DNA from: an uncultured Bacteroidia bacterium
GTDB lineage: Bacteria; Bacteroidota; Bacteroidia; JAIBAJ01
Direction of reading: 5' to 3'
NCBI GenBank assembly: GCA_965284645.1
Contig: OZ260106.1
Span: 3,979,160-4,043,159, forward strand
DNA length: 64,000 nt
In this document: positions 1-64,000 of the stretch, piece by piece
Layout of the letters: each line of letters begins with the position of its first letter
Position numbering within the stretch: position 1 is the first letter of the stretch
The notes under the pieces: generated by a model
Told to the model about the DNA's origin: nothing
The model's database searches: none
What the model saw: the letters and a program-made list of their open reading frames with translations, nothing else
Made by a program: the position numbers and the translations under genes

Positions 1-398
1 AACAATTTCTCCAGCGGTTTCAGGATTGCTTCCGGCGTTAAATAAAATAGTCTCAAATTGCTTGGCTTGAAGGGGCGTAAGTTTATCCTTTATTGCCAAG
101 TACTTTTTTGCTGAATCAATATTGGATTTACTTCCGGTGAATTTTGCCAAAGCCTTACCTGCCATATCGGCCTCATGTTGCGAAAGGGTATCTCCCGGCA
201 CAATGTGCGTGGAAAGTTTCCAATCTGCCTCTGAAGATATGGTATATAACTTTTGGTAGTCTGTATTATATTGGTCAAGGTAAACCTGGGCTTGTGCTTG
301 AACATCCTTGTTTTCGTCGCTGTGGCTTGCTCCACAAGAGAACAATAAAAGAGAGGCAGAAATGCCAAAAAGAAATCGAGTGGTCATTGGTAAAAATT
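1..398 (-). CDS. Secreted lipoprotein, partial (continues beyond window start). The N-terminus resembles the M2/ACE-like peptidyl-dipeptidase helical N-domain.
   Basis: Hand translation of the minus strand from the ATG at 398-396 gives MTTRFLFGISASLLLFSCGAS..., with a lipobox (LFSC) signal. The frame stays open to position 1. The following segment (QAQVYLDQYNTDYQKLYTISSEADWKLS...AGKALAKF) resembles the ACE N-terminal pattern. It is absent from the ORF track because it is truncated. Confidence 0.4.
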
Positions 399-493
399 GA
401 GTTGCGAAAGTAGGATTAATGGTTCATAAAAATTGAATTGTTCAAAAATGCCGAGCCCAAACATTCATTTACTTTGTTGAACTTCTAATCCAC

Positions 494-1552
494 ATGCTTT
501 ACCAACCTCGAACCATCCAACCAGGCCCCAAAAAATTGGTTGAAAACGGCCAATACCAGCTCGGCTGTTTTGATTCTCCTGTTGAGGAAGTCAACCTTTT
601 GGATTATCCCTCACCCTATCAATTGCCATTACCCCGCGCCATAAAAGCTTTGCAATTAAGGGAATGGCAGGCCTTTCAAATTATGGGGAAAGACCATTTT
701 ATCATGGTCGCCATTTACAATGCAAAAAAGGTATCCTTGGCTCAATTCATTGTTTATGACATTAAAAACAACAAGAAAACCAAGTACGAGAAAAAGGTAG
801 CAAGCTGGGATTTAACTGTACCTTCAACTTTATATGGGAATTCTGTTGCTAAGTATACCAGTAAGAATTTTTCCTTAGAAGCGGTGCATGATCTGAACCA
901 GCAACTATTAGGTTTAAAAGCCAATATCCAGAATTTTGGAGGTTTACCAACTGTTCAAGCAGAATTCCATGGCCACCATGACGTAAAGAAATATACCCCG
1001 ATGGTGGTCTGCAACCCCTTTTCAAAAGGAAGGGTAATGTACTCCCACAAATGCCTTATGCCTATGAAAGGTTACTTGAAAATAGGCGACCTTCAACTTC
1101 AATTTGAGGAAGAAAATGCTCAGCTTATTCTGGATGACCATAAAGGCTATTACCCCTACCCTACGGTTTATGATTGGGTAACTGGAATGGGTAGGGATAT
1201 CGAAAACAAACTTTTGGGTTTTAACCTTACCAACAACCAAGTTATTGAACAAGATACCTACAACGAAAATTGTTTGTGGCATAATGGGGAACTTCATCCT
1301 TTACCTCCCATAACGGTTAACCGTCCCAATGGCGTAAAAGAGCCTTGGATTATCACCGACAAATTCGGTTGGGTAGAACTGGAATTTAAGCCCGTCATTC
1401 ATACTTCTGTAAACCTAAATTTATTAATCCTCAAAAGCCAATATGAAGGACCTTATGGTTTTTTCAATGGCTATTTAAAAAAGAAAAACGGAGAAAAAGT
1501 TTTGATCCAAAACATGTTTGGAATGGGTGAAGATTTTTACCTCCGTGCTTAA
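494..1552 (+). CDS. Conserved hypothetical protein, DUF2804-like
   Basis: 352-aa ORF with no signal peptide and the size and composition typical of DUF2804 proteins. The family call is from memory only. Confidence 0.45.
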   Translation: MLYQPRTIQPGPKKLVENGQYQLGCFDSPVEEVNLLDYPSPYQLPLPRAIKALQLREWQAFQIMGKDHFIMVAIYNAKKVSLAQFIVYDIKNNKKTKYEKKVASWDLTVPSTLYGNSVAKYTSKNFSLEAVHDLNQQLLGLKANIQNFGGLPTVQAEFHGHHDVKKYTPMVVCNPFSKGRVMYSHKCLMPMKGYLKIGDLQLQFEEENAQLILDDHKGYYPYPTVYDWVTGMGRDIENKLLGFNLTNNQVIEQDTYNENCLWHNGELHPLPPITVNRPNGVKEPWIITDKFGWVELEFKPVIHTSVNLNLLILKSQYEGPYGFFNGYLKKKNGEKVLIQNMFGMGEDFYLRA

Positions 1553-1576
1553 CCTTCAAAATCGCATATTTAAACC

Positions 1577-2347
1577 ATGTCACTAAAAACTGAACTGCTG
1601 AATGGGGTATTGACCATTACACTCAACCGTCCTGATGTATTGAACAGTATTAACCGTGAAACTGCCTTGGCTTTGCAGAAAACCTTAGATGAGGCCGCCA
1701 CGAACAAGGAAGTCCGCGCCTTGCTGATAACAGGCGAAGGAAGAGGCTTTTGCGCCGGACAAGATTTGGCTGAAGCAACCGACCCCAGCGCTAAAATAGA
1801 CACCTTTGTTCGGGAACATTACAATCCGATTGTTCTAAAACTTCGACAATTGGAAAAACCAGTCATTGCTGCCGTTAATGGTGTTGCCGCTGGTGCCGGA
1901 GCAAACCTGGCCTTTTGTTGTGATATCGTTTTCGCAGGCAAATCCAGCACCTTTATCCAAAGCTTTGTGAATATTGGATTGATTCCAGATAGTGGTGGAA
2001 CTTTTTTCCTGCCTCGAATTATTGGTATGCAAAAAGCAACTGCCCTAATGTTTACCGGCGAAAAAATCAGCTCCGAAGAAGCCGAACGTCTTGGTTTGAT
2101 TTATAAAGTCGTGGAAGATGCAGACCTTTTGGGTGAGGCCGGAAAACTTGCCGGAAAACTTGCTCAAATGCCAACAGCAGGAATAGGATACACCAAAAGA
2201 TTACTCAATGCATCCTCCACAAATGACCTCAAACAACAATTAGATATGGAAGAAGAAATGCAGTTGTTGGCTGGTAGTTCCCACGATTATGCTGAAGGTG
2301 TTCGTGCCTTTTTGGAAAAAAGAAGACCAGTTTTTAAAGGGGAATAA
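1577..2347 (+). CDS. paaG: Enoyl-CoA hydratase/isomerase (crotonase fold), PaaG-like
   Basis: Crotonase motifs are present: ITLNRPDVLNS, FCAGQDL, AAVNGVAAGAGANLA. It sits immediately upstream of a 3-hydroxyacyl-CoA dehydrogenase and a PaaI thioesterase. Confidence 0.75.
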   Translation: MSLKTELLNGVLTITLNRPDVLNSINRETALALQKTLDEAATNKEVRALLITGEGRGFCAGQDLAEATDPSAKIDTFVREHYNPIVLKLRQLEKPVIAAVNGVAAGAGANLAFCCDIVFAGKSSTFIQSFVNIGLIPDSGGTFFLPRIIGMQKATALMFTGEKISSEEAERLGLIYKVVEDADLLGEAGKLAGKLAQMPTAGIGYTKRLLNASSTNDLKQQLDMEEEMQLLAGSSHDYAEGVRAFLEKRRPVFKGE

Positions 2348-2349
2348 CC

Positions 2350-3513
2350 ATGGTGATAGGGATAATCGGATCAGGAGCAATGGGCTCGGGAATTGCACAA
2401 GTTGCGGCACAGAACGGTTGCCGCACCTTAGTGTACGACACAGAAAAAGTACAATTGGAAAAAGCCAAAAAACAAATCGCATCCGGACTTGCCAAATTGG
2501 TTGAAAAAGGAAAAATTAGTTCTGATTCCTTACATTCTACCCTATCCAATTTGGAATTCGTAGATGAATTAAATGGACTTTCAAGCTGTGATTTAATTAT
2601 TGAAGCCATCGTAGAAATAAAGGAGATAAAGAAAAAAGTGTTTGCCCAATTGGAAAGCTTGGTAAAACCGGGCTGCATCTTGGCCAGCAATACTTCTAGT
2701 CTGTCTATTGCCTCTTTGGCCGCCTCTATAAAAAGCCCCGAACGATTTATTGGCATTCACTTTTTCAATCCGGCTCCTTTAATGCCCTTGGTTGAAATAA
2801 TTCCTGGCCTTGCAACCGATGCCAACATTATAAAAACATGCCAAACCCTAATTTCATCGTGGGGGAAAAATGTGGTACTTACTAAAGATACGCCCGGTTT
2901 TATTGTTAATCGGGTGGCACGGAGCTATTACAGCGAATCGATTCGAATTGCCGAAGAACAAATAGCCGATTTTGCTACTATCGATTGGGCTATGAAAACC
3001 TTTGGAGGCTTTAAAATGGGGCCTTTCGAACTGATGGATTTTATTGGAAATGATGTGAACTTCAGGGTTACCGAAAGTGTGTGGACTCAGTTTTTCTTTG
3101 AACCTCGTTTCAAACCTTCCATTACCCAACAACGCTTGTTTGAATCAGGTTTCTTTGGTGTGAAATCAGGAAGAGGATACTACAGCTACAGCGAAGGAAT
3201 ATCTAAGCCTGCACCTACAACGGATCAAGCCTTGGGGAACTTAATTTTTAACCGGGTTGTGGCTATGCTGATAAATGAGGCTGTAGACTCATACTACTTT
3301 GGAATAGCTTCTGCAAAAGATTTGGATCTTGCCATGCAAAAGGGCGTAAATTACCCTAAAGGCTTACTTCAATGGGGAGAGGAATTAGGATGGGAAAAAG
3401 TGCTTGACATTCTTCAGGATTTATTCCATACCTATGGAGAAGACCGATATAGACCCTGCATTTTGTTAAAAATGCTGGCGAAAGGAAACAAAAAGATCGA
3501 TTGGAGTATATAA
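2350..3513 (+). CDS. paaH: 3-hydroxyacyl-CoA dehydrogenase (PaaH-like)
   Basis: N-terminal Rossmann motif IGIIGSGAMGSGIAQ. The 3HCDH N- and C-domains are present, with an extra C-terminal dimerisation repeat. Confidence 0.8.
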   Translation: MVIGIIGSGAMGSGIAQVAAQNGCRTLVYDTEKVQLEKAKKQIASGLAKLVEKGKISSDSLHSTLSNLEFVDELNGLSSCDLIIEAIVEIKEIKKKVFAQLESLVKPGCILASNTSSLSIASLAASIKSPERFIGIHFFNPAPLMPLVEIIPGLATDANIIKTCQTLISSWGKNVVLTKDTPGFIVNRVARSYYSESIRIAEEQIADFATIDWAMKTFGGFKMGPFELMDFIGNDVNFRVTESVWTQFFFEPRFKPSITQQRLFESGFFGVKSGRGYYSYSEGISKPAPTTDQALGNLIFNRVVAMLINEAVDSYYFGIASAKDLDLAMQKGVNYPKGLLQWGEELGWEKVLDILQDLFHTYGEDRYRPCILLKMLAKGNKKIDWSI

Positions 3514-3530
3514 GTGTATAAATCCAACCA

Positions 3531-3968
3531 ATGAAGATTGTAATTCACGAACAGCATAAACATTATGTTGCCCAGGAAGTGGTAGAAAAAATGCTGGGCA
3601 ACGACCCTTTTAGCCAATGGCTTGGCATTCAGAAAATTTCTGTGGAACCAGGCAAATGCGTTTTAAAAATGCAGGTTAAAAAGGAAATGCTGAACGGGTT
3701 CGGAATTTTACATGGCGGTGTTACCTTTTCTTTAGCCGATAGTGCTTTTGCCTTTGCCTCCAATTCAAGAGGAAAAAAAGCCTATTCTATCGACAACAAC
3801 ATTTCTTACCTTACCAAAGTAAACGAAGGAGATGAGTTAACCGCCAAAGCCGAAGAAATCAGTCTATCCGAAAAAATTGGTATTTATAATGTTACCATTT
3901 CCAACAAGGAACATCAAGTAGTGGCTGTCTTTAAAGGCACCGTCTACCGTAGCAGTGAAAACTGGTAA
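3531..3968 (+). CDS. paaI: Hotdog-fold acyl-CoA thioesterase, PaaI family
   Basis: 145 aa with a GILHGGVTFSLADSAFAFA core typical of PaaI/4HBT thioesterases. Confidence 0.7.
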   Translation: MKIVIHEQHKHYVAQEVVEKMLGNDPFSQWLGIQKISVEPGKCVLKMQVKKEMLNGFGILHGGVTFSLADSAFAFASNSRGKKAYSIDNNISYLTKVNEGDELTAKAEEISLSEKIGIYNVTISNKEHQVVAVFKGTVYRSSENW

Positions 3969-3973
3969 ATACT

Positions 3974-4318
3974 ATGTTCGAACACGCCAAAAAACCACTT
4001 GTCAGTTCTAAAGCTTACTTCCAAAGACAGGTAAAATTTGGACTTATTTCGGTGGCACTATTGTTTGGTTCCTTAGGCATTGGGGTATTGGGCTATCACT
4101 TTATTGCCCAGTTAGACTGGATAGATAGTCTTTTGAATGCCTCCATGATTTTAACCGGAATGGGCCCTGTAAACCCCATGCAAAGTGTTGGTGCAAAGGT
4201 ATTTTCTTCTATTTATGCCCTTTTTAGTGGAGTTGCCTTCCTTAGTATCGCTGCGGTGATGTTTGCCCCTTTTATTCACCGTTTCCTGCATAAAATGCAT
4301 ATCGACCTAGACGATTAA
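3974..4318 (+). CDS. Small two-TM membrane protein, hypothetical
   Basis: 114 aa with two hydrophobic helices; no known motif recognised. Confidence 0.35.
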   Translation: MFEHAKKPLVSSKAYFQRQVKFGLISVALLFGSLGIGVLGYHFIAQLDWIDSLLNASMILTGMGPVNPMQSVGAKVFSSIYALFSGVAFLSIAAVMFAPFIHRFLHKMHIDLDD

Positions 4319-5994
4319 ACTATCAAATTTTCGACTAGTTTATTCTCCACAATCGTTCCGTAAACCTTGAAAGAGTTGGCATAATCAAGCCGTTTTATCT
4401 TGGCTTGGATATACCTGGTTTTACCATTGGGTAAAATAATCCTATAGCCAAACCGGGTAAATTCATCTTCCTTTAATACCTTTTGTATGGAATCATTAAA
4501 CAAATTTCGATCATCCGGATGCACTAAACGAGAATATTCAAACAAAGAAATAGTGCCTGTTTTAGGATCCCTTCCATGCATAAGGTAGGTTTCGGGCGAA
4601 CAAAACAAGGTTTGGGAGGCAACATCCAGCTCCCATTCTCCAATACCCGGACTCGACTTATGCTCAATTGACCTGAACTCCGATTTTATCAGCCTTTTTA
4701 AGGTCTTTTCCTGTTCTTCAGCCCCTAAGGCATTGGCCATAAAATCCGATAAGTTCGTGGCCAATGTAATTTCCTCGGGCAACCAATGTCTTGGTGGTCC
4801 AACATGCTCGTGGCATAAAATGCCTATATGATTGCCATGCACCCAAATCGGAACATCCAACATCGAAGAAATTCCATTCACTTTTAAGTAATTCTCCGAA
4901 AACTCTGCTGTTCGGGGATCGTTCATCGCATCATCTGCCGAAATGTACCTATGCTGGCCGATGTATTCAAAATAAATTGGATTTGTTTCACTCGACAATA
5001 AGGCCCCCATTTCAAAGGAGGCGCTTGCCCGTTTATACATCAAACGACATTGAATTTTTGATCGGTCGCTTGAATAAACCCATAAACTAACCCGCTCCAC
5101 CTGCAACATCTCCGCATCCACCTTCAAAATTTTCCGAATCGAATTCTCAACATTCGAATGCGAATCCCTTGCCAAATCCAACAAAATCTTTTGCTTCCGT
5201 TCCAAATCCTCCAAACTTCCAGTCAAACTCTCTTCTTGCTGTTCAATTTTAGTAATATCACGAAAACTCGTAAGCCGCAACGTTTCACCATTCATAATAA
5301 TCGGCCGACCCAAAACCTCTGTGGTTAACAGCTGCCCATTTTTTGCATAAACTTTCAACAAATACTTTTCCCTCGTATTATTCAAAATATGGTACTTGGC
5401 TTCAGAAATAAAATCGGGATGGATGTAATTAAAAACCGTTTTTCCTACTATTTCAGCCTTGTCATATTGAAAAACCTGCTCAAAGGTAGGATTCACATCA
5501 ACAAAAACACCATTTTTGGTAAGGATCGTCGCTTCAAAACAGGATTCAAACAAATCTTTCAGCAATTGATCCTGCTCCCTTTCCCTTCTTAAAGCCTTTT
5601 CCTTAAAACGATGCAATTGCACCCGTTCCAATGAATTTTTAATGGCCTCATTTAACCTCTTCAAATTCGGCTTTTGGAGATAATCATCCATGCCTTCTTT
5701 TAAAAACTCAACCAAACTTTCCTCCTTGATATGCTCGGCCAATAGAATAAAAACGCCTTCATAGTGATTGGACCTGCAAAATTCAAAAGCCTGCAAACCA
5801 TTGTAGCCCGGCAAACTAAAATCGGAAAGTATTACCTCAGGAGCAAACTCCGCATACAACTTCTCAAACTCCTCCTTATTGTGAGCAACCTTGGTATGAT
5901 GCAACGAAAAAGCAGATCTCAACTCAGCTTGAATCACTTTTATATCCTCAGGCTTGTCGTCTAGAATCAGTATTTTCTCTATTCCTTGCACCAT
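4315..5994 (-). CDS. Response-regulator receiver protein with PAS-GAF-PAS sensor modules and no output domain
   Basis: N-terminal REC motif (ILILDD...ILSDFSLPGYNG). Then a PAS segment, a GAF segment (LWVYSSDRSKIQC...VPIWVHGNHIGILC) and a C-terminal PAS segment. No HisKA/HATPase or DNA-binding domain is visible. Confidence 0.7.
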   Translation of the reverse strand: MVQGIEKILILDDKPEDIKVIQAELRSAFSLHHTKVAHNKEEFEKLYAEFAPEVILSDFSLPGYNGLQAFEFCRSNHYEGVFILLAEHIKEESLVEFLKEGMDDYLQKPNLKRLNEAIKNSLERVQLHRFKEKALRREREQDQLLKDLFESCFEATILTKNGVFVDVNPTFEQVFQYDKAEIVGKTVFNYIHPDFISEAKYHILNNTREKYLLKVYAKNGQLLTTEVLGRPIIMNGETLRLTSFRDITKIEQQEESLTGSLEDLERKQKILLDLARDSHSNVENSIRKILKVDAEMLQVERVSLWVYSSDRSKIQCRLMYKRASASFEMGALLSSETNPIYFEYIGQHRYISADDAMNDPRTAEFSENYLKVNGISSMLDVPIWVHGNHIGILCHEHVGPPRHWLPEEITLATNLSDFMANALGAEEQEKTLKRLIKSEFRSIEHKSSPGIGEWELDVASQTLFCSPETYLMHGRDPKTGTISLFEYSRLVHPDDRNLFNDSIQKVLKEDEFTRFGYRIILPNGKTRYIQAKIKRLDYANSFKVYGTIVENKLVENLIV

Positions 5995-6527
5995 CTTATG
6001 GACAAAAATATAACTTTTTCTTTACATTTCAAAATTCATTTTCAATCATTTAAGCAATTTACCTTTACCTTTGAAAAGTGCAATTCGTCTGGGTATTCCG
6101 CTCCATTTTTACACAACATTTCCCAAAAGAACTCAGTTTCCTTGCTGGTTTTTGGAGTTATCGCATCAATTTTCACCTCAAAATCCCTTACCTCTTCACC
6201 TGGGGTTTGTTTTTAAAAGATAAGCATGCACGAGCCGTATTTGGGCATCGTTCCGAAACCGATATCCAACTTCTTACTAATAAAAAGGGCACCTTAATCG
6301 GAACCGACGCATTCACAGGCGAACTGGCTTTTCTGTTTCCTCATTTTCAATGTTGGTTCAAAATCGACTGGTTCAGCAAAGAATTTTTCCAAACCAAGCG
6401 TTTTATGGTTTTCTTGGCCACCGCTTATTTTTCAAAAGAAGATATGCGCTTTAAACTCGGGATACTTGGTTTCTGCCTTTACATTCGCTTTGGGAAAAGA
6501 ATTTGAGTGTTCATTTTTTTATGATTT

Positions 6528-6679
6528 GGCGTGCCCCCTCCGCCCAAAACCGCTTTAACCGAAAAAAAACAGTGTACAAGGGGCGTTCGGGTCAGGCTAT
6601 TCACTGCAAGTCCTCGCGACCTTCCGCTAAAGCTCCGGTCCGCTGTGGGCTTTCCGTTCCTATCCTTGCCCGAGATACC
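6528..6679 (-). repeat. Family-1 GC-rich intergenic repeat, copy A (reverse orientation)
   Basis: Shares conserved blocks with copies B-F: GGCGnGCCCC...GTCCTCGCG...CTGTGGGCTTTCC...TATCCTTGCCCGAG. Confidence 0.65.
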
Positions 6680-6796
6680 TACTGATACTTAGCATTTGCT
6701 GTAAATTTGGATAGGAATGCCTGTATAAAAAATCACCAAAATTTTAAGTTGGAATACAAAACTAAAGTACTTCACCAAAACCCAGGCACGGAGGGC

Positions 6797-6949
6797 ATCG
6801 GGCAAGGATAGAGCGTGATACCCCGCAGGCCTGCACAACCCGAACCCCTTCGGGTTGTGCAGACCGAGGAGTATTAGCGATAGCCTGGCCCTGCCGCACT
6901 GGTAGAATGGTCGATTTTTAGCACACAGCCAAAGCGGCAGGGGCCCGCC
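6797..6949 (+). repeat. Family-1 GC-rich intergenic repeat, copy B (forward). It contains a perfect 12-bp hairpin.
   Basis: CGGGCAAGGATAG...CGAGGAGTATTAGCGATAGCCTGGCC...GGGGCCCGCC. The internal hairpin is ctgcacaacccg/cgggttgtgcag. Confidence 0.65.
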
Positions 6950-7035
6950 AAATAAAAAACTATACCAAGCAATGCCCATTTTGAAGCCTTTACCGAGTGG
7001 GCAAAAACTATTTTTTCCTTGATTTAGAAATATTT

Positions 7036-7043
7036 TACATTTG
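7036..7043 (+). promoter_or_regulatory. Bacteroidetes sigma-A -7 box (TAnnTTTG) 4 nt upstream of the ATG, implying a leaderless transcript
   Basis: tacatttg at 7036-7043; ATG at 7048. Confidence 0.35.
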
Positions 7044-7047
7044 AGCC

Positions 7048-7416
7048 ATGAGTACCCAAATTATACTGTTACTGCTATTGGTTGGATTATTTGCTGGATT
7101 TTTGAGCGGATTTGTAGGGGTAGGCGGCGGAATCATTATAGTTCCGGCCTTGGTCTATTTCCTCGGTTTTAACCAACATACAGCCCAGGGAACCAGTTTA
7201 GGAGTGCTGTTGTTGCCTGTTGGAATTTTTGCCGTAATGAACTATTACAAAGCAGGTTACCTCGATATTAAGGCTGCCTTGTTTATTTCAATTGCCTTTG
7301 TAGCCGGTGCCTATTTTGGATCTAAAATTTCAATTTCGCTCGACCAAAAAATGGTGAAACAAGTATTTGGCGGCTTTCTTTTACTGGTGGCGATTAAGAT
7401 GCTGAGCGGCAAATAA
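7048..7416 (+). CDS. TauE/SafE (DUF81) family small membrane transporter subunit
   Basis: Gly-rich TM motif GFVGVGGGIIIVPALVYFLG, typical of sulfite-exporter TauE/SafE half-size units. Confidence 0.6.
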   Translation: MSTQIILLLLLVGLFAGFLSGFVGVGGGIIIVPALVYFLGFNQHTAQGTSLGVLLLPVGIFAVMNYYKAGYLDIKAALFISIAFVAGAYFGSKISISLDQKMVKQVFGGFLLLVAIKMLSGK

Positions 7417-7460
7417 ATTTTTAGCCTTATTTTATTCCTTTTCCATTGGTGCGAGAATTG

Positions 7461-7468
7461 TACCTTTG
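7461..7468 (+). promoter_or_regulatory. Bacteroidetes sigma-A -7 box (TAccTTTG) 16 nt upstream of the ribBA ATG
   Basis: tacctttg at 7461-7468. Confidence 0.4.
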
Positions 7469-7484
7469 CACCCATTTTTTTCCT

Positions 7485-8687
7485 ATGTTAAATACCATCG
7501 AAGAAGCCCTGGAAGATATACGCCAAGGGAAAGTAGTAATTGTTGTGGATGATGAGGACCGCGAAAACGAAGGCGATTTTATTACCGCCGCCCGAAATGC
7601 TACGCCCGAGGTTATCAATTTTATGATTAAAGAAGGTAGAGGATTGGTGTGCACGCCCCTTACCGAAGAACATTGCGATGAGTTGGGCTTGGGATTGATG
7701 GTTCAAGACAATACCGCTTTGCACCAAACACCATTTACAGTTTCCATCGACTTATTGGGACATGGCTGTACGACAGGCATTTCGGCCCAAGATCGGTCAA
7801 AAACCGTTAAGGCTTTAATCGACCCCAGCATTAAACCACACGAATTTGCCCGTCCAGGACATATTTTCCCATTGCGCGCTCGAAAAGGCGGGGTTTTGCG
7901 CCGCACCGGGCATACCGAAGCCACCATCGATTTAGCGCGGTTGGCCGGATTTGAGCCAGCAGGCGTTTTAGTTGAAATACTGAAAGACGACGGTACGATG
8001 GCTCGTTTGCCCGAATTATTTGAGATTGCTAGAAAGTTTGATTTGAAAGTGGTTAGCATTGAAGCACTTATCAAATATAGAATTGAAAAAGAGACCATAA
8101 TCGAAAGACAAGTGGAAGTGCAAATGCCTACCGCTTTTGGTAATTTCAAAATGATTGCCTACAAACAAACCACCACTGGTCAGGATCATTTGGCACTTGT
8201 AAAAGGCGAATGGTCAAAGGATGAATCGGTGATGGTAAGAGTGCATTCCTCCTGCATGACCGGCGACATTTTCGGCTCCTGCCGTTGCGATTGCGGACCA
8301 CAGCTACATAAAGCTATGGAGTTGGTTGAAAAATCAGGCAAAGGCGTAATTTTGTATATGAACCAAGAAGGACGCGGAATTGGTTTGCTCAACAAATTGA
8401 AAGCCTATAAATTACAAGAAGAAGGAAGGGATACGGTGGAAGCCAATTTAGAATTAGGTTTCCAAATGGATGAAAGAGATTATGGTGTAGGGGCTCAAAT
8501 TTTGAGAGATTTAAATGTATCGAAAATCAGACTTTTAACCAACAACCCGACTAAAAGAGCCGGATTAATTGGTTATGGTTTAGAAATTGTGGAGAATATC
8601 CCGTTGGAAATAAAGAGCAACGAACATAACGAACTTTACTTAAAAACTAAACGTGACAAAATGGGTCACGAATTGCGGTCTGTTTAG
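7485..8687 (+). CDS. ribBA: Bifunctional 3,4-dihydroxy-2-butanone-4-phosphate synthase / GTP cyclohydrolase II
   Basis: RibB motifs [13 protein letters not shown] and RTGHTEA. RibA zinc motif [15 protein letters not shown]. The first ATG in the track (7446) is probably upstream of the real start, MLNTIEE at 7485. Confidence 0.9.
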
Positions 8688-8698
8688 GCAAGCTTTCC

Positions 8699-10108
8699 AT
8701 GAAAACCTTGGAACTGGGAAATAACCCTGTTTTTTCGGCTGTATCGAAAGCAGGCCATGATTTGGGTGTAAAAACCTTTGTCATAGGTGGCTATGTGCGC
8801 GATTTGCTGCTTCAAAGACCCTGTAAGGATTTGGATATTGTTTGCGCCGGCTCAGGCATAGCATTGGCCGAACGGGTTGCCGAATTGCTCGACCGAAAAG
8901 GCAAGGTGAATGTTTTTAAAAACTTTGGAACAGCCCAGTTGGTTTTGGATGATTGGGAAGTAGAATTTGTAGGTGCCCGAAAAGAATCCTATCGTTCCGA
9001 TAGCCGCAAGCCTATTGTTGAAGAAGGCAGTTTGGAAGACGATCAAAACCGCCGTGATTTCACCATCAACGCGATGGCTATTTCATTGAATCAGGAAGAT
9101 TTTGGCAATTTGGTTGATCCATTTGGGGGCATACAGGATTTGGAAGCCAAACTCATCCGCACCCCTTTAAACCCTGATATCACTTACTCCGACGATCCGT
9201 TGCGCATGATGCGGGCCATTCGTTTTGCGACCCAATTGAATTTTGAGATTGAAGCGGATTCGCTAGAGGCCATTGCTAGAAATGCAGAGCGGATACAAAT
9301 CATATCCAAGGAAAGAATTATTGACGAATTGAACAAAATCATTTTGTCGCCCGTTCCTTCCATAGGGTTCAAGCATTTGTTCAATACAGGCTTGCTCAAA
9401 TTGATATTCCCCGAAATGGTAGCCTTGCATGGTGTTGAGTATAAAAACGGGAAAGGTCACAAGGACAATTTCTACCATACCTTGCAGGTGTTGGACAATT
9501 TATGTCCGAATTCCGATGACCTTTGGTTGCGTTGGGCTGCGCTATTGCACGACATTGCCAAACCACCTACCAAGCGTTTCGAGCCCAACCATGGCTGGAC
9601 TTTTCATGGGCATGAAGACAGGGGCGCAAGGATGGTTCCTGGTATTTTCTCCCGATTGAAACTGCCTTTGAATGAGAAGATGAAATTTGTGCAGAAAATG
9701 GTGCAGTTGCATTTGCGGCCTATTGTGCTATCGCAAGAAATTGTAACCGATTCAGCTGTTCGACGCTTGTTGTTCGATGCCGGTGAAGACATTGATGCCT
9801 TGATGATGCTTTGCGAGGCAGATATTACTTCGAAAAATGAGGCCAAGGTCAAGAAGCACTTGGCTAATTTTCAGTTGGTTCGGGTAAAACTGAAGGAAGT
9901 AGAAGAAAAAGACCAGGTAAGAAACTGGCAACCGCCCATCAGTGGTGAAGAAATTATGGCCTATTTCAAATTAAGTCCATGCCGTGAAGTTGGAATTATC
10001 AAAACGGCCATACGAGAAGCCATTTTGGATGGAATTATTCCAAACGAGCGAGAAGCTGCGATACAATTGATGGTAGAAGAGGGCAAGAAATTGGGGTTTG
10101 GGATTTAA
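8699..10108 (+). CDS. cca: CCA tRNA nucleotidyltransferase (poly(A) polymerase head domain plus HD domain)
   Basis: GGYVRDLLL...DLDIV nucleotidyltransferase motif. HD motif LLHDIAKP in the C-terminal half. Confidence 0.8.
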
Positions 10109-10178
10109 GCATACCGATTTGCTTGAAATTTGTTGAATAATTTAAAAGTCTAATTTGGGTCATTCCAAGTATTCAACT

Positions 10179-10186
10179 TATTTTTG
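10179..10186 (+). promoter_or_regulatory. Candidate -7 box (TAttTTTG) upstream of the 10222 gene
   Basis: Motif match only. Confidence 0.25.
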
Positions 10187-10221
10187 ATAAACAAAATTCA
10201 GTTACCAATCAAATTTGAACG

Positions 10222-12048
10222 ATGAGAAAAGCTCTTTTATTTTTTTCATTTCTGTTTATACAAATTCCAGTGTGGGCCTTACACATCTTAGGTGGACAGA
10301 TTTACTATAAAAGCTTACCGAATGGGAATTATCAATTTTTTGTGGAAGTTCTTTATGATTGTACCTCTACAACTATACTTTCGTTTCAACCTCTTCAGGT
10401 GTATAGCTCAAATTTGCCTAAAAATATAGACGGAATTCAAATAACACAAATTCAATTAAGCCTGGATACCATAATGGACATCTCACCTGTTTGCAATCCA
10501 GCAGGTCCGCAGCTATCCTGCAATGATTCACTTCCCCAATTAGGTTCTATTCGAAAATATATTTTTAGCAGTTCTGAAATTAGATTTTATGGCCAAATTC
10601 CGGATGACGGCTGGACCTATACTTATACTCAAAATTTCAGGAGCACGAATATCCTGAATCTTACAACAACACAGGATAATAGTATGGTTTTGTATACAAC
10701 CATGTACAAATACAACCAATTGCCTTGTTATCCAAGTTTTGATTCATCCCCTCAAACCCATTCCAACTTATCGACCAATTATTATGCTGGGGTTTCAGTT
10801 ATCTATAATCCCCTTACAGATGATGCCGATGGAGATAGTCTTTCTTTTCAATTTACCCCACCTCTTTATGGCAGCATTAATGGCCAAACCTTCAACCCTC
10901 CAACTTCACCGCTATACTGCACTTACGTCTCTGGATATTCCTATTCCAATCCTACACCTGACCAAAGTTTCAACCCCCAAAATATTCCATCAACCCTCAA
11001 CCCTGCTAATGGAACCTTAGAATTTAAATGCTATAATCAAGGTTTCTATATCATTGAATATGAAATCAAATCATACAGAAATGGTCACTTAATCTCTAAA
11101 TCCAATTTAGAATTTTTAACCTCAATTTCTCCTTCTACCCAATCCAACCACCCTCCCATTCTTGCTCAAGGCCCCTTAAACCAATCAACGCTCGAACTTG
11201 ATTTAACCATTGGAGACACGATGGATATTAATTTACTATTTATTGACCTTGATACGTTACCCAACAGCCTTCAACAACAAATTGATGCTACGTTATCCTC
11301 TCCTTTCCTTTCAGATTCGACAGGATCAACTCCAAATTATTCATACCAAATAACTTACACCCAAAATCATGATAGTGCTTTTGTTCATTTATTTTGGATT
11401 CCAGCCTGTTCAGCGCTTGAAGATTATCAAGTTTTTATGAGAAAAAATGCAGATTTTCATTTCTACGTTACTTGTAAGGATGATTATTGCCCTTTTCCTG
11501 CCTATTCCTTTTTTGATTTGATTGTTCATTTGAAATCAAAACCTTATTCAGGACCTACCAATTTCACTTTGCAACAAGACAGCACCTGTCATTTTCAAGT
11601 AAATCAGCTTCCCAACGCTCAATTTCATTGGTTTTATCAGGACCAAATAATCAATGGGGCAACGACAAATGCATATGCAGGACAAGGCAATGGCGGTGAT
11701 TATTCGGTTTATATTTCAATAAATTCTGGGGATTGCGAAAAATTTGATACCACCATCACTACGTATTGTTCAGGTGTAGGCATTCATGAAAACGAACTCC
11801 AACTTTTCCAAATTTACGAATACGCACCAAATGAATTCCAACTTCAGTCCAACTATTTTCAATTGGAAGCCTACGAATGCACAATTTACAACCAATTAGG
11901 TCAAACACTAAAATCATGGGAAAACCCAAAATCAAGCCAAGGACCAATCAAATTTGAATTTAATTCACCAGAAGGAATTTATTTTCTCGGATTAAAAAAT
12001 CCTTCAGGAGAATTTCGAATAGTAAAATTCCTAAAAAATCCTATTTAA
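10222..12048 (+). CDS. Secreted T9SS cargo protein with a type-A C-terminal sorting domain and an N-terminal module shared with the 59410 adhesin
   Basis: Signal peptide present. The C-terminal roughly 80 aa (IYEYAPNEF...CTIYNQLGQTL...GIYFLGLKN...RIVKFLKN) fit the Por_Secre_tail pattern. The N-terminal HILGGQIYY...LYDCTSTT...DDADGDSLSFQFTPP...SYRNGHLI block is homologous to the N-terminus of the 59410 gene. Confidence 0.7.
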   Translation: MRKALLFFSFLFIQIPVWALHILGGQIYYKSLPNGNYQFFVEVLYDCTSTTILSFQPLQVYSSNLPKNIDGIQITQIQLSLDTIMDISPVCNPAGPQLSCNDSLPQLGSIRKYIFSSSEIRFYGQIPDDGWTYTYTQNFRSTNILNLTTTQDNSMVLYTTMYKYNQLPCYPSFDSSPQTHSNLSTNYYAGVSVIYNPLTDDADGDSLSFQFTPPLYGSINGQTFNPPTSPLYCTYVSGYSYSNPTPDQSFNPQNIPSTLNPANGTLEFKCYNQGFYIIEYEIKSYRNGHLISKSNLEFLTSISPSTQSNHPPILAQGPLNQSTLELDLTIGDTMDINLLFIDLDTLPNSLQQQIDATLSSPFLSDSTGSTPNYSYQITYTQNHDSAFVHLFWIPACSALEDYQVFMRKNADFHFYVTCKDDYCPFPAYSFFDLIVHLKSKPYSGPTNFTLQQDSTCHFQVNQLPNAQFHWFYQDQIINGATTNAYAGQGNGGDYSVYISINSGDCEKFDTTITTYCSGVGIHENELQLFQIYEYAPNEFQLQSNYFQLEAYECTIYNQLGQTLKSWENPKSSQGPIKFEFNSPEGIYFLGLKNPSGEFRIVKFLKNPI

Positions 12049-12057
12049 AGCACTAGA

Positions 12058-15000
12058 TTAAAAATTCAATCCCCTTGCCATTTTCACAGGATTTAAATTT
12101 CTTAAGTTCAAGGTAAACCTAAACCGTTGGTACCATTTGATATTGTTGGCGGTCATGTAATAGGAAATATCCTGTGAGTAACCAATGGGGTAATAGATTT
12201 CAAGTACATTTTTAAGCAATGGCAAGGTAACACCCCAGTTATAAACAAAGGCCTTGCTTTCAGGGAAGGCATTTTTAGCCAAATAATAGGTGCCGATATC
12301 AGCATACAATTTAAACGGAATTACCCGATGAATACTTGTTTTGAAATTAGCTGCCATTAACCAATTGCTGGTTTGACCATAAGGTGAAAACACTTTGAAA
12401 GCCCCATCACTTTCTGTAAATTGATTACCCCAAAAGCTTTGGTTTGGTGTTTCATATCGACCTAAGAAGGGCTGGTTAAACAAATAATCTTGGTAACCTG
12501 CCTGCCCACTTAAACGATACCTGAAATCGCCTTGCACCGTTTGATTGTCATAAACAAATACCTTTCCGTAGAACAAACGTACATCGAAGCCTTTGTTTTT
12601 GCCTTTAAAGGTAAGGCGGTAATTTCCGGTTACAGAGGCCTTAGCCATGCCTTTGCTTTGCTGTACATCCAATATGATACTAAAAGGATTGATTCTTCGG
12701 TCATTTACAAAACGGTGGGTAAAATGATTGATGTAATAATTGGAAAAACGGCTTACTTCATTGCCACTTACCAAATTTTCCTTACTAACAATAACTGTTC
12801 GGAAAGAAGAGCTTTGCTGAAAATGACTACGTGCTGTATTTTTCTTGATATCCCATGAAATAGATGGGATCAATACGTTGAAATTAAGTCCGCCGTTAGC
12901 ACTGTTCCATGCATACCTAGAACCTTCCAATCCGATACTGATTTTTTGAAAAAAGGTCAGGCGAGGATACATGTTGTAATAGAACTCTGCATGTCCTGCC
13001 AAATTCTTATTGCCAAAGCCATACATAGGCGCTATAATGTACTCAAAGCGACGGTTTGGTAAAAGGGCATTATAAAAGGCCAAACCTAACATGAACTTGT
13101 TGTATTTATTCACTCCCAAAATAGGTGACCAGAAAATTTGGTTGCGTGTTGGATCTTCCAAGGCTGCGCCAAACTTAAACTGAACTTTCTCCCAGGTTTT
13201 GAACAAACCCGTTACACGACTCTGGTTATTTTTACGGTATAAATCAGTTGTTCTTCTTCCAAAATCCAATACCAACTTGTCGGCCTCAGCAGGTTTGACA
13301 TCCATAACAAATTCCTTTTTACCCGAAAAGCCATCTAACCAATCCGTTTTTACTACTTTCCCATCTTTCACCGCCGACACACTAATAGGCCCTTGGGTTT
13401 GTCCCACATTCAGTACGTCAAATTTGATTTTATCTGCATCGCCTCTCACCTTGCGGATTTTATAATCCATCCGTTTATTGGTTTGTATCAAATCGTTAAA
13501 GAGCCAAGCTAGGTCCTTCTTACTAATCTCTTCAGCTATTTTTCTAAGGTCTTCCGGATAAGGATGCCTAAATTTCCAACGGTCAAAATAAGTATGAAAG
13601 ATTTTGTCCGTCATTTCTTCTCCAAGGTTAGCCATCAGGTAGTTGAATACATCGGCCGTTTTGGAATACATAATAGCACCATAATTTACCCTGGCAAATT
13701 CGGCACTATGAGTTTCGATAGGTTGGTCTTCTCCCTTTCTTGCTGCAAAAAGATAAGATAATTCATAGTAATAATTTTGTGCTTGTTTGTTGGCACCAAT
13801 TAACCGACCAACGCCCTTTATGGCTTTTGATTCGCCGGCAATCAAATCAAAAAAATTAGCTTGGGGATGTTTCCATTCATTGTATCGACTTTCAAAAAAA
13901 GAATTTAAGCCTTCATCCAACCAACCGTGTTCACGTTCATTGCTTCCTAGAATCCCATAAAACCAATTATGTCCAACTTCGTGCATAATAACGGTTTCTA
14001 AGGAATAGGCACTGCCCGTATTTCCGATTACAGTAATATTTGGATATTCCATTCCACCACCGGCGGCAATCGTTCCATCCACAGCTGTAACATGGTTATA
14101 CGGATAATCACCGCAGTGTTTAGAATAAAACCAAGTGGCATCGTTGATATATTGAGGAGCATTTTTCCAAAGACTAGCATTGCGGTTAGTGAAATAAGCC
14201 CAAGTGGTGACTTTCTTTTTATTGGGCAATTCAACCTCACTTTTCAAAACATTCCACCGCTTATCGGCAAACCAAGCGAAATCGTGTACCTTTTCCTGAT
14301 GAAAATGAAGGGTTTTAGTTTCCTTATCCGAAGCTGGAAAATTCATATCGAGTGCATCAAATGAACCCTTTTTTGCTGTTGCATCTGCCTTTTGATTAAG
14401 CCAAGCCATTTCTTCTTGACCATTCACCAAATCGCCGGTGGCGCCAACCACATAGTTTTTAGGTAGCGTAATTTTCACATCATAGGTGCCGAATTCTGAA
14501 TAAAACTCTCCTTGGGTAAGATAGGGAAAGGCATGCCAACCTTTATGGTCATAAACGGCTGGTTTTGGATACCATTGGGTAATAAAATAGGCTTGTCCAA
14601 CATGTCCCAACCGAGAAATTTCTCCATCAGGAATTTGAACATGAAAGGGAATTGAAAGGGTAATAGTTTGTTTTGGTAATAAAGGCTCGTTAAGAAAAAC
14701 CCTACAAATATCTTTATGAACCGGATCAAATTCCCAACGCGCAGCCTGGCCGTTAATCTGAAAGGCAATACCATCAATAGAACCTAACCCTTTCTTCTTC
14801 ATGTAGTGCATGTAGGTCTCTCCATTTTCCAAATCCTGTTTAGCCATGGCCGTTTTTTGGTCGGCATAGGCATTAGGCCAGATATGGAACCAAATAAAAT
14901 CCAAGGCATTGGGCGAATTATTGGTGTAGCGTATGGTTTCAAAACCAGTTAAACTGTGGTTATTATCATCCAACTTTACCTCAATATCATAGGCTACTTC

Positions 15001-15081
15001 TTGTTGGAAATAGTCAAGGGTTTGAGACCAGGACACTAAGGATGAAAGGATTAAAAGGGAGAAAAAGGCTGTCTTTTTCAA
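12058..15081 (-). CDS. M1-family zinc metallopeptidase with a long C-terminal extension (1007 aa)
   Basis: Signal peptide present. The M1 zinc-binding motif HEVGH plus a glutamate 18 residues later is found in HEVGHNWFYGILGSNEREHGWLDE. Confidence 0.8.
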   Translation of the reverse strand: MKKTAFFSLLILSSLVSWSQTLDYFQQEVAYDIEVKLDDNNHSLTGFETIRYTNNSPNALDFIWFHIWPNAYADQKTAMAKQDLENGETYMHYMKKKGLGSIDGIAFQINGQAARWEFDPVHKDICRVFLNEPLLPKQTITLSIPFHVQIPDGEISRLGHVGQAYFITQWYPKPAVYDHKGWHAFPYLTQGEFYSEFGTYDVKITLPKNYVVGATGDLVNGQEEMAWLNQKADATAKKGSFDALDMNFPASDKETKTLHFHQEKVHDFAWFADKRWNVLKSEVELPNKKKVTTWAYFTNRNASLWKNAPQYINDATWFYSKHCGDYPYNHVTAVDGTIAAGGGMEYPNITVIGNTGSAYSLETVIMHEVGHNWFYGILGSNEREHGWLDEGLNSFFESRYNEWKHPQANFFDLIAGESKAIKGVGRLIGANKQAQNYYYELSYLFAARKGEDQPIETHSAEFARVNYGAIMYSKTADVFNYLMANLGEEMTDKIFHTYFDRWKFRHPYPEDLRKIAEEISKKDLAWLFNDLIQTNKRMDYKIRKVRGDADKIKFDVLNVGQTQGPISVSAVKDGKVVKTDWLDGFSGKKEFVMDVKPAEADKLVLDFGRRTTDLYRKNNQSRVTGLFKTWEKVQFKFGAALEDPTRNQIFWSPILGVNKYNKFMLGLAFYNALLPNRRFEYIIAPMYGFGNKNLAGHAEFYYNMYPRLTFFQKISIGLEGSRYAWNSANGGLNFNVLIPSISWDIKKNTARSHFQQSSSFRTVIVSKENLVSGNEVSRFSNYYINHFTHRFVNDRRINPFSIILDVQQSKGMAKASVTGNYRLTFKGKNKGFDVRLFYGKVFVYDNQTVQGDFRYRLSGQAGYQDYLFNQPFLGRYETPNQSFWGNQFTESDGAFKVFSPYGQTSNWLMAANFKTSIHRVIPFKLYADIGTYYLAKNAFPESKAFVYNWGVTLPLLKNVLEIYYPIGYSQDISYYMTANNIKWYQRFRFTLNLRNLNPVKMARGLNF

Positions 15082-15155
15082 AGGAATTAACTTTAAAATG
15101 ATGGGGTGAAAGTAGGAATTTTAGATGGAATAGAAAAGGAAGAACTTGGCAAAAC

Positions 15156-15602
15156 TTAGTCTTTCAATTTCAGACTCAAACTTGGAGGATTAGAAAAACG
15201 TATGATGGCATTCAATTCTTTCAACACATTGCTACCCAAAACACCGTCCAATGGTTTTTTCTCTGCCAATCGATAACTTTCATTGACATGGGAAAGATCC
15301 ATGAGAATCATTTCAAAGTTCTCAAGAACGGCTTTCCCTAATTTGAAACTATCCAAAACTGCAATTTGACTTTGCATCGTATTGGTTCCCAAACCTGTAG
15401 ATAGGGTTGGATTTTCTTCAAAATTGGAATGATCAATAAAGCTTTGAATCCGACTTGAGTCCATCACTGTATGACTAGCACCAGTATCTAATAGGAAACG
15501 AGCTGATTTACCATTCACTTTTGCTTTCAAAAAATAATGGAATCCTTGTTTATCCAACTCCACTATTTTTAGTTTCAAAAGAGTCCGTTTGCCCTTTCCC
15601 AT
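15156..15602 (-). CDS. Retropepsin-like aspartic protease family protein
   Basis: LLDTGASHTVMD (D-T/S-G-A) active-site motif in a protein of about 150 aa. The start ATG overlaps the upstream stop as TAATG. Confidence 0.6.
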   Translation of the reverse strand: MGKGKRTLLKLKIVELDKQGFHYFLKAKVNGKSARFLLDTGASHTVMDSSRIQSFIDHSNFEENPTLSTGLGTNTMQSQIAVLDSFKLGKAVLENFEMILMDLSHVNESYRLAEKKPLDGVLGSNVLKELNAIIRFSNPPSLSLKLKD

Positions 15603-16348
15603 TAGATAAATTTCAAAAACTGATTATATACCGGCTCAGCTGGAATCAGTTGGTCTTTTATTGTATGAAAAAACTCAGGATGCCATTGAACACCCATCAC
15701 TTTGCCTTCTTCAGCACCTTCCCATGTAAAGGCTTCAATAATTCCATCTTCAGAGCTGGTTGCCTGAATTTTTAAATTCTTTCCCAAATCCTTTACTCCT
15801 TGGTGATGCACCGTATTTACTTTGGTGGAAGGGTTACCACCAAAAAGATTTTCAAAAAGGCTTCCTGGCGTAAATTTCACCTCATGTGAGATTTTATCAT
15901 ACAACTCAGCATCACGGTGTTTGATAACTTGAGGATTTTGGGTTTGCAAATCTTGGTATAAGGTACCCCCAAAATACACATTCATCAGCTGAAAACCTCT
16001 ACAAATAGCCAATACGGGTTTACCTGCCTTTACAGCATAATCCATTATTTTTAATTCATAGGCATCACGGTAAGCATCCCCTTTCCAACGACCGTCCATA
16101 ATGGGCTCTTCGCCATAAGACTGTGGAGCCAAATCAGCGCCCCCTTGAAAAACAAAACCATCCATTTGGGATATAAAATCCTGAAATTGTTCCGAATCAT
16201 CCAAATCAGGTATAAGGATTGGCATTACCCCTTTGCGAGAAAGGTAGCGCGACATATCCCGTTCGAAATATTGCAAAGTCTTGTGACCATGGGTTAAACG
16301 GGTTGGATCAGGATAAATAAAACAAGCAGATACACCAATGAATTTCAT
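15602..16348 (-). CDS. Class-I glutamine amidotransferase-like / peptidase C26 gamma-glutamyl hydrolase (PuuD-like)
   Basis: PVLAICRGFQLMNV (catalytic Cys) ...HHQ motif. The likely true start is MKFIGVS (16348), not the upstream ATG at 16417. Confidence 0.75.
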   Translation of the reverse strand: MKFIGVSACFIYPDPTRLTHGHKTLQYFERDMSRYLSRKGVMPILIPDLDDSEQFQDFISQMDGFVFQGGADLAPQSYGEEPIMDGRWKGDAYRDAYELKIMDYAVKAGKPVLAICRGFQLMNVYFGGTLYQDLQTQNPQVIKHRDAELYDKISHEVKFTPGSLFENLFGGNPSTKVNTVHHQGVKDLGKNLKIQATSSEDGIIEAFTWEGAEEGKVMGVQWHPEFFHTIKDQLIPAEPVYNQFLKFI

Positions 16349-16453
16349 GGGACAAAGGTAGGGGTTTGGTGGAAAAGTTGAAAAAATTAGGAAGTTTAAT
16401 TTAACCATTTCTACCAAAAAAACAGGACCAATTAAAATTATTATTTCCTTTAA

Positions 16454-16614
16454 CCCAGATTACGCATTAGAAATGCATAAACGATTAACCAGTTGTAAAT
16501 CAATTTGTATAGCCAAATTGATAACAACTGCTATCCCGAAATTTCTTCGGGAGGGGTAACCCCAACTAAATCAAGTAGTTCGGATTAATAAATCCTCCTA
16601 TTGATTAATTTGGG
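16454..16614 (+). mobile_element. 161-bp MITE-like element, copy 1 (TIR CCCAGATT/AATTTGGG, TSD TTTAA)
   Basis: About 96% identical to copy 2 at 21150-21310. It is flanked by the direct repeat TTTAA (16449-16453 and 16615-16619). Confidence 0.75.
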
Positions 16615-16646
16615 TTTAATTACCTATTTTTGGCCTATGCTTAAAA

Positions 16647-16840
16647 TGGATAAAACAATTTATTCGAAAAAAACATTTGATGAAGCTGATGTTGGACGTT
16701 CCTATTGGATAAATTTTTCGTTAGAAGAACGTTTATCTGCAGCTACAAAATTAATCATGAACGTTTGGGGATTTACTGAAGATAACCTTACCAGAATGGA
16801 TAAAACCTATTTTGTAAAAAGAAGCCATTCTAAGGATTAA
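16647..16840 (+). CDS. Small hypothetical protein (about 64 aa); doubtful
   Basis: ORF 16601-16840 begins inside the MITE, so the alternative start MDKTIY is used here. No recognisable domain. Confidence 0.2.
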
Positions 16841-16861
16841 GCTTATTTTATTTTTCAAAGT

Positions 16862-17827
16862 CTATTTCCTATCCTTCTCCTCTGCTTTCCCTTCATCATA
16901 GGCATTTAATATCCTACTCACCAATGGATTTCTTACAATATCCTTACCTGTTAAATTAACAATAGCTACACCTTCTGTCTTCTTTAATAAACTCACCGCT
17001 TCAATTAATCCTGAAGGTTGATTTCTTGGCAAATCAATTTGAGTCATATCACCGGTAATAACAAACTTGGTCGACATCCCCATCCGGGTTAGAAACATTT
17101 TCATTTGGTTACGGGTGGAATTTTGGGCTTCATCCAAAATCACAAAAGCATTTTCCAAAGTACGGCCCCGCATAAAAGCCAAAGGTGCAATTTGGATGGT
17201 ACCGGTTTCTAGGTAGTTCCTCAACTTTTCAGGGGGGATCATATCGCGCAAGGCATCATACAAAGGTTGTAAGTATGGATCCAGCTTATCTTTCATGTCG
17301 CCAGGTAAAAAGCCGAGATTCTCCCCTGCTTCCACTGCCGGACGGGTTAAAATTATCCTCTTCACTTCCCTGCTTTTCAATGCTTTTACGGCTAAGGCAA
17401 CTGCCGTATACGTTTTACCGCTTCCAGCCGGACCTACCGCAAACAACATATCATGACTACGTATCTTTTCGCACATTACCCGTTGGTTGGGTGTACGTGC
17501 CTTTATTACCAAACCGTTTTGTCCATGCAGGATAATTTCATCCGAAAAATCTGCATTTGGGTTAACAACCAAACCATTATCTTCCAGAAAATACGCTAAA
17601 TCATTCTCAGAAATCCGTTTAAACTTGTCGATATGTTCGAGTATATCGTAGAACTTTTCTTCAAATATTTCAATTATTTGCGGATCTCCCAAAACCTTAA
17701 CCTGATTGCCTCGAGCTGTAATTTTTAGTTTTGGAAAGGCCTTCGAAATTAAATTTAAGTACGAATCGTTTGGGCCAAAAACATCCATCGGACGTATGCC
17801 TTCAATAAAAATGGTCTTCTCTGTCAA
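16862..17827 (-). CDS. phoH: PhoH-family ATPase
   Basis: Walker A motif GPAGSGKT and Walker B motif ILDEAQN; typical PhoH length and layout. Confidence 0.9.
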   Translation of the reverse strand: MTEKTIFIEGIRPMDVFGPNDSYLNLISKAFPKLKITARGNQVKVLGDPQIIEIFEEKFYDILEHIDKFKRISENDLAYFLEDNGLVVNPNADFSDEIILHGQNGLVIKARTPNQRVMCEKIRSHDMLFAVGPAGSGKTYTAVALAVKALKSREVKRIILTRPAVEAGENLGFLPGDMKDKLDPYLQPLYDALRDMIPPEKLRNYLETGTIQIAPLAFMRGRTLENAFVILDEAQNSTRNQMKMFLTRMGMSTKFVITGDMTQIDLPRNQPSGLIEAVSLLKKTEGVAIVNLTGKDIVRNPLVSRILNAYDEGKAEEKDRK

Positions 17828-17912
17828 ATGCTGCTTAATTTTGGGGGTGAAAATAAGGCATTGCCTTAGATAAATTTGAACAAACTTCTAAACCACTCAT
17901 TTTTTATTCTGT

Positions 17913-18590
17913 ATGAACATCACTTATTACGGACATTCCTGCTTCGCTGCCGAAATCAATGGTAAACACTTACTTTTTGATCCTTTTATTTCCCCTAATC
18001 CATTGGCCTCCCACATCAAGGTAGAGGAAGTTAAAGCCGACTATATTTTTATCAGTCACGGACATGAAGATCATATAGCGGACTTGGTTTCCATTGCTAA
18101 GCGCACTGGAGCAATCTGTGTTTGTGCTTACGAGATTTATGTTTGGTTGAACAAACAAGGTGTTACCAATGCCCATCCGATGAACACCGGAGGCCGAAAA
18201 GATTTTGGTGATTTTGCAGTAAAATGTACCGTTGCACATCATAGCAGTAGTTTCCCCGATGGAAGTTATGCCGGAAATCCAATGGGCTTTGTTATTACTT
18301 CAGATGAGGGCAATTTTTACTACTCCGGAGATACAGCCCTTACCCTTGATATGCAATTGCTTTCGGGTTACGACCTCGATGTTTGCCTTCTTCCAATAGG
18401 CGACAATTTTACCATGAGTGCAGACGAAGCCGCTATGGCAGCCGAATTTGTACATTGCAACAAAGTTATTGCCTTACATTACGATACCTTCGGATTTATC
18501 AAAGTAGATCATAAATCAGCCAAAGAATCGTTTGAAGAGTTGAACAAAGAACTCATTTTTGTCCAAATCGGTGATACGATTTCAATCTAA
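17913..18590 (+). CDS. Metallo-beta-lactamase-fold metal-dependent hydrolase (UPF0173-like)
   Basis: Metallo-beta-lactamase-fold metal-binding motif HGHEDH. Confidence 0.8.
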   Translation: MNITYYGHSCFAAEINGKHLLFDPFISPNPLASHIKVEEVKADYIFISHGHEDHIADLVSIAKRTGAICVCAYEIYVWLNKQGVTNAHPMNTGGRKDFGDFAVKCTVAHHSSSFPDGSYAGNPMGFVITSDEGNFYYSGDTALTLDMQLLSGYDLDVCLLPIGDNFTMSADEAAMAAEFVHCNKVIALHYDTFGFIKVDHKSAKESFEELNKELIFVQIGDTISI

Positions 18591-18629
18591 TTTGGGCAAG
18601 GTTCTTGTTTACATCCTAAAAAACTACCA

Positions 18630-20540
18630 TTGAAAAAGTTAATTCTATTCCTGCTAATCTTGCTTTCTACCTACAATTCTTGGGCACAGAAAGACAAGCT
18701 ACATTCCAAAAACAAAAAAGCTTTAGCCTTCTTCGAAGATGCACTCGTAGCCTATAACCGCCGTTTAGATGCGGATGCTTGTGAGCTATTCAAAAAAGCT
18801 TTGGTAGAGGATGATAAATTTTTGGAAGCCCGGGTTACCTTGGCCGATATACTAACCGACCTAGGTCGATTCGAAGAAGCTGAAGCAAATTGGGAAAAAC
18901 TGCTGCTACAAGACAAAGACTTCTTTCCAAGAGCCTACCTCAGACTTAGCATTGCTCAAATGGGATCAGCAAAATTCGATAAAGCTATTCCCAATTTGGA
19001 AACCTTCCTAAAGCAATCCAAACTACTGCCCGATATTCGAATCAAAGCCGAACGAATGCTTGAATCGGCCAAATTTGGAGCTGAGGCCGTAAAGCATCCG
19101 GTGCCTTATAACCCTATCAACTTAGGAGCCAATGTCAATACCGCTGATTTCGAATATTTTCCAAGTTTGACCACCGATGGCAAAACCCTCATCTTTACCC
19201 GAAACAGACGGGATGAAAGAGGTCATCACCAGGAGGATTTTTATGTGAGTAACCGCAGCGCCGATGGTTGGAGTACTGCCCTAAATTTAGGACCTCCTAT
19301 TAATACCGATGGAAATGAAGGCGCCCAATGCATATCGCCCGATGGACAGTGGATATTTATGACAGCCTGTAATCGCAAGGATGGAGAAGGTAGTTGTGAC
19401 ATTTATATTTCCCGCAAAACAGCCAATGGATGGAGCGAACCAAGAAACCCTAAATCACCCTTAAACTCCGATAAATGGGAAAGTCAACCAGGCTTTTCAG
19501 TTGATGGAAAAACACTATATTTCTCGAGCAACCGCCCCGGTGGCAAAGGAGGAATGGATATTTGGTATAGCACATTTATAACCGGAAAAGGTTGGGGAGA
19601 ACCCAAAAACTTGGTCATAATTAATACCCCTGGCAATGAACAAAGCCCCTTTATCCATCCCGATGACCAAACCTTGTACTTTTCTTCGGATGGACTACCC
19701 GGATTGGGGAAACAAGACCTTTTTTATTGCCGCAGACAACCCGACGGTTATTGGGGTGTGCCCCAAAACATGGGCTATCCAATCAATACACCAGGCGACG
19801 AACAAGGCTTAATGGTTAGCGCACAGGGCGATACTGCCTTTATTTCAACCGACAAAAAAGGAGGATTTGGAGAACTGGATCTTTATTCTTTCGCCCTTTA
19901 CCCTGAAGCTAGACCACAAACCGTAACCTATTTCAAAGGAAAGATTACAGACAAAGAAAACGGTTCACCTTTGGAAGCTAATTTTGAACTCATCGATTTA
20001 GCAACAGGCGAAGTGAAAGCCCGCTCAAATTCTACAGCCGGAACAGGAGAATTTTTGGTGAGTTTGCCCATGAACCGCAACTATGCCTTGAATGTTTCAA
20101 AAGATAAATACCTCTTCTATTCCGAATCGTTTGAATTAACTGGAAGCAATACTGCTGCAAAACCTGTATTTAAAAACGTACAAATGAGTCCGATAAGGGC
20201 AGGAGAAAAAATCGTTTTACGCAATATATTCTTTGATTCCAACAAATTTGACCTAAAACCTGAATCCAATTCCGAACTCGAAAAACTGGTCGAAATCTTG
20301 AGCAAAAACCCAACGATGAAAGTTGAAATTAGCGGACATACCGACAATGTGGGTAACAAAGCTGCCAATAAAACCTTAAGCGAAAACCGTTCGAAATCAG
20401 TGGTCGCATTCCTTATATCAAAAGGAATTTCATCCGACCGTTTAAGTTCCAAAGGCTATGGCGATGAAAAACCAATTGACACCAATGACACCGAACAAGG
20501 TAGGGCCAATAACCGAAGAACCGAAATGGTAATACTGTAA
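18630..20540 (+). CDS. OmpA-family outer-membrane protein with N-terminal TPR, central TolB-like beta-propeller repeats and a C-terminal OmpA domain
   Basis: Signal peptide (TTG start). Repeated DG..I(Y)F.S.R motifs match WD40-like TolB repeats. C-terminal NIFFDSNKFDL...GHTDNVG...NRRTE is an OmpA/MotB peptidoglycan-binding domain. Confidence 0.8.
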   Translation: MKKLILFLLILLSTYNSWAQKDKLHSKNKKALAFFEDALVAYNRRLDADACELFKKALVEDDKFLEARVTLADILTDLGRFEEAEANWEKLLLQDKDFFPRAYLRLSIAQMGSAKFDKAIPNLETFLKQSKLLPDIRIKAERMLESAKFGAEAVKHPVPYNPINLGANVNTADFEYFPSLTTDGKTLIFTRNRRDERGHHQEDFYVSNRSADGWSTALNLGPPINTDGNEGAQCISPDGQWIFMTACNRKDGEGSCDIYISRKTANGWSEPRNPKSPLNSDKWESQPGFSVDGKTLYFSSNRPGGKGGMDIWYSTFITGKGWGEPKNLVIINTPGNEQSPFIHPDDQTLYFSSDGLPGLGKQDLFYCRRQPDGYWGVPQNMGYPINTPGDEQGLMVSAQGDTAFISTDKKGGFGELDLYSFALYPEARPQTVTYFKGKITDKENGSPLEANFELIDLATGEVKARSNSTAGTGEFLVSLPMNRNYALNVSKDKYLFYSESFELTGSNTAAKPVFKNVQMSPIRAGEKIVLRNIFFDSNKFDLKPESNSELEKLVEILSKNPTMKVEISGHTDNVGNKAANKTLSENRSKSVVAFLISKGISSDRLSSKGYGDEKPIDTNDTEQGRANNRRTEMVIL

Positions 20541-20562
20541 ATAAAAAAAATAAAATTGATGT

Positions 20563-20784
20563 GGCGGGCCCCTTTTCGCCTAAACCATTTTCAGAAAAAT
20601 TATACTTATCCCAAGGCGAAAAGGTCACGCTTTCGGCGGTAGTCCTCGGTATGCGAAGGGCTAGGCCGATAGTGCTCGATTTAATTTTTTACGAAGATCT
20701 AGCTTTTTACATCTAATTTCATTTTGCAAACGGCCTAACCCTTCACATCCCTGTGGGCTACACTGCCTCTATCGTTGCCCGAGG
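20563..20784 (-). repeat. Family-1 GC-rich repeat, copy C (reverse, with an internal insertion of about 70 bp)
   Basis: GGCGGGCCCC...GTCCTCGG...CTGTGGGCTAC...CTATCGTTGCCCGAGG. Confidence 0.6.
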
Positions 20785-20967
20785 CCGTTGTTCCAAAATC
20801 GAAGATGGAATTAAACCCAAATTCAGCATTAGAAATCTATTACAGCTTCCAACTGCTTCAAATACATGGATTTCAGAACAATTTTTGACTTCAAAATAGT
20901 TTACTATTCCTTCACCCAAAAATTAACCTGAAACCCTCGTCTTTATTGCATTTGAAAGCTTCATTAC

Positions 20968-20992
20968 GATTTCTAATGCGTAATTTGGGTTA
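20968..20992 (-). mobile_element. Solo terminal fragment of the 161-bp MITE (25 bp of the TIR end)
   Basis: Reverse complement is ttaacccaaattacgcattagaaatc, which matches the MITE left end ttaacccagattacgcattagaaat. Confidence 0.5.
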
Positions 20993-21149
20993 AAATTTGG
21001 CTCTCCGTTTTCAATTCTATAAAAATGGAAACGCATAGCGATACTAAAATCCGAATGGCAATTTTACTGAAGGTGGCTATTATTTTGGTAAGTCTCAGAC
21101 TTACTTTTCCCAAATCCAAGTTGAAAACTTGGATTTCCTCCCCCTTAAT

Positions 21150-21310
21150 CCCAGATTACGCATTAGAAATGCATAAACGATTAACCAGTTGTAAATCAAT
21201 TTGTTTGTCCAAATTGATAAAAACTGCTATCCCGAAATTTCTTCGGGAGGGGTAAACCCAACTAAATCAAGTAGTTCGGATTAATAAATCCTCCTATTGA
21301 TTAATTTGGG
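21150..21310 (+). mobile_element. 161-bp MITE-like element, copy 2 (TSD TTAAT)
   Basis: Flanked by TTAAT at 21145-21149 and 21311-21315. The distal TSD copy contains the tonB stop codon. Confidence 0.75.
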
Positions 21311-22150
21311 TTAATCCAGCACAAATACAAAGGTCATCGATCCCCGCTGTTCTTTGGTTCCGTCAAAACTAGGATTAAACTTCGTTGCAAAAGCCGCCTG
21401 ACGAGCCTTGGCATATAAAATCGGACTAGCCGTTGTACTTCCCCTCGCACCAGGTTCTGCCCTTACAACATCCCCAAACTCATTCACCACGATATCAACA
21501 ACCACTTTTCCTTGGTCTTGTGAATCATCAAAAACGGTTGGTTTCTTTACCAGCGACCGCCCCTTTAAGTTGTAACGAATACCATTGCCTACCCCTACTC
21601 CCGGACCACCTCCACTCCCTCCGTTTCCATCTGTTAATGGGTTACCATCTGGACTCCCTTCGTTGCCGGCCTGTCCGCTATTGCCATCACCCCCACCTGA
21701 ATTTTTAGAACGGGTGCGGAACTTATTCAATGCGTTCATCAATTCATTGCTTGGCTGTGGATTTGGCTTTACCACCTCAACCGGAACGTCAGGTTTCTTA
21801 ACTGTTTCCTTAGCGTCAGGTTTTGAATTGATAGCCACAGATTCTTCTGCCTCTGAAGTCAAAACATTCTCGGCTTTGCTTGGCGTTGATTCTGTATTTG
21901 GTGTAGGATTCTGAGGAACAGGCGATGGATCTGAAATATCGCCCATTTGATCGTTCTCTACATTGCCCGTACCTTCGATGAAATTTCCAAAATTCACTTC
22001 TATTCCGGGGGCTGGGCCTTCCGGATAAGGCGGAATAGGGGTTTTAAAAACCATCAAAATAAAAAACAGAAACAACAAACCATGCACCGCCAAGGTGGCA
22101 AGTATGGCCCAAACCCTCGAATTGTTGTCTTGTTCAGCAGCGCTCGTCAT
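21311..22150 (-). CDS. tonB: Energy transducer TonB
   Basis: N-terminal TM anchor, Pro-rich spacer (PIPPYPEGPAPG...PSPVPQNPTPN), and a C-terminal TonB domain. Confidence 0.8.
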   Translation of the reverse strand: MTSAAEQDNNSRVWAILATLAVHGLLFLFFILMVFKTPIPPYPEGPAPGIEVNFGNFIEGTGNVENDQMGDISDPSPVPQNPTPNTESTPSKAENVLTSEAEESVAINSKPDAKETVKKPDVPVEVVKPNPQPSNELMNALNKFRTRSKNSGGGDGNSGQAGNEGSPDGNPLTDGNGGSGGGPGVGVGNGIRYNLKGRSLVKKPTVFDDSQDQGKVVVDIVVNEFGDVVRAEPGARGSTTASPILYAKARQAAFATKFNPSFDGTKEQRGSMTFVFVLD

Positions 22151-22160
22151 GGGAATTGCC

Positions 22161-22562
22161 TTATCCGTTTGGAGATTTGGTAGCTAAAATCATCTTCACA
22201 TTGAGGCGATGTCCTATTTGTAAAACATCTACCACATCCTGAATACTCAATGAATTATCGAATCGAAGCACCACCGTTGGTTCTTTCGTACGATCCACCT
22301 CTGCTTTAATTGCTACTTCTAGTTCTTCAAATGCAACAGATACATTGTTGATATAATAGTGTCGGTCTTTGTCAACACTCACTGTTATTTGTTGCTTGCT
22401 CATGGTTTGACTTTGCTTACTGTTAGGCAAGGTCAATTTAATAACCGATGGGTTCACCAAGGTACTAATGATGAGGAAGAAAAGCAGCAAGAAAAACATG
22501 ATGTCGTTCAAGCTTGAGGTTGCAACCTCGGCGGTATGAAACCGTTTTTTGCGAAGATCCAT
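22161..22562 (-). CDS. exbD: Biopolymer transport protein ExbD/TolR
   Basis: 133 aa, single N-terminal TM, ExbD-like. Confidence 0.85.
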   Translation of the reverse strand: MDLRKKRFHTAEVATSSLNDIMFFLLLFFLIISTLVNPSVIKLTLPNSKQSQTMSKQQITVSVDKDRHYYINNVSVAFEELEVAIKAEVDRTKEPTVVLRFDNSLSIQDVVDVLQIGHRLNVKMILATKSPNG

Positions 22563-22570
22563 GGTTAAAC

Positions 22571-23275
22571 TTATTTACCTGGTTCGTTAAGAATATCGAG
22601 GAAATTGAGCACTGCCAATTCCATGGCATTGATTCGCTTTTCAAGAATGGCATTTAACCAGTGAAAACATACAAAGGCAAGCACACCTACGATCAATCCG
22701 CCCGCACTGGTTACCATTTTTTCGTAAAGACCACCAGCGATGAGACCTATGGAAATATTATCGGCTAAGGAAATATTGTAGAAAATTTTGATAACGCCAA
22801 GAATGGTTCCGATAAATCCAAACATGGGAGCCACCCCCGCTACGATGGAAAGGATATTTATTCCACGTTCCATTTTATAAACCTCTTGCTTTCCGGCCGA
22901 TTCCATAGCATTTTCGATTTCTTCTACCGGACGGCCAATACGGGAAATACCCTTTTCAAGTACGATTCCAATCGGACTACCATTTGAACGGCAATAATTA
23001 CGGGCACTTTGCAAATCACCCTTCATAATCATGTCGCGAACGGTATTGAGAATTTGCGGGTCTTTGTTTTTAGATTTAGAAAGCACCAAGAGTCTTTCTA
23101 CCAAAATAAACACCGTCACCACCGAAAGAATAGCAATCGGAATCATGATGACCCCACCTTTGAGAATCATATCCCATAAGGAAAGGGAAGTTTCAACAGG
23201 AGCCGGGGCAGGAAGACTAGGAGTTGGAAGAGAATCTTGCACTTGAGCAAGCAGGGTTAGGACAGAATTCAACAT
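22571..23275 (-). CDS. exbB: MotA/TolQ/ExbB proton-channel protein
   Basis: Three TM helices with the conserved GTILGVIKIF / MFGFIGT region. The N-terminal 19 aa of the track ORF (from 23332) are probably not translated. Confidence 0.8.
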   Translation of the reverse strand: MLNSVLTLLAQVQDSLPTPSLPAPAPVETSLSLWDMILKGGVIMIPIAILSVVTVFILVERLLVLSKSKNKDPQILNTVRDMIMKGDLQSARNYCRSNGSPIGIVLEKGISRIGRPVEEIENAMESAGKQEVYKMERGINILSIVAGVAPMFGFIGTILGVIKIFYNISLADNISIGLIAGGLYEKMVTSAGGLIVGVLAFVCFHWLNAILEKRINAMELAVLNFLDILNEPGK

Positions 23276-23499
23276 GTTTGGCGATATATTGATTAAAGTA
23301 AAGGTGTCCTCGTTTGTTGTAACGCAAATCACCTTAGCTTATTGCGAAGGTAGGCGGGTTGTTGGTGAGGCTTTGGGAGGAAGGGCTGTACTTTTAAACA
23401 GCAAAATGTGAGTAGTGGATGCAATTGATGCCCTTTCGATAATATATAAAAAAAGTTGTCGGGAATGGTTATTTAATGCACAAATGGTTGATTTTCGTT

Positions 23500-23638
23500 C
23501 CGGGAAGGGATAGCAGTGGAAAGCCCACAGCGGCCTGAGCGTAAGCGAAAGGCGCGAGGACTTGCAACGAATAGCCCGACCATGAGCCCAGTAAAATGCC
23601 TAATCAGGGTAGAATGGTTGAGGCGAATGGGACCCGCC
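23500..23638 (+). repeat. Family-1 GC-rich repeat, copy D (forward)
   Basis: CGGGAAGGGATAGCAGTGGAAAGCCCACAGCGG...CGAGGACTTGCAACGAATAGCCCGACC...GGGACCCGCC. Confidence 0.65.
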
Positions 23639-23670
23639 AAAAAAGTAATGCAATAATGTAAGAAAAGCTT

Positions 23671-25002
23671 CTATCGTTCGAATTCTAAACGCATTCCAGG
23701 ACCAACTTCCAAGATTTTTCCATTGAAATAGGCCAATTGACCGTTTACAAAAGTTTTCTCTACAGAAGCGCTAAACTCTTGTCCTTCGAAAGGCGACCAA
23801 CCGCATTTATAAAGCAGATTGTCTTTGTTGACCAACCAAGGCGAATGGTGGTTAACGAGCACTAAATCAGCCCAATAACCCTCGCGAATATAACCCCGCT
23901 CCTTGATTTGGAACATTTCTGCCACATTATGACAGTATTTCTGAACGATGGTTTCGACATCAAAAACGCCTTGCTTTTCCAACTCCAGCAGGGCTACCAA
24001 GGCATGTTGCACCAACGGACCACCAGAAGGAGCATTTAGGTAAGCTTGGCTCTTTTCTTCGATGGTATGCGGGGCATGGTCGGTTGCCAAAACATCGATA
24101 CGTCCATCTTTTACGGCTTGACGAATAGCTTCCCGGTCTTCCATATATTTAACAGCGGGGTTCCATTTTATCCAATTGCCTTTTTCGGCATAATCTTCGG
24201 CGCTGAACCACAAATGGTGGACACAGGCTTCGGCTGTAATTCGCTTTTCAGACAATGGGATGGATTCGAAAAGTTCCAGTTCTTTGGCAGTAGAAATATG
24301 CAAAATATGGAGACGGGTACCGTGCTTTTTGGCCAAGGCAACAGCCATGGAGGATGACGCATAACAAGCTTCGGTGTTTCTAATTTTCGGATGAAACTCT
24401 GCTGTTAATTCACCACTAAATTCAGCTTTTATTTTATCCAAATTAGCCTTGATAATGCCATCAACCTCGCAATGGGTGGCAATGAGCATATCCACTTTCG
24501 AAAAAATATTTTCCAATGTACCGGGTTGATCTACCAGCATATTTCCAGTGCTGCTTCCCATGAAAATTTTCACTCCACATACCTTCTTTTTATCGGTTTT
24601 TAGGATTTCTTCCAAATTATCGTTGGAGGTTCCCATGTAAAAGGAATAATTTCCAAGTGAAACCTGACTAGCGCGATCGTACTTTTGCTCGAGCAATGCT
24701 TGGGTTAGGGCGCCCGGAACCGTATTGGGCATTTCCATGTAAGAGGTAATTCCTCCGGCAACTGCAGCTCTACTTTCGGTATACAAATCGCCTTTGTGGG
24801 TTAGACCTGGCTCGCGAAAATGGACCTGATCATCGATTAAACCAGGCAACAACAAACGGTTTTCGGCATTGAACTCCGTATAGTTAAACGGAACATCAAT
24901 AAAAGGAGCCAGTTTTTCAATTCTTCCTTTTCTAATCAGCAAATCGGAATAGAAGCGTTTCCCTTCATTGACAATCAGTGCGTTGCGAAGAATATAGGTC
25001 AT
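23671..25002 (-). CDS. pyrC: Dihydroorotase (cyclic amidohydrolase superfamily)
   Basis: LLPGLIDDQVHFREPG metal-binding motif and the amidohydrolase fold. The start is chosen at MTYILRN so it does not overlap the upstream permease. Confidence 0.7.
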   Translation of the reverse strand: MTYILRNALIVNEGKRFYSDLLIRKGRIEKLAPFIDVPFNYTEFNAENRLLLPGLIDDQVHFREPGLTHKGDLYTESRAAVAGGITSYMEMPNTVPGALTQALLEQKYDRASQVSLGNYSFYMGTSNDNLEEILKTDKKKVCGVKIFMGSSTGNMLVDQPGTLENIFSKVDMLIATHCEVDGIIKANLDKIKAEFSGELTAEFHPKIRNTEACYASSSMAVALAKKHGTRLHILHISTAKELELFESIPLSEKRITAEACVHHLWFSAEDYAEKGNWIKWNPAVKYMEDREAIRQAVKDGRIDVLATDHAPHTIEEKSQAYLNAPSGGPLVQHALVALLELEKQGVFDVETIVQKYCHNVAEMFQIKERGYIREGYWADLVLVNHHSPWLVNKDNLLYKCGWSPFEGQEFSASVEKTFVNGQLAYFNGKILEVGPGMRLEFER

Positions 25003-25019
25003 GGTAACAGGTTTAGTAA

Positions 25020-26471
25020 CTATCCTTCCTGGGCGGCTTTCCCATTGATAGCTCTCCACAAATAGTAAACAGGAATTCCGCAGAGCACAATGGCCAAACC
25101 AGGAATGGTGTAGTTTGGTTTTTGCAAAATTAGGTTAACTACGAATCCACTCATCGCTAAAATATAAACAATAGGTAAAAAAGGATATCCGAAAGCTTTG
25201 ATGGGACGGTCCAGATGCGGAGCCTTTTTTCGAAGAATAAACAACCCTACAATGGCCAAGACATAGAATAGCACCACTACAAACATAACATAGTCCAGCA
25301 AATCGCCGTATTTCCCGCTGAGGCAAAGTAAGGAGCACCAAACAAACTGGATCCAAAGCGAAATTTCAGGCACATGGTTTTTATTGAGCACCGCCATATT
25401 TTTGAAAAACAGACCGTCTTGGGCCATGGTTTGGTATACCCGACTTGCCGAGAGCATCATGCCGTTGTTGGCGCCAAAAGTTGAAATCATGATTAAGGCC
25501 GCCATTATTGAAGCTCCGATTGGACCAAAAACTATGGACATCACACCTGTGGCCACCCTGTCGTCCTGCACATACTGGATACCTTTATCCAAAATGCTAG
25601 TCCCAGAGGGATTACCCCACATTGGTAAAACAAACAAGTAAGCAATATTGGCTAATAAATAAAGTAAAACCACACCTGAAACCCCAAATACTAGGGCTTT
25701 GGGAACATTTTTCTTAGGGTTTTCGATTTCGTTTGCGATAAAGGTCACATTGTTCCATGCGTCGCTAGAGAACAAAGAACCTACCATGGCAACACCGAAA
25801 GCTGATAATAAGGCAGTGATAGTCCAAGGTTGGGCATTCCACTGTCCGTCAATCCATTCTTTCTTATCCAGACTGAAGAAATCCGTAAAGTTGAGGGAAA
25901 TTGAATCAGGATTAGAAAACAAGAAAATGGCTGTAACGATGACAAAAAGCAAGGTAGAGGCCTTGATAACCGTCAAAATAGATTGCACTAAACCGCCATA
26001 ATGGACACCTCGGGTATTGATAAGGGTAATGACAAAAATTGAAAATATTGCAAGGAGTTGAGCTGCATTGATAGGCAAAGAACCAACATTGAACAGTACA
26101 TTTTCAGGACTAAAAAACGGAAAAAGTACTGCTGAGAATTTGGCAAAGGCTACCGCCACCGCAGCAATTGCACCCGATTGGATCACAAGGAACAAAGACC
26201 AACCATATAAAAAGGCTAATAAAGGATTGTAGGCTTCCTTCAAGTATTGGTATTGTCCGCCTGACTGTGGAAACATACCCGAAAATTCGCTGTAGCAACT
26301 AGCTGCAATTAAGGTAAGCAAGCCTGTAACAATCCAAACCAATAAGAGCAACAAAGGATTTCCAAGCACTCGAGAAATATCGGCACTTACGATGAAGATG
26401 CCTGATCCGATCATGGTTCCCATCACCATAAAAACGGCGGTAGACAAACCCAATTTCCTTTTTTCCATCAT
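25020..26471 (-). CDS. APC-family amino acid permease
   Basis: 12-TM protein with an N-terminal GTMIGSGIF signature of amino acid/polyamine/organocation transporters. Confidence 0.8.
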   Translation of the reverse strand: MMEKRKLGLSTAVFMVMGTMIGSGIFIVSADISRVLGNPLLLLLVWIVTGLLTLIAASCYSEFSGMFPQSGGQYQYLKEAYNPLLAFLYGWSLFLVIQSGAIAAVAVAFAKFSAVLFPFFSPENVLFNVGSLPINAAQLLAIFSIFVITLINTRGVHYGGLVQSILTVIKASTLLFVIVTAIFLFSNPDSISLNFTDFFSLDKKEWIDGQWNAQPWTITALLSAFGVAMVGSLFSSDAWNNVTFIANEIENPKKNVPKALVFGVSGVVLLYLLANIAYLFVLPMWGNPSGTSILDKGIQYVQDDRVATGVMSIVFGPIGASIMAALIMISTFGANNGMMLSASRVYQTMAQDGLFFKNMAVLNKNHVPEISLWIQFVWCSLLCLSGKYGDLLDYVMFVVVLFYVLAIVGLFILRKKAPHLDRPIKAFGYPFLPIVYILAMSGFVVNLILQKPNYTIPGLAIVLCGIPVYYLWRAINGKAAQEG

Positions 26472-26546
26472 TTAATTCTGTTTTGCAATCCTAACAAGGA
26501 AATGCGGTGCTTTGCGTTTCTAAAAATTTTGTTTCCAACAGGCTTA

Positions 26547-28700
26547 TCAAGGTTTTTCGCTCATGATAAAATCCAAATTCCCACCTTCCATCACTTGGGC
26601 ATGGGTGATATAAGGCTGGGTAAGTTTTTGACCGTTAAGAATCACCTCTTTTACATAAACTGCAGTCTCGCTTTGGTTTTGTGTGCTAACCGTAAAGGTC
26701 TTACCGCTTCCGACAGCTAGACTTGCATTGCGTACGATTGGACTACCCAAAAAGTACTTTCCATCAGATGGATTCAAGGGATAAAAGCCCAAGGCCGAAA
26801 ACACATACCAAGCCGACATTTGGCCGCAATCTTCGTTTCCGCACAATCCCGCTTTGGAATCGTTGTAGAGCGTTCGCATAATTCTTCTTACCATAGCCTG
26901 GGTTTTGCTGGGCTGTCCAACAGCGGCATACAAATAGGAAATATGGTGGGAAGGTTCGTTTCCGTGGGCATATAGGCCGATAAGTCCAGAAACATCAGGA
27001 GGTGCACCTGGGCCAAGTTCCAATTTAAGCGTAAAAAGACTATCCAATTTATTAACGAATCTTTCCTTTCCACCCATCAATTTCACCAAACCATCCACAT
27101 CGTGCGGAACAAACCAGGAATATTGCCAAGCATTGCCTTCCGTATATTCATGCTGCAAGTTGGTAGCATGCATAGGATTGAATGGCCAAACCCAAGTTCC
27201 CAAACTGGTTTTCCCTCGCATAAAACCAGTGGAGTTGTCCCAATAATTTCTATACATTCCTGCCCGGGTATTAAACAAAGTAGCATCTTCCTTTTTGCCC
27301 ATTTTCTCTGCCATTTGAGCAATACACCAGTCATCGTATGCATATTCCAAGGCTTTGGAAACACTTTCCCCTTCCCTATCACAAGGGATATAATCGGAGG
27401 CATTGCCCGATTCCAAAAACTTTAAGCCTCTTTTACCACTCAAGGCACTTTTCTTCATAGCCTCATAGGCTTTTTGCGTATCGAAACCGGTAAAGCCTTT
27501 GAGATAGGCATCTGAAATAACTGGAACCGAATGGTAACCAATCATGCAATTGGTTTCGCAACCTTGCAGGGTCCAAACAGGCAATAAACCTCCCTGTTCT
27601 TGGAAACCGAGCAAAGAATTAACCAAATCAGGCACACGTTTAGGCTGCACTATAGTAAGTAAGGGGTGTTCGGCCCGAAAGGTATCCCATAAAGAAAATG
27701 TACAGTAATTGGTAAAATTCCCTTTATGTACTTTATCATCAGGGCCTCGGTATTGTCCATCTACATCACAATAGGTAGTAGGCGCCAAGAAGCTATGGTA
27801 GAGGGCTGTGTAAAAAGTTGTTTGGTCGGCTTCAGAAAGCGATTGAACGGTTACCACATTTAGTTCTTTTTCCCAAATTTGTCGGGCTTCAGCTCTAATC
27901 TGATCAAAACCTTTCGAACTTGCTTCGACTTGGAGGTTGTTTTGAGCACCTTCAATACTCACACACGAAATCCCTACTTTGACCGTAATCTGCTCTCCTT
28001 CATTGGTTTCGAAACGAAGTACGGCCAAACTATTTCTTCCTTTGGCTTTACCTGGGGCATCTTCGTTTCGGATGGATGAGGAAGTAAAGGGTTTGGAAAA
28101 CTCGGCAACAAAGAAGATCTTTTGGTTATCGGCCCATCCTTTAGAAAAACGATATCCTGAAATTCGATTATTACCATCAACTTGCACCATAGTTTGAAGC
28201 GGATGGTCGTCGTTTCCATAGCCTAGGTTTACAATAACATCGGCTGCCTTAGAACTTGGAAAGGTATAGCGTTGCACCCCAACTCGATTGGTGGCGGTAA
28301 GTTCAGCTTTTATATTTGAACCGTCAAGTTTTACAGAATAGTAACCAGCTTCAGCCTTTTCATTGTCGTGGTTAAAGGTGGCAGCATATTTTCCGGCCTT
28401 GCCTACTTTCACCCCTATTCCAGGCATTAACAGAATATCCCCAAGGTCGGCACAACCAGTTCCGCTGAGGTGTAGATTGGCAAATCCAACAATTTTGTCC
28501 ATGCTGTTATGATAGCCCGAGCACCAGTCCCAGCCTTTTTTACCATTCTCAGGACTTACTTGCACCATTCCAAACGGAACAGAAGGTCCAGGGTAAGTAT
28601 GTCCATGTTCGGCCGTGCCTATTAATGGATTAACATAGTCAACTGGCGATTTTTGAGCCCAGAGTGACAGGGGAAGACAAAAGAACAGAAGGAGCTTTTT
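26547..28700 (-). CDS. Glycoside hydrolase family 92 alpha-1,2-mannosidase (secreted)
   Basis: Signal peptide MKKLLLFFCLPLSLWA, then the GH92 N-terminal signature VNPLIGT..HGHTYPG...PFGMVQVSP. Confidence 0.85.
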   Translation of the reverse strand, partial: KKLLLFFCLPLSLWAQKSPVDYVNPLIGTAEHGHTYPGPSVPFGMVQVSPENGKKGWDWCSGYHNSMDKIVGFANLHLSGTGCADLGDILLMPGIGVKVGKAGKYAATFNHDNEKAEAGYYSVKLDGSNIKAELTATNRVGVQRYTFPSSKAADVIVNLGYGNDDHPLQTMVQVDGNNRISGYRFSKGWADNQKIFFVAEFSKPFTSSSIRNEDAPGKAKGRNSLAVLRFETNEGEQITVKVGISCVSIEGAQNNLQVEASSKGFDQIRAEARQIWEKELNVVTVQSLSEADQTTFYTALYHSFLAPTTYCDVDGQYRGPDDKVHKGNFTNYCTFSLWDTFRAEHPLLTIVQPKRVPDLVNSLLGFQEQGGLLPVWTLQGCETNCMIGYHSVPVISDAYLKGFTGFDTQKAYEAMKKSALSGKRGLKFLESGNASDYIPCDREGESVSKALEYAYDDWCIAQMAEKMGKKEDATLFNTRAGMYRNYWDNSTGFMRGKTSLGTWVWPFNPMHATNLQHEYTEGNAWQYSWFVPHDVDGLVKLMGGKERFVNKLDSLFTLKLELGPGAPPDVSGLIGLYAHGNEPSHHISYLYAAVGQPSKTQAMVRRIMRTLYNDSKAGLCGNEDCGQMSAWYVFSALGFYPLNPSDGKYFLGSPIVRNASLAVGSGKTFTVSTQNQSETAVYVKEVILNGQKLTQPYITHAQVMEGGNLDFIMSEKP

Positions 28701-28702
28701 CA

Positions 28703-30133
28703 TTAAAATTGTTGTTGTAGAATTTGGGGATTTTCGAGGTATACTTTCAAGATAAATTCGCCAAACAGCGTATTGGCCCAGGCAAACCAAGATCGGGTAT
28801 ATTCTTTGGGATTGTTTTTATGGAAAGCTTCATGCATAAAACCTGTTCCAGCATGAGTGGCCTTCAAGGTTTTGATGCATTGGATCACTTCAGAATGGTC
28901 GGTTGAAGTCATTCCGCGCATGATGATTCCCAAGGGCCACACCATATCCGCACCCACATGTGGACCTCCAATACCTTGCGCGGCAGTTCCCGAATAGAAG
29001 AAAGGATTATCTAAGCTTAACACAAAGGCTCTGGTATTTTTATACACGGGATCGGCTGGATTCATTCCAACCAAGTAAGGTAAGGATAATAAGGATGGAA
29101 CATTGGCGTCGTCCATCAATAAAGCATTGCCATAACCATCTACTTCATAGGCATAAATTTTACCATACAATGGATGACTTACCGTTCCATATTGCTCAAT
29201 AGCCTGCTTTACCTCCAATGCTAAGGTTTTACATTCATTGGCAAAGGCCTGATCCTTCCAAACAGAAAGCGCAATTTCTTCCAACTGGAACAAGCTGTGG
29301 ATCGCAAATAAGTTTGAAGGAATCAAAAAGGGGAAGGTACAGGCATCGTCACTAGGACGAAACATGGAATGGATTAACCCTATCTTCTTGGTAGGATTTC
29401 CATATCCCCCCATAGGAAGGGTATCGGTTGGGGTTTCAGTGTTTCGCTGGAACTTATATGGACCATTGTCCACTTTGCGCTGCTGTTGTTTCAGGGTAGA
29501 AACGATTCGCTGGGCTGCCTGCTTCCAAGTATCATCCAAGGGAAGAATATCACCCGTTTGTTTCCAATAGCCATAAGCTAATCGAACAGGATAGCAAAGC
29601 GAGTCTATTTCCCATTTACGCTCATGCAATTCAGGCTTCATTTCCGTTCGGTCACTTTTCCAACCACCACCTGATTTACCCTTATTAAAGGCATTGGCAT
29701 AGGGATCGATCAGAATACATTTTGCTTGTCGGCGCAAAACACCCTCCAACACTTGCTTAAGTTTGGCATCCTTATTTGCCAAGGAAAGATAGGGCCAGAC
29801 TTGGGCAGAACTATCTCTCAGCCACATCGCTTTTATATCACCAGTTATTACAAAGGTATCGGGCTTACCATCCTTTATTTCAAAATCAATTGTTGTATCG
29901 AGGGTATTGGGAAAACAATTTTGGAAAAGCCAAGCTAATTCTTTATCCGGAAGAAATGCTTTTAAGGTTTGGATTGTTTCTTCAACGGCTTGCGAGGAAA
30001 AGTTTTTGACTAAAGGTCTTTTAGAAGGAAAAGCTTCTGCTGCAGAAAAACCTTGAAAAGGATTAATTCCAATACCTATACCGGAACCAAATACTGCAAA
30101 GGATTTCAATAGTTGGCGACGAGCTAAAGTCAT
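28703..30133 (-). CDS. Glycoside hydrolase family 125 (metal-independent exo-alpha-1,6-mannosidase, DUF1237)
   Basis: Twin-arginine-like signal (RRQLLKSFAVFGSG). AMWLRDSSAQ motif characteristic of GH125. Length about 476 aa. Confidence 0.65.
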   Translation of the reverse strand: MTLARRQLLKSFAVFGSGIGIGINPFQGFSAAEAFPSKRPLVKNFSSQAVEETIQTLKAFLPDKELAWLFQNCFPNTLDTTIDFEIKDGKPDTFVITGDIKAMWLRDSSAQVWPYLSLANKDAKLKQVLEGVLRRQAKCILIDPYANAFNKGKSGGGWKSDRTEMKPELHERKWEIDSLCYPVRLAYGYWKQTGDILPLDDTWKQAAQRIVSTLKQQQRKVDNGPYKFQRNTETPTDTLPMGGYGNPTKKIGLIHSMFRPSDDACTFPFLIPSNLFAIHSLFQLEEIALSVWKDQAFANECKTLALEVKQAIEQYGTVSHPLYGKIYAYEVDGYGNALLMDDANVPSLLSLPYLVGMNPADPVYKNTRAFVLSLDNPFFYSGTAAQGIGGPHVGADMVWPLGIIMRGMTSTDHSEVIQCIKTLKATHAGTGFMHEAFHKNNPKEYTRSWFAWANTLFGEFILKVYLENPQILQQQF

Positions 30134-30263
30134 TTTTTTCTTGAATCAAATATTTCTTAAACCAAGCTTCGCCAGATGAAATGAAAATTAATGATAGCAG
30201 CAAAACTGGCAACTAAAGTAAAAATATTGCTTTAGTCCAAGAAAAAAAGAGGAGAACCTAAGT

Positions 30264-31658
30264 TTAATACCCCAGGATTTTCAACATATTCTTGTAACTC
30301 TGTTCTTTTGCAAACAAACGCGTTACAACTTCATCGTTCTCATCCAGATCAATTAATACATGCTTTGGTGCTGGAACTAAACAATGTTGAATACCACCGT
30401 AACCTCCCAAACTTTCTTGGTAAGCTCCTGTATGAAAGAAACCTAGATATTGTGGCGTATCCTTATCTGCTTTAGGAAGAAAAATCTGGTTAAGATGAGC
30501 TTCTGAGTTATAATAATCCTGGCTATCACAGGTAATTCCACCAAGGTTAACCCGTTGGTAGTCCTTCTCCCAATTATTGATAGCCAACAAAATAAAGCGT
30601 TGTGAAATACCCCAAGTATCGGGCAAGGTTGTAATAAAGGAACTGTCGATCATGTACCAAAGCTCACTGTCGTTCTGAAGCTTTTGTCCAAGAACGGAAT
30701 ACAAGGTTGCACCACTTTCCCCAACTGTGTAGGAACCAAACTCGGTAAATAAGTTCGGTTCGGCAACATCATTTTCTTCACATACATGTTTGATACGCGT
30801 TACAATAGCCTCAATCATGTACTCATAATCGTATTCAAAGTTAAGGGAAGTCTTAATCGGCATACCTCCACCAATGTTCAAACTATCCAATTCAGGACAA
30901 ATTTTCTTCAACTGGCAATATACATCAAGACACTTTTTAAGCTCACTCCAGTAATAAATACTGTCTTTAATTCCAGTATTTATAAAGAAATGCAACATCT
31001 TTAGTTCAAAATTAGGATTGTTTTCTATCTCATTTTTATAGAAGTCAACAATATCCTTGTAACGAATGCCGAGTCTGGAAGTGTAGAATTCAAACTTAGG
31101 CTCTTCTTCGCAGGCGATTCGTATACCTAATTTAGTTTTCTTGGTTAAGTATTGTTTATAGTAATTCAACTCATCCATATTATCCAATACAGGAGTAACA
31201 TTCTCAAATCCATCATTAATTAGTTCAACAATGTATTCTTGATAGGTATCTCTTTTAAATCCGTTACAAACAATGGTAAGTTTTTTGTCAATTTTATTCT
31301 GCTCGTGCAAGGCCCGAATTATCTGAATATCGTAGGCTGAAGAAGTCTCCAATTGGGCACCATTCTCAAGCACTTCCTCCATAATAAAGGAAAAATGAGA
31401 ACTTTTTGTACAGTAACAATAGGTATAGTTTCCTTTGTAATCTGTTTTGGCAAAGGCCACGTTGAACATCCGTTTAGCCTTTTGAATCTGTTGGGAAATT
31501 TTAGGTAAATAGCTTATTTTTAAAGGAGTACCATATTGTTCAATGATATCCATCAAATTTATTCCATTGAAGTAAAGTTCATTATCAATTACTTCGAAAC
31601 CTTCTTGTGGAAACTCAAAGGTTTGGGATATTAAGTCGTGGTAGCTATTTATTTCCAT
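30264..31658 (-). CDS. PLP-dependent decarboxylase of the Orn/DAP/Arg decarboxylase (alanine-racemase-fold) family, likely the short-form arginine decarboxylase
   Basis: N-terminal YGTPL...CTKSS(PLP-Lys region) and C-terminal GGGMPI motifs. 464 aa. Confidence 0.5.
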   Translation of the reverse strand: MEINSYHDLISQTFEFPQEGFEVIDNELYFNGINLMDIIEQYGTPLKISYLPKISQQIQKAKRMFNVAFAKTDYKGNYTYCYCTKSSHFSFIMEEVLENGAQLETSSAYDIQIIRALHEQNKIDKKLTIVCNGFKRDTYQEYIVELINDGFENVTPVLDNMDELNYYKQYLTKKTKLGIRIACEEEPKFEFYTSRLGIRYKDIVDFYKNEIENNPNFELKMLHFFINTGIKDSIYYWSELKKCLDVYCQLKKICPELDSLNIGGGMPIKTSLNFEYDYEYMIEAIVTRIKHVCEENDVAEPNLFTEFGSYTVGESGATLYSVLGQKLQNDSELWYMIDSSFITTLPDTWGISQRFILLAINNWEKDYQRVNLGGITCDSQDYYNSEAHLNQIFLPKADKDTPQYLGFFHTGAYQESLGGYGGIQHCLVPAPKHVLIDLDENDEVVTRLFAKEQSYKNMLKILGY

Positions 31659-31784
31659 AATTTTTAATCCGCGTAAGTTAGATTGGCAAATTTTTGCAAA
31701 TGTAAGTAAGTTGGATTAATTTTTTGGACCAAAAAGAATACAATTACCCCTTTAATGATAAAAAAACTAAAAAGAAGTAAACAA

Positions 31785-33041
31785 TTAATTAGCTGGTAGA
31801 ACAAGTGTAGTTAATTCACCAAAACCAACTCGGATACCCTCCTTTTCACACCATCCCTTCAATACAACGGTATCTCCATCTTGAATAAATTTACGTTCTG
31901 TTCCATCCGACATCTGAACTGGATTTTTACCCCCCCAAGTTATTTCCAGCATGGAACCAAAGGAACCTTGTTCGGGTCCACTAATGGTTCCCGACCCATA
32001 CAGATCCCCCGTACGAATATTACATCCATTGCTGGTTTGATGAGCCAACTGCTGGTTCATATTCCAGTACATATATTTAAAATTACTTCGGCTCACACAA
32101 GTAGGATCTGCTGATGGAGGCTTAATATACACTTCAAGGTTTAAATCAATATTCTTCTTCCCTTGGTATTCTAAATAGGGTAACACCTTTGGTTCTTGTA
32201 CTGGACCGTCCACTCGAAATGGCTCCAAGGCATCCATTAGTACAACCCAAGATGAAATAGATGAAGCAAAGTTCTTTGCTAAAAATGGCCCCAAAGGCAC
32301 ATATTCCCACTTTTGGATGTCCCGGGCACTCCAATCATTGAACAAAACCATGCCCCAAATATGTTCATCGGCAGAAGAAGTAGAAATAGCGGAACCCAGC
32401 TCATTCTCACCACAAACAAAGAAAGCAGTTTCCAATTCAAAGTCTAATAACCTGCATGGTCCAAAACTCGGTAGAGCCTGGTCATCTGCCTTGGTTTGCC
32501 CTTTTGGTCTACGAATGGCTTTTCCAGATGGAATTATGGATGAGGCTCGTCCATGGTAGCCAACAGGTAAATGTTTCCAATTCGGTAAGAGCGCATTAGC
32601 AGGGTCGCGAAACATTTTTCCGACATTGGTGGCATGTTCAATACTAGAATAAAAATCTGTATAATCACCAATTTGAACAGGTAAATGCAAGTCACAAAGG
32701 TGCATAGGAATTAACACCTCATGCAGACTAGGATGCTCTTTCAAACGGGTATTCTCTTCCAAAAGCAAACGTTGAATTTGCAGCCTCAATTTCGAAGCAG
32801 CAGGACGACCTAATGCCATGATTGGATTCAAATAGTCTTGAATTAATACCTCTGGGTTGGAAAAACCTTCTAATAAACCCAAGTTGTAAACTCCATTCAA
32901 ATCAATACAATAATCGCCTATGGCCACTCCTACCCTCTTCCTTCCATCTTGGGTACTGAATATTCCGAAGGGTAAATTATAAATTGAAAAATCATGGTTT
33001 TCGGGAATCGAAAGCCAGGATTGTAAAAGGGAATTGGCCAT
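31785..33041 (-). CDS. fahA: Fumarylacetoacetase
   Basis: N-terminus DFSIYNLPFGIFST...RVGVAIGDYCIDL is nearly colinear with eukaryotic/bacterial FAH. Size 418 aa. Confidence 0.8.
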   Translation of the reverse strand: MANSLLQSWLSIPENHDFSIYNLPFGIFSTQDGRKRVGVAIGDYCIDLNGVYNLGLLEGFSNPEVLIQDYLNPIMALGRPAASKLRLQIQRLLLEENTRLKEHPSLHEVLIPMHLCDLHLPVQIGDYTDFYSSIEHATNVGKMFRDPANALLPNWKHLPVGYHGRASSIIPSGKAIRRPKGQTKADDQALPSFGPCRLLDFELETAFFVCGENELGSAISTSSADEHIWGMVLFNDWSARDIQKWEYVPLGPFLAKNFASSISSWVVLMDALEPFRVDGPVQEPKVLPYLEYQGKKNIDLNLEVYIKPPSADPTCVSRSNFKYMYWNMNQQLAHQTSNGCNIRTGDLYGSGTISGPEQGSFGSMLEITWGGKNPVQMSDGTERKFIQDGDTVVLKGWCEKEGIRVGFGELTTLVLPAN

Positions 33042-33043
33042 TT

Positions 33044-33814
33044 TTATAAGAAGTAAAATTGATAATCGTTCGGAACAAAGGTAGAATGAACATGGTTATG
33101 CACCAACTCCCTAAAATCAACTTTTCCTTCGGCATCCACGCGTATTATGGTAGAACAAACTGTACCATACCGGGGTGAAGAAATAAATACAGAAGAAAGC
33201 ATTTCTTCAACTTCTGGTGGCACTCCAGTTTGTGGCAATTCCGCTAAAGGGAATTTTCTTGGATCCAAAACCAAGTTCTGTAGGTCATCTAAGCCTAAGT
33301 TATTTATCGCAATTAAGTTGTCTAACCCAGCTTTCATCCATTTCATTTTAGGCCAAGGGGTATTCAAAAAAGCATTGCTTATACCATGAATGCCAGATTC
33401 AATCTTTTCAACTTGCCTTTGAATATTGGATGCATAACAAAAATCCACTTTTTGAATTTCTCCAACAACCAAATTATAGCCATTGTACCGATCCCATTTT
33501 GCTTTCAATGTTTCGCAATAGTCAATTGGTGAAAGGTCTGAGGAAAGAAAATCGTGAACCAATAGTCCGCGTGAAGAAGGTAAATCCTTTATTTGACTTG
33601 GGTCTCTATAGTTCGTAACCATAGCAAACCTGCCAGATTTGGAGATTCCTAACCAAGTTCCACCTTTCTCTAAGTCAATTCCTGAAAGTATAAAACCATC
33701 TTTTCCATGAAAATGGGCTACTTTGGTAGGTCGATGCAGAAATTCATCCCGATTGGCAATTAGTATGAACGGGAATTCGGAATGGTTGCCTAAAGAAAAG
33801 ACATTGATGCACAC
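33044..33814 (-). CDS. NRDE-family (TANGO2-like) protein
   Basis: The eponymous motif is in the N-terminus: FPFILIANRDEF. Confidence 0.75.
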   Translation of the reverse strand: MCINVFSLGNHSEFPFILIANRDEFLHRPTKVAHFHGKDGFILSGIDLEKGGTWLGISKSGRFAMVTNYRDPSQIKDLPSSRGLLVHDFLSSDLSPIDYCETLKAKWDRYNGYNLVVGEIQKVDFCYASNIQRQVEKIESGIHGISNAFLNTPWPKMKWMKAGLDNLIAINNLGLDDLQNLVLDPRKFPLAELPQTGVPPEVEEMLSSVFISSPRYGTVCSTIIRVDAEGKVDFRELVHNHVHSTFVPNDYQFYFL

Positions 33815-33820
33815 GTTGGT

Positions 33821-36800
33821 TTATTTACTTCGAACCAAGGTAACATGACCACGGTAAATGTGGAATTTATTATGTACATCCGTTATTTCAAACACATACA
33901 CGTACACATCTTGTTTGGCGAAATCCTCCGAATTTCTCAGTTTACCATCCCAACCTAAATTAGGATCTTTGCTTTTATAAACCGTTTCACCCCAACGGTT
34001 ATAAATACGCATTTCATACGATTTAATACCAACGCCATAACCATTAAATACTTCATTCAAATCATCCTTACTATCTTGTGGGGTAAAGGAGTTTGGAATA
34101 TAAAATACAAAATCAGGACGAATAATTGTTGGACGAACAACAGTATCTCTACAACCAAATCTATTCTCTACCATCAAAGTAGTGTTATAGGTACCAGAAT
34201 CAGGGAAAAGATATACAGGGTTTTGAAGGGTGCTTACATCACTAATGCTATCTTCAACACCAAAATTCCACCACCATTGGTTTACTTCCAAAATACTTAA
34301 GTCGGTAAAGGTTATCCAAGCATCCAATTCCGTAGCCGGCTGTGGATCGATGGCAAAATCAGCTACTGGTTTTGGCCACACTTCAATCATGGAAGGAATG
34401 GTTAACGAATCTTGGCACCCATCGCTAGTTGTCAAAATAAGTTGCACATCGAAACTACCATAGCTATCATAAATATTAGTGGCACGACTAGCATCATCTG
34501 AGAAATGGGCATCGCCAAAATTCCAACGCCAAAAATCAACTGTGTACCCAGTTGGATTTGGCACTAAATCAGTAAAGGTGGCTTCCAATGGCTGACAACC
34601 TTCAATGGTATCAGAAAGGAAGGATACTACTGGTAAAGGATTTACAATTACTTCTTTGGTAGTATCTATTACACAGTTATCATCAGTGGTAGCTTGCAAA
34701 GTCACTTGGTAGGTACCAGCAGCAGGGTACAAGTAGGTAGGGAAACTATCCGTGGAAGTAGCACCTGGAACACCAAAATCCCATAACCATGAATCAACTT
34801 TCCCTGGCGCAGGCATTTGAGTTGTATTAAAGAAAGTGGAAACGTGCGTGCTACAAGCTGGATCGGCAAAGAAATCAACCAAAGGTATAGGATAAACAAT
34901 GGCGTTTTTTGTTATATCATTGGAACATCCATGGTTTGTTGTAACCGTTAAATCCACCGAAAACGGTCCAAAATTGGTGTAGAAGTACTGAGGATTTTGC
35001 AAATTGGAAGTCCCTTCTGGAGGTCCGTCACCAAAAGACCAAGCCCAAGTATCGATAACATCATTAAAAAGGTTGGAAACTATAGAGGAATCAAGGAAAA
35101 TTGCTGGGCTTTTTAAGCAAGAAGGTGCTACATAGAAATTGACCAAAGGAAGTGGATAAATATTCACTTCTTGGGTATCCTTATCAACACAGCCATTCGC
35201 CGAAGCCATGGAAAGAATTACCTCATAAGGGCCTGCTGTATTGTAAGTAACGGTTGGATTATTTTGAGTATTGTAAGGGAAATTGATAAAAGGCGTTCCA
35301 AAACTCCAATATGGGGTTATCGGTCCATCGGCATTGGTAGAATTATTGGTAAAGCTAATTGGAAAGCCCGTACAAACATTGGTAAATGTAAAATCAGTCT
35401 GTGGACGAGAATACACCAACACATCAATAGTTGTATCGCTTACACATCCAAAGTTGGTGGTAACTTTAAAATTTACCGGTTTGGTACCATAAGAGCCGAA
35501 TATAAACTGAGGATATTGCTCCGCATTTCCTGTATCAACTCCTTCACCTAGGTTAAAATTCCAATCAAATCCAACAAGCACATCAGGATTTGCTACAGCC
35601 CCAGCCGAAGAAAAATCTGTTTGAATGCCTTCACAAACAGTAGTCGCAGAAAAATTGGCAATTGGATCAGGGTGAACTATCACATTTTGAAAGACATTTG
35701 CAATACAACCTGAATCTGATACTACCTGCAATTGCACGCCGGGAGTTCCTCCTACATTAAAGGTATAGGAAGGATTCTCGTTGTTGTCAACCGAAGGAGG
35801 AATGGAATAAAAAGTCCAATTAAAATTAGTTATGGTTCCCGACGAAATAGTTGATGTGTTTGTAAAATCCATTGGAAAGCCTGCGCAAACCTCGGTACTT
35901 GTAAAACTTGGAACGGGTATAGGATTTACAAAAATCTGCATTGAATCGGGGGCAGAAACACAGTTATATATAGTGGAAACAGTCAGAAAAACAGTATATG
36001 GACCTGGAGCTAAATAGGGATAGCAAGGATTAATCGCTCCTGAGGTACCTAATGGAACATCTCCAAATGTCCAATTGAACGTATTGATAGCATCTATGGC
36101 TGAACTTGAATTATTCAAGAAACAAATTTGCGTTCCCAAACAGGTATTTGGATTATTTCCTAAGGAAAAATCGGCTACTGGAATGTTTCCAACGTGTACA
36201 AACTTTGAAAACGAATTCACACATCCTAACGCATCCGTTACAGTGAGCTGAACCGAAAAATCGCCAGCAGCGGAATAAGCAAAAGAAGTGTTCTGCAAAT
36301 TGGAAGTATCAGCTGGATTACCAGTACCAAACTCCCAACTCCAACTTGCAATACCGCCATTTAAAGAGGTTGAACCATCTGTAAACAAAGTAGTAATACC
36401 CAAACATTCGTCGGTATTTGAAAAGAAGGGAACTGGCAAACGGTTCACCGTAACCTGAATTGTGGTATCGTTCACACAACCATTGGCATCGGTAGCCTCA
36501 ATAATCACATTCGCTGGACCAAAATTATTAAAGGTATGCGTTGCGGTTGGTCCGTTGGCCACTTGACCAGGTCCAAAATTCCAATTCACATTAGCAATTC
36601 CTCCTCCTGTGCTGGTTGAAACATCGGTAAATGTAACCGGAACACCCACACAGATATTGGGTACTGTAAAATCTGGTCTTGGATTAGGACTTATCGTTAT
36701 TGGATTTATGGTGGTATCCTTACAACCATTTCCATCTGTTGCAATAACCTGAACATTATAGGTCCCAGCGGCCGGATAAGTAAAGGTAGGCGATTGGGCC

Positions 36801-38119
36801 AAGGAAACAGCATTATTGATGTCGAAAGCCCAATTAAAACTTAAACCATTTGCACCAGGGGTGGTATTATTAAAACTCACAGGCACTCCCACGCAAGCAT
36901 TCGAAACGGTAAATTGGGCTGTTGGACGAGCCGTAACCGTTACCTGTTGAATTAAAGTATCAGCGCATCCGGCATTAGAACCTGCAATCAAGCGAACATC
37001 GTACACCCCACCATTAGCAAAAACATGGGTTGGATTTTGTAAGTTTGAAACGGGAGAACCATCGCCAAAATCCCATTCCCAAGTACTAATTTGGGAGTTG
37101 TTTACATTCGATAAATCAAAAAAGCTAACTATTTCTCCCGCACAAGCCGTGGTAAAATCATAGTCGGCATTTACTATACTAGGTTGAATTTGAGAGGTTA
37201 ACAAAATTTGACAACCTCCAAATGTTGTCAATCTGCAAGAGTATTGATCCCCAATAACAGGATTTGCTACTGATAAAGTTTGACTATTCCCTAAAATTGT
37301 ACCTGGAGTATTTGTTTTCCACCACTGATAAGTTGAAAACCCAGGCGGAGCAGTTAAAACAACTTGATTTGATCCGGCACAATAAGCCACATCAATAATC
37401 AAAGCCTGACATTGACCATATAAATAGGCATAACCAAAATGACCTCCTAAAGCGCAGTCACCAGTAGAGAAATCAACATTTACCACTTGATTAATGTAAG
37501 GCGTCAAATCCAAGGCACCTGTTTGCCAATTGAGGTATTGAACACCACCGCAATTGACAAAATTCCCAGGACTCGTCCCACAACCATTAGCTGCATAGTT
37601 ATAACTTGCACAGTTAGGATCAACCACCTGACCAGCAGCATTTGTAACCTTAACTTCAAATCTTGGCATTTCACTACAACTATGTCCAGAAGGATTTTCA
37701 TAAACCACTGCAAAACCATATATAAACAAGGCATTACCTGCATTTACTGGATTAATTGTATACCTTAATCGCTCTGCCTGAGCACCAATATTTGCATCCC
37801 CCAAACGGGCTACCTGCGAAATACCTGGAGGCAAAATTTGCAATCCTCCACACGTATTTGGATCAATACCTGGCGTATTAAAAATAGTATGCCTACCAGC
37901 CGCAATGCCAGGTGCACTAGCACTTATCGGACAACAAGACCCTGTAAACCCGCTCCAATTCGTAAAATTTTGATAAAAGAAATCTGAATTATCACACTGG
38001 CTTTGCGATTGAGCAATAGATAACTCGGGAATTACTACCGCAATAGCCATCCCTATTATTAACAACCACAACCTTTTGTAAAATTCCATTAGCCCATACA
38101 CTGTTTCAATGTCGGGCAA
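33821..38119 (-). CDS. Large secreted adhesin-like protein (1432 aa) with multiple PKD domains and a T9SS type-B (gliding-motility CHU_C) C-terminal sorting domain
   Basis: At least 8 repeats of the PKD signature (WxFGDG...N..H.Y...G.Y.V.L......C). The C-terminus YIPNSFTPQDSKDDLNEVF...IYNRWGETVY...GWDGK...DVYVYVFEI...GHVTLVR matches the type-B sorting-domain pattern. Confidence 0.85.
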   Translation of the reverse strand: MPDIETVYGLMEFYKRLWLLIIGMAIAVVIPELSIAQSQSQCDNSDFFYQNFTNWSGFTGSCCPISASAPGIAAGRHTIFNTPGIDPNTCGGLQILPPGISQVARLGDANIGAQAERLRYTINPVNAGNALFIYGFAVVYENPSGHSCSEMPRFEVKVTNAAGQVVDPNCASYNYAANGCGTSPGNFVNCGGVQYLNWQTGALDLTPYINQVVNVDFSTGDCALGGHFGYAYLYGQCQALIIDVAYCAGSNQVVLTAPPGFSTYQWWKTNTPGTILGNSQTLSVANPVIGDQYSCRLTTFGGCQILLTSQIQPSIVNADYDFTTACAGEIVSFFDLSNVNNSQISTWEWDFGDGSPVSNLQNPTHVFANGGVYDVRLIAGSNAGCADTLIQQVTVTARPTAQFTVSNACVGVPVSFNNTTPGANGLSFNWAFDINNAVSLAQSPTFTYPAAGTYNVQVIATDGNGCKDTTINPITISPNPRPDFTVPNICVGVPVTFTDVSTSTGGGIANVNWNFGPGQVANGPTATHTFNNFGPANVIIEATDANGCVNDTTIQVTVNRLPVPFFSNTDECLGITTLFTDGSTSLNGGIASWSWEFGTGNPADTSNLQNTSFAYSAAGDFSVQLTVTDALGCVNSFSKFVHVGNIPVADFSLGNNPNTCLGTQICFLNNSSSAIDAINTFNWTFGDVPLGTSGAINPCYPYLAPGPYTVFLTVSTIYNCVSAPDSMQIFVNPIPVPSFTSTEVCAGFPMDFTNTSTISSGTITNFNWTFYSIPPSVDNNENPSYTFNVGGTPGVQLQVVSDSGCIANVFQNVIVHPDPIANFSATTVCEGIQTDFSSAGAVANPDVLVGFDWNFNLGEGVDTGNAEQYPQFIFGSYGTKPVNFKVTTNFGCVSDTTIDVLVYSRPQTDFTFTNVCTGFPISFTNNSTNADGPITPYWSFGTPFINFPYNTQNNPTVTYNTAGPYEVILSMASANGCVDKDTQEVNIYPLPLVNFYVAPSCLKSPAIFLDSSIVSNLFNDVIDTWAWSFGDGPPEGTSNLQNPQYFYTNFGPFSVDLTVTTNHGCSNDITKNAIVYPIPLVDFFADPACSTHVSTFFNTTQMPAPGKVDSWLWDFGVPGATSTDSFPTYLYPAAGTYQVTLQATTDDNCVIDTTKEVIVNPLPVVSFLSDTIEGCQPLEATFTDLVPNPTGYTVDFWRWNFGDAHFSDDASRATNIYDSYGSFDVQLILTTSDGCQDSLTIPSMIEVWPKPVADFAIDPQPATELDAWITFTDLSILEVNQWWWNFGVEDSISDVSTLQNPVYLFPDSGTYNTTLMVENRFGCRDTVVRPTIIRPDFVFYIPNSFTPQDSKDDLNEVFNGYGVGIKSYEMRIYNRWGETVYKSKDPNLGWDGKLRNSEDFAKQDVYVYVFEITDVHNKFHIYRGHVTLVRSK

Positions 38120-38138
38120 ATATAATTATTAATCCCTA

Positions 38139-38183
38139 ATTGTTCAAAAAAAACGACCTTAATCACCTTTTTTTTGAACAATT
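38139..38183. promoter_or_regulatory. Perfect 16-bp AT-rich inverted repeat (aattgttcaaaaaaaa / ttttttttgaacaatt) with a 13-nt spacer
   Basis: Seen directly in the sequence. It lies between the purS 3' end and the adhesin gene start, and could be a weak bidirectional terminator or an operator. Confidence 0.35.
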
Positions 38184-38192
38184 GTTAAAAGT

Positions 38193-38444
38193 CTAAACAG
38201 CAGCAACCGAAAAACTATAGCTTTCCATAATCTGGTTAGCCAACAATTGTTTGCATGCCTTATCTACTTTGGCCCTGGCATCTTCCTCCGAAATAGCCTC
38301 TACCTCCAATTGTATATGCTTGCCAATCCGTACATTCGTTATCTCGGGCAATCCCAAATTTTTCATGCTTCCGCTTACAGCTTTTCCTTGTGGATCAAGC
38401 AATGCCTTCAATGGCATAACATCTATTTCGGCAATAAATTTCAT
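38193..38444 (-). CDS. purS: Phosphoribosylformylglycinamidine synthase subunit PurS
   Basis: The 84-aa core MKFIAEIDVMPLKALLDPQGKAV...IGKHIQLEVE matches PurS. The 142-aa track ORF is an upstream extension. Confidence 0.8.
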   Translation of the reverse strand: MKFIAEIDVMPLKALLDPQGKAVSGSMKNLGLPEITNVRIGKHIQLEVEAISEEDARAKVDKACKQLLANQIMESYSFSVAAV

Positions 38445-38541
38445 TGTTTTGGTTTGAAAGTGCAAAGATGGCGTAAGGATGGTTATATCAAAACCAAAAT
38501 TCATATTTTTGAATAAATTTTTAAAAGATTTTTCCGCATCC

Positions 38542-39777
38542 ATGAAACAACTCTTTTTCATCACCTGTCTTATCCTACCGTCATCACTGCTGGCCCAGGA
38601 AAAATCATACTTCCGCATCAAACAACAAACTATCCAATATTGGGCAGGGTCATGGGAAAACTACGAAAGACTTTCCTACACCTATGACACCACAGGCAAC
38701 CTCTCCGAAAAACTTAAGGAACAATTTACCCTCAATACCTCCTCCGGAAGCTGGAATTTGTTCAGCAAGGAAAATACGGTGTACGACACCTTGGATCGTC
38801 CTACCCAAACCATTACAAGCCTTTACAGCAACGGCAATTGGAATAATTATTTTAAAATTGATCTTGCCTACGATTCGCTCGGGAACCAAATCTACAAAAC
38901 CTCTAGCAATTGGCTGAATGGTCAATGGAATACCCAACTCGGTGAAAAACGTCTCTATTCCTTTAACAATAACCTGCCCGACTCGCTTATCTTTCAAAGC
39001 TGGAACACTTCTTCTTCGCAATTCGAAAACAATTCCTGTTACCGCTTCCATTTCACAAATTCGACTTTAGATTGGATAGAGGTACTCAAATGGAACAACA
39101 CTTGGACTCCCTTTCAAAAAATTCAAAACCTCAATTTCTTCCTCCCCTACTCCTCCGGCGATTTTTGGAAATGGTACCAAACTAACCTGTCGGCCTACGA
39201 AAAAATGGACAATACCAGCGCCAATTTAGTACCCTTCGAAAAAGGCCTTTTGAGCTTTCTGAATCCCGGCGTTCTGCTTTCTGAACTTTACCAACATGGA
39301 ACAAATGGCACCTGGGTCGATAGCAGTAAAACGGAGTATCAATACTACCAAAGCAATGGCCGCATCAAGGAAATCGACGAATTCAGTTTTGTAAACAATG
39401 CTTGGTACCAATACAATGGCACCTACACTACTTACACCGATAATTCTGATGGAAATATAGATTACCAAATCGAAAAAGATTGGCAAAATCAAACCTGGGA
39501 AAACCAAAAGAAAATCATTTATACCTACGAATTCCAAACGGGCCTATCCGAGTTGACAAATGCCCTTCCCATGCTTTTTCCGAATCCTGCCCAAAACGAA
39601 ATAAACCTGCCTCCAACTTCGAAAAACCAAGCCTTCCAACTGTTTACGAGCCATGGACAATTGGTTTGGGAAGGCAATTTGAATGGCCATAAAATCGATG
39701 TTTCCCAACTCATTCCCGGACTTTATTTGCTTCGGACCAAACAAGGTCAAAACCTAGGCCGTTTCATCAAAGAATAG
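38542..39777 (+). CDS. Secreted protein with a T9SS type-A C-terminal sorting domain
   Basis: Signal peptide MKQLFFITCLILPSSLLAQ. C-terminus LFPNPAQNEINL...FQLFTSHGQLVWEG...IDVSQLIPGLYLLRTK fits Por_Secre_tail. Confidence 0.7.
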   Translation: MKQLFFITCLILPSSLLAQEKSYFRIKQQTIQYWAGSWENYERLSYTYDTTGNLSEKLKEQFTLNTSSGSWNLFSKENTVYDTLDRPTQTITSLYSNGNWNNYFKIDLAYDSLGNQIYKTSSNWLNGQWNTQLGEKRLYSFNNNLPDSLIFQSWNTSSSQFENNSCYRFHFTNSTLDWIEVLKWNNTWTPFQKIQNLNFFLPYSSGDFWKWYQTNLSAYEKMDNTSANLVPFEKGLLSFLNPGVLLSELYQHGTNGTWVDSSKTEYQYYQSNGRIKEIDEFSFVNNAWYQYNGTYTTYTDNSDGNIDYQIEKDWQNQTWENQKKIIYTYEFQTGLSELTNALPMLFPNPAQNEINLPPTSKNQAFQLFTSHGQLVWEGNLNGHKIDVSQLIPGLYLLRTKQGQNLGRFIKE

Positions 39778-39806
39778 CTTTTTTTCAAGTAATAAAGACA
39801 GGATTT

Positions 39807-39955
39807 GGCGGGCCCCCTTCCGCCAAAACCGGCTTTACCCAGGAATTGACCTTGGTGCAAGGGCGGTCGGGTCACGCTTTCCGCAGTAGTCCTCGGTTTG
39901 CTCCGTTAGCACTGCGCAAACCTGTGGGCTACTTGCTGCAATCGTTGCCCGGAAG
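39807..39955 (-). repeat. Family-1 GC-rich repeat, copy E (reverse)
   Basis: GGCGGGCCCCCTTCCGCCAAAACCGGCTTTACCC...GTCCTCGG...CTGTGGGCTAC...ATCGTTGCCCGGAAG. Confidence 0.65.
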
Positions 39956-40104
39956 AAACCCCGCTCCTGGCATTGTACGTCTATTATACAGTACAAGTCC
40001 GCCCCAACCTAAAGCAATAATTTCCTAAAAAAATCCAGCCATACACCATTCGGCTTGAAGATTGAACCTAGGAATGAAGTCCTTCCACAGGAGCAGCAGA
40101 ATGA

Positions 40105-40611
40105 CTAAAATTTAGACTTGGTATCCAACAAGGTAACATTGCCTCTCAAATCGATTATGAAACAATGCGTATTCAGGTGAAAATCACGGAAAATCCTTTC
40201 AGCCAATTCCACAGCGAAATCCTTGTGGCATTTAATTTCGGACGACTTTTCAGAAAGGTCAACTTTCGAAGTATCCAACAAATTGGTGTAGGCTCCACAA
40301 TCTTCATGCTCCACAATATATACATCTTTAATATGGTGAAGTTTTATGGCCAAATCAATATGGTCGTACAAAGCCTTTCCCCAGTGAGCATACTTCTCAA
40401 AAGTCCCTTCCATAAACAAGTGGCGGCCTTTTTCAGTAGTGAGCAAGGAAGTACCCGCCAAAATAAAATGGTCGTAGCGGTTGTGCAGGTTGTCGAAATG
40501 CAGAAAATCGACCAAATTATCGGTGAGTCGCAGATCCATGCAGCTTAAAACCAAAATATTCTTTTTGGGAAGATGGTACTCTTTTACATCCGGATAGTTA
40601 AGATTGGACAT
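40105..40611 (-). CDS. Short beta-class carbonic-anhydrase-like protein (168 aa)
   Basis: Candidate zinc-ligand motifs LSCMDLRL (CxDxR) and HEDCGA (HxxCG) are spaced as in beta-class carbonic anhydrases. Overall similarity is weak. Confidence 0.45.
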   Translation of the reverse strand: MSNLNYPDVKEYHLPKKNILVLSCMDLRLTDNLVDFLHFDNLHNRYDHFILAGTSLLTTEKGRHLFMEGTFEKYAHWGKALYDHIDLAIKLHHIKDVYIVEHEDCGAYTNLLDTSKVDLSEKSSEIKCHKDFAVELAERIFRDFHLNTHCFIIDLRGNVTLLDTKSKF

Positions 40612-40883
40612 AACTTATTTGAAGTGAATAAATTTAAGGAATGAGGAAAACGAATGAAACTTTTAGCATTCAAATCATAGGATTAGAACAATAGGAATTT
40701 AGGTTATTGGCACCAAAGAAAGCCTTAATTTCAATAGAAACTACTTTTCTTGAGTATTCATCTAATTTATTACCTCTTTATTTCAAAGGTAAAATGGTAG
40801 TCTATATACCAGAACCTCCCTTTACCAAAAGGAAATGGGAAGCAAACTATAAAGGCCACCGCAAAAAGTGGTTTGGGGATGTC

Positions 40884-41027
40884 TCGGGCAGGGATAGAAA
40901 CGGAAAGCCCACAACGGCCCGAGCGAATGCGACAGGCGTGAGGACTTGCAGTGAATAGCCCGACCATGAGCCCTTGCACTACAGGTTAATCGGAGGAGGA
41001 ATGGGTATTGGGGCGAATGGGGCACGC
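40884..41027 (+). repeat. Family-1 GC-rich repeat, copy F (forward)
   Basis: TCGGGCAGGGATAGAAACGGAAAGCCCACAACGG...TGAGGACTTGCAGTGAATAGCCCGACCATGAGCCC...GGGGCACGC. Confidence 0.65.
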
Positions 41028-41116
41028 ATAAAACAATTAAAAATTAAGGAATTAAAAATTAAAAATTGAGGGGAGTAAAATTTTAGGATAGGGTTTGGAC
41101 TTTATACATTGGCGAT

Positions 41117-41124
41117 TACATTTG
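41117..41124 (+). promoter_or_regulatory. Bacteroidetes -7 box (TAcaTTTG) 20 nt upstream of the GH1 ATG
   Basis: Motif match. Confidence 0.35.
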
Positions 41125-41144
41125 GGGCACTAAACCATTCGATT

Positions 41145-42578
41145 ATGAACCGCAGAGACCTTCTAAGAAACATTGGCCTTACCGCAGGTGGATTGAGCCT
41201 TGCCCCGAGCGAGAGTTTTTCGCAACTGCTATCAGGGCCCAGTATGAGCAAACAAGATTTTGGAAAGGATTTTTTGTGGGGAGTAGCAACGGCGGCCTAT
41301 CAAATTGAAGGAGCTTGGAACCAAGATGGTAAAGGTGAAAGTATTTGGGACCGTTTTACCCATACCAAAGGAAAAATTAAACGGGGCGAAAACGGCGATG
41401 TGGCCTGCGATTTTTACCATAGTTTCGAATCAGATTTAGCTATACTGAAATCCTTGAATATGGATGTATTTCGGTTTAGCACAGCATGGAGCCGGGTGTT
41501 GCCACAAGGTATTGGGACTCCCAATCAAAAAGGATTGGATTTTTACCATCGGGTTATCGATTCATGTTTAGAAAAAGGGATTCAGCCATGGCCGACGCTG
41601 TATCATTGGGATTTGCCTCAAGCCTTACAAGATAAAGGCGGCTGGATGAATAGAGAGGTCATTAATTGGTTTTCGGAATATGCCCATTTGATAACCAAAA
41701 CTTATGGCGACAAGGTGAAAAATTGGATGGTATTAAATGAACCTATGGCCTTTTCGGGTTTGGGTTATTTGCTGGGATATCATGCACCAGGCATAAAAGG
41801 CGTAAAACATTTTGCCGCGGCTGTGCACCACACCGCTTATTGCCAGGCCGAAGGAGGACGAATTATCCGGGCCAATGTACCCAATGCCAATATTGGAACT
41901 ACTTTTTCGTGTAGCCATATTGCCCCTTGGAAAAGCGAAGAAAGAGACCATGTAGCGATGACACGTTGGGATACCATGCTTAACACCATGTATATCGAAC
42001 CTTTGATGGGCATGGGCTATCCGGTGAAAGGGCTACCAATGCTCAAACATGTGTACGACCATGTGAAAGACGGGGATATGGAAAAATTGAAATTCGATTT
42101 CGACTTTATAGGGGTGCAAAATTATACGCGTGAGGTAGCCAAGTATATGTGGTATATTCCTTACATGCGAGGATTGGAGGTACCAGCGAAACGAAGAAAA
42201 GGAGTTACGGAAATAACCTTAATGAATTGGGAGGTTTATCCGGAAGGTATTTACGAAGTGTTGAAAAAATTTGCGGCCTATCCCGGGGTGAAGAAACTCA
42301 TTGTAACCGAGAATGGAAGTGCGTTTCAAGATTATGTCATGGGCGATCGGGTTCATGATACGGCCCGCGTAAATTATTACCAAAGGTATATTGCCCAAGT
42401 GCTTCGTGCCAAAAGGGAAGGCATAAATGTAGGCGGTTATTTCTGTTGGACCTTAATGGATAATTTCGAATGGTCGGAAGGGTACCACCCTAGGTTTGGC
42501 TTGGTGTATACCGATTTCGAAACTCAGAAAAGGATTATCAAAGACAGTGGTTTGTGGTTTAGGGAATTTTTGAAGTAG
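41145..42578 (+). CDS. Glycoside hydrolase family 1 beta-glucosidase (Tat/Sec-exported)
   Basis: RRDLLRNIGLTAGG signal. GH1 N-terminal signature FLWGVATAAYQIEGA. Catalytic acid/base in LNEP and nucleophile in TENG. Confidence 0.85.
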   Translation: MNRRDLLRNIGLTAGGLSLAPSESFSQLLSGPSMSKQDFGKDFLWGVATAAYQIEGAWNQDGKGESIWDRFTHTKGKIKRGENGDVACDFYHSFESDLAILKSLNMDVFRFSTAWSRVLPQGIGTPNQKGLDFYHRVIDSCLEKGIQPWPTLYHWDLPQALQDKGGWMNREVINWFSEYAHLITKTYGDKVKNWMVLNEPMAFSGLGYLLGYHAPGIKGVKHFAAAVHHTAYCQAEGGRIIRANVPNANIGTTFSCSHIAPWKSEERDHVAMTRWDTMLNTMYIEPLMGMGYPVKGLPMLKHVYDHVKDGDMEKLKFDFDFIGVQNYTREVAKYMWYIPYMRGLEVPAKRRKGVTEITLMNWEVYPEGIYEVLKKFAAYPGVKKLIVTENGSAFQDYVMGDRVHDTARVNYYQRYIAQVLRAKREGINVGGYFCWTLMDNFEWSEGYHPRFGLVYTDFETQKRIIKDSGLWFREFLK

Positions 42579-42607
42579 GAGATTTATCTAAACTATTTTC
42601 AGCCTTC

Positions 42608-44062
42608 TTATTCCTTAAATTCATAGGCACCCAAATCCGGAATTCCATCCAAGGTTCGGCTATTGCCATCCAAATCGTTTTGGGTTTGAGAAGTTAGGAA
42701 ATCCAATGAGCCGCGGTTTCGAGCAGCCGAACTGGCTCGTAAATGGTAATTGTTGACTGAATAATTTACGAAAATACTATCGCCTGCTGGGTTTTTGAGT
42801 ACGTTGTTAAATTTGGAGACATCGGAAACATCAAATTCATCTTTTACCCGGAACAAACAATAATTGAACTGGTAGGTAAATGCGGCTCCATCGTCTTTAT
42901 CGAACTCCATTTCGGAAGGATTGCTCCCATAAATCAAGCAGTTTTGGAAGGTAGCCTCATCCAGGTTTCGGGCAAACACATTGTCGTTATCATCTTTGAA
43001 GTAGTTATTTAAAACTACACAAGGTGTATTTCGCGTACTGTAGGAATAATAGTTAGCAAACGTGCAATTATTGGCCCTGTAATTGCCACCATAGGCAAAA
43101 GCGGCTGCACTTTGTCCGGCATTAGCCAAAACACAATTTTCCAAAAGCACCTTACTGCCTCTACCAAAGAAGCCAATAGCTGCCATATTTAGGATTTGGG
43201 TATTTCGGATAAAAGTTTCGTAATTGGGTCCGGCCAAGGAAAAAGTATCAGCCAAAATTCCGATGTTGGCATTTTTGATGATGGCAAAATCAATGTTGGC
43301 TGCTGCAGGTTTAAGGAGTCTGATAAACTCCCATTGTCCAGGCAATTCGCGGTAATCGAGTTCCAATCGATCGCCTTGAATGGTAACAGAATCGCTTTGC
43401 GTACCATTAATGAAAAGGGATCCTTCATTGACATAAATTCCAGAATAACGATGAATATACACCCTTGTTCCAGGATCCATGGTAAGTGAACAACCTTTTT
43501 TCACTTGAGCAAAACCATAGATGACATGTGGTTTGTCGTTGAACCAATGCTCGTCGCAATTTAAATTAAAGACAATGGTTGAATCATTTGGACCAGGGAA
43601 ATGAAAGTAGGCATCTTGTCCGAAGGCAACCAAATCAATATCTTGGTTAACGCCATTGGTTTCAAAAACGATGCTATCGGTTACCACCAAGGGAGTATTA
43701 AGGTTATTGGGATCGAGGGTAACCTCTACAAAGCCATAGATGCTATCATTTGGAGCGATTTCAATATCAGAGAAGCTACGCCCCGACATACCATCGATAT
43801 TCATTCTAAACTTGCTGGATTCGCCACCGGCAAGGTAAATACGGCTAATTCGGATATTATCGTTTTGGCGGTTGTACACTTTAAAGGAACGAGTTGCCGA
43901 ACCGAGGGTTGTAAAAACCGTATCGAACATAACGGTATCCTTGTTGAATTCCAAGGCTCCAGAGGTGGTAAAGGATTCTTTTCTGCAGGAACTGGTAAAT
44001 AAAGCCGTTAGAATGAAAGCAACAAGCAGAAGAAAGTGGGTGATTTTCATTAATTGGGACAA
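42608..44062 (-). CDS. Lipoprotein with a right-handed parallel beta-helix (pectate-lyase-fold) repeat domain
   Basis: Lipobox LFTSSC. The repeated N/G-rich segments are typical of beta-helix proteins. Confidence 0.55.
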   Translation of the reverse strand: MSQLMKITHFLLLVAFILTALFTSSCRKESFTTSGALEFNKDTVMFDTVFTTLGSATRSFKVYNRQNDNIRISRIYLAGGESSKFRMNIDGMSGRSFSDIEIAPNDSIYGFVEVTLDPNNLNTPLVVTDSIVFETNGVNQDIDLVAFGQDAYFHFPGPNDSTIVFNLNCDEHWFNDKPHVIYGFAQVKKGCSLTMDPGTRVYIHRYSGIYVNEGSLFINGTQSDSVTIQGDRLELDYRELPGQWEFIRLLKPAAANIDFAIIKNANIGILADTFSLAGPNYETFIRNTQILNMAAIGFFGRGSKVLLENCVLANAGQSAAAFAYGGNYRANNCTFANYYSYSTRNTPCVVLNNYFKDDNDNVFARNLDEATFQNCLIYGSNPSEMEFDKDDGAAFTYQFNYCLFRVKDEFDVSDVSKFNNVLKNPAGDSIFVNYSVNNYHLRASSAARNRGSLDFLTSQTQNDLDGNSRTLDGIPDLGAYEFKE

Positions 44063-44111
44063 AAGTAAGGATTAAAGTCTAAAAACTTGGCCTGCGAACG
44101 AAAGAAAATCC

Positions 44112-45419
44112 TTGATATTGTGGTACTTTTGTAATTCTATTCAAGTGGTACCCAAATTAGGAGATTTCGGCCGAAAGGTCTTGACAGTAGCTGGTGGAAC
44201 GGCTGTGGCCCAATCCATTTTGGTGCTAAGTTTGCCTATTTTGGCTTGGTTTTATTCAAGCGAGGCCTTTGGAATTCAAGCTGTTTTTATAAGCCTAACA
44301 ACCCTTTTATCAATTGTCTCTACAGGTCGTTTCGAAATGGCCATAGTGATTCAAGAAAAAGACATGAAGGCAACGGCTTTGGTTTCTCTTTCAGTGTATA
44401 CCAACCTTTTGACAAGTCTCATCCTTGGAATCGCTTGTCTTTGGGCGGGAGAATGGATTGAAAGTGCTGTTCATTCGCCTGGGTTGAACAAGTTCCTATT
44501 TTTATTGCCAGTAGCCGTTTTTGGAACCAGTTTATTTCAGATTTATTACAATTGGGGTTTACGAAAAAAAGCATTTAGGCTAATTTCAATAGCAAGGGTT
44601 ATTCAAAACCTATTGGCTTTTATATTTGGAGTGAGTTTTGCCCTAGCAGGATACAAAGCACAAGGATTGATTTGGGGATATGCCATAGGCCAGTTATTGG
44701 GAGGGCTTTCCATGGTTTTGGTTTCGTTTCTTTGGACCGATTACCAGCCTAATTTTCCAACTATTGACCAATTGGTCCGATTAATTTCCGACAATCGAAA
44801 ATTTCCAGGTATCAATGCCATTCATGCCTTGGCTGATTCAGCTTTTTCCAATGGGCTCACTTTTATTATTTCCATCCTTTTTGGAAGTTCCGTAGTTGGA
44901 TTATATTCCATTTCCTATCGCTTACTTAGGATTCCACTAGCCTTTATAGGAGCATCAATTGCCCAGGTAATGTTTCCAGAATTTGCAGAATTGAGTCATT
45001 CCAATCGATTGCAAAGAAAGGATGTTGTAAATCCTGTTGTAAAAATCCTTTGGATCGCTCTGCCTTTTTTCGCCCTAATTACTTTCTTTTCACCTTGGAT
45101 AATCGGGATTGTATTGGGAAAAGAATGGGAGGAGGCAGGAAAAATTGCGCAATTATTAAGTCCTTGGTTGTTTTTCAATTTTTTATTCAGTCCATTGTCC
45201 AATCTTCCCACCGTTATTGGCAAGCAATTCCCATTTTTCATCATCACTTTGGTTGGAAACCTAATTGCACTAATTGTTTTGTTTGTATCAGCCAAGGTTT
45301 TTCTTTCCTATCATTGGCCTTTCTTTTTGTTTTCCCTCGTTTGCGGCTGCATGAATTTATATGGTTTATTGTGGCTTATTCATTTGTTTAAACCTAACCA
45401 TGCTCCATCAAATCTTTGA
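44112..45419 (+). CDS. wzx: Polysaccharide biosynthesis protein, Wzx-type flippase (MOP superfamily)
   Basis: Roughly 12 TM segments with the typical N-terminal ...LTVAGGTAVAQSILVLSLPILA. The track start is a TTG codon, so the true start is uncertain. Confidence 0.65.
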   Translation: MILWYFCNSIQVVPKLGDFGRKVLTVAGGTAVAQSILVLSLPILAWFYSSEAFGIQAVFISLTTLLSIVSTGRFEMAIVIQEKDMKATALVSLSVYTNLLTSLILGIACLWAGEWIESAVHSPGLNKFLFLLPVAVFGTSLFQIYYNWGLRKKAFRLISIARVIQNLLAFIFGVSFALAGYKAQGLIWGYAIGQLLGGLSMVLVSFLWTDYQPNFPTIDQLVRLISDNRKFPGINAIHALADSAFSNGLTFIISILFGSSVVGLYSISYRLLRIPLAFIGASIAQVMFPEFAELSHSNRLQRKDVVNPVVKILWIALPFFALITFFSPWIIGIVLGKEWEEAGKIAQLLSPWLFFNFLFSPLSNLPTVIGKQFPFFIITLVGNLIALIVLFVSAKVFLSYHWPFFLFSLVCGCMNLYGLLWLIHLFKPNHAPSNL

Positions 45420-46695
45420 ATTCCTTAAAAACCTGCGGCGAATTTCATTTTTACAAGGGGTTTCATTTTTCCTGGGATTGATTCTACTAACGGCTGTTCC
45501 TTATTCTGCAGGTTTTTGCAAAGATTGGTATATCCAAATTGGAGGAAGCTATCGGTTAAATTTCTTTTATGGCATTCAATTTATTCTTTATGGAATCCTT
45601 CTATTGCATTTTAGGTATTCCATAAAAACCCGCTTTGAACGTTGGATTTATTTGGGTTTGCTTGCCACCTTATTAGCGCGGGGATTATCCTTGTTGTTTG
45701 CTGTGGAAATGGAAAGAATCCAAATACTGAGTTTGGTTCGATATATTGAAGTCTTTTTATGTATCTATTGTTTGACCAATCTTTGGGAAGATGCACGTAA
45801 TCGTTTAGCCTTTCTATCGGGACTATTTATTGCTGTCGTAGTTGAGTGCATAATGGGATATGCCATGTTTATTGTTTCTGGTGGATTTTTGAGAGGTATT
45901 TTTACGGGAGTTCCAGCTTATCAAATGTTGGTGCTGTTTTCAATGTTCATGTTATTAGAAGCAAAGCATGAGCATTGGCTGAAATTAACCATTTTCTCTT
46001 GTTTATTGCTTCTTGGAATAGTAGGCACACAAACGAGAAGCGCCCTTTTGCAATTATTTATTGGTTTTGGGGCAGTGGGAATGCTTAGTTTAATTCAAGG
46101 ATATTTTCAAAAATTTCTTTTAGTGGCTGCAATCCCAGTTGCATTTGTTTCAGGGTTAGCTTATTTGCAAAACTCCCAATTCCAAGCAGCCAAAAACAGG
46201 TTAGCTGAAGCCTACATTGAATCGTACATAAAAACAACGGAGGCAGAAGAAGGGGAAGGTGTTAGTTCTGGCACCTTGCAATGGCGATATTTTCTGTGGG
46301 ACAAAAGTTTGGGGGCATTCAAAAGTCATCCTATAACAGGCATTGGAAGTGGTGGGTTTCCCAGGCAATTGCCTCATTTACCACAAGTGTTTGGTGTAAG
46401 GTTAGACCGAGTGGACAAAAATATGCCCTTATCCACTCATAATACGTTTTTAGGTGTACTTTCTGAAACTGGAATTATAGGTGTTTTAGCCTATCTAATT
46501 TGGATTATAGGAGTTGGGAGAGTTGCATGGACCTGTTTTTTTTCCACGAAGGACAATTCCGTTTTAATTGGATTTTCCATTTTGGTAGGAATTTTTACAT
46601 TTAGCGATTTTTGGTCCCAGCAATCCTTTATCCCCAATATGAGTTTCTCGGTTGCATTTCTATTAGGCTATTTACGACAAAAAGAATTGGAATAG
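45400..46695 (+). CDS. O-antigen polymerase/ligase-like (Wzy_C) membrane protein
   Basis: Polytopic membrane protein with a periplasmic loop containing TQTRSALL, a Wzy_C-like motif. Confidence 0.5.
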   Translation: MLHQIFEFLKNLRRISFLQGVSFFLGLILLTAVPYSAGFCKDWYIQIGGSYRLNFFYGIQFILYGILLLHFRYSIKTRFERWIYLGLLATLLARGLSLLFAVEMERIQILSLVRYIEVFLCIYCLTNLWEDARNRLAFLSGLFIAVVVECIMGYAMFIVSGGFLRGIFTGVPAYQMLVLFSMFMLLEAKHEHWLKLTIFSCLLLLGIVGTQTRSALLQLFIGFGAVGMLSLIQGYFQKFLLVAAIPVAFVSGLAYLQNSQFQAAKNRLAEAYIESYIKTTEAEEGEGVSSGTLQWRYFLWDKSLGAFKSHPITGIGSGGFPRQLPHLPQVFGVRLDRVDKNMPLSTHNTFLGVLSETGIIGVLAYLIWIIGVGRVAWTCFFSTKDNSVLIGFSILVGIFTFSDFWSQQSFIPNMSFSVAFLLGYLRQKELE

Positions 46696-46698
46696 GAA

Positions 46699-47802
46699 AT
46701 GAGAGTATTTTTTTTAGCCGATTCATGTTCCGCTCATACCAAGCGATGGGCTTTAGCATTGGCTGAAAGAGGGATAGAAATAGGTTTGTATAGTTTTAGG
46801 GAACCCGATTCGCCTTGGGCTGAAAACAATCCCAACATTTCCATCTTAAGTCAAGGAACAAATACAAATTTTGCCCAGAAACTATGGACAAAAATTGGCT
46901 ATCTGTCACATTTATCCGAGGTAAAAAGGGCAATCAAAAAGTTCAAACCTGATGTGGTTCATGCCCATTATGCGAGTAGTTATGGTTTATTAGGCAGGCT
47001 TTCTGGATTTGAACCATTATTTATTAGTGCCTGGGGAAGCGATGTAATGGAATTTCCGAAAAAAAATTACTTCTTCAAGAAAATAGTCAGAAAAAACCTA
47101 ATTGCAGCGCAACGTGTATTTTGCACCAGTCAGACTTTATTGGACCATGTAAAAAATATTGCTTCCATTCAACCTGTTTATCTTCCTTGGGGTGTGGATA
47201 CATCCCTTTTTCATCCAATAACCGAAGAAAAAGAAAACAACATCATTACGATAGGTACAGTAAAATCGTTAGAATCTGTTTATCGAATAGATCTTCTTAT
47301 CCTTGCTTTTTCCATGCTTAAAAAAAGGCAAAAACTTCAAAACATTCGTTTAATGATTGTAGGTGGAGGAAGTTTGGAACATGAATTAAGAAGCCTTTCG
47401 ATGACCCTTGGCCTAAGCGATCAGGTTGAATTTACTGGCAAAATAGAACCCCAATTAATTCCAGCATATCATAGGCAGATTGACATTTTTGTAAATGTCT
47501 CCGAGCGAGAAAGCTTTGGTGTATCAGTTTTGGAAGCATCAGCTAGTGGAGTCCCCGTAATTGTAAGTCGAACTGGTGGACTAACTGAAGTTGTTTTGGA
47601 GGGGAAAACTGGTTTAATTGTGCCTGTAAACAAGATTGAACCCTTGGCTGATGCAATAGAAAAATTAATTCATTCGGAGGGAAATAGAAAAGAGATGGGA
47701 AGCAATGGAAGAAAGTGGGTAACAGAAAACTTTGATTGGAACAGCAGTGTAGGCCAAATGGTAGAAGAATATCGTAAAGCCTCGAAAAACCTGGCTAGGT
47801 GA
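46699..47802 (+). CDS. Glycosyltransferase family 4
   Basis: C-terminal GT-B motif FVNVSERESFGVSVLEASASGVPVIVSRTGG. Confidence 0.8.
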   Translation: MRVFFLADSCSAHTKRWALALAERGIEIGLYSFREPDSPWAENNPNISILSQGTNTNFAQKLWTKIGYLSHLSEVKRAIKKFKPDVVHAHYASSYGLLGRLSGFEPLFISAWGSDVMEFPKKNYFFKKIVRKNLIAAQRVFCTSQTLLDHVKNIASIQPVYLPWGVDTSLFHPITEEKENNIITIGTVKSLESVYRIDLLILAFSMLKKRQKLQNIRLMIVGGGSLEHELRSLSMTLGLSDQVEFTGKIEPQLIPAYHRQIDIFVNVSERESFGVSVLEASASGVPVIVSRTGGLTEVVLEGKTGLIVPVNKIEPLADAIEKLIHSEGNRKEMGSNGRKWVTENFDWNSSVGQMVEEYRKASKNLAR

Positions 47803-49024
47803 CAATTTTTTCAAGTTCATGCAGGAATTCATCTGCAATCATTTCACGTTCAAACTTCGCTTTAACATAGTTCAACCCATTGTTCCCTTTTTGGCTAAAC
47901 AAATCAGGGTTAGCAATCACTTCTTTGATCTTAAGGGCTAGGTCAGCATCATTCTCTGGCTCAAAATACCATCCTGCCTTTCCTTCATCAATAAATAAGG
48001 TTCTAGCCTCACCATCAACACCTAAAAATACGGGCTTTCGCATGGCTAAATTTTCGAAAATCTTCGAAGGAATTGCACCAAGGAACAGATCCAGTTTCTT
48101 GAGTGGAACAACTGTTGCATTGCTAGCGGCAACAATTTCAGGCATTTGTTTCTTTTCTACTGATCCGATAAAAAAAACTTGGGTATTTCCAAGAGAACTA
48201 TTTAAAATTTCAAGCATCTGCCTTTCAGGCCCGGTACCAACCAAAACAAACTTTACATGAGGATATTCCTTTAATCTAGCAGCTGCTTTCAGAATAACTT
48301 CTAAACCTTGAGCATGGCCTAAAATACCTGCATAAAGAAATAATAAGTCATCTGGAGAAAAACCATTTTCAGATCTCCATGTTTCTCCATCAACTTGATC
48401 TGGGTTAAAAAAAGAAGTATCAACACCGTTTCTTAGCCAAACAAAGCGTTTCTGAGGATGTCTTCGACGAATATCTTCCACAATCCCTTGGGTTTGACCA
48501 CTAATTAAGGCAGACTTCTTATAAAGGTAATTTTCTAAAAAAGTTGCCCAACTTAAAAGCGTTTTATTACTTACAATTCCGAGTTTCTCTGCACTTTCAG
48601 GCCATAAATCTGAAACATTGAAAATCAGTTTTGATCTTTTCCAAAAGCATAACCAAAGTGCTGTTAAACCCAAAAAAAGCGGTGGAGACTCACATAAAAC
48701 AAAATCAACTTTTCTTGGATTTTTTAAACCAAAAATAGCAGCGGTGAATACGAAGGAGAAGTAATTAAGTAAACGGGGGACAATACCTTTCTTTTGGGAG
48801 GCATAAATCCATGAACGAAAAACAGGAATTCCCTGAATTTCTTCCTTCATAAACCATTTACCTTGGTAGGACTCAAATATTTGACCCTTTGGGTAATTTG
48901 GCATAGCTGTCAAAACACTTATTTCCACTCCTTTTTTCTTCAATCGAATTGCTAATTCGCTCAATCGATTTTGAGGAGCACCTGTTTCAGGTGGGTAATA
49001 TTGTGTTAAAATAAGTAGTTTCAC
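47795..49024 (-). CDS. Glycosyltransferase family 4 (WbuB-like)
   Basis: N-terminal LTQYYPPETGAPQNR motif of the WbuB/GT4 clade; C-terminal E..K GT-B motif. Confidence 0.8.
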   Translation of the reverse strand: MKLLILTQYYPPETGAPQNRLSELAIRLKKKGVEISVLTAMPNYPKGQIFESYQGKWFMKEEIQGIPVFRSWIYASQKKGIVPRLLNYFSFVFTAAIFGLKNPRKVDFVLCESPPLFLGLTALWLCFWKRSKLIFNVSDLWPESAEKLGIVSNKTLLSWATFLENYLYKKSALISGQTQGIVEDIRRRHPQKRFVWLRNGVDTSFFNPDQVDGETWRSENGFSPDDLLFLYAGILGHAQGLEVILKAAARLKEYPHVKFVLVGTGPERQMLEILNSSLGNTQVFFIGSVEKKQMPEIVAASNATVVPLKKLDLFLGAIPSKIFENLAMRKPVFLGVDGEARTLFIDEGKAGWYFEPENDADLALKIKEVIANPDLFSQKGNNGLNYVKAKFEREMIADEFLHELEKIVT

Positions 49025-49081
49025 CGCTAATTTGGTCGGACAAACTTAAACCAATACGACCTTTGACCCATAGAAAAACTG

Positions 49082-50287
49082 ATGGTAATCCGTCAAAAAC
49101 TTGAAAATATACCTTCTTGGCTGATTGGAGGCATTGCCCTTTGCTTACCATTCGGCTTGCCCTTAATCAATTTTTTGGGAATTCTTCTTAGTTTATTTGG
49201 GATTTGGAAATTCATAAAAGTTAAATTTAGTTTTTCCATAACCAATCTTGGTTGGGGAAAGTCTTTACTTATAGGATTCTTTTTTATTCATGTTTTAAGT
49301 TTGTTTTGGACAGAAAACTATTCGGAAGGTCTGTTTAGGGTTCAACAAAGACTACTTTTTTTGCTTTGGCCATGGGCATTTACCTTCGCATTCGAAGGTA
49401 AAACAGACCGCTCAATTCCTTGGCTTTCGTTTATAGTTGGTTTATTTCTTGCGGTATTTTCCTGCTATGTTCATTCCTTTCTTAATAATTCAATCCATAG
49501 AGCTTGGTTTTACACAAATTTCAGCTGGTTTATGCATCCAAGCTATTTTTCATTATTTGTTGTATTTGGTAGCTTTTTGAGTCTTTTATCCCTTTTAAAC
49601 CTTTGGGAATCTTTTTTAATACCTAAATGGGCTTGGTTAATCTTGTATTTATATTTCTCCATTTCACTCTATTTTATTGAATCCAAATCGGGTCAAGTAT
49701 CTTGGGTTGTATTAAATGCAATTACATTTTTTTACTGGATTGGACAGAAATTCAGTTATCATCTCTCCATCCTACTTTTGCTTTTTTCCATTGTTTTGGG
49801 GATTTGGAAAATGGACAATCTAAAAAACAGGCTTGGTGAACGATACCAGCAGATGTTAACTGGAATACAGGTTGGTTCGTCCCAAGCTCTAGAAAGTACA
49901 GGAGGACGAATACAATCATTTGAAGCAGGGTGGTCCAGTTGTAAGGAAAATTGGTTTATTGGTGTAGGCATAGGAGATGAACAATCCACTTTACAAAAGG
50001 CATTTCATACACAGAAATTCAATTATGCATCGGTTCATAATCTAAACTGCCATAATCAATTTTTGCAAACATGGCTTGCCACTGGACTTTTGGGATTAAT
50101 CGTTTTAATTTTTCTAGTTTTAATCCCCTTTATTTTGAGATTAAACATTGTCACCTTTGGATTTTCACTTTTATTGATTTTGAATTTTATGGTCGAATCA
50201 ATGTTAGAAAGACAAATAGGTTTGTTCTTTTTCACCTTCTTTTACCTTTTACTTTTGCCAACTAAAGAAAAGCAAGGTCAAACATGA
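49082..50287 (+). CDS. O-antigen ligase / Wzy-family polytopic membrane protein
   Basis: About 10 TM segments, with a large loop containing NYASVHNLNCHNQFLQTWLATG (Wzy_C-like). Confidence 0.55.
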   Translation: MVIRQKLENIPSWLIGGIALCLPFGLPLINFLGILLSLFGIWKFIKVKFSFSITNLGWGKSLLIGFFFIHVLSLFWTENYSEGLFRVQQRLLFLLWPWAFTFAFEGKTDRSIPWLSFIVGLFLAVFSCYVHSFLNNSIHRAWFYTNFSWFMHPSYFSLFVVFGSFLSLLSLLNLWESFLIPKWAWLILYLYFSISLYFIESKSGQVSWVVLNAITFFYWIGQKFSYHLSILLLLFSIVLGIWKMDNLKNRLGERYQQMLTGIQVGSSQALESTGGRIQSFEAGWSSCKENWFIGVGIGDEQSTLQKAFHTQKFNYASVHNLNCHNQFLQTWLATGLLGLIVLIFLVLIPFILRLNIVTFGFSLLLILNFMVESMLERQIGLFFFTFFYLLLLPTKEKQGQT

Positions 50288-51498
50288 TTCCATTTTCCCC
50301 TCCACATATTACCCAGGAAGTAATTGATGAAGTTGTAGATTCGCTTAAATCAGGCTGGATAACAACCGGACCTAAAACCAAAAAACTTGAAGTCGAAGTT
50401 GCAAAGTATGTGGATAGTCCAAAGGTACTTTGTTTAAACTCTGCAACAGCGGGATTAGAATTAGCCTTGCGTTGGTTTGGAGTGGGTCAAGGTGATGAAG
50501 TTATTTTACCAGCTTACACCTATTCGGCAACGGCAAATGTAGTTATGCATTGTGGGGCTGTTCCCGTTTTGGTTGATGTGAATGCGCTCGACTTCAACAT
50601 TTCCATTGAGAATATTAGGAAAGCCATCACCTCCAAAACCAAAGTGGTTATGCCAGTTGATATAGCTGGATACCCTTGTGATTACGATGAACTATTGATT
50701 CTTGTTAAACAACAAGAAATACGAAAACAATTTGTAGCAAACCATCCTAACCAAAAAACACTTGGAAGAATTCTTGTGCTGGCTGATGCAGCTCATTCCT
50801 TTGGTGCCTATTACAAAAAAATTAAAGCATCCAAATGGGCAGATATGGCAGTTTTCTCCTTTCATGCTGTAAAAAATCTAACAACTGCTGAAGGCGGCGC
50901 ACTTTGTTTAAATCTTCCTTCGAGCTTTGATATTGAATCAGTTTATAAAGAATTAAATACAAAGGCTTTACATGGTCAAAATAAGGATGCATTAGCTAAA
51001 ACCCAAAAAGGGAACTGGGAATATGACATCGTGGAACCAGGCTTTAAATGGAACATGCCAGATGTATTAGCCGCCATTGGTTTAGCCACGCTTAGAAATT
51101 ATGATGAACAGGACTTGGTAAGACGAAAGGCTATCATGGAAAAATACAACCAAGCTTTTAGCTCATGTGCTTGGGCCGAATTACCTATTTTCCAATCCGA
51201 CAATAAAGTTTCCTCTTTTCATTTATATATGCTTCGAATTAAGGATATTACTTTGGAACAGCGAAATGCTATAATTCAAGAGATATTCAACCAAGATGTT
51301 TCGGTCAATGTACATTTTAAGCCACTGCCTTTACTTTCGGCTTATTCCAATCTATTCAAAATAGAGAATTACCCTATTTCCTACAATAATTACATTAGAG
51401 AAATCTCCTTACCTGTATATTTTGATTTAAATGACACCTTGGTAGACCAAGTAATTGAGGCGGTAAAAACCAGTGTGGCGAAGGTATTAGGTATTTAA
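50284..51498 (+). CDS. DegT/DnrJ/EryC1/StrS-family PLP-dependent sugar aminotransferase
   Basis: N-terminal FSPPHITQEVIDEVVDSLKSGWIT and the lysine region SFHAVKNL. Confidence 0.85.
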   Translation: MIPFSPPHITQEVIDEVVDSLKSGWITTGPKTKKLEVEVAKYVDSPKVLCLNSATAGLELALRWFGVGQGDEVILPAYTYSATANVVMHCGAVPVLVDVNALDFNISIENIRKAITSKTKVVMPVDIAGYPCDYDELLILVKQQEIRKQFVANHPNQKTLGRILVLADAAHSFGAYYKKIKASKWADMAVFSFHAVKNLTTAEGGALCLNLPSSFDIESVYKELNTKALHGQNKDALAKTQKGNWEYDIVEPGFKWNMPDVLAAIGLATLRNYDEQDLVRRKAIMEKYNQAFSSCAWAELPIFQSDNKVSSFHLYMLRIKDITLEQRNAIIQEIFNQDVSVNVHFKPLPLLSAYSNLFKIENYPISYNNYIREISLPVYFDLNDTLVDQVIEAVKTSVAKVLGI

Positions 51499-51499
51499 T

Positions 51500-51727
51500 T
51501 TAGGAGATAGTCAACACATCTCCTTCCCAAACCAAGCTATCACTTTCGCATGAGATATGGTGTTTTGTAACACCTTTATCAGCAAGGTAATCTCCTGTAG
51601 TAGACGTTGGAATATTAATTCTAACATTTTCAGCTAGGTGTTCAACTCCATCTATCAAGACTCTCCAGTATAGCCTGTTGTCTTTGCATTCTGTATTGTA
51701 TCTTAGCTTGATTGTATGCTTTTTCAT
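51500..51727 (-). CDS. Small hypothetical protein (75 aa)
   Basis: This ORF exactly fills the gap on the opposite strand inside the polysaccharide locus. No motif recognised. Confidence 0.3.
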   Translation of the reverse strand: MKKHTIKLRYNTECKDNRLYWRVLIDGVEHLAENVRINIPTSTTGDYLADKGVTKHHISCESDSLVWEGDVLTIS

Positions 51728-51785
51728 TGCTACAAAAATAGGATGATTATCGCAAAGAAAATCCCATTTATGGATTTAAAATCAA

Positions 51786-52118
51786 TTATTCCTTTTCAAC
51801 TACTACTGCGGTTCCATAGGCCAAAACTTCAGTCATACCGGCCATCACCTCATTGGCATCATACCGCATATTGATTATGGCATTTGCACCCGCTTGGTAT
51901 GCATGCATCAACATCAATTGCAGCGCTTCCTCTCTTGCCTTTTCACAAAGCTCTGTATAAATGGAATTTTTACCCCCAAAAATCGCCAAAATTCCTCCTG
52001 CAAAATTTCCAAAAACACTGCGAGAACGAACAGTAATACCTCTCACTAAACCAAGTTGCTTAGTGATTTTATACCCTTCCAAATGGGTACTTGTGGTTAG
52101 TAGTAAGGATGTTTGCAT
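51786..52118 (-). CDS. ybjQ: YbjQ/UPF0145 (heavy-metal-binding-like) family protein
   Basis: 110 aa with the YbjQ-typical GYKITKQLGLVRG...NAIINMRYD core. Confidence 0.75.
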   Translation of the reverse strand: MQTSLLLTTSTHLEGYKITKQLGLVRGITVRSRSVFGNFAGGILAIFGGKNSIYTELCEKAREEALQLMLMHAYQAGANAIINMRYDANEVMAGMTEVLAYGTAVVVEKE

Positions 52119-52188
52119 ACAAATTATTTTAAGGTAAAATTAGAAAAAATTATCGAATAACAAAAGGATTACCTTTCTTTGCCGAATC

Positions 52189-52779
52189 ATGGCCAAACGC
52201 CTTTTCGATATTCTTTTCTCGGTGTTAGTCCTACTTATCCTTACACCCTTCTTTCTTTTATTTTCAATTCTGATAAAATTCGGTTCCAAGGGTCCAGTTT
52301 TTTTCAAGCAAGTTAGAATAGGTAAAGGAGGAAAAGAATTCCTAATTTTTAAGTTCCGAACCATGGTATTGGATGCTGATAAGAAAGGTTTACTAACAAT
52401 TGGTGGAAGAGATCCGAGGGTTACTTCGATTGGTTATTACCTCCGAAAATTTAAGATGGATGAATTACCTCAATTTATAAATGTTCTTTTAGGAGATATG
52501 AGTATTGTAGGTCCACGACCAGAAGTAAAAAAGTTTGTTGACATGTACACCCAAGAACAACGAAAAGTGCTGTCAGTTCGTCCAGGAATAACGGATTACG
52601 CCTCCATCCTTTATAAAAACGAAAATGATGTCTTGGCCTCATATCCTGATCCAGAACAAGCCTATATTGATATTGTGATGCCACACAAATTAGGTATAAA
52701 CTTAAACTATGTCGCTCATCAATCCTTTTGGATGGATTTGAAAATTATTGGACTAACAGCCAAGGGTGTATTTTCATAA
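52189..52779 (+). CDS. Undecaprenyl-phosphate sugar phosphotransferase (small PglC/WbaP C-domain type initiating transferase)
   Basis: KRLFDILFS...PVFFKQVRIGKGGKEFLIFKFRTM...DELPQ motifs of the bacterial sugar-transferase family. Confidence 0.85.
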   Translation: MAKRLFDILFSVLVLLILTPFFLLFSILIKFGSKGPVFFKQVRIGKGGKEFLIFKFRTMVLDADKKGLLTIGGRDPRVTSIGYYLRKFKMDELPQFINVLLGDMSIVGPRPEVKKFVDMYTQEQRKVLSVRPGITDYASILYKNENDVLASYPDPEQAYIDIVMPHKLGINLNYVAHQSFWMDLKIIGLTAKGVFS

Positions 52780-52788
52780 TTTCGCAAC

Positions 52789-54687
52789 GTGATTTACAGA
52801 AGCCGTTCTTTTATGCCTCGTTGGGTAATATTTTTAACCGACGTTGCCATTGTGGTTTTGGCTTTTTTATTGGCCTACCAATTACGTTTCAATTTCCGAG
52901 TGCCATCACATGAATCATTCCGAGTAAAATCTGGATTAATCGTGCTTCTTGCTTTTAGAATTCCCCTTTTAATTCTATTTAGAACCTATGCAGGCATTAT
53001 CCTCTACACAAGTGCGGAGGATGCCATGCGCATTTTTGCCACCTTAGCAACAGGAAGTGGATTACTGGCTATTGCCAACATCTTACTTCCAAATTTCTTT
53101 CCAAACTATAACATTCCTTTGAGTGTTCTAATTATTGAGTTTTTGGTTTCAGGTTTTTTGAGTACAGGATATCGGATGGGAATAAAAACTATTTATGAAG
53201 AAATTTCTAATTTAAGAAAAGACAAAGTCAAGGTTGTGATTTTCGGAGCTGGACAAGAAGGAGTTATAGCGAAAAGAACCTTAGAACAAGACAAAAAGAA
53301 AAACAATGAGGTAGTTGCGTTTATAGATTACAAAACAGGTTTAGCAAACAAGAAAATAGAGGGGGTTCAAATTTTTGAATTAAAAAACGATTTGGATAGT
53401 TTATTAATAGAGAAAGAGGCCGAATTACTAATCATTGCGAGTCCAGGTTTACCCAACTCTCATAGGAATAAAGTGGTAGATGCCTGCCTAAAAAGTGACG
53501 TAAAGGTTTTATCCGTTCCTCCTTCCAGCAAATGGCTTAATGGAGAATTGAGTGTGAACCAGATCAGACAGGTAAAGATTGAAGAATTACTTGAAAGGGA
53601 ACCAATTAACCTTGATAAGGCTACCATAAGCCAACAGGTTCAGGGGAAGAAAATATTGATTACTGGAGCGGCAGGTTCAATTGGAAGTGAAATTGTAAGG
53701 CAACTCACCCAATTCAATCCATCAAAACTCTATTTATTAGACCAAGCTGAATCACCATTGTATGAGTTAGAACAAGAACTAAAACAAACATATGGATTTC
53801 AGAATTTTGAGGTTATTATTGGAGATGTTAGAAATGTAGAGCGCTTAGAGAATGTCTTTAATACATTTCGGCCACAGATTATTTATCATGCAGCAGCTTA
53901 TAAACATGTTCCTTTGATGGAGGATAATCCTAGTGAATCAATATTAACGAATGTCCTTGGCACAAAAATCACAGCAGATTTGGCCGTAAAGTACCAAACA
54001 GAGAAATTTGTTTTTATTAGCACTGACAAAGCCGTAAATCCTACTAATGTTATGGGGGCTAGTAAAAGGATAGCTGAAATGTATGTGCAGAGCAAAAACA
54101 ATCAGTTAAAACTTTTGGGTTCAGAACACACTCGATTTGTAACTACACGATTTGGAAATGTTCTTGGGTCAAATGGTAGTGTCATTCCCGTTTTTAAAAA
54201 GCAAATTGAAAATGGAGGTCCAATTACAGTAACACATCCCGAAATCACCCGATTTTTTATGACCATACCTGAGGCCTGTCAATTGGTTTTAGAAGCAGGC
54301 GCCTATGGAAACGGGGGTGAAATTTTCGTTTTTGACATGGGGGAACCGGTTAGAATTGCTGATCTAGCGCAGAAAATGATAAAATTGAGCGGTTTAGAAC
54401 CAGGGAAAGATATTCAGATAAAATACAATGGATTACGACCTGGTGAAAAGTTATTCGAAGAGCTTTTAAACAACCAAGAAAACACACTGCCTACCCATCA
54501 TTCCAAGATAATGGTAGCGAAAGTTAGGGAATATACTTTTGCGGAAGTAAATAAGGACATATTGGAACTGGTTGAATTATTTCATACTCAAAACAACAAC
54601 CTGATTGTTTCCAAAATGAAGGAAATGGTACCTGAATATATTAGTAATAATTCTATTTATGAAATATTGGATGGGAAACCGAAGTAG
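52789..54687 (+). CDS. Membrane-anchored nucleotide-sugar 4,6-dehydratase/epimerase (PglF/CapD/WbpM family)
   Basis: N-terminal 4 TM. NAD-binding motif GAAGSIGSE and active-site motif YKH. GTG start. Confidence 0.85.
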   Translation: MIYRSRSFMPRWVIFLTDVAIVVLAFLLAYQLRFNFRVPSHESFRVKSGLIVLLAFRIPLLILFRTYAGIILYTSAEDAMRIFATLATGSGLLAIANILLPNFFPNYNIPLSVLIIEFLVSGFLSTGYRMGIKTIYEEISNLRKDKVKVVIFGAGQEGVIAKRTLEQDKKKNNEVVAFIDYKTGLANKKIEGVQIFELKNDLDSLLIEKEAELLIIASPGLPNSHRNKVVDACLKSDVKVLSVPPSSKWLNGELSVNQIRQVKIEELLEREPINLDKATISQQVQGKKILITGAAGSIGSEIVRQLTQFNPSKLYLLDQAESPLYELEQELKQTYGFQNFEVIIGDVRNVERLENVFNTFRPQIIYHAAAYKHVPLMEDNPSESILTNVLGTKITADLAVKYQTEKFVFISTDKAVNPTNVMGASKRIAEMYVQSKNNQLKLLGSEHTRFVTTRFGNVLGSNGSVIPVFKKQIENGGPITVTHPEITRFFMTIPEACQLVLEAGAYGNGGEIFVFDMGEPVRIADLAQKMIKLSGLEPGKDIQIKYNGLRPGEKLFEELLNNQENTLPTHHSKIMVAKVREYTFAEVNKDILELVELFHTQNNNLIVSKMKEMVPEYISNNSIYEILDGKPK

Positions 54688-54688
54688 T

Positions 54689-55693
54689 TTAATTGGTGTC
54701 CAATATTTTCAACAATTCATCCACTTTCGGGGTAATAATAATTTCTGAACGTCTATTTTTCTGACGAGCTTCTTGACTATTTCCTTTGTCCAAAGGCACA
54801 TATTCGCTTCTTCCTGCAGAGGCAACTTGGGCAGGCTTTAACTTGCTATTTGCCAATAGAATCTTCGTAATTGCCGTTGCTCTCATTACGCTTAAATCCC
54901 AGTTATCCTTAACTTGGTTACTGCCATTGTACGGAACATTATCTGTATGGCCTTCCACCATGATACTGATATCAGTTTGCGACTCCAAAACCTTTGCTAG
55001 TTTTTTTAAAGCCTCTTGTCCTTTTGGATCAACCGCCCAGCTACCACTTTGAAACAATAGCTTTTCTTCTACAGAAACATAAACCTTTCCATTTCGTTGT
55101 TCAACTGTCAATCCATTATTCTTAAATCCAAGCAAAGCATCGGCAATTCTTTGCTTCAAGGCCTTTACGGCTGAATCTTTTCGGTAAATTATAGACTCCA
55201 ACTCCTTGGTTCTTTTTTCTCTTTCATCTAAATCCTTTTGGGCCTTTTTAAGGTTTGATTCTTGTTTATCCAATTCTACAGTCATTCTGCGCAACATTTC
55301 TTCCTGACCCACCAAGGCGTCTTGGGATTTTTGGAATAGTTCTGCCAATCGATTCTTGTCGGCAACAGCACCAGTTTCTAATAATTTAAACCTATCAGAT
55401 AAAATATCATGCTCACTACCGAGGGCTTGGTATTTAGCATCCAAAGCTCTTATCTGACTGCCTTGATTAGCAGTATCATTGGCCAATTGTACCAATTCCC
55501 TATTTATCCGATCAATACTTGCTTGTCGTTCATTGGAAAGCACTGTCATACTATCTAGATTTTTCTTGGTAAATGCCAATTCCTCTTCACATGCTTTTTG
55601 TTTGGCTTCTGTTTCTTTGTATTGCCTTGAAGAGACACACGATCCGACCATAATTGGTAAAAGTCCAAATGCTAAAATTCCAAATTTATTCAT
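54689..55693 (-). CDS. OmpA-family lipoprotein with an N-terminal coiled coil
   Basis: Lipobox MVGSCVSS, long heptad-like region, and a C-terminal OmpA domain (GHTDNVPY...NRRSEI). Confidence 0.75.
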   Translation of the reverse strand: MNKFGILAFGLLPIMVGSCVSSRQYKETEAKQKACEEELAFTKKNLDSMTVLSNERQASIDRINRELVQLANDTANQGSQIRALDAKYQALGSEHDILSDRFKLLETGAVADKNRLAELFQKSQDALVGQEEMLRRMTVELDKQESNLKKAQKDLDEREKRTKELESIIYRKDSAVKALKQRIADALLGFKNNGLTVEQRNGKVYVSVEEKLLFQSGSWAVDPKGQEALKKLAKVLESQTDISIMVEGHTDNVPYNGSNQVKDNWDLSVMRATAITKILLANSKLKPAQVASAGRSEYVPLDKGNSQEARQKNRRSEIIITPKVDELLKILDTN

Positions 55694-55796
55694 GCTTACT
55701 AAATATCAAGGTAAAAGTACATAGGCATATATCCTACAACGGACATTCAACAGGAACTTTTAAACATGAAAAAGAGGGAAACTGAAAAACAAAAAA

Positions 55797-55826
55797 AAAT
55801 CCTCCGAAAAACTATTCGGAGGATTT
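55797..55826 (-). terminator. Rho-independent terminator downstream of the collagen-like gene
   Basis: Hairpin atcctccg / cggaggat with a 10-nt loop, followed on the minus strand by a U9 tract (A9 at 55791-55799 on the plus strand). Confidence 0.5.
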
Positions 55827-55847
55827 CAAGATAGATATCAAAAATTC

Positions 55848-57227
55848 TTATTTTACAGATGCTTCTGATTTTGCATTTTTAAGAATTTCAACTTCTGCCT
55901 TCAAATCTTTAAGCATTTTACTCAAGTCATCTTGTGCAACAATTTTAGACTGTAAAGATTCAATTTGTTTTTGTTGTTCTTTTACTGCATTAACTAAGAT
56001 ATAAACCAAGGCTGAACTATCATACATCAGCAAATCCTCGGCTTTGGCATCAGTTTCTTTAAGTTTTTTGGTCACAGTTTCAACCATATAAGGAGCTACT
56101 GGTTTTACTTCTTGGGCAATAACCCCGATATAATCCTTTCCATTAGCCTGATATCCACCAAGTCCGTTGTATTTAAAACTTACTGGATTAATTTGCAGCA
56201 GAGTGGCCAATCCATCATTAAATGGTTTAATATCCTTTTTAAGACGACGGTCAGAAAATGTTTGCCAGCTGCCACCTCCTAATTTGGAAGCATCCCCATT
56301 TACAGAAAATAATTGGTCTGGAGAAAGGGTACCGATACCCACACGGGCATCAGAATTTATAGCCATAATTGGTTGAAAACCTCCATTTCCAACATCAGTT
56401 GCTCCGAAAATCACACGATCTCCTGTTCCATTAGGAGAAACACCATAGTTGTCTCCAAAATTTATGCGTAATTCGCTTTTGTCATCGCCTGCATTGTAAC
56501 GAGCAATCCACATATCATCTGAATTATTGCTACCAAAAGTTGGACCAGTTCCTCCGCCATCAAAGCGCAAAGCCCTTCCCAATTGAGGAAAAGTTGCTGG
56601 GGCAGGAGCTATGGTTTCTCCAATTATTAAATCACCAAAAGCAACTTGCAATTTAGCGCCTGGGGTAGTTGTAGAGATACCAACATTGGTGCCATCATCG
56701 GAGATAATGGAATTACACATATCGGTTGGAGAGGTAAATTTTGTTACAAAATTGGTGGTAGCTGTTTGACAAATAGTTCCGGGACCAGTAGCTCCTGTAG
56801 CACCTGTAGCACCTACAGCACCGGCAGGGCCTTGTGCACCAGCGGGGCCTTGCGCACCAGCAGCACCGGCAACACCGGCAGGACCTTGTGCACCAGCAGC
56901 ACCTGTTGGACCAGTTGGACCAGTTGAACCGACAGCACCTGAAATATCTCCGCAAATACTTACCCAAACTGGAGCCGTAGTTGTACCTCTATTGTAAAAG
57001 AAGCAACTTGAATCAGTGTCAAAAACTAATAAACTATGGTATGGGTTGTTAAGCCCCAATCTTTGAAGTGCATTAAGTCTTGGGACAAGCATGCCCTTAG
57101 TTGAAGAGGAAACATCCAAAACAGCAGAAGGATCAGGCGTAGTTGTTCCAATACCAACATTATTCTGGGCTAGAACACTTAAGGAAAGGAGCAAAAAGGA
57201 AAAAATGGATAGACCTAATTTTCTCAT
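55848..57227 (-). CDS. Secreted collagen-like (Gly-X-Y) repeat protein with a C-terminal peptidase-S74 intramolecular-chaperone (tail-fibre) domain
   Basis: About 26 consecutive GXY triplets (GPTGPTGAAGAQGPAG...). The C-terminal SDRRLKKDIKPF...LLQINPVSFKYNG matches the start of the endosialidase chaperone / S74 autoprocessing domain. Confidence 0.75.
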   Translation of the reverse strand: MRKLGLSIFSFLLLSLSVLAQNNVGIGTTTPDPSAVLDVSSSTKGMLVPRLNALQRLGLNNPYHSLLVFDTDSSCFFYNRGTTTAPVWVSICGDISGAVGSTGPTGPTGAAGAQGPAGVAGAAGAQGPAGAQGPAGAVGATGATGATGPGTICQTATTNFVTKFTSPTDMCNSIISDDGTNVGISTTTPGAKLQVAFGDLIIGETIAPAPATFPQLGRALRFDGGGTGPTFGSNNSDDMWIARYNAGDDKSELRINFGDNYGVSPNGTGDRVIFGATDVGNGGFQPIMAINSDARVGIGTLSPDQLFSVNGDASKLGGGSWQTFSDRRLKKDIKPFNDGLATLLQINPVSFKYNGLGGYQANGKDYIGVIAQEVKPVAPYMVETVTKKLKETDAKAEDLLMYDSSALVYILVNAVKEQQKQIESLQSKIVAQDDLSKMLKDLKAEVEILKNAKSEASVK

Positions 57228-57449
57228 TATAGAAATTTTCGGCTAAGTAAGTGTTTTTAATGAAATAAAGGACTGAAAAAATCAAGATAATTAAAAAATA
57301 TTAATCAAATTTTTTCTTTTTTCTTCAAAAATGAAATTCCCCCTGTTAATTTTAAAAACCTATACCATTCGTTAGCAGACTACTAAAACTAATTAACACC
57401 AATTAACGGTACCCTTAGAAAATAAATGTATTTCAAACAAAAATACGTT

Positions 57450-57457
57450 TACCTTTG
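57450..57457 (+). promoter_or_regulatory. Bacteroidetes -7 box (TAccTTTG) 14 nt upstream of the tRNA
   Basis: tacctttg at 57450-57457. Confidence 0.45.
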
Positions 57458-57471
57458 CAGTCCAAATTATT

Positions 57472-57545
<74 letters not shown>

Positions 57546-57555
57546 ACAGAATTAA

Positions 57556-57585
57556 AGCGCAAACTTCCATTTGCGCTTTTTTTAT
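57556..57585 (+). terminator. Rho-independent terminator after the tRNA
   Basis: Stem agcgcaaa / tttgcgct (8 bp), a 6-nt loop, then TTTTTTTA. Confidence 0.55.
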
Positions 57586-57613
57586 TTCCATCTTTACCTT
57601 TTTCAATTACACT

Positions 57614-58486
57614 ATGCATAAGTCAGGATATGTCAACATTATAGGCAAACCAAATGCAGGGAAATCGACCTTAATGAATGCCTTGGTTGGGGAAAAACTT
57701 TCTGTAATAAACGCCAAAGTACAAACTACTCGCCACCGGATTCTAGGAATCTTAAATCAGGAAGAATACCAAATTATTTTTTCTGATACGCCTGGCACAG
57801 TCGATCCAAAGTACAAACTACATGAACGTATGATGGATTATGTAAATGATTCATTTAAGGATGCAGATATCCTTATTCTTTTACATGATGCCGAAGACCC
57901 AAGACCTGATTTAGCAATAGTAGAAAAATTAAGCAAGGTAACAGTTCCAGTACTATTGGTTTTGAATAAGGTTGATATTTCCAAGCAAGAGAATATTCCA
58001 GCTATTAAACAAAGGTGGGAGGAATTATTGCCAGGAAAAGATATGCTATTCATTTCAGCCCTCCACGAATATAATACAGATTTACTTCTTCAGAAGTTAG
58101 TGGATTTACTGCCAGAATCACCTGCCTATTATCCCAAGGACCAACTAACAGATAAAACTGAACGCTTTTTTGTTTCAGAAATTATTCGCGGTAAAATGCT
58201 AAGTCTTTATGCCAAAGAGATTCCCTATTCCGCCGACATCCAAATTACTTCCTTTAAAGAAGAGCCTTCAATAACGAAAATTTCAGCCTTAATTATTACA
58301 GAAAGAGAAAGCCAAAAAGCAATCATTTTGGGCCATAAAGGAAACAAAATCAAACAATTGGGCACAGACTCAAGAAAAGAAATTGAAGAATTCATTCAAA
58401 AAAAGGTATTTCTGGAATTGGTAGTTAAAGTGGATAAGGATTGGCGAAACAATGATTTGTTTCTTGATCGAAGTGGATATGTTTAA
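57614..58486 (+). CDS. era: GTPase Era
   Basis: G1 motif GKPNAGKST, G3 motif DTPG, G4 motif NKVD, and a C-terminal KH domain. Confidence 0.9.
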   Translation: MHKSGYVNIIGKPNAGKSTLMNALVGEKLSVINAKVQTTRHRILGILNQEEYQIIFSDTPGTVDPKYKLHERMMDYVNDSFKDADILILLHDAEDPRPDLAIVEKLSKVTVPVLLVLNKVDISKQENIPAIKQRWEELLPGKDMLFISALHEYNTDLLLQKLVDLLPESPAYYPKDQLTDKTERFFVSEIIRGKMLSLYAKEIPYSADIQITSFKEEPSITKISALIITERESQKAIILGHKGNKIKQLGTDSRKEIEEFIQKKVFLELVVKVDKDWRNNDLFLDRSGYV

Positions 58487-58585
58487 GGCCTACATTTTTT
58501 CAATAGAAATTAACTTTTCCTTATTGGTCTGAATCAGAACAATTTTTGAAACATTTTTTCCAAATTTGGATAAAAGCGAAATCCA

Positions 58586-59398
58586 ATGAAAAACACCACT
58601 ATTAGACCAATTACCTTATTTTTTTTCCTTTTTCTTTCAACTTTATATGGTTTTTCTCAAGAAATCATCAAAGAGAAATGGCCTAATGGTAGGCTTAAAT
58701 CAACTGGAACCCTTTTAAATGGCAAAGAAGATGGCCTTTGGACATATTACTACGAAAACGGCCAAAAAGAGCGAGAAGGAACCTTCCTTGAAGGTAAAAG
58801 GCATGACAAATGGTCCGAATGGTACGAAAATGGGAAATTATGGACAGAGCAATACTTCAAAATGGATTTACCTGAAGGATACGCGGCTGAATATGACATG
58901 AATGGTCAAAAAGTGGAAGAGGGAACCTTTAAGGAAGGAAAACCAGCTGGACTATTTAATTCATGGTTTAATACTGGACAGCCCAAAAGCAGTGGGGAAA
59001 AGTATGGAGAAACATTGGAAGGCCATTGGATTTATTACCACGAAAATGGAAACAAGGACTCAGAAGGAGATTTTAAACAAGGGAAAAGAGCAGGTCTCTG
59101 GATAGAATATTTTGAAAATGGAAAATTAAAATCCCAAGGCTATTACATCAATGATATAAAAAATGGCAAATGGACTTTTTGGTTCGATAATGGAAGAGAA
59201 AAAGAAAAAGGAGAGTTCAGAAATGGATTTAAATATGGCAAATGGATTGAATGGTATGACAATGGACAAACCAAATCAATGGGCTCATATTTAGGAAATG
59301 AAAAAGATGGAAGCTGGCAATATTGGGATGATAAAGGTAATTTAAAAAGACAAGAATCATGGTTAGACAGGCAACTTATTGACAATAAAGATTTTTGA
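58586..59398 (+). CDS. MORN-repeat-variant protein (often annotated as YwqK-family antitoxin)
   Basis: Signal peptide plus about 8 repeats of G.W..YYENGQK..EG.F..GK..G.W. Confidence 0.7.
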   Translation: MKNTTIRPITLFFFLFLSTLYGFSQEIIKEKWPNGRLKSTGTLLNGKEDGLWTYYYENGQKEREGTFLEGKRHDKWSEWYENGKLWTEQYFKMDLPEGYAAEYDMNGQKVEEGTFKEGKPAGLFNSWFNTGQPKSSGEKYGETLEGHWIYYHENGNKDSEGDFKQGKRAGLWIEYFENGKLKSQGYYINDIKNGKWTFWFDNGREKEKGEFRNGFKYGKWIEWYDNGQTKSMGSYLGNEKDGSWQYWDDKGNLKRQESWLDRQLIDNKDF

Positions 59399-59409
59399 TT
59401 GTTCATTAC

Positions 59410-62400
59410 ATGTTAAAAAACTCTTTATTTTCACCCCCAAATCCAAAGCTAATCGCCTTGAAAAAAGTTTTACAACTATCGATTTTTCTACTTTCTATCC
59501 TATTTAGTAGTAATATTTTAGCCTCCCACATTGTTGGAGGGGAAATAAACTACACCTACCTTGGAGGAAATCAATATCAGATTGCTATTACCCTCTATAG
59601 AGATTGCAATAGCACCACTGATTTTGATGACCCAGCCGCTGTTGGAATTTTTGATGGAAATGGAAATTTGGTACAAACCATTGATATTAATCTTGGTGCT
59701 GTTAACCAGATTAATGCTTCGATTAATAATCCTTGTATTACTCCACCTTCTAGTGTTTGTACTGAGGTAACTACCTACACTACAACAGTAACCCTTCCGC
59801 CAAACGGAAATGGATATCAAATCGTTTATCAAAGGTGTTGTAGAAATGCTGTAATAGATAACATCCAAGATCCGAGCAATACTGGGGCTACCTATGTTGC
59901 TGTAATTCCTGGAGTTGCTCCTCTAAATAATAATAGCAACCCTACCTTTAACAACCTTCCTCCCTTGTTTATTTGTGCTGGAACACCATTTACCTTTAAC
60001 CATGCAGCTACCGATTCAGATGGAGATTCTTTAGTTTATTCTTTAACCACCCCATTTGAAGGTGCCGATGCAGTTAATCCTCAGCCCAACACACCTTCAA
60101 CACCTCCTTATACAAATATTACTTGGCAAGCGCCTTATTCCCAAAACAATATGTTTGGGGGCGTACCATTAACCATTGATGCCCAAACAGGCGTTATTAC
60201 CTGTACTCCAAATACCCAAGGAACCTTTGTTTATGCCGTTCAGGTTGCTGAATACCGTAATGGTGTCCTTATTGGATTTACAAAAAGGGAATACCAATTA
60301 ACTGTGACCAATTGTAATAATCCTACTGTAGCTGGATTTGGTTTAACAAATGCTTCTGGTGGAGTTGGCTATTCAACCTGTTCCTCTAATGTTGTTTTTA
60401 ACAATACTAGCTCAAATGCAACATCCTATTCTTGGGACTTTGGAGATCCTACAACCACATCAGATGTTTCAACCAGCCAAAATCCAACCTATACCTATCC
60501 GGCTCAAGGAACCTACAATGTAACACTTATTGCTATTTCTTCCAATTGTAGCGATACTATTAACATACCTGTAACCATCACTGGAAATATTTCAGTTTCA
60601 GCCGGTGCAGATTTAACGGCTTGTCCAGGAAATTCAGTGCAATTAAATGCAACTGGCGCTACAACCTATTCTTGGTCACCAACTACAGGTATATCGAATC
60701 CAAATATTGCTAACCCTACTGCTTCTCCTGCAACAACAACTTCCTATGTTGTTACAGGAACTGATGCTAGTGGATGTACTGGCACCGACACCGTTGTGGT
60801 TACCATAGGAACCATAAATGTATCTGGAGGTTCGGACCAAACCGTTTGTAATGGCAGCTGTGTTCAACTTACAGGGTCAGGCGCTACAACTTATGCTTGG
60901 AGTCCAAGTTCTGGTTTAACTGGAGCCAATACAGCCACTCCCACTGCTTGTCCGACGGTTACCACCACTTATGTTGTTACCGGAACAAGCAATGGTTGCA
61001 CTGGAACCGACACGGTAACTGTTTTTGTAACTACACCACCCAATATTAATGCAGGAAACGATACAACGATTTGCCCGGGTGGAACTGCCCAACTCTTTGC
61101 AAACGGTGGGCTTTCCTACAATTGGAGTCCTTCCACAGGGCTGTCGAACCCCAACATCGCTAACCCAACGGCTTCACCAACTACCACAACAACCTATACT
61201 GTAACGGTTACAGCTCCATCGGGAAACGTTGTTGTAAACGGAGATTTTTCTAGTGGAAATACGGGCTTTTCAAGTGGCTATGTTAATAATAGTAACCTTC
61301 AACCAGAAGGAAGATACTTTATTACCAACGATGCATCTAACAATCATCCTAATTTCGTAGGGGTAGACCATACAACAGGCTCAGGCAACTTTATGGCCGT
61401 AAATGGTTCAGGAACTCCCAATAACGATGTTTGGTGCCAAACTGTAAATGTTACTCCTAATACTGTTTATGCCTTCAGCACTTGGGTTAGTACACTTGCT
61501 CCTGGAAATACTGCAGCTTTGCAATTTAGTATTAATGGTGTTCAGTTGGGTAATATTTTTAATGCTCCCTCTTCCTTAAACACTTGGAACCAATTCTTCC
61601 AAACCTGGAATTCGGGCACGAATACAACAGCTACCATTTGTATCGTAAACCAAAATACAAGCTTAGGTGGAAATGATTTTGGATTAGATGATATTACCTT
61701 CTCACCAACTTGTACGGCTACGGCCCAAGTTACCGTAACAGTTGGATCTGTTGGAGCAATCAACGCAGGTCCAGACCAACAAGTTTGTGCTGGAGCCAGT
61801 GTGCAGCTGAATGCTACCGGCGGACAGAACTATAGCTGGAGCCCTGCTACCGATCTTTCGTCTACCACGATTGCCAACCCCATTTCTACACCGGCCAATA
61901 CCATTACCTATGTGGTTAGCGGAACCGACACCTTGGGTTGTTCGGCCTCCGATACGGTTCAGGTTACAGTAAATCCCCTGCCTACGGTTTCTGCCGGTCA
62001 GGACCAAAATATTTGCCTTGGGGATTCAGCCCAGCTTGTTGCTGCAGGCGCTGCAACCTATGTTTGGACACCTGCTACCGGATTATCGTCTGCTACCATA
62101 GCCAATCCTGTGTTTACACCAAGCGCAGCCGGTTCGGTGGTGTTCACCGTTACTGGAACAGACCAAAACGGTTGTACCGATAGCGACAACATCACGGTTT
62201 TAGTTGGTACTCCTCCTACGGCCGTTGTTTCTGGGCCTGTAAGTATCTGTCCGGGCGGTTCTACCCAACTGCTTGCCTCGGGCGGTGTTGGTTACCAATG
62301 GAGCCCAACTACCGGACTTAATGTTCCAAACATTCCAAATCCACTTGCTTCACCTAGCCAAACAACGACGTATACCGTAACCGTTTCTGATATCGCAGGC

Positions 62401-64000
62401 TGTACCGATTCGGCTAGTGTGGTTGTAACAGTGCTTGTTGCTCCTACAGTTAGTGCGGGTCCCGACACAGGTTTCTGTACCGGTGGTTCGCTTCAGCTCG
62501 TTGCAACCGGAGCTAGCAGCTATGCTTGGAGCCCTGCCAACGGACTTTCCAACCCGGCCATTGCCAATCCTGTCGCTTCACCGAACGTTTCAACGGTTTA
62601 TGTGGTAACCGGTACCGCTCCGAACGGTTGTACCGACAGCGATACCATCAGCGTGGACGTTTGGCCAAACCCGAATGCCGATGCCGGTCCTGATCAAACT
62701 GTTTGTATCGGCTCGTTCGTGCAGTTACAGGGCAGCGGAGGACAGACCTATCAATGGAGCCCTGCTGCACCGCTCAACAACGATACCATTTACAACCCTG
62801 TTGGCGTTCTTACTAGTACAACCACCTTTACCCTTATCGTTGGCAACCAATACGGATGTACCGACCAAGACCAGGTAACCATTACCATGCTTCCTGCTCC
62901 GGCCTACAGTGTGGGAACCGATACCTTGATTTGTCCGGGTGGTACCGCCCAACTTTTTGCTACTGCCGTTGGTGCTATTTCCTATGTTTGGAACCCCATC
63001 ACCGGGCTTTCGAACCCTTTCATCGCCAACCCTACCGCCACTCCGCCTTTTACTCAGTTCTATACCGTTAGCATCACCACCTCAACCTGTACTATCAACG
63101 ACAGCGTGACCGTGGTGGTTGACCAGCCCGACTTTGCCAATGCCGGAAGCGATACAGCCTATTGCTTCGGACAGTCGGTACAGCTCGGTGCTACCGGTGG
63201 TGTTTCCTATGAATGGTTCCCTGCCACCGGACTGAACAACCCCAATATCCAGAACCCGATTACCAGTATCGACACCTCCATCGTGTACGGGGTAATCACC
63301 ACAACGGCCATTGGTTGTAATGACACCGACTTTGTCAACATCGTGGTGAATCCCTTGCCAAATGTGGACGCAGGACCCGTTTCCAGTCCAATTTGTGCTG
63401 GAGCTACCGTACTGTTGACCGCCACGGGTGCCAATACCTATCTCTGGAGTCCGGCCGCAGGGTTGTCCAATCCAACTTCCGATATCACGACAGCCGGGCC
63501 TTTGAATGCAAGCCAAACCTTTACCGTAACAGGTACCGACACCTTGGGATGCAGCAACACCGATACCATACAGCTTAACCTGGTACCGAACCCCACAGCC
63601 GATGCCGGTCCCGACACCACCATCTGTTCAGGAGCCAGTGTGCAGCTTAATGCCTCTGGTGGAACCTCCTATGTATGGAACCCAGCCGGTGGACTTTCAT
63701 CGCCCTTTGTGTCCAATCCGATGGCATTCCCCGTAACCTCCACCGAATATTCAGTTACGGTAACCGACAACAACGGATGTTCCGATACCGATACTATTGA
63801 AGTAAACGTGTTCAGTCTGCAAATTGAAGGGGATACCACCATCTGCCAAGGCGATACCGTGGAATTTGTTTTGCCACAGGGAACAAGCTTCGTTTGGGAT
63901 CCAACCATTGGTGTGGGAGGCACCTCAACCGTGGCTCTGCTTTATCCCAATACTTCTACAACCTATACGGTAACCGCTACCAATACCTTGGCCGGTTGTA
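59410..64000 (+). CDS. Giant secreted adhesin, partial (>1530 aa, runs off the window end). It has an N-terminal module shared with the 10222 protein, followed by tandem Ig-like repeats of about 80 aa.
   Basis: Hand-traced frame from the ATG at 59410 (MLKNSLF... signal). The frame was checked at 10 points to 64000 with no shift. At least 19 repeats of the form C.GG...L.A.GA..Y.WSP..GLSNP.IANP.ASP..TTTY.VT.TD..GC.D.D...V. Confidence 0.85.
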   Translation, partial: MLKNSLFSPPNPKLIALKKVLQLSIFLLSILFSSNILASHIVGGEINYTYLGGNQYQIAITLYRDCNSTTDFDDPAAVGIFDGNGNLVQTIDINLGAVNQINASINNPCITPPSSVCTEVTTYTTTVTLPPNGNGYQIVYQRCCRNAVIDNIQDPSNTGATYVAVIPGVAPLNNNSNPTFNNLPPLFICAGTPFTFNHAATDSDGDSLVYSLTTPFEGADAVNPQPNTPSTPPYTNITWQAPYSQNNMFGGVPLTIDAQTGVITCTPNTQGTFVYAVQVAEYRNGVLIGFTKREYQLTVTNCNNPTVAGFGLTNASGGVGYSTCSSNVVFNNTSSNATSYSWDFGDPTTTSDVSTSQNPTYTYPAQGTYNVTLIAISSNCSDTINIPVTITGNISVSAGADLTACPGNSVQLNATGATTYSWSPTTGISNPNIANPTASPATTTSYVVTGTDASGCTGTDTVVVTIGTINVSGGSDQTVCNGSCVQLTGSGATTYAWSPSSGLTGANTATPTACPTVTTTYVVTGTSNGCTGTDTVTVFVTTPPNINAGNDTTICPGGTAQLFANGGLSYNWSPSTGLSNPNIANPTASPTTTTTYTVTVTAPSGNVVVNGDFSSGNTGFSSGYVNNSNLQPEGRYFITNDASNNHPNFVGVDHTTGSGNFMAVNGSGTPNNDVWCQTVNVTPNTVYAFSTWVSTLAPGNTAALQFSINGVQLGNIFNAPSSLNTWNQFFQTWNSGTNTTATICIVNQNTSLGGNDFGLDDITFSPTCTATAQVTVTVGSVGAINAGPDQQVCAGASVQLNATGGQNYSWSPATDLSSTTIANPISTPANTITYVVSGTDTLGCSASDTVQVTVNPLPTVSAGQDQNICLGDSAQLVAAGAATYVWTPATGLSSATIANPVFTPSAAGSVVFTVTGTDQNGCTDSDNITVLVGTPPTAVVSGPVSICPGGSTQLLASGGVGYQWSPTTGLNVPNIPNPLASPSQTTTYTVTVSDIAGCTDSASVVVTVLVAPTVSAGPDTGFCTGGSLQLVATGASSYAWSPANGLSNPAIANPVASPNVSTVYVVTGTAPNGCTDSDTISVDVWPNPNADAGPDQTVCIGSFVQLQGSGGQTYQWSPAAPLNNDTIYNPVGVLTSTTTFTLIVGNQYGCTDQDQVTITMLPAPAYSVGTDTLICPGGTAQLFATAVGAISYVWNPITGLSNPFIANPTATPPFTQFYTVSITTSTCTINDSVTVVVDQPDFANAGSDTAYCFGQSVQLGATGGVSYEWFPATGLNNPNIQNPITSIDTSIVYGVITTTAIGCNDTDFVNIVVNPLPNVDAGPVSSPICAGATVLLTATGANTYLWSPAAGLSNPTSDITTAGPLNASQTFTVTGTDTLGCSNTDTIQLNLVPNPTADAGPDTTICSGASVQLNASGGTSYVWNPAGGLSSPFVSNPMAFPVTSTEYSVTVTDNNGCSDTDTIEVNVFSLQIEGDTTICQGDTVEFVLPQGTSFVWDPTIGVGGTSTVALLYPNTSTTYTVTATNTLAGC

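Follow-up and report, generated by a model that had tools for sequence, protein, structure and literature searches.

Introduction

The Flavo-1 motif (Rfam RF01705), described by Weinberg et al. 2010 (PMC2864571), is widespread in Bacteroidota; Rfam files it as type Gene; sRNA, and it counts as one of the most abundant 'sRNA' families in Rfam (PMC9029176). No function is assigned to it in the literature that we searched, and in the published transcriptome of F. psychrophilum its matches are sense, antisense or untranscribed, many of them untranscribed or antisense. Among dispersed repeats, REPs of the REP/REPIN-RAYT systems are palindromes of 20–40 nt with a GTAG or CGTC foot. ERIC, Correia, RUP and BOX elements have long terminal inverted repeats, usually carry target-site duplications and are restricted to a genus or family. 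Integron attC sites lie in same-orientation arrays beside cassettes and an integrase. RAYT subclass 2.6 is Bacteroidetes-specific and rare, and occurs with 'atypical' repeats.

A sequence-only reading of 64,000 nucleotides from an uncultured Bacteroidia bacterium (the window) had noticed six GC-rich intergenic repeats with conserved blocks and variable spacers. It could place them in no named family and took them for either a structured small RNA family or a REP/MITE-like element. A name does exist: judged by sequence and predicted fold, the six repeats are members of the Flavo-1 motif.

Results

At the gathering cut-off, which for Flavo-1 is an operational threshold of 42 bits, Rfam reports only a tRNA in the window, and Flavo-1 surfaced only with E-value thresholds. 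The Rfam search that had been proposed then matched copies A, D and F below the cut-off (32.2–36.6 bits; E-values 4e-4 to 6e-3 in the whole window and 5e-6 to 5e-5 in small regions) and left B, C and E unmatched. We consider these sub-threshold matches specific. Long tip inserts lower the score, and values under 42 bits are also seen for many typical members from other genomes. Using the six-copy alignment, a parse of 109 instances and the published Stockholm alignment, we found the Flavo-1 consensus hairpin (GGGAUWG / NAG / YG ... RCG / GAWAGCCCG) with its internal loops in the window copies, and the published alignment includes both inner modules, GGAAAGCCCACAG...GAGGACUUG and GUAGCCCACAG...GAGGACUAC. 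The window copies and their relatives therefore share with the published motif its long hairpin (GGGAUWG-NAG-YG ... RCG-GAWAGCCCGACC), its taxonomic range of Bacteroidota with a few Spirochaetes, and its high copy number (96 published matches in F. psychrophilum). Our own genome matches came from Flavobacteriales, Chitinophagales, Cytophagales, Sphingobacteriales and Spirochaetales MAGs, and the proteins of the window are nearest to Sphingobacteriia (65–67% identity). Viral contigs gave zero Flavo-1 matches, so a viral origin is not supported.

The element, which we defined with another 220 or so loci of genomic and metagenomic origin, is on its predicted structure larger than the Rfam hairpin, with P1, P2, P3 and a tail forming a three-way junction. 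P1 is a 5-bp helix that closes around P2 and P3. P2 is the long arm and corresponds to the Rfam part, with helices of 2–3 bp stacked between conserved purine-rich 3x3 internal loops; in type 1 its core is two-fold symmetric, GCAGCGGA being paired to GCAGCGGA. P3 is a variable hairpin inside P1, and a single-stranded CCAAA tail follows P1'. The published model, in contrast, ends four nucleotides past GACC and leaves GCGUG as an unpaired flank, which here is one strand of P1. The boundaries are sharp, with YYY immediately before P1 and CCAAA immediately after P1', and position profiles are flat beyond -3 and +5. The six window copies are as follows.

6525–6672, minus strand: copy A, inner type 1; P1 5' strand 6668–6672 (CGGGC), P1 3' strand 6530–6534 (GCACG, one G.A mismatch), P2 long arm 6594–6666, P3 hairpin 6535–6591, tail 6525–6529 (CCAAA); Rfam Flavo-1 32.2 bits, E=4.8e-5 (small region); covariance models R1 58 bits, R2 59.7 bits
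6799–6952, plus strand: copy B, divergent inner type; P1 6799–6803 (CGGGC), P1' 6943–6947 (GCCCG), P2 6805–6886 with a perfect 14-bp stem at its tip, P3 6889–6942, tail 6948–6952 (CCAAA); R1 33 bits, R2 45.8 bits
20560–20781, minus strand: copy C, inner type 2 (GUAGCCCACAGG...GAGGACUAC); P1 20777–20781, P1' 20565–20569 (GCCCG), P2 20627–20775, whose tip carries an AT-rich insert (about 75 nt), P3 20570–20624, tail 20560–20564 (CCACA); R2 26.7 bits
23501–23641, plus strand: copy D, inner type 1; P1 23501–23505 (CGGGA), P1' 23632–23636 (ACCCG), P2 23507–23577, P3 23580–23631, tail 23637–23641 (CCAAA); Rfam Flavo-1 34.6 bits, E=4.5e-6 (small region); R1 69.3 bits
39804–39951, minus strand: copy E, inner type 2; P1 39947–39951 (CGGGC), P1' 39809–39813 (GCCCG), P2 39874–39945, P3 39814–39871, tail 39804–39808 (CCAAA); R1 35.4 bits, R2 53.1 bits
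40885–41031, plus strand: copy F, inner type 1; P1 40885–40889 (CGGGC), P1' 41022–41026 (GCACG, one mismatch), P2 40891–40961, P3 40964–41021, tail 41027–41031 (CATAA, degenerate); Rfam Flavo-1 36.6 bits; R1 63.5 bits

All six copies that had been reported thus exist in the orientations and close to the positions first given, with refined boundaries and far beyond chance. A covariance model built from other genomes recovered all six and nothing further in the window, CGGGCAAGGATAG with at most two mismatches matches the six copies and nowhere else, GGGGCCCGCCAAA with at most one mismatch is found at five of them, and a 27-nt 3'-arm pattern with at most three mismatches has three matches in the window against none in 100 shuffles. 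The ordered blocks are real as well: CGGGnAnGGATAG / AGCCCACAG / GAGGACT / GAAWAGCnnGACC / GGGnCnCGCC(AAA). Aligning the six copies separates two inner sub-types, A/D/F and B/C/E, and copy F matches one from a Sediminibacterium MAG at 90% identity over 97 nt. Two details of the sequence-only reading needed correction. The GC content of about 60% holds for five copies (56–59%, against 40.4% for the window) but not for copy C, which carries the AT-rich tip insert and has only 48%, and the perfect stem in copy B is present but is 14 bp long rather than 12. The intergenic placement was borne out, since all six copies are placed between long ORFs. The ORFs that do overlap copies are just two short ones, 6689–6979 (minus strand) and 40707–40958 (plus strand), and these we take to be spurious.

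Covariation strongly supports a conserved structure. Among 114 copies, standard pairs fill 95% of cells compared to 81% in shuffles and 24–45% with slid partners, and double changes occur at 22 of 23 pairs, with all five P1 pairs covarying; helices 2–4 are 98–99% paired and show double changes at 14 of 15 pairs. RNAalifold, run de novo, returned the same P1/P2/P3 structure. Such strong covariation indicates that conserved blocks with variable spacers was a correct description of the family. P1 occurs as GCGTG/CACGC, GCGTT/AACGC, GCAAC/GTTGC, GGCTG/CAGCC, CGGGC/GCCCG and others. Relative to the usual GCGUG/CACGC, the window's lineage has rewritten P1 as CGGGC/GCCCG, a difference of four compensatory pair changes, and this variant is common to all copies of the window's clade in both inner types. 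Folding with DNA parameters gave a stability no better than that of shuffles (z about 0), which leaves covariation, and not energy, as the support for the structure. That the 5' YYY flank might pair with the tail's AAA was considered and rejected, as covariation was absent on inspection.

The position of copies relative to genes bears on whether the element could act in cis as a UTR element of the adjacent gene's mRNA, be it a 3'-end protector, a processing site or a terminator. The 3' tail lies near the stop codons of convergent genes (median 39–64 nt), and four of the six window copies are 20–30 nt past a stop codon, both in keeping with such an element. However, what the mRNA would contain at these sites is the reverse complement, with pyrimidine loops in place of the conserved purine loops; the four configurations of gene orientation are nearly equal (23, 17, 20 and 21), with about a quarter of the copies between divergent genes; and the absence of a T-run after the element on both strands led us to reject the terminator idea. 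We therefore regard a role in UTRs as very unlikely. Among 150 flanking ORFs (195 Pfam families) neither a recurrent gene family nor a transposase was found.

Neighbouring copies within 5 kb are mostly inverted: 34 pairs are inverted and 6 direct, counted after removal of homologous loci, and pairs at 1 kb or less comprise 10 head-to-head, no tail-to-tail and one tandem. Copies A and B form such a head-to-head doublet with their 5' ends 126 nt apart, and a metagenome contig holds a similar doublet, in which the sequence upstream of the second copy also matches. The 96 published F. psychrophilum matches, an independent set, gave 11 inverted and 3 direct pairs within 5 kb, and orientation is random beyond 10 kb. 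Within the window, orientation alternates in five of five steps; as the effect in F. psychrophilum is limited to about 5–8 kb, the long alternations of 13.6 kb and 16.2 kb may be chance. Cargo between inverted pairs was considered and rejected, as only housekeeping genes (sucC, mutL, dnaG, trpD-like) lie there.

The comparison of orthologous sites that had been suggested shows that copies turn over between related genomes. Copies C and D are stable with respect to L111, a relative at 95% amino-acid identity: it has the orthologue of C with its insert, and an orthologue of D in which P1, P2 and the base of P3 are nearly identical and the interior of P3 has diverged. In L112 (88% identity) the site of C holds only a 3' remnant and that of D a different copy in the opposite orientation, while a further relative, L114, is occupied at sites where the window has no copy. 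Ten contigs were compared at one orthologous locus: six have the copy, one has it in decayed form, and three lack it. A clean empty site was seen just once, facing six filled orthologues, and its 5-bp microhomology (AAACC) means that it may be a deletion. Where orthologous copies persist they are 94% identical compared to 74–80% for flanks and spacer, changing about four times more slowly, and are thus under purifying selection. A true MITE family also occurs in the same stretch, with two clean insertions relative to L111.

Presence and absence of copies between relatives, the inverted outermost sequences of head-to-head doublets (TTTGGCGGG...CCCGCCAAA) and the existence of a true MITE family in the window could suggest a classical MITE that a DDE transposase mobilises, P1 and the tail being its terminal inverted repeats. 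This half of the sequence-only reading fails on target-site duplications, none of which were found for the P1 type at k=3–5 and any offset, nor for the P1-less sub-type. Furthermore, P1 varies between copies of one genome while keeping its complementarity, so that selection acts on its pairing rather than preserving a fixed site for a transposase; no such enzyme lies nearby; and the core is conserved phylum-wide, unlike that of MITEs. We consider the MITE reading largely refuted and extremely improbable. The direct repeats UAGC/AAACC that flank some P1-less copies failed to match within individual copies in a wider sample.

Rfam's classification would make each copy an independently expressed structured small RNA, with paralogous genes in any orientation; possible roles are as a protein-binding RNA, a decoy or part of an RNP, with the purine-loop arm binding a dimeric protein. 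The strong covariation, the conserved non-canonical loops and the purifying selection on orthologous copies are in keeping with this, as is the better folding of the element strand over its complement in 144 of 186 variable hairpins. On the head side the distance to genes is about 80 nt greater than on the tail side, leaving space for a promoter, and independent genes would be free of their neighbours' orientation. However, in 78 upstream windows no -33/-7 promoter was enriched (TAnnTTTG: 10 sense vs 9 antisense), nothing is conserved upstream past -3, and no U-tract terminator lies 3' of the element. In the conserved helices G-U (30) and A-C (35) are about equally frequent, and G-U is not favoured over A-C or other mismatches; the many untranscribed or antisense matches in F. 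psychrophilum and the quick turnover of copies also oppose this reading. The proposal of a small RNA gene is thus unsupported by any promoter or terminator consensus or gene-orientation rule; these indirect signs oppose a dedicated gene, and we hold it to be rather unlikely.

Discussion

We infer that Flavo-1 copies behave as REP-type repeats rather than as RNA genes, and we favour, at about even probability, a dispersed, REP-like element that a factor acting in trans reads in its folded single-stranded form. The folded strand, either single-stranded DNA or read-through RNA, would be recognised by a conserved protein, probably a dimer on the symmetric purine-loop core, and this recognition would both spread and maintain the copies. 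Since direct repeats are prone to deletion, the close copies that last may be mainly the inverted ones. F. psychrophilum shows no clear replichore bias (57 of 96 at best, p=0.08; weak and non-significant), which argues against a lagging-strand-tied, IS200/IS605-like mechanism.

Of the terms first proposed, REP-like is the best description of the behaviour, although the element is not a canonical REP. As in REP/REPIN-RAYT systems, the copies are numerous, intergenic, structured and free of target-site duplications, close doublets are inverted, lineage-specific features are common to the copies of one genome, and individual copies are retained. In place of a short palindrome, however, the element is a three-way junction of 90–220 nt with conserved non-canonical loops and a phylum-wide core, and the GTAG or CGTC foot is absent from the window copies (141–222 nt). 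A link to RAYT did not emerge: the 150 flanking ORFs contain no transposase, and the cognate repeats published for subclass 2.6 are unrelated short hairpins.

The REP-like reading has its difficulties. No trans-acting enzyme for the element was found among the flanking ORFs or by way of the RAYT literature. The combination of conserved non-canonical purine loops with shuffle-level stability is seen more typically in functional RNAs than in REP palindromes, the better folding of the element strand also fits a specific RNA, and a purely selfish repeat would not be expected to show purifying selection on single copies.

Two further systems offer partial likenesses. ERIC, Correia, RUP and BOX are also about 100–200 nt, intergenic, present in both orientations and foldable when co-transcribed, with variable internal segments; the Flavo-1 copies differ in having no target-site duplications, and the rest of this comparison is drawn from general knowledge. 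Integron attC sites likewise conserve structure over sequence, with a variable terminal part, a pseudo-symmetric core with unpaired bases and a recognisable form on one strand only, whereas Flavo-1 copies are scattered singly among housekeeping genes. We see this as a resemblance of principle only.

Flavo-1 is a known family, and what is new here is that the unit, instead of a bare hairpin, is a three-way junction closed by P1 and followed by a conserved tail. The design of experiments should take account of the junction as the unit, of the missing transcription signals and of repeat-type dynamics combined with purifying selection. Because most copies built in this way escape the Rfam model, annotation pipelines undercount Flavo-1, and they label the remaining copies as sRNA genes.

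A bolder and distinctly unlikely extension is that Flavo-1 elements are substrates of an unrecognised, phylum-wide single-strand nucleic-acid system in Bacteroidota; if so, the extended three-way junction would be the functional unit. There are two potential forms of such a system: first, a new REP-like, non-RAYT enzyme would act as a dimer on the two-fold symmetric purine-loop core, and second, the elements would be tRNA-like minihelix RNAs. The second form is supported by features of RNase P and CCA-end substrates: P3 stacks directly on P1, CCA immediately follows P1, and there is a pyrimidine at position -1 and a G at +1 in 99% of copies.

Identity of the repeats

Six GC-rich repeats of the window, copies A to F, were recovered by repeat finding and direct alignment in the orientations that the sequence-only reading had assigned to them, and their boundaries were refined.

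Refined boundaries of the six copies in the window
6525-6672, minus strand, copy A
6799-6952, plus strand, copy B
20560-20781, minus strand, copy C
23501-23641, plus strand, copy D
39804-39951, minus strand, copy E
40885-41031, plus strand, copy F

Pattern searches gave counts far exceeding the shuffled expectation: a 27-nt pattern of the 3' arm occurred three times in the window and never in shuffles, and the 5' block, with up to two mismatches, was found in the window at the six copy sites only. As had been proposed, all six are intergenic; the long ORFs on either side are for ordinary chromosomal proteins, which include TauE, an OmpA/PD40 protein, ExbB, an amidohydrolase, a T9SS-tail protein and GH1. 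The window is at 40.4% GC, five copies are at 56-59%, and copy C, lowered by an AT-rich insert, is at 48%. Two inner sub-types are present, A/D/F (type 1) and B/C/E.

At gathering thresholds, Rfam gave no match at any of the six copies. When E-value thresholds were applied instead, three copies (A, D and F) matched one family only, Flavo-1 (RF01705), at 32-37 bits, below its gathering cut-off of 42 bits. The modules of the window repeats are present exactly in sequences of the published Flavo-1 alignment, one of which reads GCGUGAGGGAUA-GAAGU-GGAAAG-CC-CACAG...GCGAGGAC-UU-GUAACGGAUAGCCCGACC, and the form GUAG-CC-CACAG...GAGGAC-UAC in that alignment matches B/C/E. The repeats therefore belong to an already known family, to which the window contributes new members with a lineage-specific closing helix (P1). 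Flavo-1 was first described by Weinberg et al. 2010 (PMC2864571), where the commentary is one sentence on taxonomic range and the tables rate the motif as probably RNA and not cis-regulatory. Our literature search found no functional study of it; a transcriptome paper on Flavobacterium psychrophilum reports matches sense or antisense to transcribed regions, with many untranscribed.

Scanning genomes with a pattern of one inner module gave at least 110 loci, the matches listed including Flavobacteriales, Chitinophagales, Cytophagales and Sphingobacteriales as well as Spirochaetales MAGs, and scanning metagenomes for the second module gave 113 further loci. The pattern had zero matches in 2.9 million viral contigs.

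Architecture and fold

Parsing of 109 instances revealed that P1, a helix of 5 bp, encloses the Rfam hairpin (P2). The P1 5' strand, GCGUG, is 'unpaired' in the published alignment; the 3' strand comes behind a further, variable hairpin (P3) and precedes a CCAAA tail. The sequence of P1 varies freely with complementarity kept (GCGTG/CACGC, GCGTT/AACGC, GCGCC/GGCGC, GCAAC/GTTGC, GGCTG/CAGCC and others), and the clade of the window has CGGGC/GCCCG, which differs on both sides in four of the five pairs. When 114 copies were aligned to a covariance model, standard pairs filled 95% of cells; shuffles gave 81%, and sliding the partners gave 24-45%. Double changes were seen in 22 of 23 pairs. Covariation, which the sequence-only reading had proposed to look for, was seen at all five pairs of P1, and RNAalifold recovered the identical three helices from an unfitted MAFFT alignment.

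P2 is built of short stacked helices with conserved 3x3 purine loops between them (G-N-A opposite G-G-A); its type-1 core is two-fold symmetric, GCAGCGGA opposite GCAGCGGA, and the unit GGA-GC...GC-GGA often recurs in longer P3 and tip hairpins. The nearest-neighbour energy of the fold was not better than that of shuffles, indicating that the fold rests on covariation and non-canonical motifs and not on stem strength. This extended three-way-junction architecture with its tail is a new result.

The repeats can be read in two main ways. We place about even confidence in a REP-like dispersed element, the folded single strand of which would be read by a putative conserved trans-acting protein, and not in a dedicated sRNA gene. 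That the copies are genuine structured RNAs is the main rival, and an unlikely one in our judgement; it is in keeping with the conserved purine loops, with the selection that acts on single copies and with a strand asymmetry among the variable hairpins, of which 144 of 186 fold better on the element strand than on the complement. Unlike in typical RNA families, the conserved helices show no excess of G-U pairs (30) over A-C (35) or other mismatches.

The interior of P3, and in some lineages the tip of P2 (L017, L021, L036, L057 and L072 among the fetched loci), is hypervariable and often AT-rich within a nearly invariant GC-rich scaffold, even when the relatives compared are 95% identical (window 23580-23631 compared with 4821-4880 of the relative L111). 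This may reflect neutral drift or mark a variable functional segment.

Boundaries and gene context

Positions -3 to -1 at the 5' edge are pyrimidines, and the tail has CC in 95% of copies, then AAA in 77%. Beyond -3 and CCAAA the position profiles show no position-specific signal and conservation ends sharply. Neither a Bacteroidetes -7 or -33 box nor a T-run was found in the element flanks, and Flavo-1 without transcription signals is a new result. With P3 stacked directly on P1, CCA immediately after P1 and Y/G at -1/+1, the P1/P3/CCA portion bears a speculative resemblance to a tRNA-type minihelix.

None of the four classes of arrangement between element and neighbouring ORFs is preferred (23, 17, 20 and 21), and the 150 flanking ORFs gave 195 Pfam families with a maximum recurrence of four for any. 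A cis-acting role in UTRs is disfavoured and seems improbable. No target-site duplication was found at the copies, nor any transposase or recombinase among the same ORFs, and a classical MITE is a reading to which we give hardly any weight.

F. psychrophilum NC_009613 carries six sequence-identical copies (published coordinates 570785, 1039046, 1244341, 1590815, 1726586 and 2504159). In two fetched loci, L012 and L045, rRNA genes lie 0.8-2 kb away from a Flavo-1 copy, so duplication of rRNA operons may be what carries the identical copies along.

Turnover and constraint

The host is an uncultured Bacteroidota lineage whose closest named proteins, at 65-67% identity, are from Mucilaginibacter. 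Syntenic contigs were ordered by amidohydrolase identity: L111 at 95%, L112 and L113 at 88%, and L114 at 84%. The sequence-only reading had called for a comparison of orthologous sites, and differences in occupancy were found in L112 and L114. L111 keeps copies C and D and the insert of C; in its copy D the P3 interior has diverged, with very little change in P1, P2 or the P3 base. The D site of L112 is occupied by another copy, differing in both sub-type and orientation, and only a 3' remnant is left at its C site. L114 carries copies with the same clade-specific P1 where the window has none.

At a metagenome locus represented by ten contigs, the first copy is present in all ten, and the second, head-to-head copy (5' ends facing) varies: six contigs have it intact, one has a decayed version, one lacks it cleanly and shows 5-bp microhomology there, and from two it is missing. 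The elements are 94% identical between these contigs, compared with 74-80% for flanks and spacer. Copies are thus gained and lost, while those retained are under purifying selection, and this combination of turnover and constraint is a new result. Lineage-specific features are common to the copies within one genome.

L111 also has two extra genes between copy D and exbB (5118-7574), for an MBOAT acyltransferase and a 325-aa protein, which are missing from the window (23332-23500) and from L112.

Orientation of neighbouring copies

The window copies alternate in strand from A to F. Across all fetched loci, with homologous-flank loci collapsed, 34 neighbouring pairs are inverted and 6 direct, and pairs within 1 kb comprise 10 head-to-head, 0 tail-to-tail and 1 tandem. 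The 96 F. psychrophilum coordinates of the 2010 alignment served as an independent check: pairs spaced by up to 5 kb comprise 11 inverted and 3 direct, those more than 10 kb apart are randomly oriented, and the 96 show no clear replichore bias. The content between inverted pairs is housekeeping genes. In the simplest reading, the preference would come from the DNA being repeated: direct repeats close together, which would promote deletion, may be lost or selected against, and REPIN-like inverted doublets are a possible unit of gain. This short-range preference is a new result, only partly explained.

The spacer of one head-to-head doublet resembling A/B (L159 1030-1190) contains GAAAAGAGAAAATAGTAGTGA, a 21-nt tandem repeat for which the window has no counterpart.

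Other repeats and features

Further features of the window
16447-16616, AT-rich repeat family of about 170-190 nt, separate from Flavo-1
20802-20994, same AT-rich family
21143-21312, same AT-rich family
57471-57543, plus strand, single tRNA gene, anticodon CAU (Met or Ile2 type), 65 bits in the Rfam gathering-threshold search

The AT-rich family, presumably the one that the sequence-only reading counted before the GC-rich repeats, has terminal inverted repeats (TTAAACCCAAATTA...TAATTTGGGTTTAA), and two of its three window copies are clean insertions relative to L111. A Sediminibacterium MAG (L082) has copies at 96-98% identity, and another lies at L114 3185-3290; the family behaves as an active MITE. 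In soil Bacteroidota, a second short GC-rich hairpin repeat (GTCATCCTGAGCG.AGCGAAGGATC / GTCATTGCGAGGAG.AACGACGAAGCAATC) flanks a Flavo-1 doublet locus (L136 2600-2700, L198 1650-1800, L191 450-560 and related contigs).

Within the minus-strand ORF 55848-57227, a 9-nt periodic repeat (ACCAGCAGCACCGGC...) at 56775-56945 would encode, on the minus strand, collagen-like Gly-X-Y triplets. At 60655-63980, a long coding region running off the window end contains direct repeats spaced about 460 nt apart, which suggests a large surface protein with tandem domains.

Follow-up and report, generated by a model that had tools for sequence, protein, structure and literature searches.

In the window, that is the whole stretch of 64,000 nucleotides analysed here, three non-autonomous MITEs have very probably inserted independently of one another; two belong to a 161-bp type and the third to a 174-bp type (Table 1). 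All three very probably descend from a subgroup of the IS1380 family that is widespread in Bacteroidota, and owe their movement to its transposase acting in trans. They form a true MITE family that goes back to IS1380. MITEs are standard in bacterial genomes and those of the window, being mobile DNA of a common bacterial sort, leave the overall picture unchanged; their parent is now identified.

Table 1. Positions of the three elements, their target-site duplications and the hairpins of copy 1 in the window
Feature	Position	Strand	Basis
Left target-site duplication of copy 1, TTTAA	16449-16453	.	Read directly; equals 16615-16619
MITE copy 1, 161-bp type	16454-16614	+	Repeat family D2
Local hairpins of copy 1	16464-16476, 16490-16530, 16534-16552, 16561-16614		Single-strand folding
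Right target-site duplication of copy 1, TTTAA	16615-16619	.	Read directly
Left target-site duplication of 174-bp element, TTAAA	20811-20815	.	Flank reading; empty site in L120/L121
Third MITE, 174-bp type	20816-20989	+	Inverted repeat I8; motif matches at 20816 (+) and 20989 (-)
Right target-site duplication of 174-bp element, TTAAA	20990-20994	.	Flank reading
Left target-site duplication of copy 2, TTAAT	21145-21149	.	Read directly
MITE copy 2, 161-bp type	21150-21310	+ (orientation as copy 1)	Repeat comparison; presence/absence in related contigs
Right target-site duplication of copy 2, TTAAT	21311-21315	.	Empty site in L125: single TTAAT, same gene end

The two 161-bp copies differ at 5 of 161 positions, an identity of 96.9% where a preliminary description had given about 96%, and their termini (CCCAGATT and AATTTGGG) and flanks read exactly as stated there. 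The GC hairpin that it had placed in the unit, CCCGAAATTTCTTCGGG, was confirmed, and none of the elements (161, 161 and 174 bp) has coding capacity for a transposase, in keeping with their description as non-autonomous. That account had counted two elements and had taken positions 20968-20992 for a solo 25-bp TIR end. This segment is instead the right end of a complete 174-bp element with TIRs of 22 nt that match at 20 positions (CCCAAATTCAGCATTAGAAATC and GATTTCTAATGCGTAATTTGGG), and three complete elements are present. In the window, the 21-nt terminus motif occurs four times against 0.16 expected, a number reached in none of 100 shuffles.

The imperfect TIR of the 161-bp type had been described as 8 bp long; the ends are indeed inverted, but the TIR is longer than that and its ends agree at 14 of 21 positions. 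The mismatches reflect the asymmetry between the left and right ends of the parent IS. When compared with profiles of the IS ends, the left end of copy 1, CCCAGATTACGCATTAGAAAT, resembles the right end of the IS (IRR, with a score of 32.4 versus 28.1 for the left end, IRL), and its reverse-complemented right end, CCCAAATTAATCAATAGGAGG, resembles IRL (24.6 versus 5.7 for IRR). Therefore, copy 1 lies inverted on the + strand relative to its parent. The 161-bp type has retained one IRR-like and one IRL-like end.

Empty sites were looked for in related metagenome contigs found via an identical ExbD protein, which keep the gene order TonB-like / OmpA / MBL / PhoH, with an intergenic region of 426 nt as against 770 nt. 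Copy 2 is absent from four contigs (L120, L121, L122 and L125) and present in two others (L124 and L118), and its empty site shows a single TTAAT in L125 and CTAAT in L120. The 174-bp element is absent from L120 and L121, where the site reads GATGGA-TTCAA-ATTTGGCTC. Since contigs without copy 2 and the 174-bp element keep one 5-mer, a segmental duplication is excluded. The empty-site evidence covers these two elements; at the site of copy 1, contig L118 begins just inside the repeat and L126 is too short. L118 also diverges from the window halfway through copy 2, which we read as an assembly break at the repeat and not as a variant element.

An exact scan for the 21-nt terminus CCCARATTNNGCATTAGAAAT found it at 103 loci or more, mostly in Bacteroidota. 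Among the terminus matches listed, 64 short elements of 109-620 bp had paired ends. Their flanking 5-mers matched exactly in 46 of 64 cases and with at most one mismatch in 59, while shuffling of the partner flanks gave a mean of 12.2 exact matches and a maximum of 20; 5 was the sole repeat length that worked, and the target consensus was T-T-W-A-A. The three window elements carry three different duplications (TTTAA, TTAAA and TTAAT), each matched on both sides. Together with the empty sites, this tabulation, a check that the preliminary description had proposed along with the search for such sites, bears out its reading of the copy-specific 5-mers as signs of independent transposase-mediated insertions. 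As an annotation rule, insertions of this kind can be recognised by a TTWAA target and a 5-bp duplication. A few terminus matches from outside Bacteroidota fall within coding sequence and appear to be fortuitous pattern matches, and blastn of the 174-bp element against a plasmid collection gave chance matches of 20-30 nt only. Terminus loci without a nearby partner were considered as IS sites and rejected, the genes there being ordinary ones and not transposases. Likewise, paired 'elements' of 427-1080 bp proved not to be IS remnants but nested or adjacent MITEs, or two MITEs around a host gene.

The 64-kb window contains no gene related to that of the partner transposase; the best tblastn matches there had E values of 1.6 for the partner protein and 5.5 for that of ISEcp1, in line with what had been noted before. 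The predicted autonomous partner does exist outside the window: it is an IS of about 1.4 kb from the IS1380 family that shares the termini and is flanked by duplications of 5 bp. Full-length transposase genes came from contig look-ups and a metagenome scan; a protein search with a 60-aa C-terminal peptide returned only fragments of 61-105 aa from contig ends, and one with a truncated copy (L034) only fragments of 112-325 aa. The scan yielded 80 loci, nearly all covering the whole transposase and at least 75 without an internal stop. Ends could be defined for 59 IS of 1377-1487 bp, mostly about 1403 bp, each with a single ORF and all with ends beginning CCC. They include a 1402-bp element flanked by TTAAA on both sides (L116), whose right end shares 20 of 21 positions with the terminus of the window MITE, and a 1381-bp element flanked by TTTAA on both sides (L108). 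In a further locus, L141, both TIRs are identical to the left end of the window MITE (21/21) and an intact ORF of 439 aa ends in ..YPFEISNA, so that a transposase gene bounded by the element ends, as sought by the preliminary description, does exist. Thus, a very widespread Bacteroidota repeat is now tied to a specific and largely intact IS1380 subgroup.

The partner transposases are intact proteins of 437-441 aa. They scored 247.1 and 232.1 bits against the NCBIfam model of the IS1380 family (NF033539, cutoff 180) and 163 and 149 bits against Pfam PF13701, and fell far below the cutoffs of the IS4, IS701 and IS1634 models. In the short metagenome contigs that hold the full-length IS, the flanking 5-mers were exactly equal in 20 of 59 cases, L116 and L108 among them; this low figure is attributed, without proof, to chimeric assembly of multi-copy repeats. 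The link to IS1380 also explains many contig breaks in metagenome assemblies and the 'hypothetical' ORF fragments of 60-100 aa ending in ..SNA. In the parent IS, the transposase gene runs into the right TIR, which supplies its final four codons and its stop (..SNA*, ATTTCTAATGCGTAATCTGGG), and this double role offers a simple reason why the terminus is unusually conserved and near-invariant across families and orders. Sequence similarity between the MITEs and the IS ends after about the first 20 nt and is lacking in the interior, so that an origin by mere internal deletion is not demonstrated.

Judging from these sequences, the MITEs were presumably mobilised in trans by an IS1380-type transposase. 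A parent IS measures about 1.4 kb and its DDE transposase about 439 aa. This enzyme would recognise the termini of about 21 nt, CCCARATTNNGCA(T/A)TAGRAA, and would make a cut staggered by 5 bp in an AT-rich TTWAA target; repair of the gaps would then leave the 5-bp duplication. A working partner may reside in the host genome, of which the search covered the 64-kb window, and present mobility in this host is unproven.

According to the description in ISfinder, elements of the IS1380 family make target duplications of 4-5 bp and have ends beginning CC; they measure about 1.55-2.0 kb with a single ORF, and ISEcp1 makes a duplication of 5 bp. The partner IS shares with them the AT-rich duplication of 5 bp; it is somewhat shorter than this range, it differs by the stop codon inside its right TIR, and the window holds only non-coding derivatives. 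Its transposase fits the same NCBIfam and Pfam models as that of ISEcp1, although the proteins are only about 26% identical over the aligned stretch. In plasmid pC15-1a, the ends of ISEcp1 read CCTAGATT... and CCTAAATT...; they begin with CC and have in common with those of the partner the pattern CC(C/T)A(G/A)ATT. IS1380 transposases tolerate imperfect right ends (PMC9330008), which fits MITE ends that match at 14/21. Other bacterial MITEs, such as MITEAba12 and those of P. gingivalis, are likewise short, non-coding, intergenic and strongly folding, with TIRs and duplications, a presence/absence polymorphism and termini common to a resident IS family. In P. gingivalis, the TIRs are those of ISPg elements of the IS5 family (PMC4596501), whereas the parent here is of the IS1380 family. 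In the searchable literature we found no description of IS1380-derived MITEs. The ends starting with CCC and the AT-rich palindromic target, with TTAA or TTWAA, also recall the eukaryotic piggyBac transposons, and IS1380 transposases are used as the prokaryotic outgroup to that group (PMC10813416). However, the duplication in piggyBac is TTAA, of 4 bp, and its DDD transposase has at least 500 aa, as opposed to strictly 5 bp and an IS1380 type of about 439 aa here; the likeness is one of resemblance, not of membership.

Copy 1, folded as single-stranded DNA, reached -31 kcal/mol (z = -6.0) in four local hairpins, while bacterial MITEs in general fold back as whole elements; the 174-bp element forms a single long foldback (-29.3 kcal/mol, z = -6.9). 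In 15 copies from different genomes, a five-helix model paired 88.4% of cells, compared with 30-45% when the partner columns were slid, with changes on both sides in 13 pairs and 53 cells; the covariation score was reached in none of 500 shuffles. The TIR and an inverted copy of it inside the element take part in two of the covarying helices. It is conceivable, though rather unlikely, that the 161-bp type is more than a stripped-down IS, and that selection acts on a folded single strand, compensatory changes having preserved its hairpins in genomes of Chitinophagaceae and Bacteroidales. Such a strand might be an RNA from the 161-bp element that acts on neighbouring transcripts or on the transposase. 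Alternatively, it could be a hairpinned DNA end required by the IS1380-type transposase, in which case the family would offer a bacterial system for the recognition of CCC ends and TTWAA targets by the closest prokaryotic relatives of piggyBac.

The same hairpins and covariation could speak for a 161-bp unit that the host keeps chiefly as a structured non-coding RNA or a regulatory hairpin cassette, with its inverted ends incidental. We consider this improbable, as the duplications, the empty sites and the termini identical to those of transposase-bearing IS show mobile DNA, and the TIR and its internal inverted copy would covary too if they were simply transposase-binding sites. The genomic context is also inconsistent, copy 1 lying between divergent and copy 2 between convergent genes. 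No Rfam covariance model matched over the elements at E <= 1 or at gathering scores, and a scan for sigma-70 promoters and intrinsic terminators, with models that do not cover Bacteroidota promoters, found no consensus site inside them. A Bacteroidota-type -7 box in the right terminus, TTAATTTG, was considered as a candidate promoter and then dropped.

Mobilisation by a transposase other than IS1380, be it of Tn3 type (as in TIME elements), of IS5/IS4 type or a single-strand Y1 enzyme acting on the hairpins (as in PATE elements), appears very improbable. TIMEs are likewise non-autonomous, Tn3-derived miniature elements are established to give 5-bp duplications, and the 161-bp type does have hairpins near its ends. 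However, TIMEs have Tn3-type ends of about 38 bp beginning GGGG, while the window elements begin CCCA, with CCCARATT on both sides, and the transposases encoded by the full-length elements whose termini agree at 21/21 positions are of the IS1380 family. A PATE/REP identity of the IS200/IS605 type was rejected as well, because no duplication, hairpin ends in place of TIRs and a Y1 partner would be expected instead of the exact 5-bp duplications and DDE partner observed here.

We give hardly any credence to the view that the 161-bp copies bound, as direct repeats, a duplicated or composite mobile unit of 4.9 kb. They do stand in direct orientation, 4696 bp apart, around three genes (PhoH, MBL hydrolase and OmpA), but each has its own matched 5-mer with outer flanks (TTTAA versus TTAAT) unexpected for a composite transposon, related contigs that lack copy 2 and the 174-bp element have their genes in the same order, and the element occurs at unrelated sites in other genomes with its own duplication each time. 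For copy 2, read as an independent MITE insertion, the duplication includes the TAA stop codon (21311-21313, minus strand) of the TonB-like gene at 21311-22150, and the insertion therefore left the encoded protein unchanged.

The two 161-bp elements of the window, copy 1 and copy 2, differ at 5 of 161 positions, start with CCCAGATT and finish with AATTTGGG; position, identity and copy-specific flanking 5-mers are all as in the preliminary description. The imperfect TIR of 8 bp reported there was right with regard to the inverted ends but too short, since left and right ends agree at 14 of 21 positions. A motif search with the longer terminus CCCARATTNNGCATTAGAAAT gave four sites in the window versus 0.16 expected by chance. 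As two of these, at 20816 and 20989, face each other, they bound a complete third element (174 bp), whose right end is the one previously regarded as 'solo'. By every sequence criterion tested, the window elements are MITEs and their partner is a member of the IS1380 family.

Coordinates of the MITEs, their flanks and examples of the right TIR of the partner IS
Feature	Location	Coordinates	Remarks
MITE copy 1	window	16454-16614	161-bp type
Flanking 5-mers of copy 1	window	16449-16453 and 16615-16619	TTTAA
MITE copy 2	window	21150-21310	161-bp type
Flanking 5-mers of copy 2	window	21145-21149 and 21311-21315	TTAAT
Third complete element	window	20816-20989	174 bp; 22-nt TIRs; flanks TTAAA/TTAAA
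Stop-containing right TIR	L116	3199-3222
Stop-containing right TIR	L141	1396-1419

Contigs for comparison were retrieved via the ExbD protein encoded in the window. They keep the gene order of the window (MotA/ExbB, ExbD, TonB-like, OmpA, MBL hydrolase, PhoH), and their TonB-like/OmpA intergenic region measures 426 nt versus 770 nt in the window. In the alignments, copy 2 is absent with a clean gap from L120, L121, L122 and L125, its empty site being a single TTAAT in L125 and CTAAT in the other three. The 174-bp element is missing in the same clean manner from L120 and L121, which read GATGGA-TTCAA-ATTTGG versus GATGGAA-TTAAA-[element]-TTAAA-ATTTGG in the window. Copy 2 is present in L118 and L124, contigs of another sample. 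The window elements are insertions and not a duplication; the empty sites, which cover copy 2 and the 174-bp element only, support the argument already made against segmental duplication, and no empty site for copy 1 was found in related contigs. Copy 2 left the TonB-like protein unchanged, as the stop codon of its gene falls within the right duplication of this copy. The OmpA/TonB-like intergenic region also holds two short GC-rich segments (20623-20654 and 20736-20761) that resemble 39870-39901 and 39907-39932 with 91% and 77% identity and are kept in L120 and L121. The strain of L118 is ~99% identical to the window and carries, between a small ORF and the PhoH-like gene, ~450 nt extra (183-634) with a called 148-aa gene; the window (about 16853-16863) is without this stretch.

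In the collection of species-representative genomes, the 21-nt terminus was found in at least 103 stretches; nearly all of the matches listed are from Bacteroidota (Flavobacterium, Chitinophagaceae, Saprospiraceae, Bacteroidales, Sediminibacterium). L019, from a Sediminibacterium MAG, has a 161-bp element ~98% identical at another site with TTAAA flanks, an indication that the organism of the window may be related to this genus. When each terminus was paired with an inverted partner, 64 elements of 109-620 bp were obtained among the matches listed. Direct repeats are present at their flanks: the 5-mers are exactly equal in 46 of the 64 elements and have at most one mismatch in 59, versus a mean of 12.2 and a maximum of 20 exact matches when partner flanks were swapped between elements. 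Matches were observed at 5 bp and at no other repeat length, with the target consensus T-T-W-A-A.

No relatives of the partner transposase are encoded within the 64-kb window, in agreement with the preliminary description, and a full-length partner element occurs in none of the at least 103 genome loci listed. We took as a lead the transposase and both ends (CCTAGATTCTACGT... and, reverse-complemented, CCTAAATTCCACGT...) of the IS1380-family member ISEcp1 from plasmid pC15-1a. With tblastn against the fetched loci, the transposase matched L034 (26% identity, E = 7e-13). In L034 and its longer twin L106 the terminus is the 3' end of the transposase gene, TTTGTAATTTCTAATGCGTAATCTGGG encoding the transposase end ...FPFVISNA-stop before the flank. 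In L034 1-930 (the L105 contig; L106 is 66 bases longer) this member of the partner IS family adjoins another IS1380-like copy, truncated and more divergent (ORF 280-891), with its own end ...CTATTTGCGG followed by TTTAA, and the contig stops within the intact IS. Two contig look-ups yielded complete elements, L116 (1402 bp, TTAAA/TTAAA flanks, right end with 20/21 identity to the window terminus, transposase gene with one nonsense codon and one frameshift) and L108 (1381 bp, TTTAA/TTTAA flanks, perfect 18-nt TIRs, one in-frame stop). The predicted partner with the same termini and a 5-bp duplication thus exists in contigs outside the window. The conceptual proteins of both score 247 and 232 bits with the NCBIfam IS1380 model (cutoff 180) and also pass Pfam PF13701. 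L116 also holds at 3198-3347 (-), adjoining the IS1380-type element, a 49-aa fragment with a Pfam match to Y1 transposases (IS200-like), and this site has therefore gathered several mobile elements.

Of the first 600 candidate stretches in a metagenome scan with a profile of these partner proteins, 461 were relatives. Of the best 80, nearly all cover the whole protein, at least 75 are without internal stop, and ends could be defined for 57; together with L116 and L108, these 59 elements are 1377-1487 bp long, with the consensus ends CCCAGATTaCGCAATAGaAA (left) and CCCAGATTACGCATTAGAaAATT (right). The left terminus of the window's 161-bp element recurs with 21-nt identity in both TIRs of L141, whose 439-aa ORF is intact. 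The flanking 5-mers are exact in 20 of the 59 and one base different in 21 more. We suspect that chimeric assembly accounts for the mismatches, because a multi-copy repeat was assembled here into contigs that are mostly 1.5-4 kb long. The right TIR contains the last four transposase codons and the TAA stop (..SNA-stop), which is why gene callers report many C-terminal fragments (61-105 aa, with SNA as the last residues) at contig ends, some under misleading names, e.g. 'membrane protein YbhN'.

The best-supported mechanism, judged from the sequences, would be trans-mobilisation by an IS1380-type DDE transposase, which would bind the ~21-nt ends of the MITEs and insert them, with a stagger of 5 bp, at TTWAA. 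Members of the IS1380 family carry outward promoters and tolerate imperfect right ends (PMC9330008); the latter property is consistent with the 161-bp type and its imperfect TIRs. A scan modelled on sigma-70 promoters and intrinsic terminators, not on Bacteroidota promoter types, gave no promoter-like or terminator-like consensus inside the elements. Scored against the IS-end profiles, the 161-bp type has an IRR-like left and an IRL-like right end, and CAATAGGA is common to it and the IS left end; it is thus a two-ended derivative, inverted on the + strand. Its interior beyond ~20 nt has no similarity to the IS.

As single strands, the 161-bp type is predicted to fold into four local hairpins (-31 kcal/mol, z = -6.0) and the 174-bp type into one long foldback (-29.3 kcal/mol, z = -6.9). 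On an alignment of fifteen 161-type copies from different genomes, a five-helix model had 88.4% of cells paired versus 30-45% with slid partner columns, with both-side changes in 13 pairs and 53 cells and a covariation score reached by 0 of 500 shuffles. In two of the helices the TIR pairs with its own inverted copy farther inside; likewise, the IS left end has an internal inverted feature, the palindrome CTAATGC-GTA-GCATTAG ~50 nt inside. These two helices could arise without folding if repeated transposase-binding sites co-evolve; this does not explain the central 9+8-bp hairpin.

Tn3-derived miniature elements were ruled out by their ends, and IS200/IS605-type hairpin elements because the window elements make duplications. 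With their CCC ends and TTWAA target the MITEs resemble piggyBac, and IS1380 transposases are its nearest relatives in bacteria (PMC10813416), but here the duplication is of 5 bp and the transposase of bacterial type. Large automated surveys list thousands of Bacteroidota MITEs without assigned families (PMC11602168), and the MITEs of P. gingivalis have IS5 parentage (PMC4596501) versus IS1380 here. A 2024 review of prokaryotic MITEs leaves IS1380 unmentioned, and no IS1380-derived MITE is evident in titles and abstracts of the literature on 'IS1380' and 'miniature inverted'.

No Rfam family matches the MITEs; a tRNA gene (57471-57543, +) is all that reaches a gathering score in the whole window. 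A second, GC-rich repeat family of ~90-140 nt occurs at 6590-6675 (-), 23501-23589 (+) and 40883-40969 (+) and in L019 (6152-6296); its four copies favour a long hairpin, in which 8 pairs are altered on both sides, and the 40883-40969 copy scores 36.6 bits (E = 1.8e-6) against the Flavo-1 RNA (RF01705), below the gathering score of 42. A 9-nt periodic repeat at 56775-56945 (GGN CCN GNN-like, minus strand) points to a coding region with a collagen-like Gly-X-Y tract, and a 46-nt segment recurs within 60751-63799 in four diverged copies, spaced 0.5-1.4 kb, which are likely to be domain repeats of a large surface protein.

Follow-up and report, generated by a model that had tools for sequence, protein, structure and literature searches.

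The question raised by this locus is why a single adhesin gene should be written in two different compositions. Near the end of the window (the whole stretch of 64,000 nucleotides analysed here, from an uncultured Bacteroidia bacterium) lies an open reading frame, hereafter gene A, whose distal Ig-like repeats are GC-rich. The initial annotation had offered two explanations for these repeats, namely a mosaic adhesin produced by recombination with a higher-GC relative, or strong repeat homogenisation. Gene A and its gene-specific part are located as follows:

59410-64000, forward strand: gene A, a surface adhesin of T9SS type, 5'-terminal 1530 codons; open frame with Pfam PKD_4, Ig_7 and K319L-like_PKD
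59410-60831, forward strand: gene-A-specific head, with hydrophobic leader, unassigned domain, PKD domain and repeat A1; GC3 about 0.25; delimited by blastn and alignment

As had been stated, the reading frame is continuous: starting with the ATG at 59410, frame 0 has 1530 codons without a stop and runs off the window end. The gene encodes, in order, an N-terminal head, a PKD domain, three Ig-like repeats, a CBM-like domain and 10 Ig-like repeats, the 13 repeats being delimited with a repeat HMM. PKD_4, Ig_7 and K319L-like_PKD passed the Pfam cut-offs, and an Ig-like/PKD repeat stalk is thus present. The translation has a hydrophobic N-terminal stretch, LQLSIFLLSILFSSNILA; the head had no match in the Pfam search, and 59410-60831 had no DNA homology, by blastn and alignment, to the paralogue described below as gene B. 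The head is conserved at 81-95% in sister-species contigs (L090 and L092). For the CBM-like domain, an alignment-based AlphaFold model (pLDDT 86; the single-sequence model, at pLDDT 45, was unusable) gave Foldseek matches to CBM16, CBM22 and CBM4 (E ~1e-6), the Pfam match to CBM_4_9 was sub-threshold (E 0.017), and phmmer found no match in PDB. The C-terminus of gene A itself lies past nt 64000. A CHU_C type B sorting domain is found at the C-terminus of its homologues, including gene B (PF13585, E = 5e-22), an A-type orthologue (P0002) and the window's other adhesin, and by homology the stalk module of gene A is predicted to end in such a domain. Homology to gene B also indicates that gene A should end about 185 codons past the window, with a total of about 1715 aa, for which the earlier description as giant is too strong.

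The sharp compositional shift reported inside this frame is real. Total GC in 300-nt windows was 0.31-0.48 across 59.3-61.7 kb and 0.50-0.57 beyond 61.7 kb; the final two 1-kb bins reached 0.526 and 0.527, and all others in the window were at most 0.45. GC3 was not uniform along the ORF: a single maximum-likelihood change point was placed at codon 795 (2-lnL support nt 61756-61819), with GC3 of 0.275 upstream and 0.507 downstream (LLR 43.7, against a permutation maximum of 8.1, n=500). The shift occurred within amino acids, the GC-ending fraction rising from 0.37-0.48 to 0.74 for Thr, 0.00-0.11 to 0.33 for Val, 0.21-0.28 to 0.51 for Ala, about 0.15 to 0.51 for Ile and 0.00-0.24 to 0.55 for Gln; it was absent from Gly, Cys and Tyr codons. 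Among the GC-rich codons singled out earlier, ACC, CCG and GTG did rise in the GC-rich part, as did GCC, whereas GGC was flat (12 before, 11 after). GC2 was 0.5-0.66 in both repeat blocks, and the total-GC excess of the distal block is partly a matter of amino-acid composition. Its observed GC3 of 0.50 compares with 0.32-0.42 expected from window codon usage and the amino acids of the block. The other window genes had GC3 of 0.24-0.49, and the 5' part of gene A (0.28) lay under the window mean (0.37), like its neighbours (0.24-0.33).

Such a step might have an intrinsic cause, with repeat type, amino-acid composition or expression favouring GC-ending codons, or with repeats homogenised within the gene. 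The abundance of Thr, Ala, Gly and Pro in the repeats does raise GC1 and GC2, and the block of gene B is also a little GC3-richer than its head. However, upstream repeats A1-A3 are of the same repeat type and have GC3 of 0.21-0.38, and in 45 related loci the GC3 of repeats minus that of the non-repeat part of the same protein was -0.003 +/- 0.033, compared with +0.23 in gene A. A distant A orthologue was also flat (LLR 1.5), as was the window's other T9SS adhesin (GC3 about 0.30), and the gradient is therefore not shared by all paralogous adhesins. We consider an intrinsic cause scarcely conceivable. A repeat-type or amino-acid effect was rejected on the shift within amino acids, the GC3 above expectation and the flat profile of the 45 loci; intragenic homogenisation was rejected because the 13 repeats share only 38-61% pairwise DNA identity. 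The homogenisation proposed at first probably took place instead between two genes.

The antisense ORFs in this part, which had been ascribed to the GC-rich block, are:

61702-62007, reverse strand: antisense ORF, 101 aa, by-product of the scarcity of stop codons in GC-rich sequence
63082-63516, reverse strand: antisense ORF, 144 aa, by-product; from the ORF list, not kept in L093
63669-63923, reverse strand: antisense ORF, 84 aa, by-product; from the ORF list, not kept in L093

This explanation is reasonable: most non-coding frames of the GC-rich part, although not every one, have a lower stop-codon density, and the ORFs are broken in a distant homologue (L093), which has stops in every antisense frame. 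Antisense genes were rejected on this lack of conservation in L093.

The second gene is gene B, another adhesin gene that is full-length and intact at a locus (L001) of a Sediminibacterium MAG. Its N-terminal head, with DUF7948 and beta-propeller repeats, is unlike that of gene A and is carried on the same stalk module. In all A/B comparisons the DNA of gene B was that of L001, a near-identical MAG standing in for the window genome's own copy. Gene A showed no similarity to it before 60832, a patchwork of 70-96% identity in 60832-61759 and 98.8% identity from 61760:

60832-61235, forward strand: repeats A2-A3, a putative exchanged tract of older date; DNA divergence from B about 5%, all synonymous (pS 0.20, pN 0)
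61236-61551, forward strand: core of the CBM-like domain, apparently not exchanged; DNA divergence from B about 30%, with saturation at synonymous sites
61552-61660, forward strand: short near-identical A/B patch amid divergent sequence; 1 mismatch in 109 nt
61661-61759, forward strand: divergent island, end of the CBM-like domain and linker; about 28% mismatches, pS 0.65; ends at the breakpoint
61760-64000, forward strand: GC3-rich block (GC3 0.50) with Ig-like repeats B1-B10; identity to gene B 98.84%

From 61760 onwards A and B differed at 1.16% of sites, compared with 14.7% across 60835-61759 (Fisher p = 5e-50); the last cluster of differences stopped at about 61758-61759, and the next 251 nt were difference-free. 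The GC3 change point (61756-61819) coincides with this breakpoint. The block and distal repeat 1 (B1) begin at the same codon; the 3' end of the block lies past the window, and its 26 differences from gene B in 2241 nt comprise 20 synonymous and 6 non-synonymous changes. A/B pS was 0.20 for aa 477-608, 0.79 for 609-700, 0.28 for 701-750, 0.65 for 751-784 and 0.035 for 785-1530; since a single duplication would give one value, it does not fit this variation along the module. In 60832-61235, pS to gene B (0.20) was even below pS to the A orthologue in L090 (0.42). GC3 in the unexchanged segments was 0.24-0.27 in A versus 0.45-0.53 in B (0.27 versus 0.45 in 61236-61551), and in the block 0.50-0.51 in both; the linker reads GSVGA in gene A and NNNGN in gene B. 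A diversity-generating retroelement was considered; the 26 differences are scattered over 2.2 kb and not adenine-specific. It was also observed that A/B pS climbs along the block (0.017, 0.032, 0.052); this rise and the difference-free start are marginally non-random by a back-of-envelope estimate (about 0.045), and nested tracts are not claimed.

Genes A and B very probably belong to the same genome and appear to lie on one chromosome of 4.43 Mb, judged from the matching length of the contigs on which their proteins are reported. Exact matches to five window proteins (Era, DegT, OmpA-family, mannosidase and RibBA) are reported on an NCBI contig of 4,430,998 bp, as are two pieces of gene B (P0122 and P0001) and exact copies of four proteins encoded just downstream of B in L001 (MazG, PorV/PorP-family, PALP enzyme and PurA), these four being all B-downstream proteins tested in L001. 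P0001 differs from the L001 gene B at 1 internal residue in 1333 and from the window copy at 5 residues in the block, which points to two distinct copies. In the 4.43 Mb assembly gene B carries an unverified frameshift that hints at long-read errors. Silent-cassette antigenic variation of the pilE/pilS kind does not fit: just one other copy of at least 90% identity was found, and the MAG has an intact, full-length gene B. The GC3 of gene B is about 0.46 along its whole length (head 0.43-0.49), lacks a strong change point (best LLR 5.8) and falls in the native range of this genome.

These data bear directly on horizontal acquisition of the block from a higher-GC relative. The GC3 of the block does exceed that of every other window gene (maximum 0.49) and what window codon usage would predict (0.32-0.42), and its breakpoint is sharp. 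However, the sole near-identical sequence found is conspecific and apparently lies in this genome, and its GC3 of 0.46 is native; the block is also positionally orthologous to blocks of lower-GC3 relatives (L093 0.37, P0002 0.32, P0020 0.38). The closest relatives of the segment are not in genomes of matching foreign composition, and those homologues that do come from GC-rich genomes (GC3 0.64-0.76) reach just 25-47% identity. Horizontal import is thus very unlikely. Of the original proposal, the mosaic adhesin by recombination stands, as the GC3 step meets the A/B breakpoint, but the higher-GC donor has to be replaced by a paralogue. It should be noted that the block GC3 of 0.50 is slightly above that of the head of gene B (0.43-0.49) and of the core genes adjoining gene B (0.33-0.46), which is not accounted for.

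A sister-species contig (L090), syntenic with window 47608-62201 at 88.7% identity, spans the same junction and has an A-type linker followed by the block, in frame; its GC3 profile is best split at codon 796 (codon 795 in the window), which we take as the same codon. As the sister species already has the step, the compositional difference across the junction predates the last exchange, and the most recent tract did not by itself create the step. Over the same 145 aligned codons (within 785-931), pS was 0.29 between the L090 and window blocks and 0.000 between window A and B, the paralogues being more alike than the A orthologues. This contrast argues that the window block was homogenised with gene B later than the split of the two species. 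In a distant lineage, an A-type protein (P0123) and a B-type protein (P0020) were 72-80% identical in the module, compared with 59-77% to their orthologues here, which documents, at the sequence level, apparent concerted evolution of the A/B module over a longer time-scale.

The same contig is relevant to a possible assembly artefact, that is, a chimeric join of the 5' part of A to the 3' part of B at the shared repeats. About 3 kb of similar sequence is common to both genes, in relatives the short-read contigs end within or at the block, and the frameshift in gene B again hints at long-read errors. Nevertheless, we regard an artefact as highly improbable: the window block is not the copy of B (5 residues off P0001 of the same assembly and 26 nt off L001), L090 is an independent short-read contig that crosses the junction in frame with an A-type linker, and another contig extends to codon 862. 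Alternatively, a closely related strain might have supplied the block, from its A or B gene, through transformation and homologous recombination. Related strains share metagenomes, and the 26 differing sites imply that the last exchange was not very recent or that the donor was not the resident B. However, a search of 5.8 billion proteins and two DNA collections gave no third allele closer than B to the block of gene A, and over long time-scales the two genes group according to lineage, as within-genome exchange predicts. Allelic import is therefore unlikely, and we infer intragenomic conversion. It should also be recorded that the A and B copies are 1.2% apart, not identical, and that import of a strain allele by homologous recombination would look alike.

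The observations made directly are the compositional step, a similarity breakpoint at the same place, divergence levels that vary as a mosaic, and an excess of paralogue over orthologue similarity. Gene A is probably a mosaic adhesin that arose by recurrent ectopic gene conversion between two paralogues. This is an ordinary, if clean, case of an already known kind of mosaic surface-protein evolution. Gene A would consist of a gene-specific head and a stalk module, and gene B of another head on the same module; homologous recombination between the modules would have replaced parts of A by B-type sequence more than once, the latest and largest tract extending from nt 61760, at the start of distal repeat 1, past the window end. 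As the GC3 of A itself is about 0.27 and that of B about 0.45-0.5, the edge of the tract would appear as a sharp compositional step. Composition points to a conversion direction from B to A. It may be, although this is quite doubtful, that recurrent A/B conversion is itself GC-biased, or that the frameshifted gene B is a silent donor rewriting the stalk and sorting end of A; in the former case the locus would offer a natural experiment on GC-biased gene conversion in Bacteroidota. When the 26 A/B differences were polarised with L093 as outgroup, A had 4 S>W and 4 W>S changes and B had 3 and 6, respectively, with 9 unpolarised, which is uninformative on AT-decay in A or GC-biased fixation.

Non-allelic recombination of paralogous adhesins yields chimeras with sharp breakpoints in babA/babB of Helicobacter pylori and in the yeast FLO genes, where the binding region is swapped and phenotypic or antigenic variation arises on short time-scales. 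Genes A and B resemble these systems in non-allelic recombination between adhesin paralogues and in sharp breakpoints; in contrast, it is mainly the repeat stalk that appears to be exchanged here, the head and most of the CBM-like domain being gene-specific. In Bacteroidota, SprB-like T9SS type B CTD substrates (Flavobacterium johnsoniae) are large, repeat-rich surface proteins with a CHU_C/TIGR04131-type C-terminal signal and are often paired with a PorP/SprF-like shuttle gene (PMC12618676). Similarly, gene B and an A-type orthologue carry CHU_C, and a PorV/PorP-family gene is located two genes downstream of B; this likeness is one of architecture class and implies no motility role for gene A. 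According to the available excerpt of PMC5266723, the Porphyromonas gingivalis genes rgpA, kgp and hagA are T9SS cargo paralogues with different N-terminal functional parts and identical or nearly identical adhesin-domain DNA, in which short-read assemblies break at the shared domains and domains are rearranged in a modular fashion. As far as that excerpt describes them, genes A and B are alike in being paralogous type IX-secreted Bacteroidota proteins with distinct heads and a shared part at which assemblies break, whereas the P. gingivalis domains are cleaved-adhesin/DUF2436 with a type A CTD in a host-associated pathogen. Genes A and B have an Ig_7/PKD-like stalk and, by homology, a type B (CHU_C) CTD in environmental Chitinophagaceae. 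No compositional step in rgpA, kgp or hagA is noted in the excerpt of PMC5266723.

Thus, a sharp intragenic compositional step can mark paralogue conversion between differently composed regions of one genome, with no foreign DNA required, and caution is needed in composition-based HGT calls. In these two type IX adhesins the stalk (and, by inference, the anchor) appears to be in long-term concerted evolution, whereas the heads are distinct and the CBM-like core is largely distinct, which suggests that the stalk and sorting part are interchangeable and the binding parts are kept apart. The shared module also explains the breaks of short-read assemblies in this gene in these organisms.

The initial annotation had described a sharp GC shift inside a giant adhesin ORF (gene A) with a continuous reading frame, and our analysis bore out both statements: frame 0 was open for 1530 codons, starting with the ATG at 59410 and reaching the window end, and sliding GC agreed with codon-level statistics. 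Total GC of gene A was 0.31-0.48 up to ~61.7 kb and 0.50-0.57 thereafter (whole window, 40.4%), and among 1-kb bins the last two reached 0.526 and 0.527 while all others in the window were at or below 0.45. The compositional step is real and far beyond chance. One strong change point in third-position GC (GC3) was found at codon 795 (2-lnL support, nt 61756-61819), across which GC3 rose from 0.275 to 0.507, with a log-likelihood ratio (LLR) of 43.7 compared with a maximum of 8.1 among 500 permutations. The rise was present within Thr, Ala, Ser, Pro, Val, Leu, Asn, Asp, Gln and Ile, and Gly, Cys and Tyr codons showed no shift across the step. Other window genes had GC3 of 0.24-0.49, and their codon usage predicted 0.32-0.42 for the GC3-rich block (61760-64000), compared with the observed 0.50. 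The antisense ORFs of the block do appear to be by-products of composition, as had been proposed, since the non-coding frames contained fewer stops per 100 codons there (1.6-7.4 vs 4.3-8.8 upstream) and these ORFs were interrupted in L093, a more distant homologue.

The gene A product is a Bacteroidota surface protein, organized as follows.

Domain organization of the gene A product
aa 1 to ~330: hydrophobic leader and unassigned head
between head and first repeats: PKD domain
aa 396-622: three Ig_7/PKD-like repeats (A1-A3)
between A1-A3 and distal repeats: middle domain, ~170 aa
aa 784-1530, continuing past the window: ten further repeats (B1-B10)

The only Pfam match of the middle domain was CBM_4_9, below threshold; its alignment-based AlphaFold model (pLDDT 86) matched CBM16, CBM22 and CBM4 in Foldseek (E ~1e-6). 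Homologues of gene A carry a C-terminal CHU_C type B type-IX sorting domain, and by homology gene A would end ~185 codons beyond the window.

Repeat type as the cause of high GC3 failed, because A1-A3 had GC3 of only 0.21-0.38. In addition, the difference between repeat and non-repeat GC3 was -0.003 +/- 0.033 across 45 related loci vs +0.23 here, and the window's other T9SS adhesin (33821-38119, minus strand; ten PKD domains and CHU_C), used as an internal GC3 control, was flat near 0.30. Thus, a gradient common to all paralogous adhesins was absent among those checked. Strong repeat homogenization within the gene, one of the two origins suggested initially, also failed, as the repeats were only 38-61% identical in DNA.

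Among 185,579 species genomes, the nearest sequence to gene A was L001, a Sediminibacterium MAG contig carrying a second adhesin gene (gene B, 2086 aa), whose DUF7948 and beta-propeller head is unlike that of gene A but whose downstream module is the same.

DNA identity between gene A and gene B (window coordinates)
before 60832: no similarity
60832-61235: ~95%
61236-61551: ~70%
61552-61660: 1 mismatch in 109 nt
61661-61759: ~72%
61760-64000: 98.84%, 26 differences, none in the first 251 nt

The last breakpoint is the first codon of repeat B1 and lies within the GC3 support interval (61756-61819); mismatch frequencies on its two sides differed strongly (Fisher p = 5e-50). Synonymous difference (pS) between A and B in successive segments was 0.20, 0.79, 0.28, 0.65 and 0.035. 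In unexchanged segments, GC3 was 0.24-0.27 in the window and 0.45-0.53 in gene B, and in the block it was 0.50-0.51 in both genes. A scan of gene B for its own GC3 change point gave none that was strong (LLR 5.8).

Exact look-up placed five window proteins on an NCBI contig of 4,430,998 bp, and both gene B pieces, P0122 (743 aa) and P0001 (1333 aa), were likewise reported on a contig of this length, as were exact copies of all four tested proteins immediately downstream of gene B in L001. We infer from these sequence matches that A and B are probably paralogues sharing one chromosome. P0001 differed from L001 gene B at one internal residue and from the window copy at five residues in the block; the L001 gene can presumably stand in for the B copy of this chromosome. 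An assembly chimera joining A and B is unlikely, since the window block is a distinct copy, not that of B, and the junction is crossed by an independent assembly (L090). It should be noted that P0122 and P0001 are separated by a frameshift beside a GGG/TTTT run (equivalent to L001 ~nt 9925); the gene is intact in the MAG copy, and its split in the 4.43 Mb genome reflects either an error in long reads or genuine pseudogenization.

We propose that the homologous stalk modules of the two adhesin genes recombine by non-allelic gene conversion, which would have copied sequence between A and B repeatedly, with B as the donor of the latest tract, as composition indicates. The higher-GC relative previously suggested as donor is unnecessary, because the gene that resembles the donor is itself native, with GC3 in the upper part of the native range. 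Block GC3 is slightly above that of the rest of gene B, an excess that conversion leaves unexplained. A sister strain could also have supplied a B-like allele, which would leave the same pattern as intragenomic conversion. Tract edges coincide with domain starts (60832, approximately the start of A2; 61760, the start of B1), and the CBM-like domain core and both heads are still gene specific, suggesting that an interchangeable stalk, probably together with the sorting end, is combined with binding parts that would be kept distinct.

L090, a JGI contig from a sister species, was syntenic with window 47608-62201 (88.7% identity). Its A-type head and linker continue in frame into the block, of which it has the first 147 codons, and its best GC3 change point was at codon 796 (0.27 to 0.42). 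As it crosses the same junction with a step at nearly the same codon, both junction and compositional contrast predate the species split. Block pS was 0.29 between L090 and the window vs 0.000 between window A and B over the same codons, so the window block appears to have been homogenized with B after the split; A-head pS between the two species was 0.44. In a distant lineage, the A-type (P0123/P0002) and B-type (P0020) modules were 72-80% identical, compared with only 59-77% to their orthologues here, which is the pattern that marks concerted evolution. In the distant orthologue of A, GC3 was flat with no step (LLR 1.5). Short-read contigs of relatives end inside the block or begin exactly at its first residue (L090 ends at window-equivalent 62201, ENA/JGI contig Mmg-Ps7w at codon 862, and L093 begins at window-equivalent 61765), which would follow if those genomes likewise carry a duplicated block.

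The A/B exchange resembles the gene conversion that reportedly occurs in bab and FLO. It is also an event of the same kind as in P. gingivalis, where rgpA, kgp and hagA have adhesin domains in common (PMC5266723); the organism here is an environmental Chitinophagaceae. The family belongs to the type B T9SS adhesins (PMC12618676). The process is a known one, to which the mosaic adds a further case and no new kind of system.

Several features were observed around the two genes. Two genes downstream of gene B lies a PorV/PorP-family outer-membrane protein (L001 14821-16071), a candidate for its cognate type B shuttle. Upstream, L001 1-6600 is a ~6 kb low-GC island (GC3 0.18-0.31) with DUF2130, DprA-like and unassigned genes; the proteins of the first two, which were looked up, were found only on the MAG contig and not on the 4.43 Mb genome, and the island is therefore probably variable. 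A ~190-nt non-coding element (window 40884-41075; L001 6865-7056, upstream of gene B; 76% identity) has a G/C-rich core followed by a AATTAAAAATTAA-type tail and matched no Rfam family at the gathering threshold. Window 44000-59400 holds a polysaccharide/O-antigen-type cluster (Wzy, DegT, glycosyltransferases, Polysacc_synt_2), Era, a MORN-repeat protein and tRNA-Met (57471-57544); its GC3 was ~0.30 vs ~0.39 in the first 33 kb, and the 5' part of gene A fits this AT-rich neighbourhood. Within it, a phage tail fibre-like protein that combines collagen repeats with a Peptidase_S74 (endosialidase chaperone) domain (55848-57227, minus strand) is conserved at the same position in L090 and in a second sister contig, L092, and a similar protein lies ~7 kb upstream of the B-type gene in L087. 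The GC peak of this gene (0.51) came from codon positions 1 and 2, GC3 being only 0.24.
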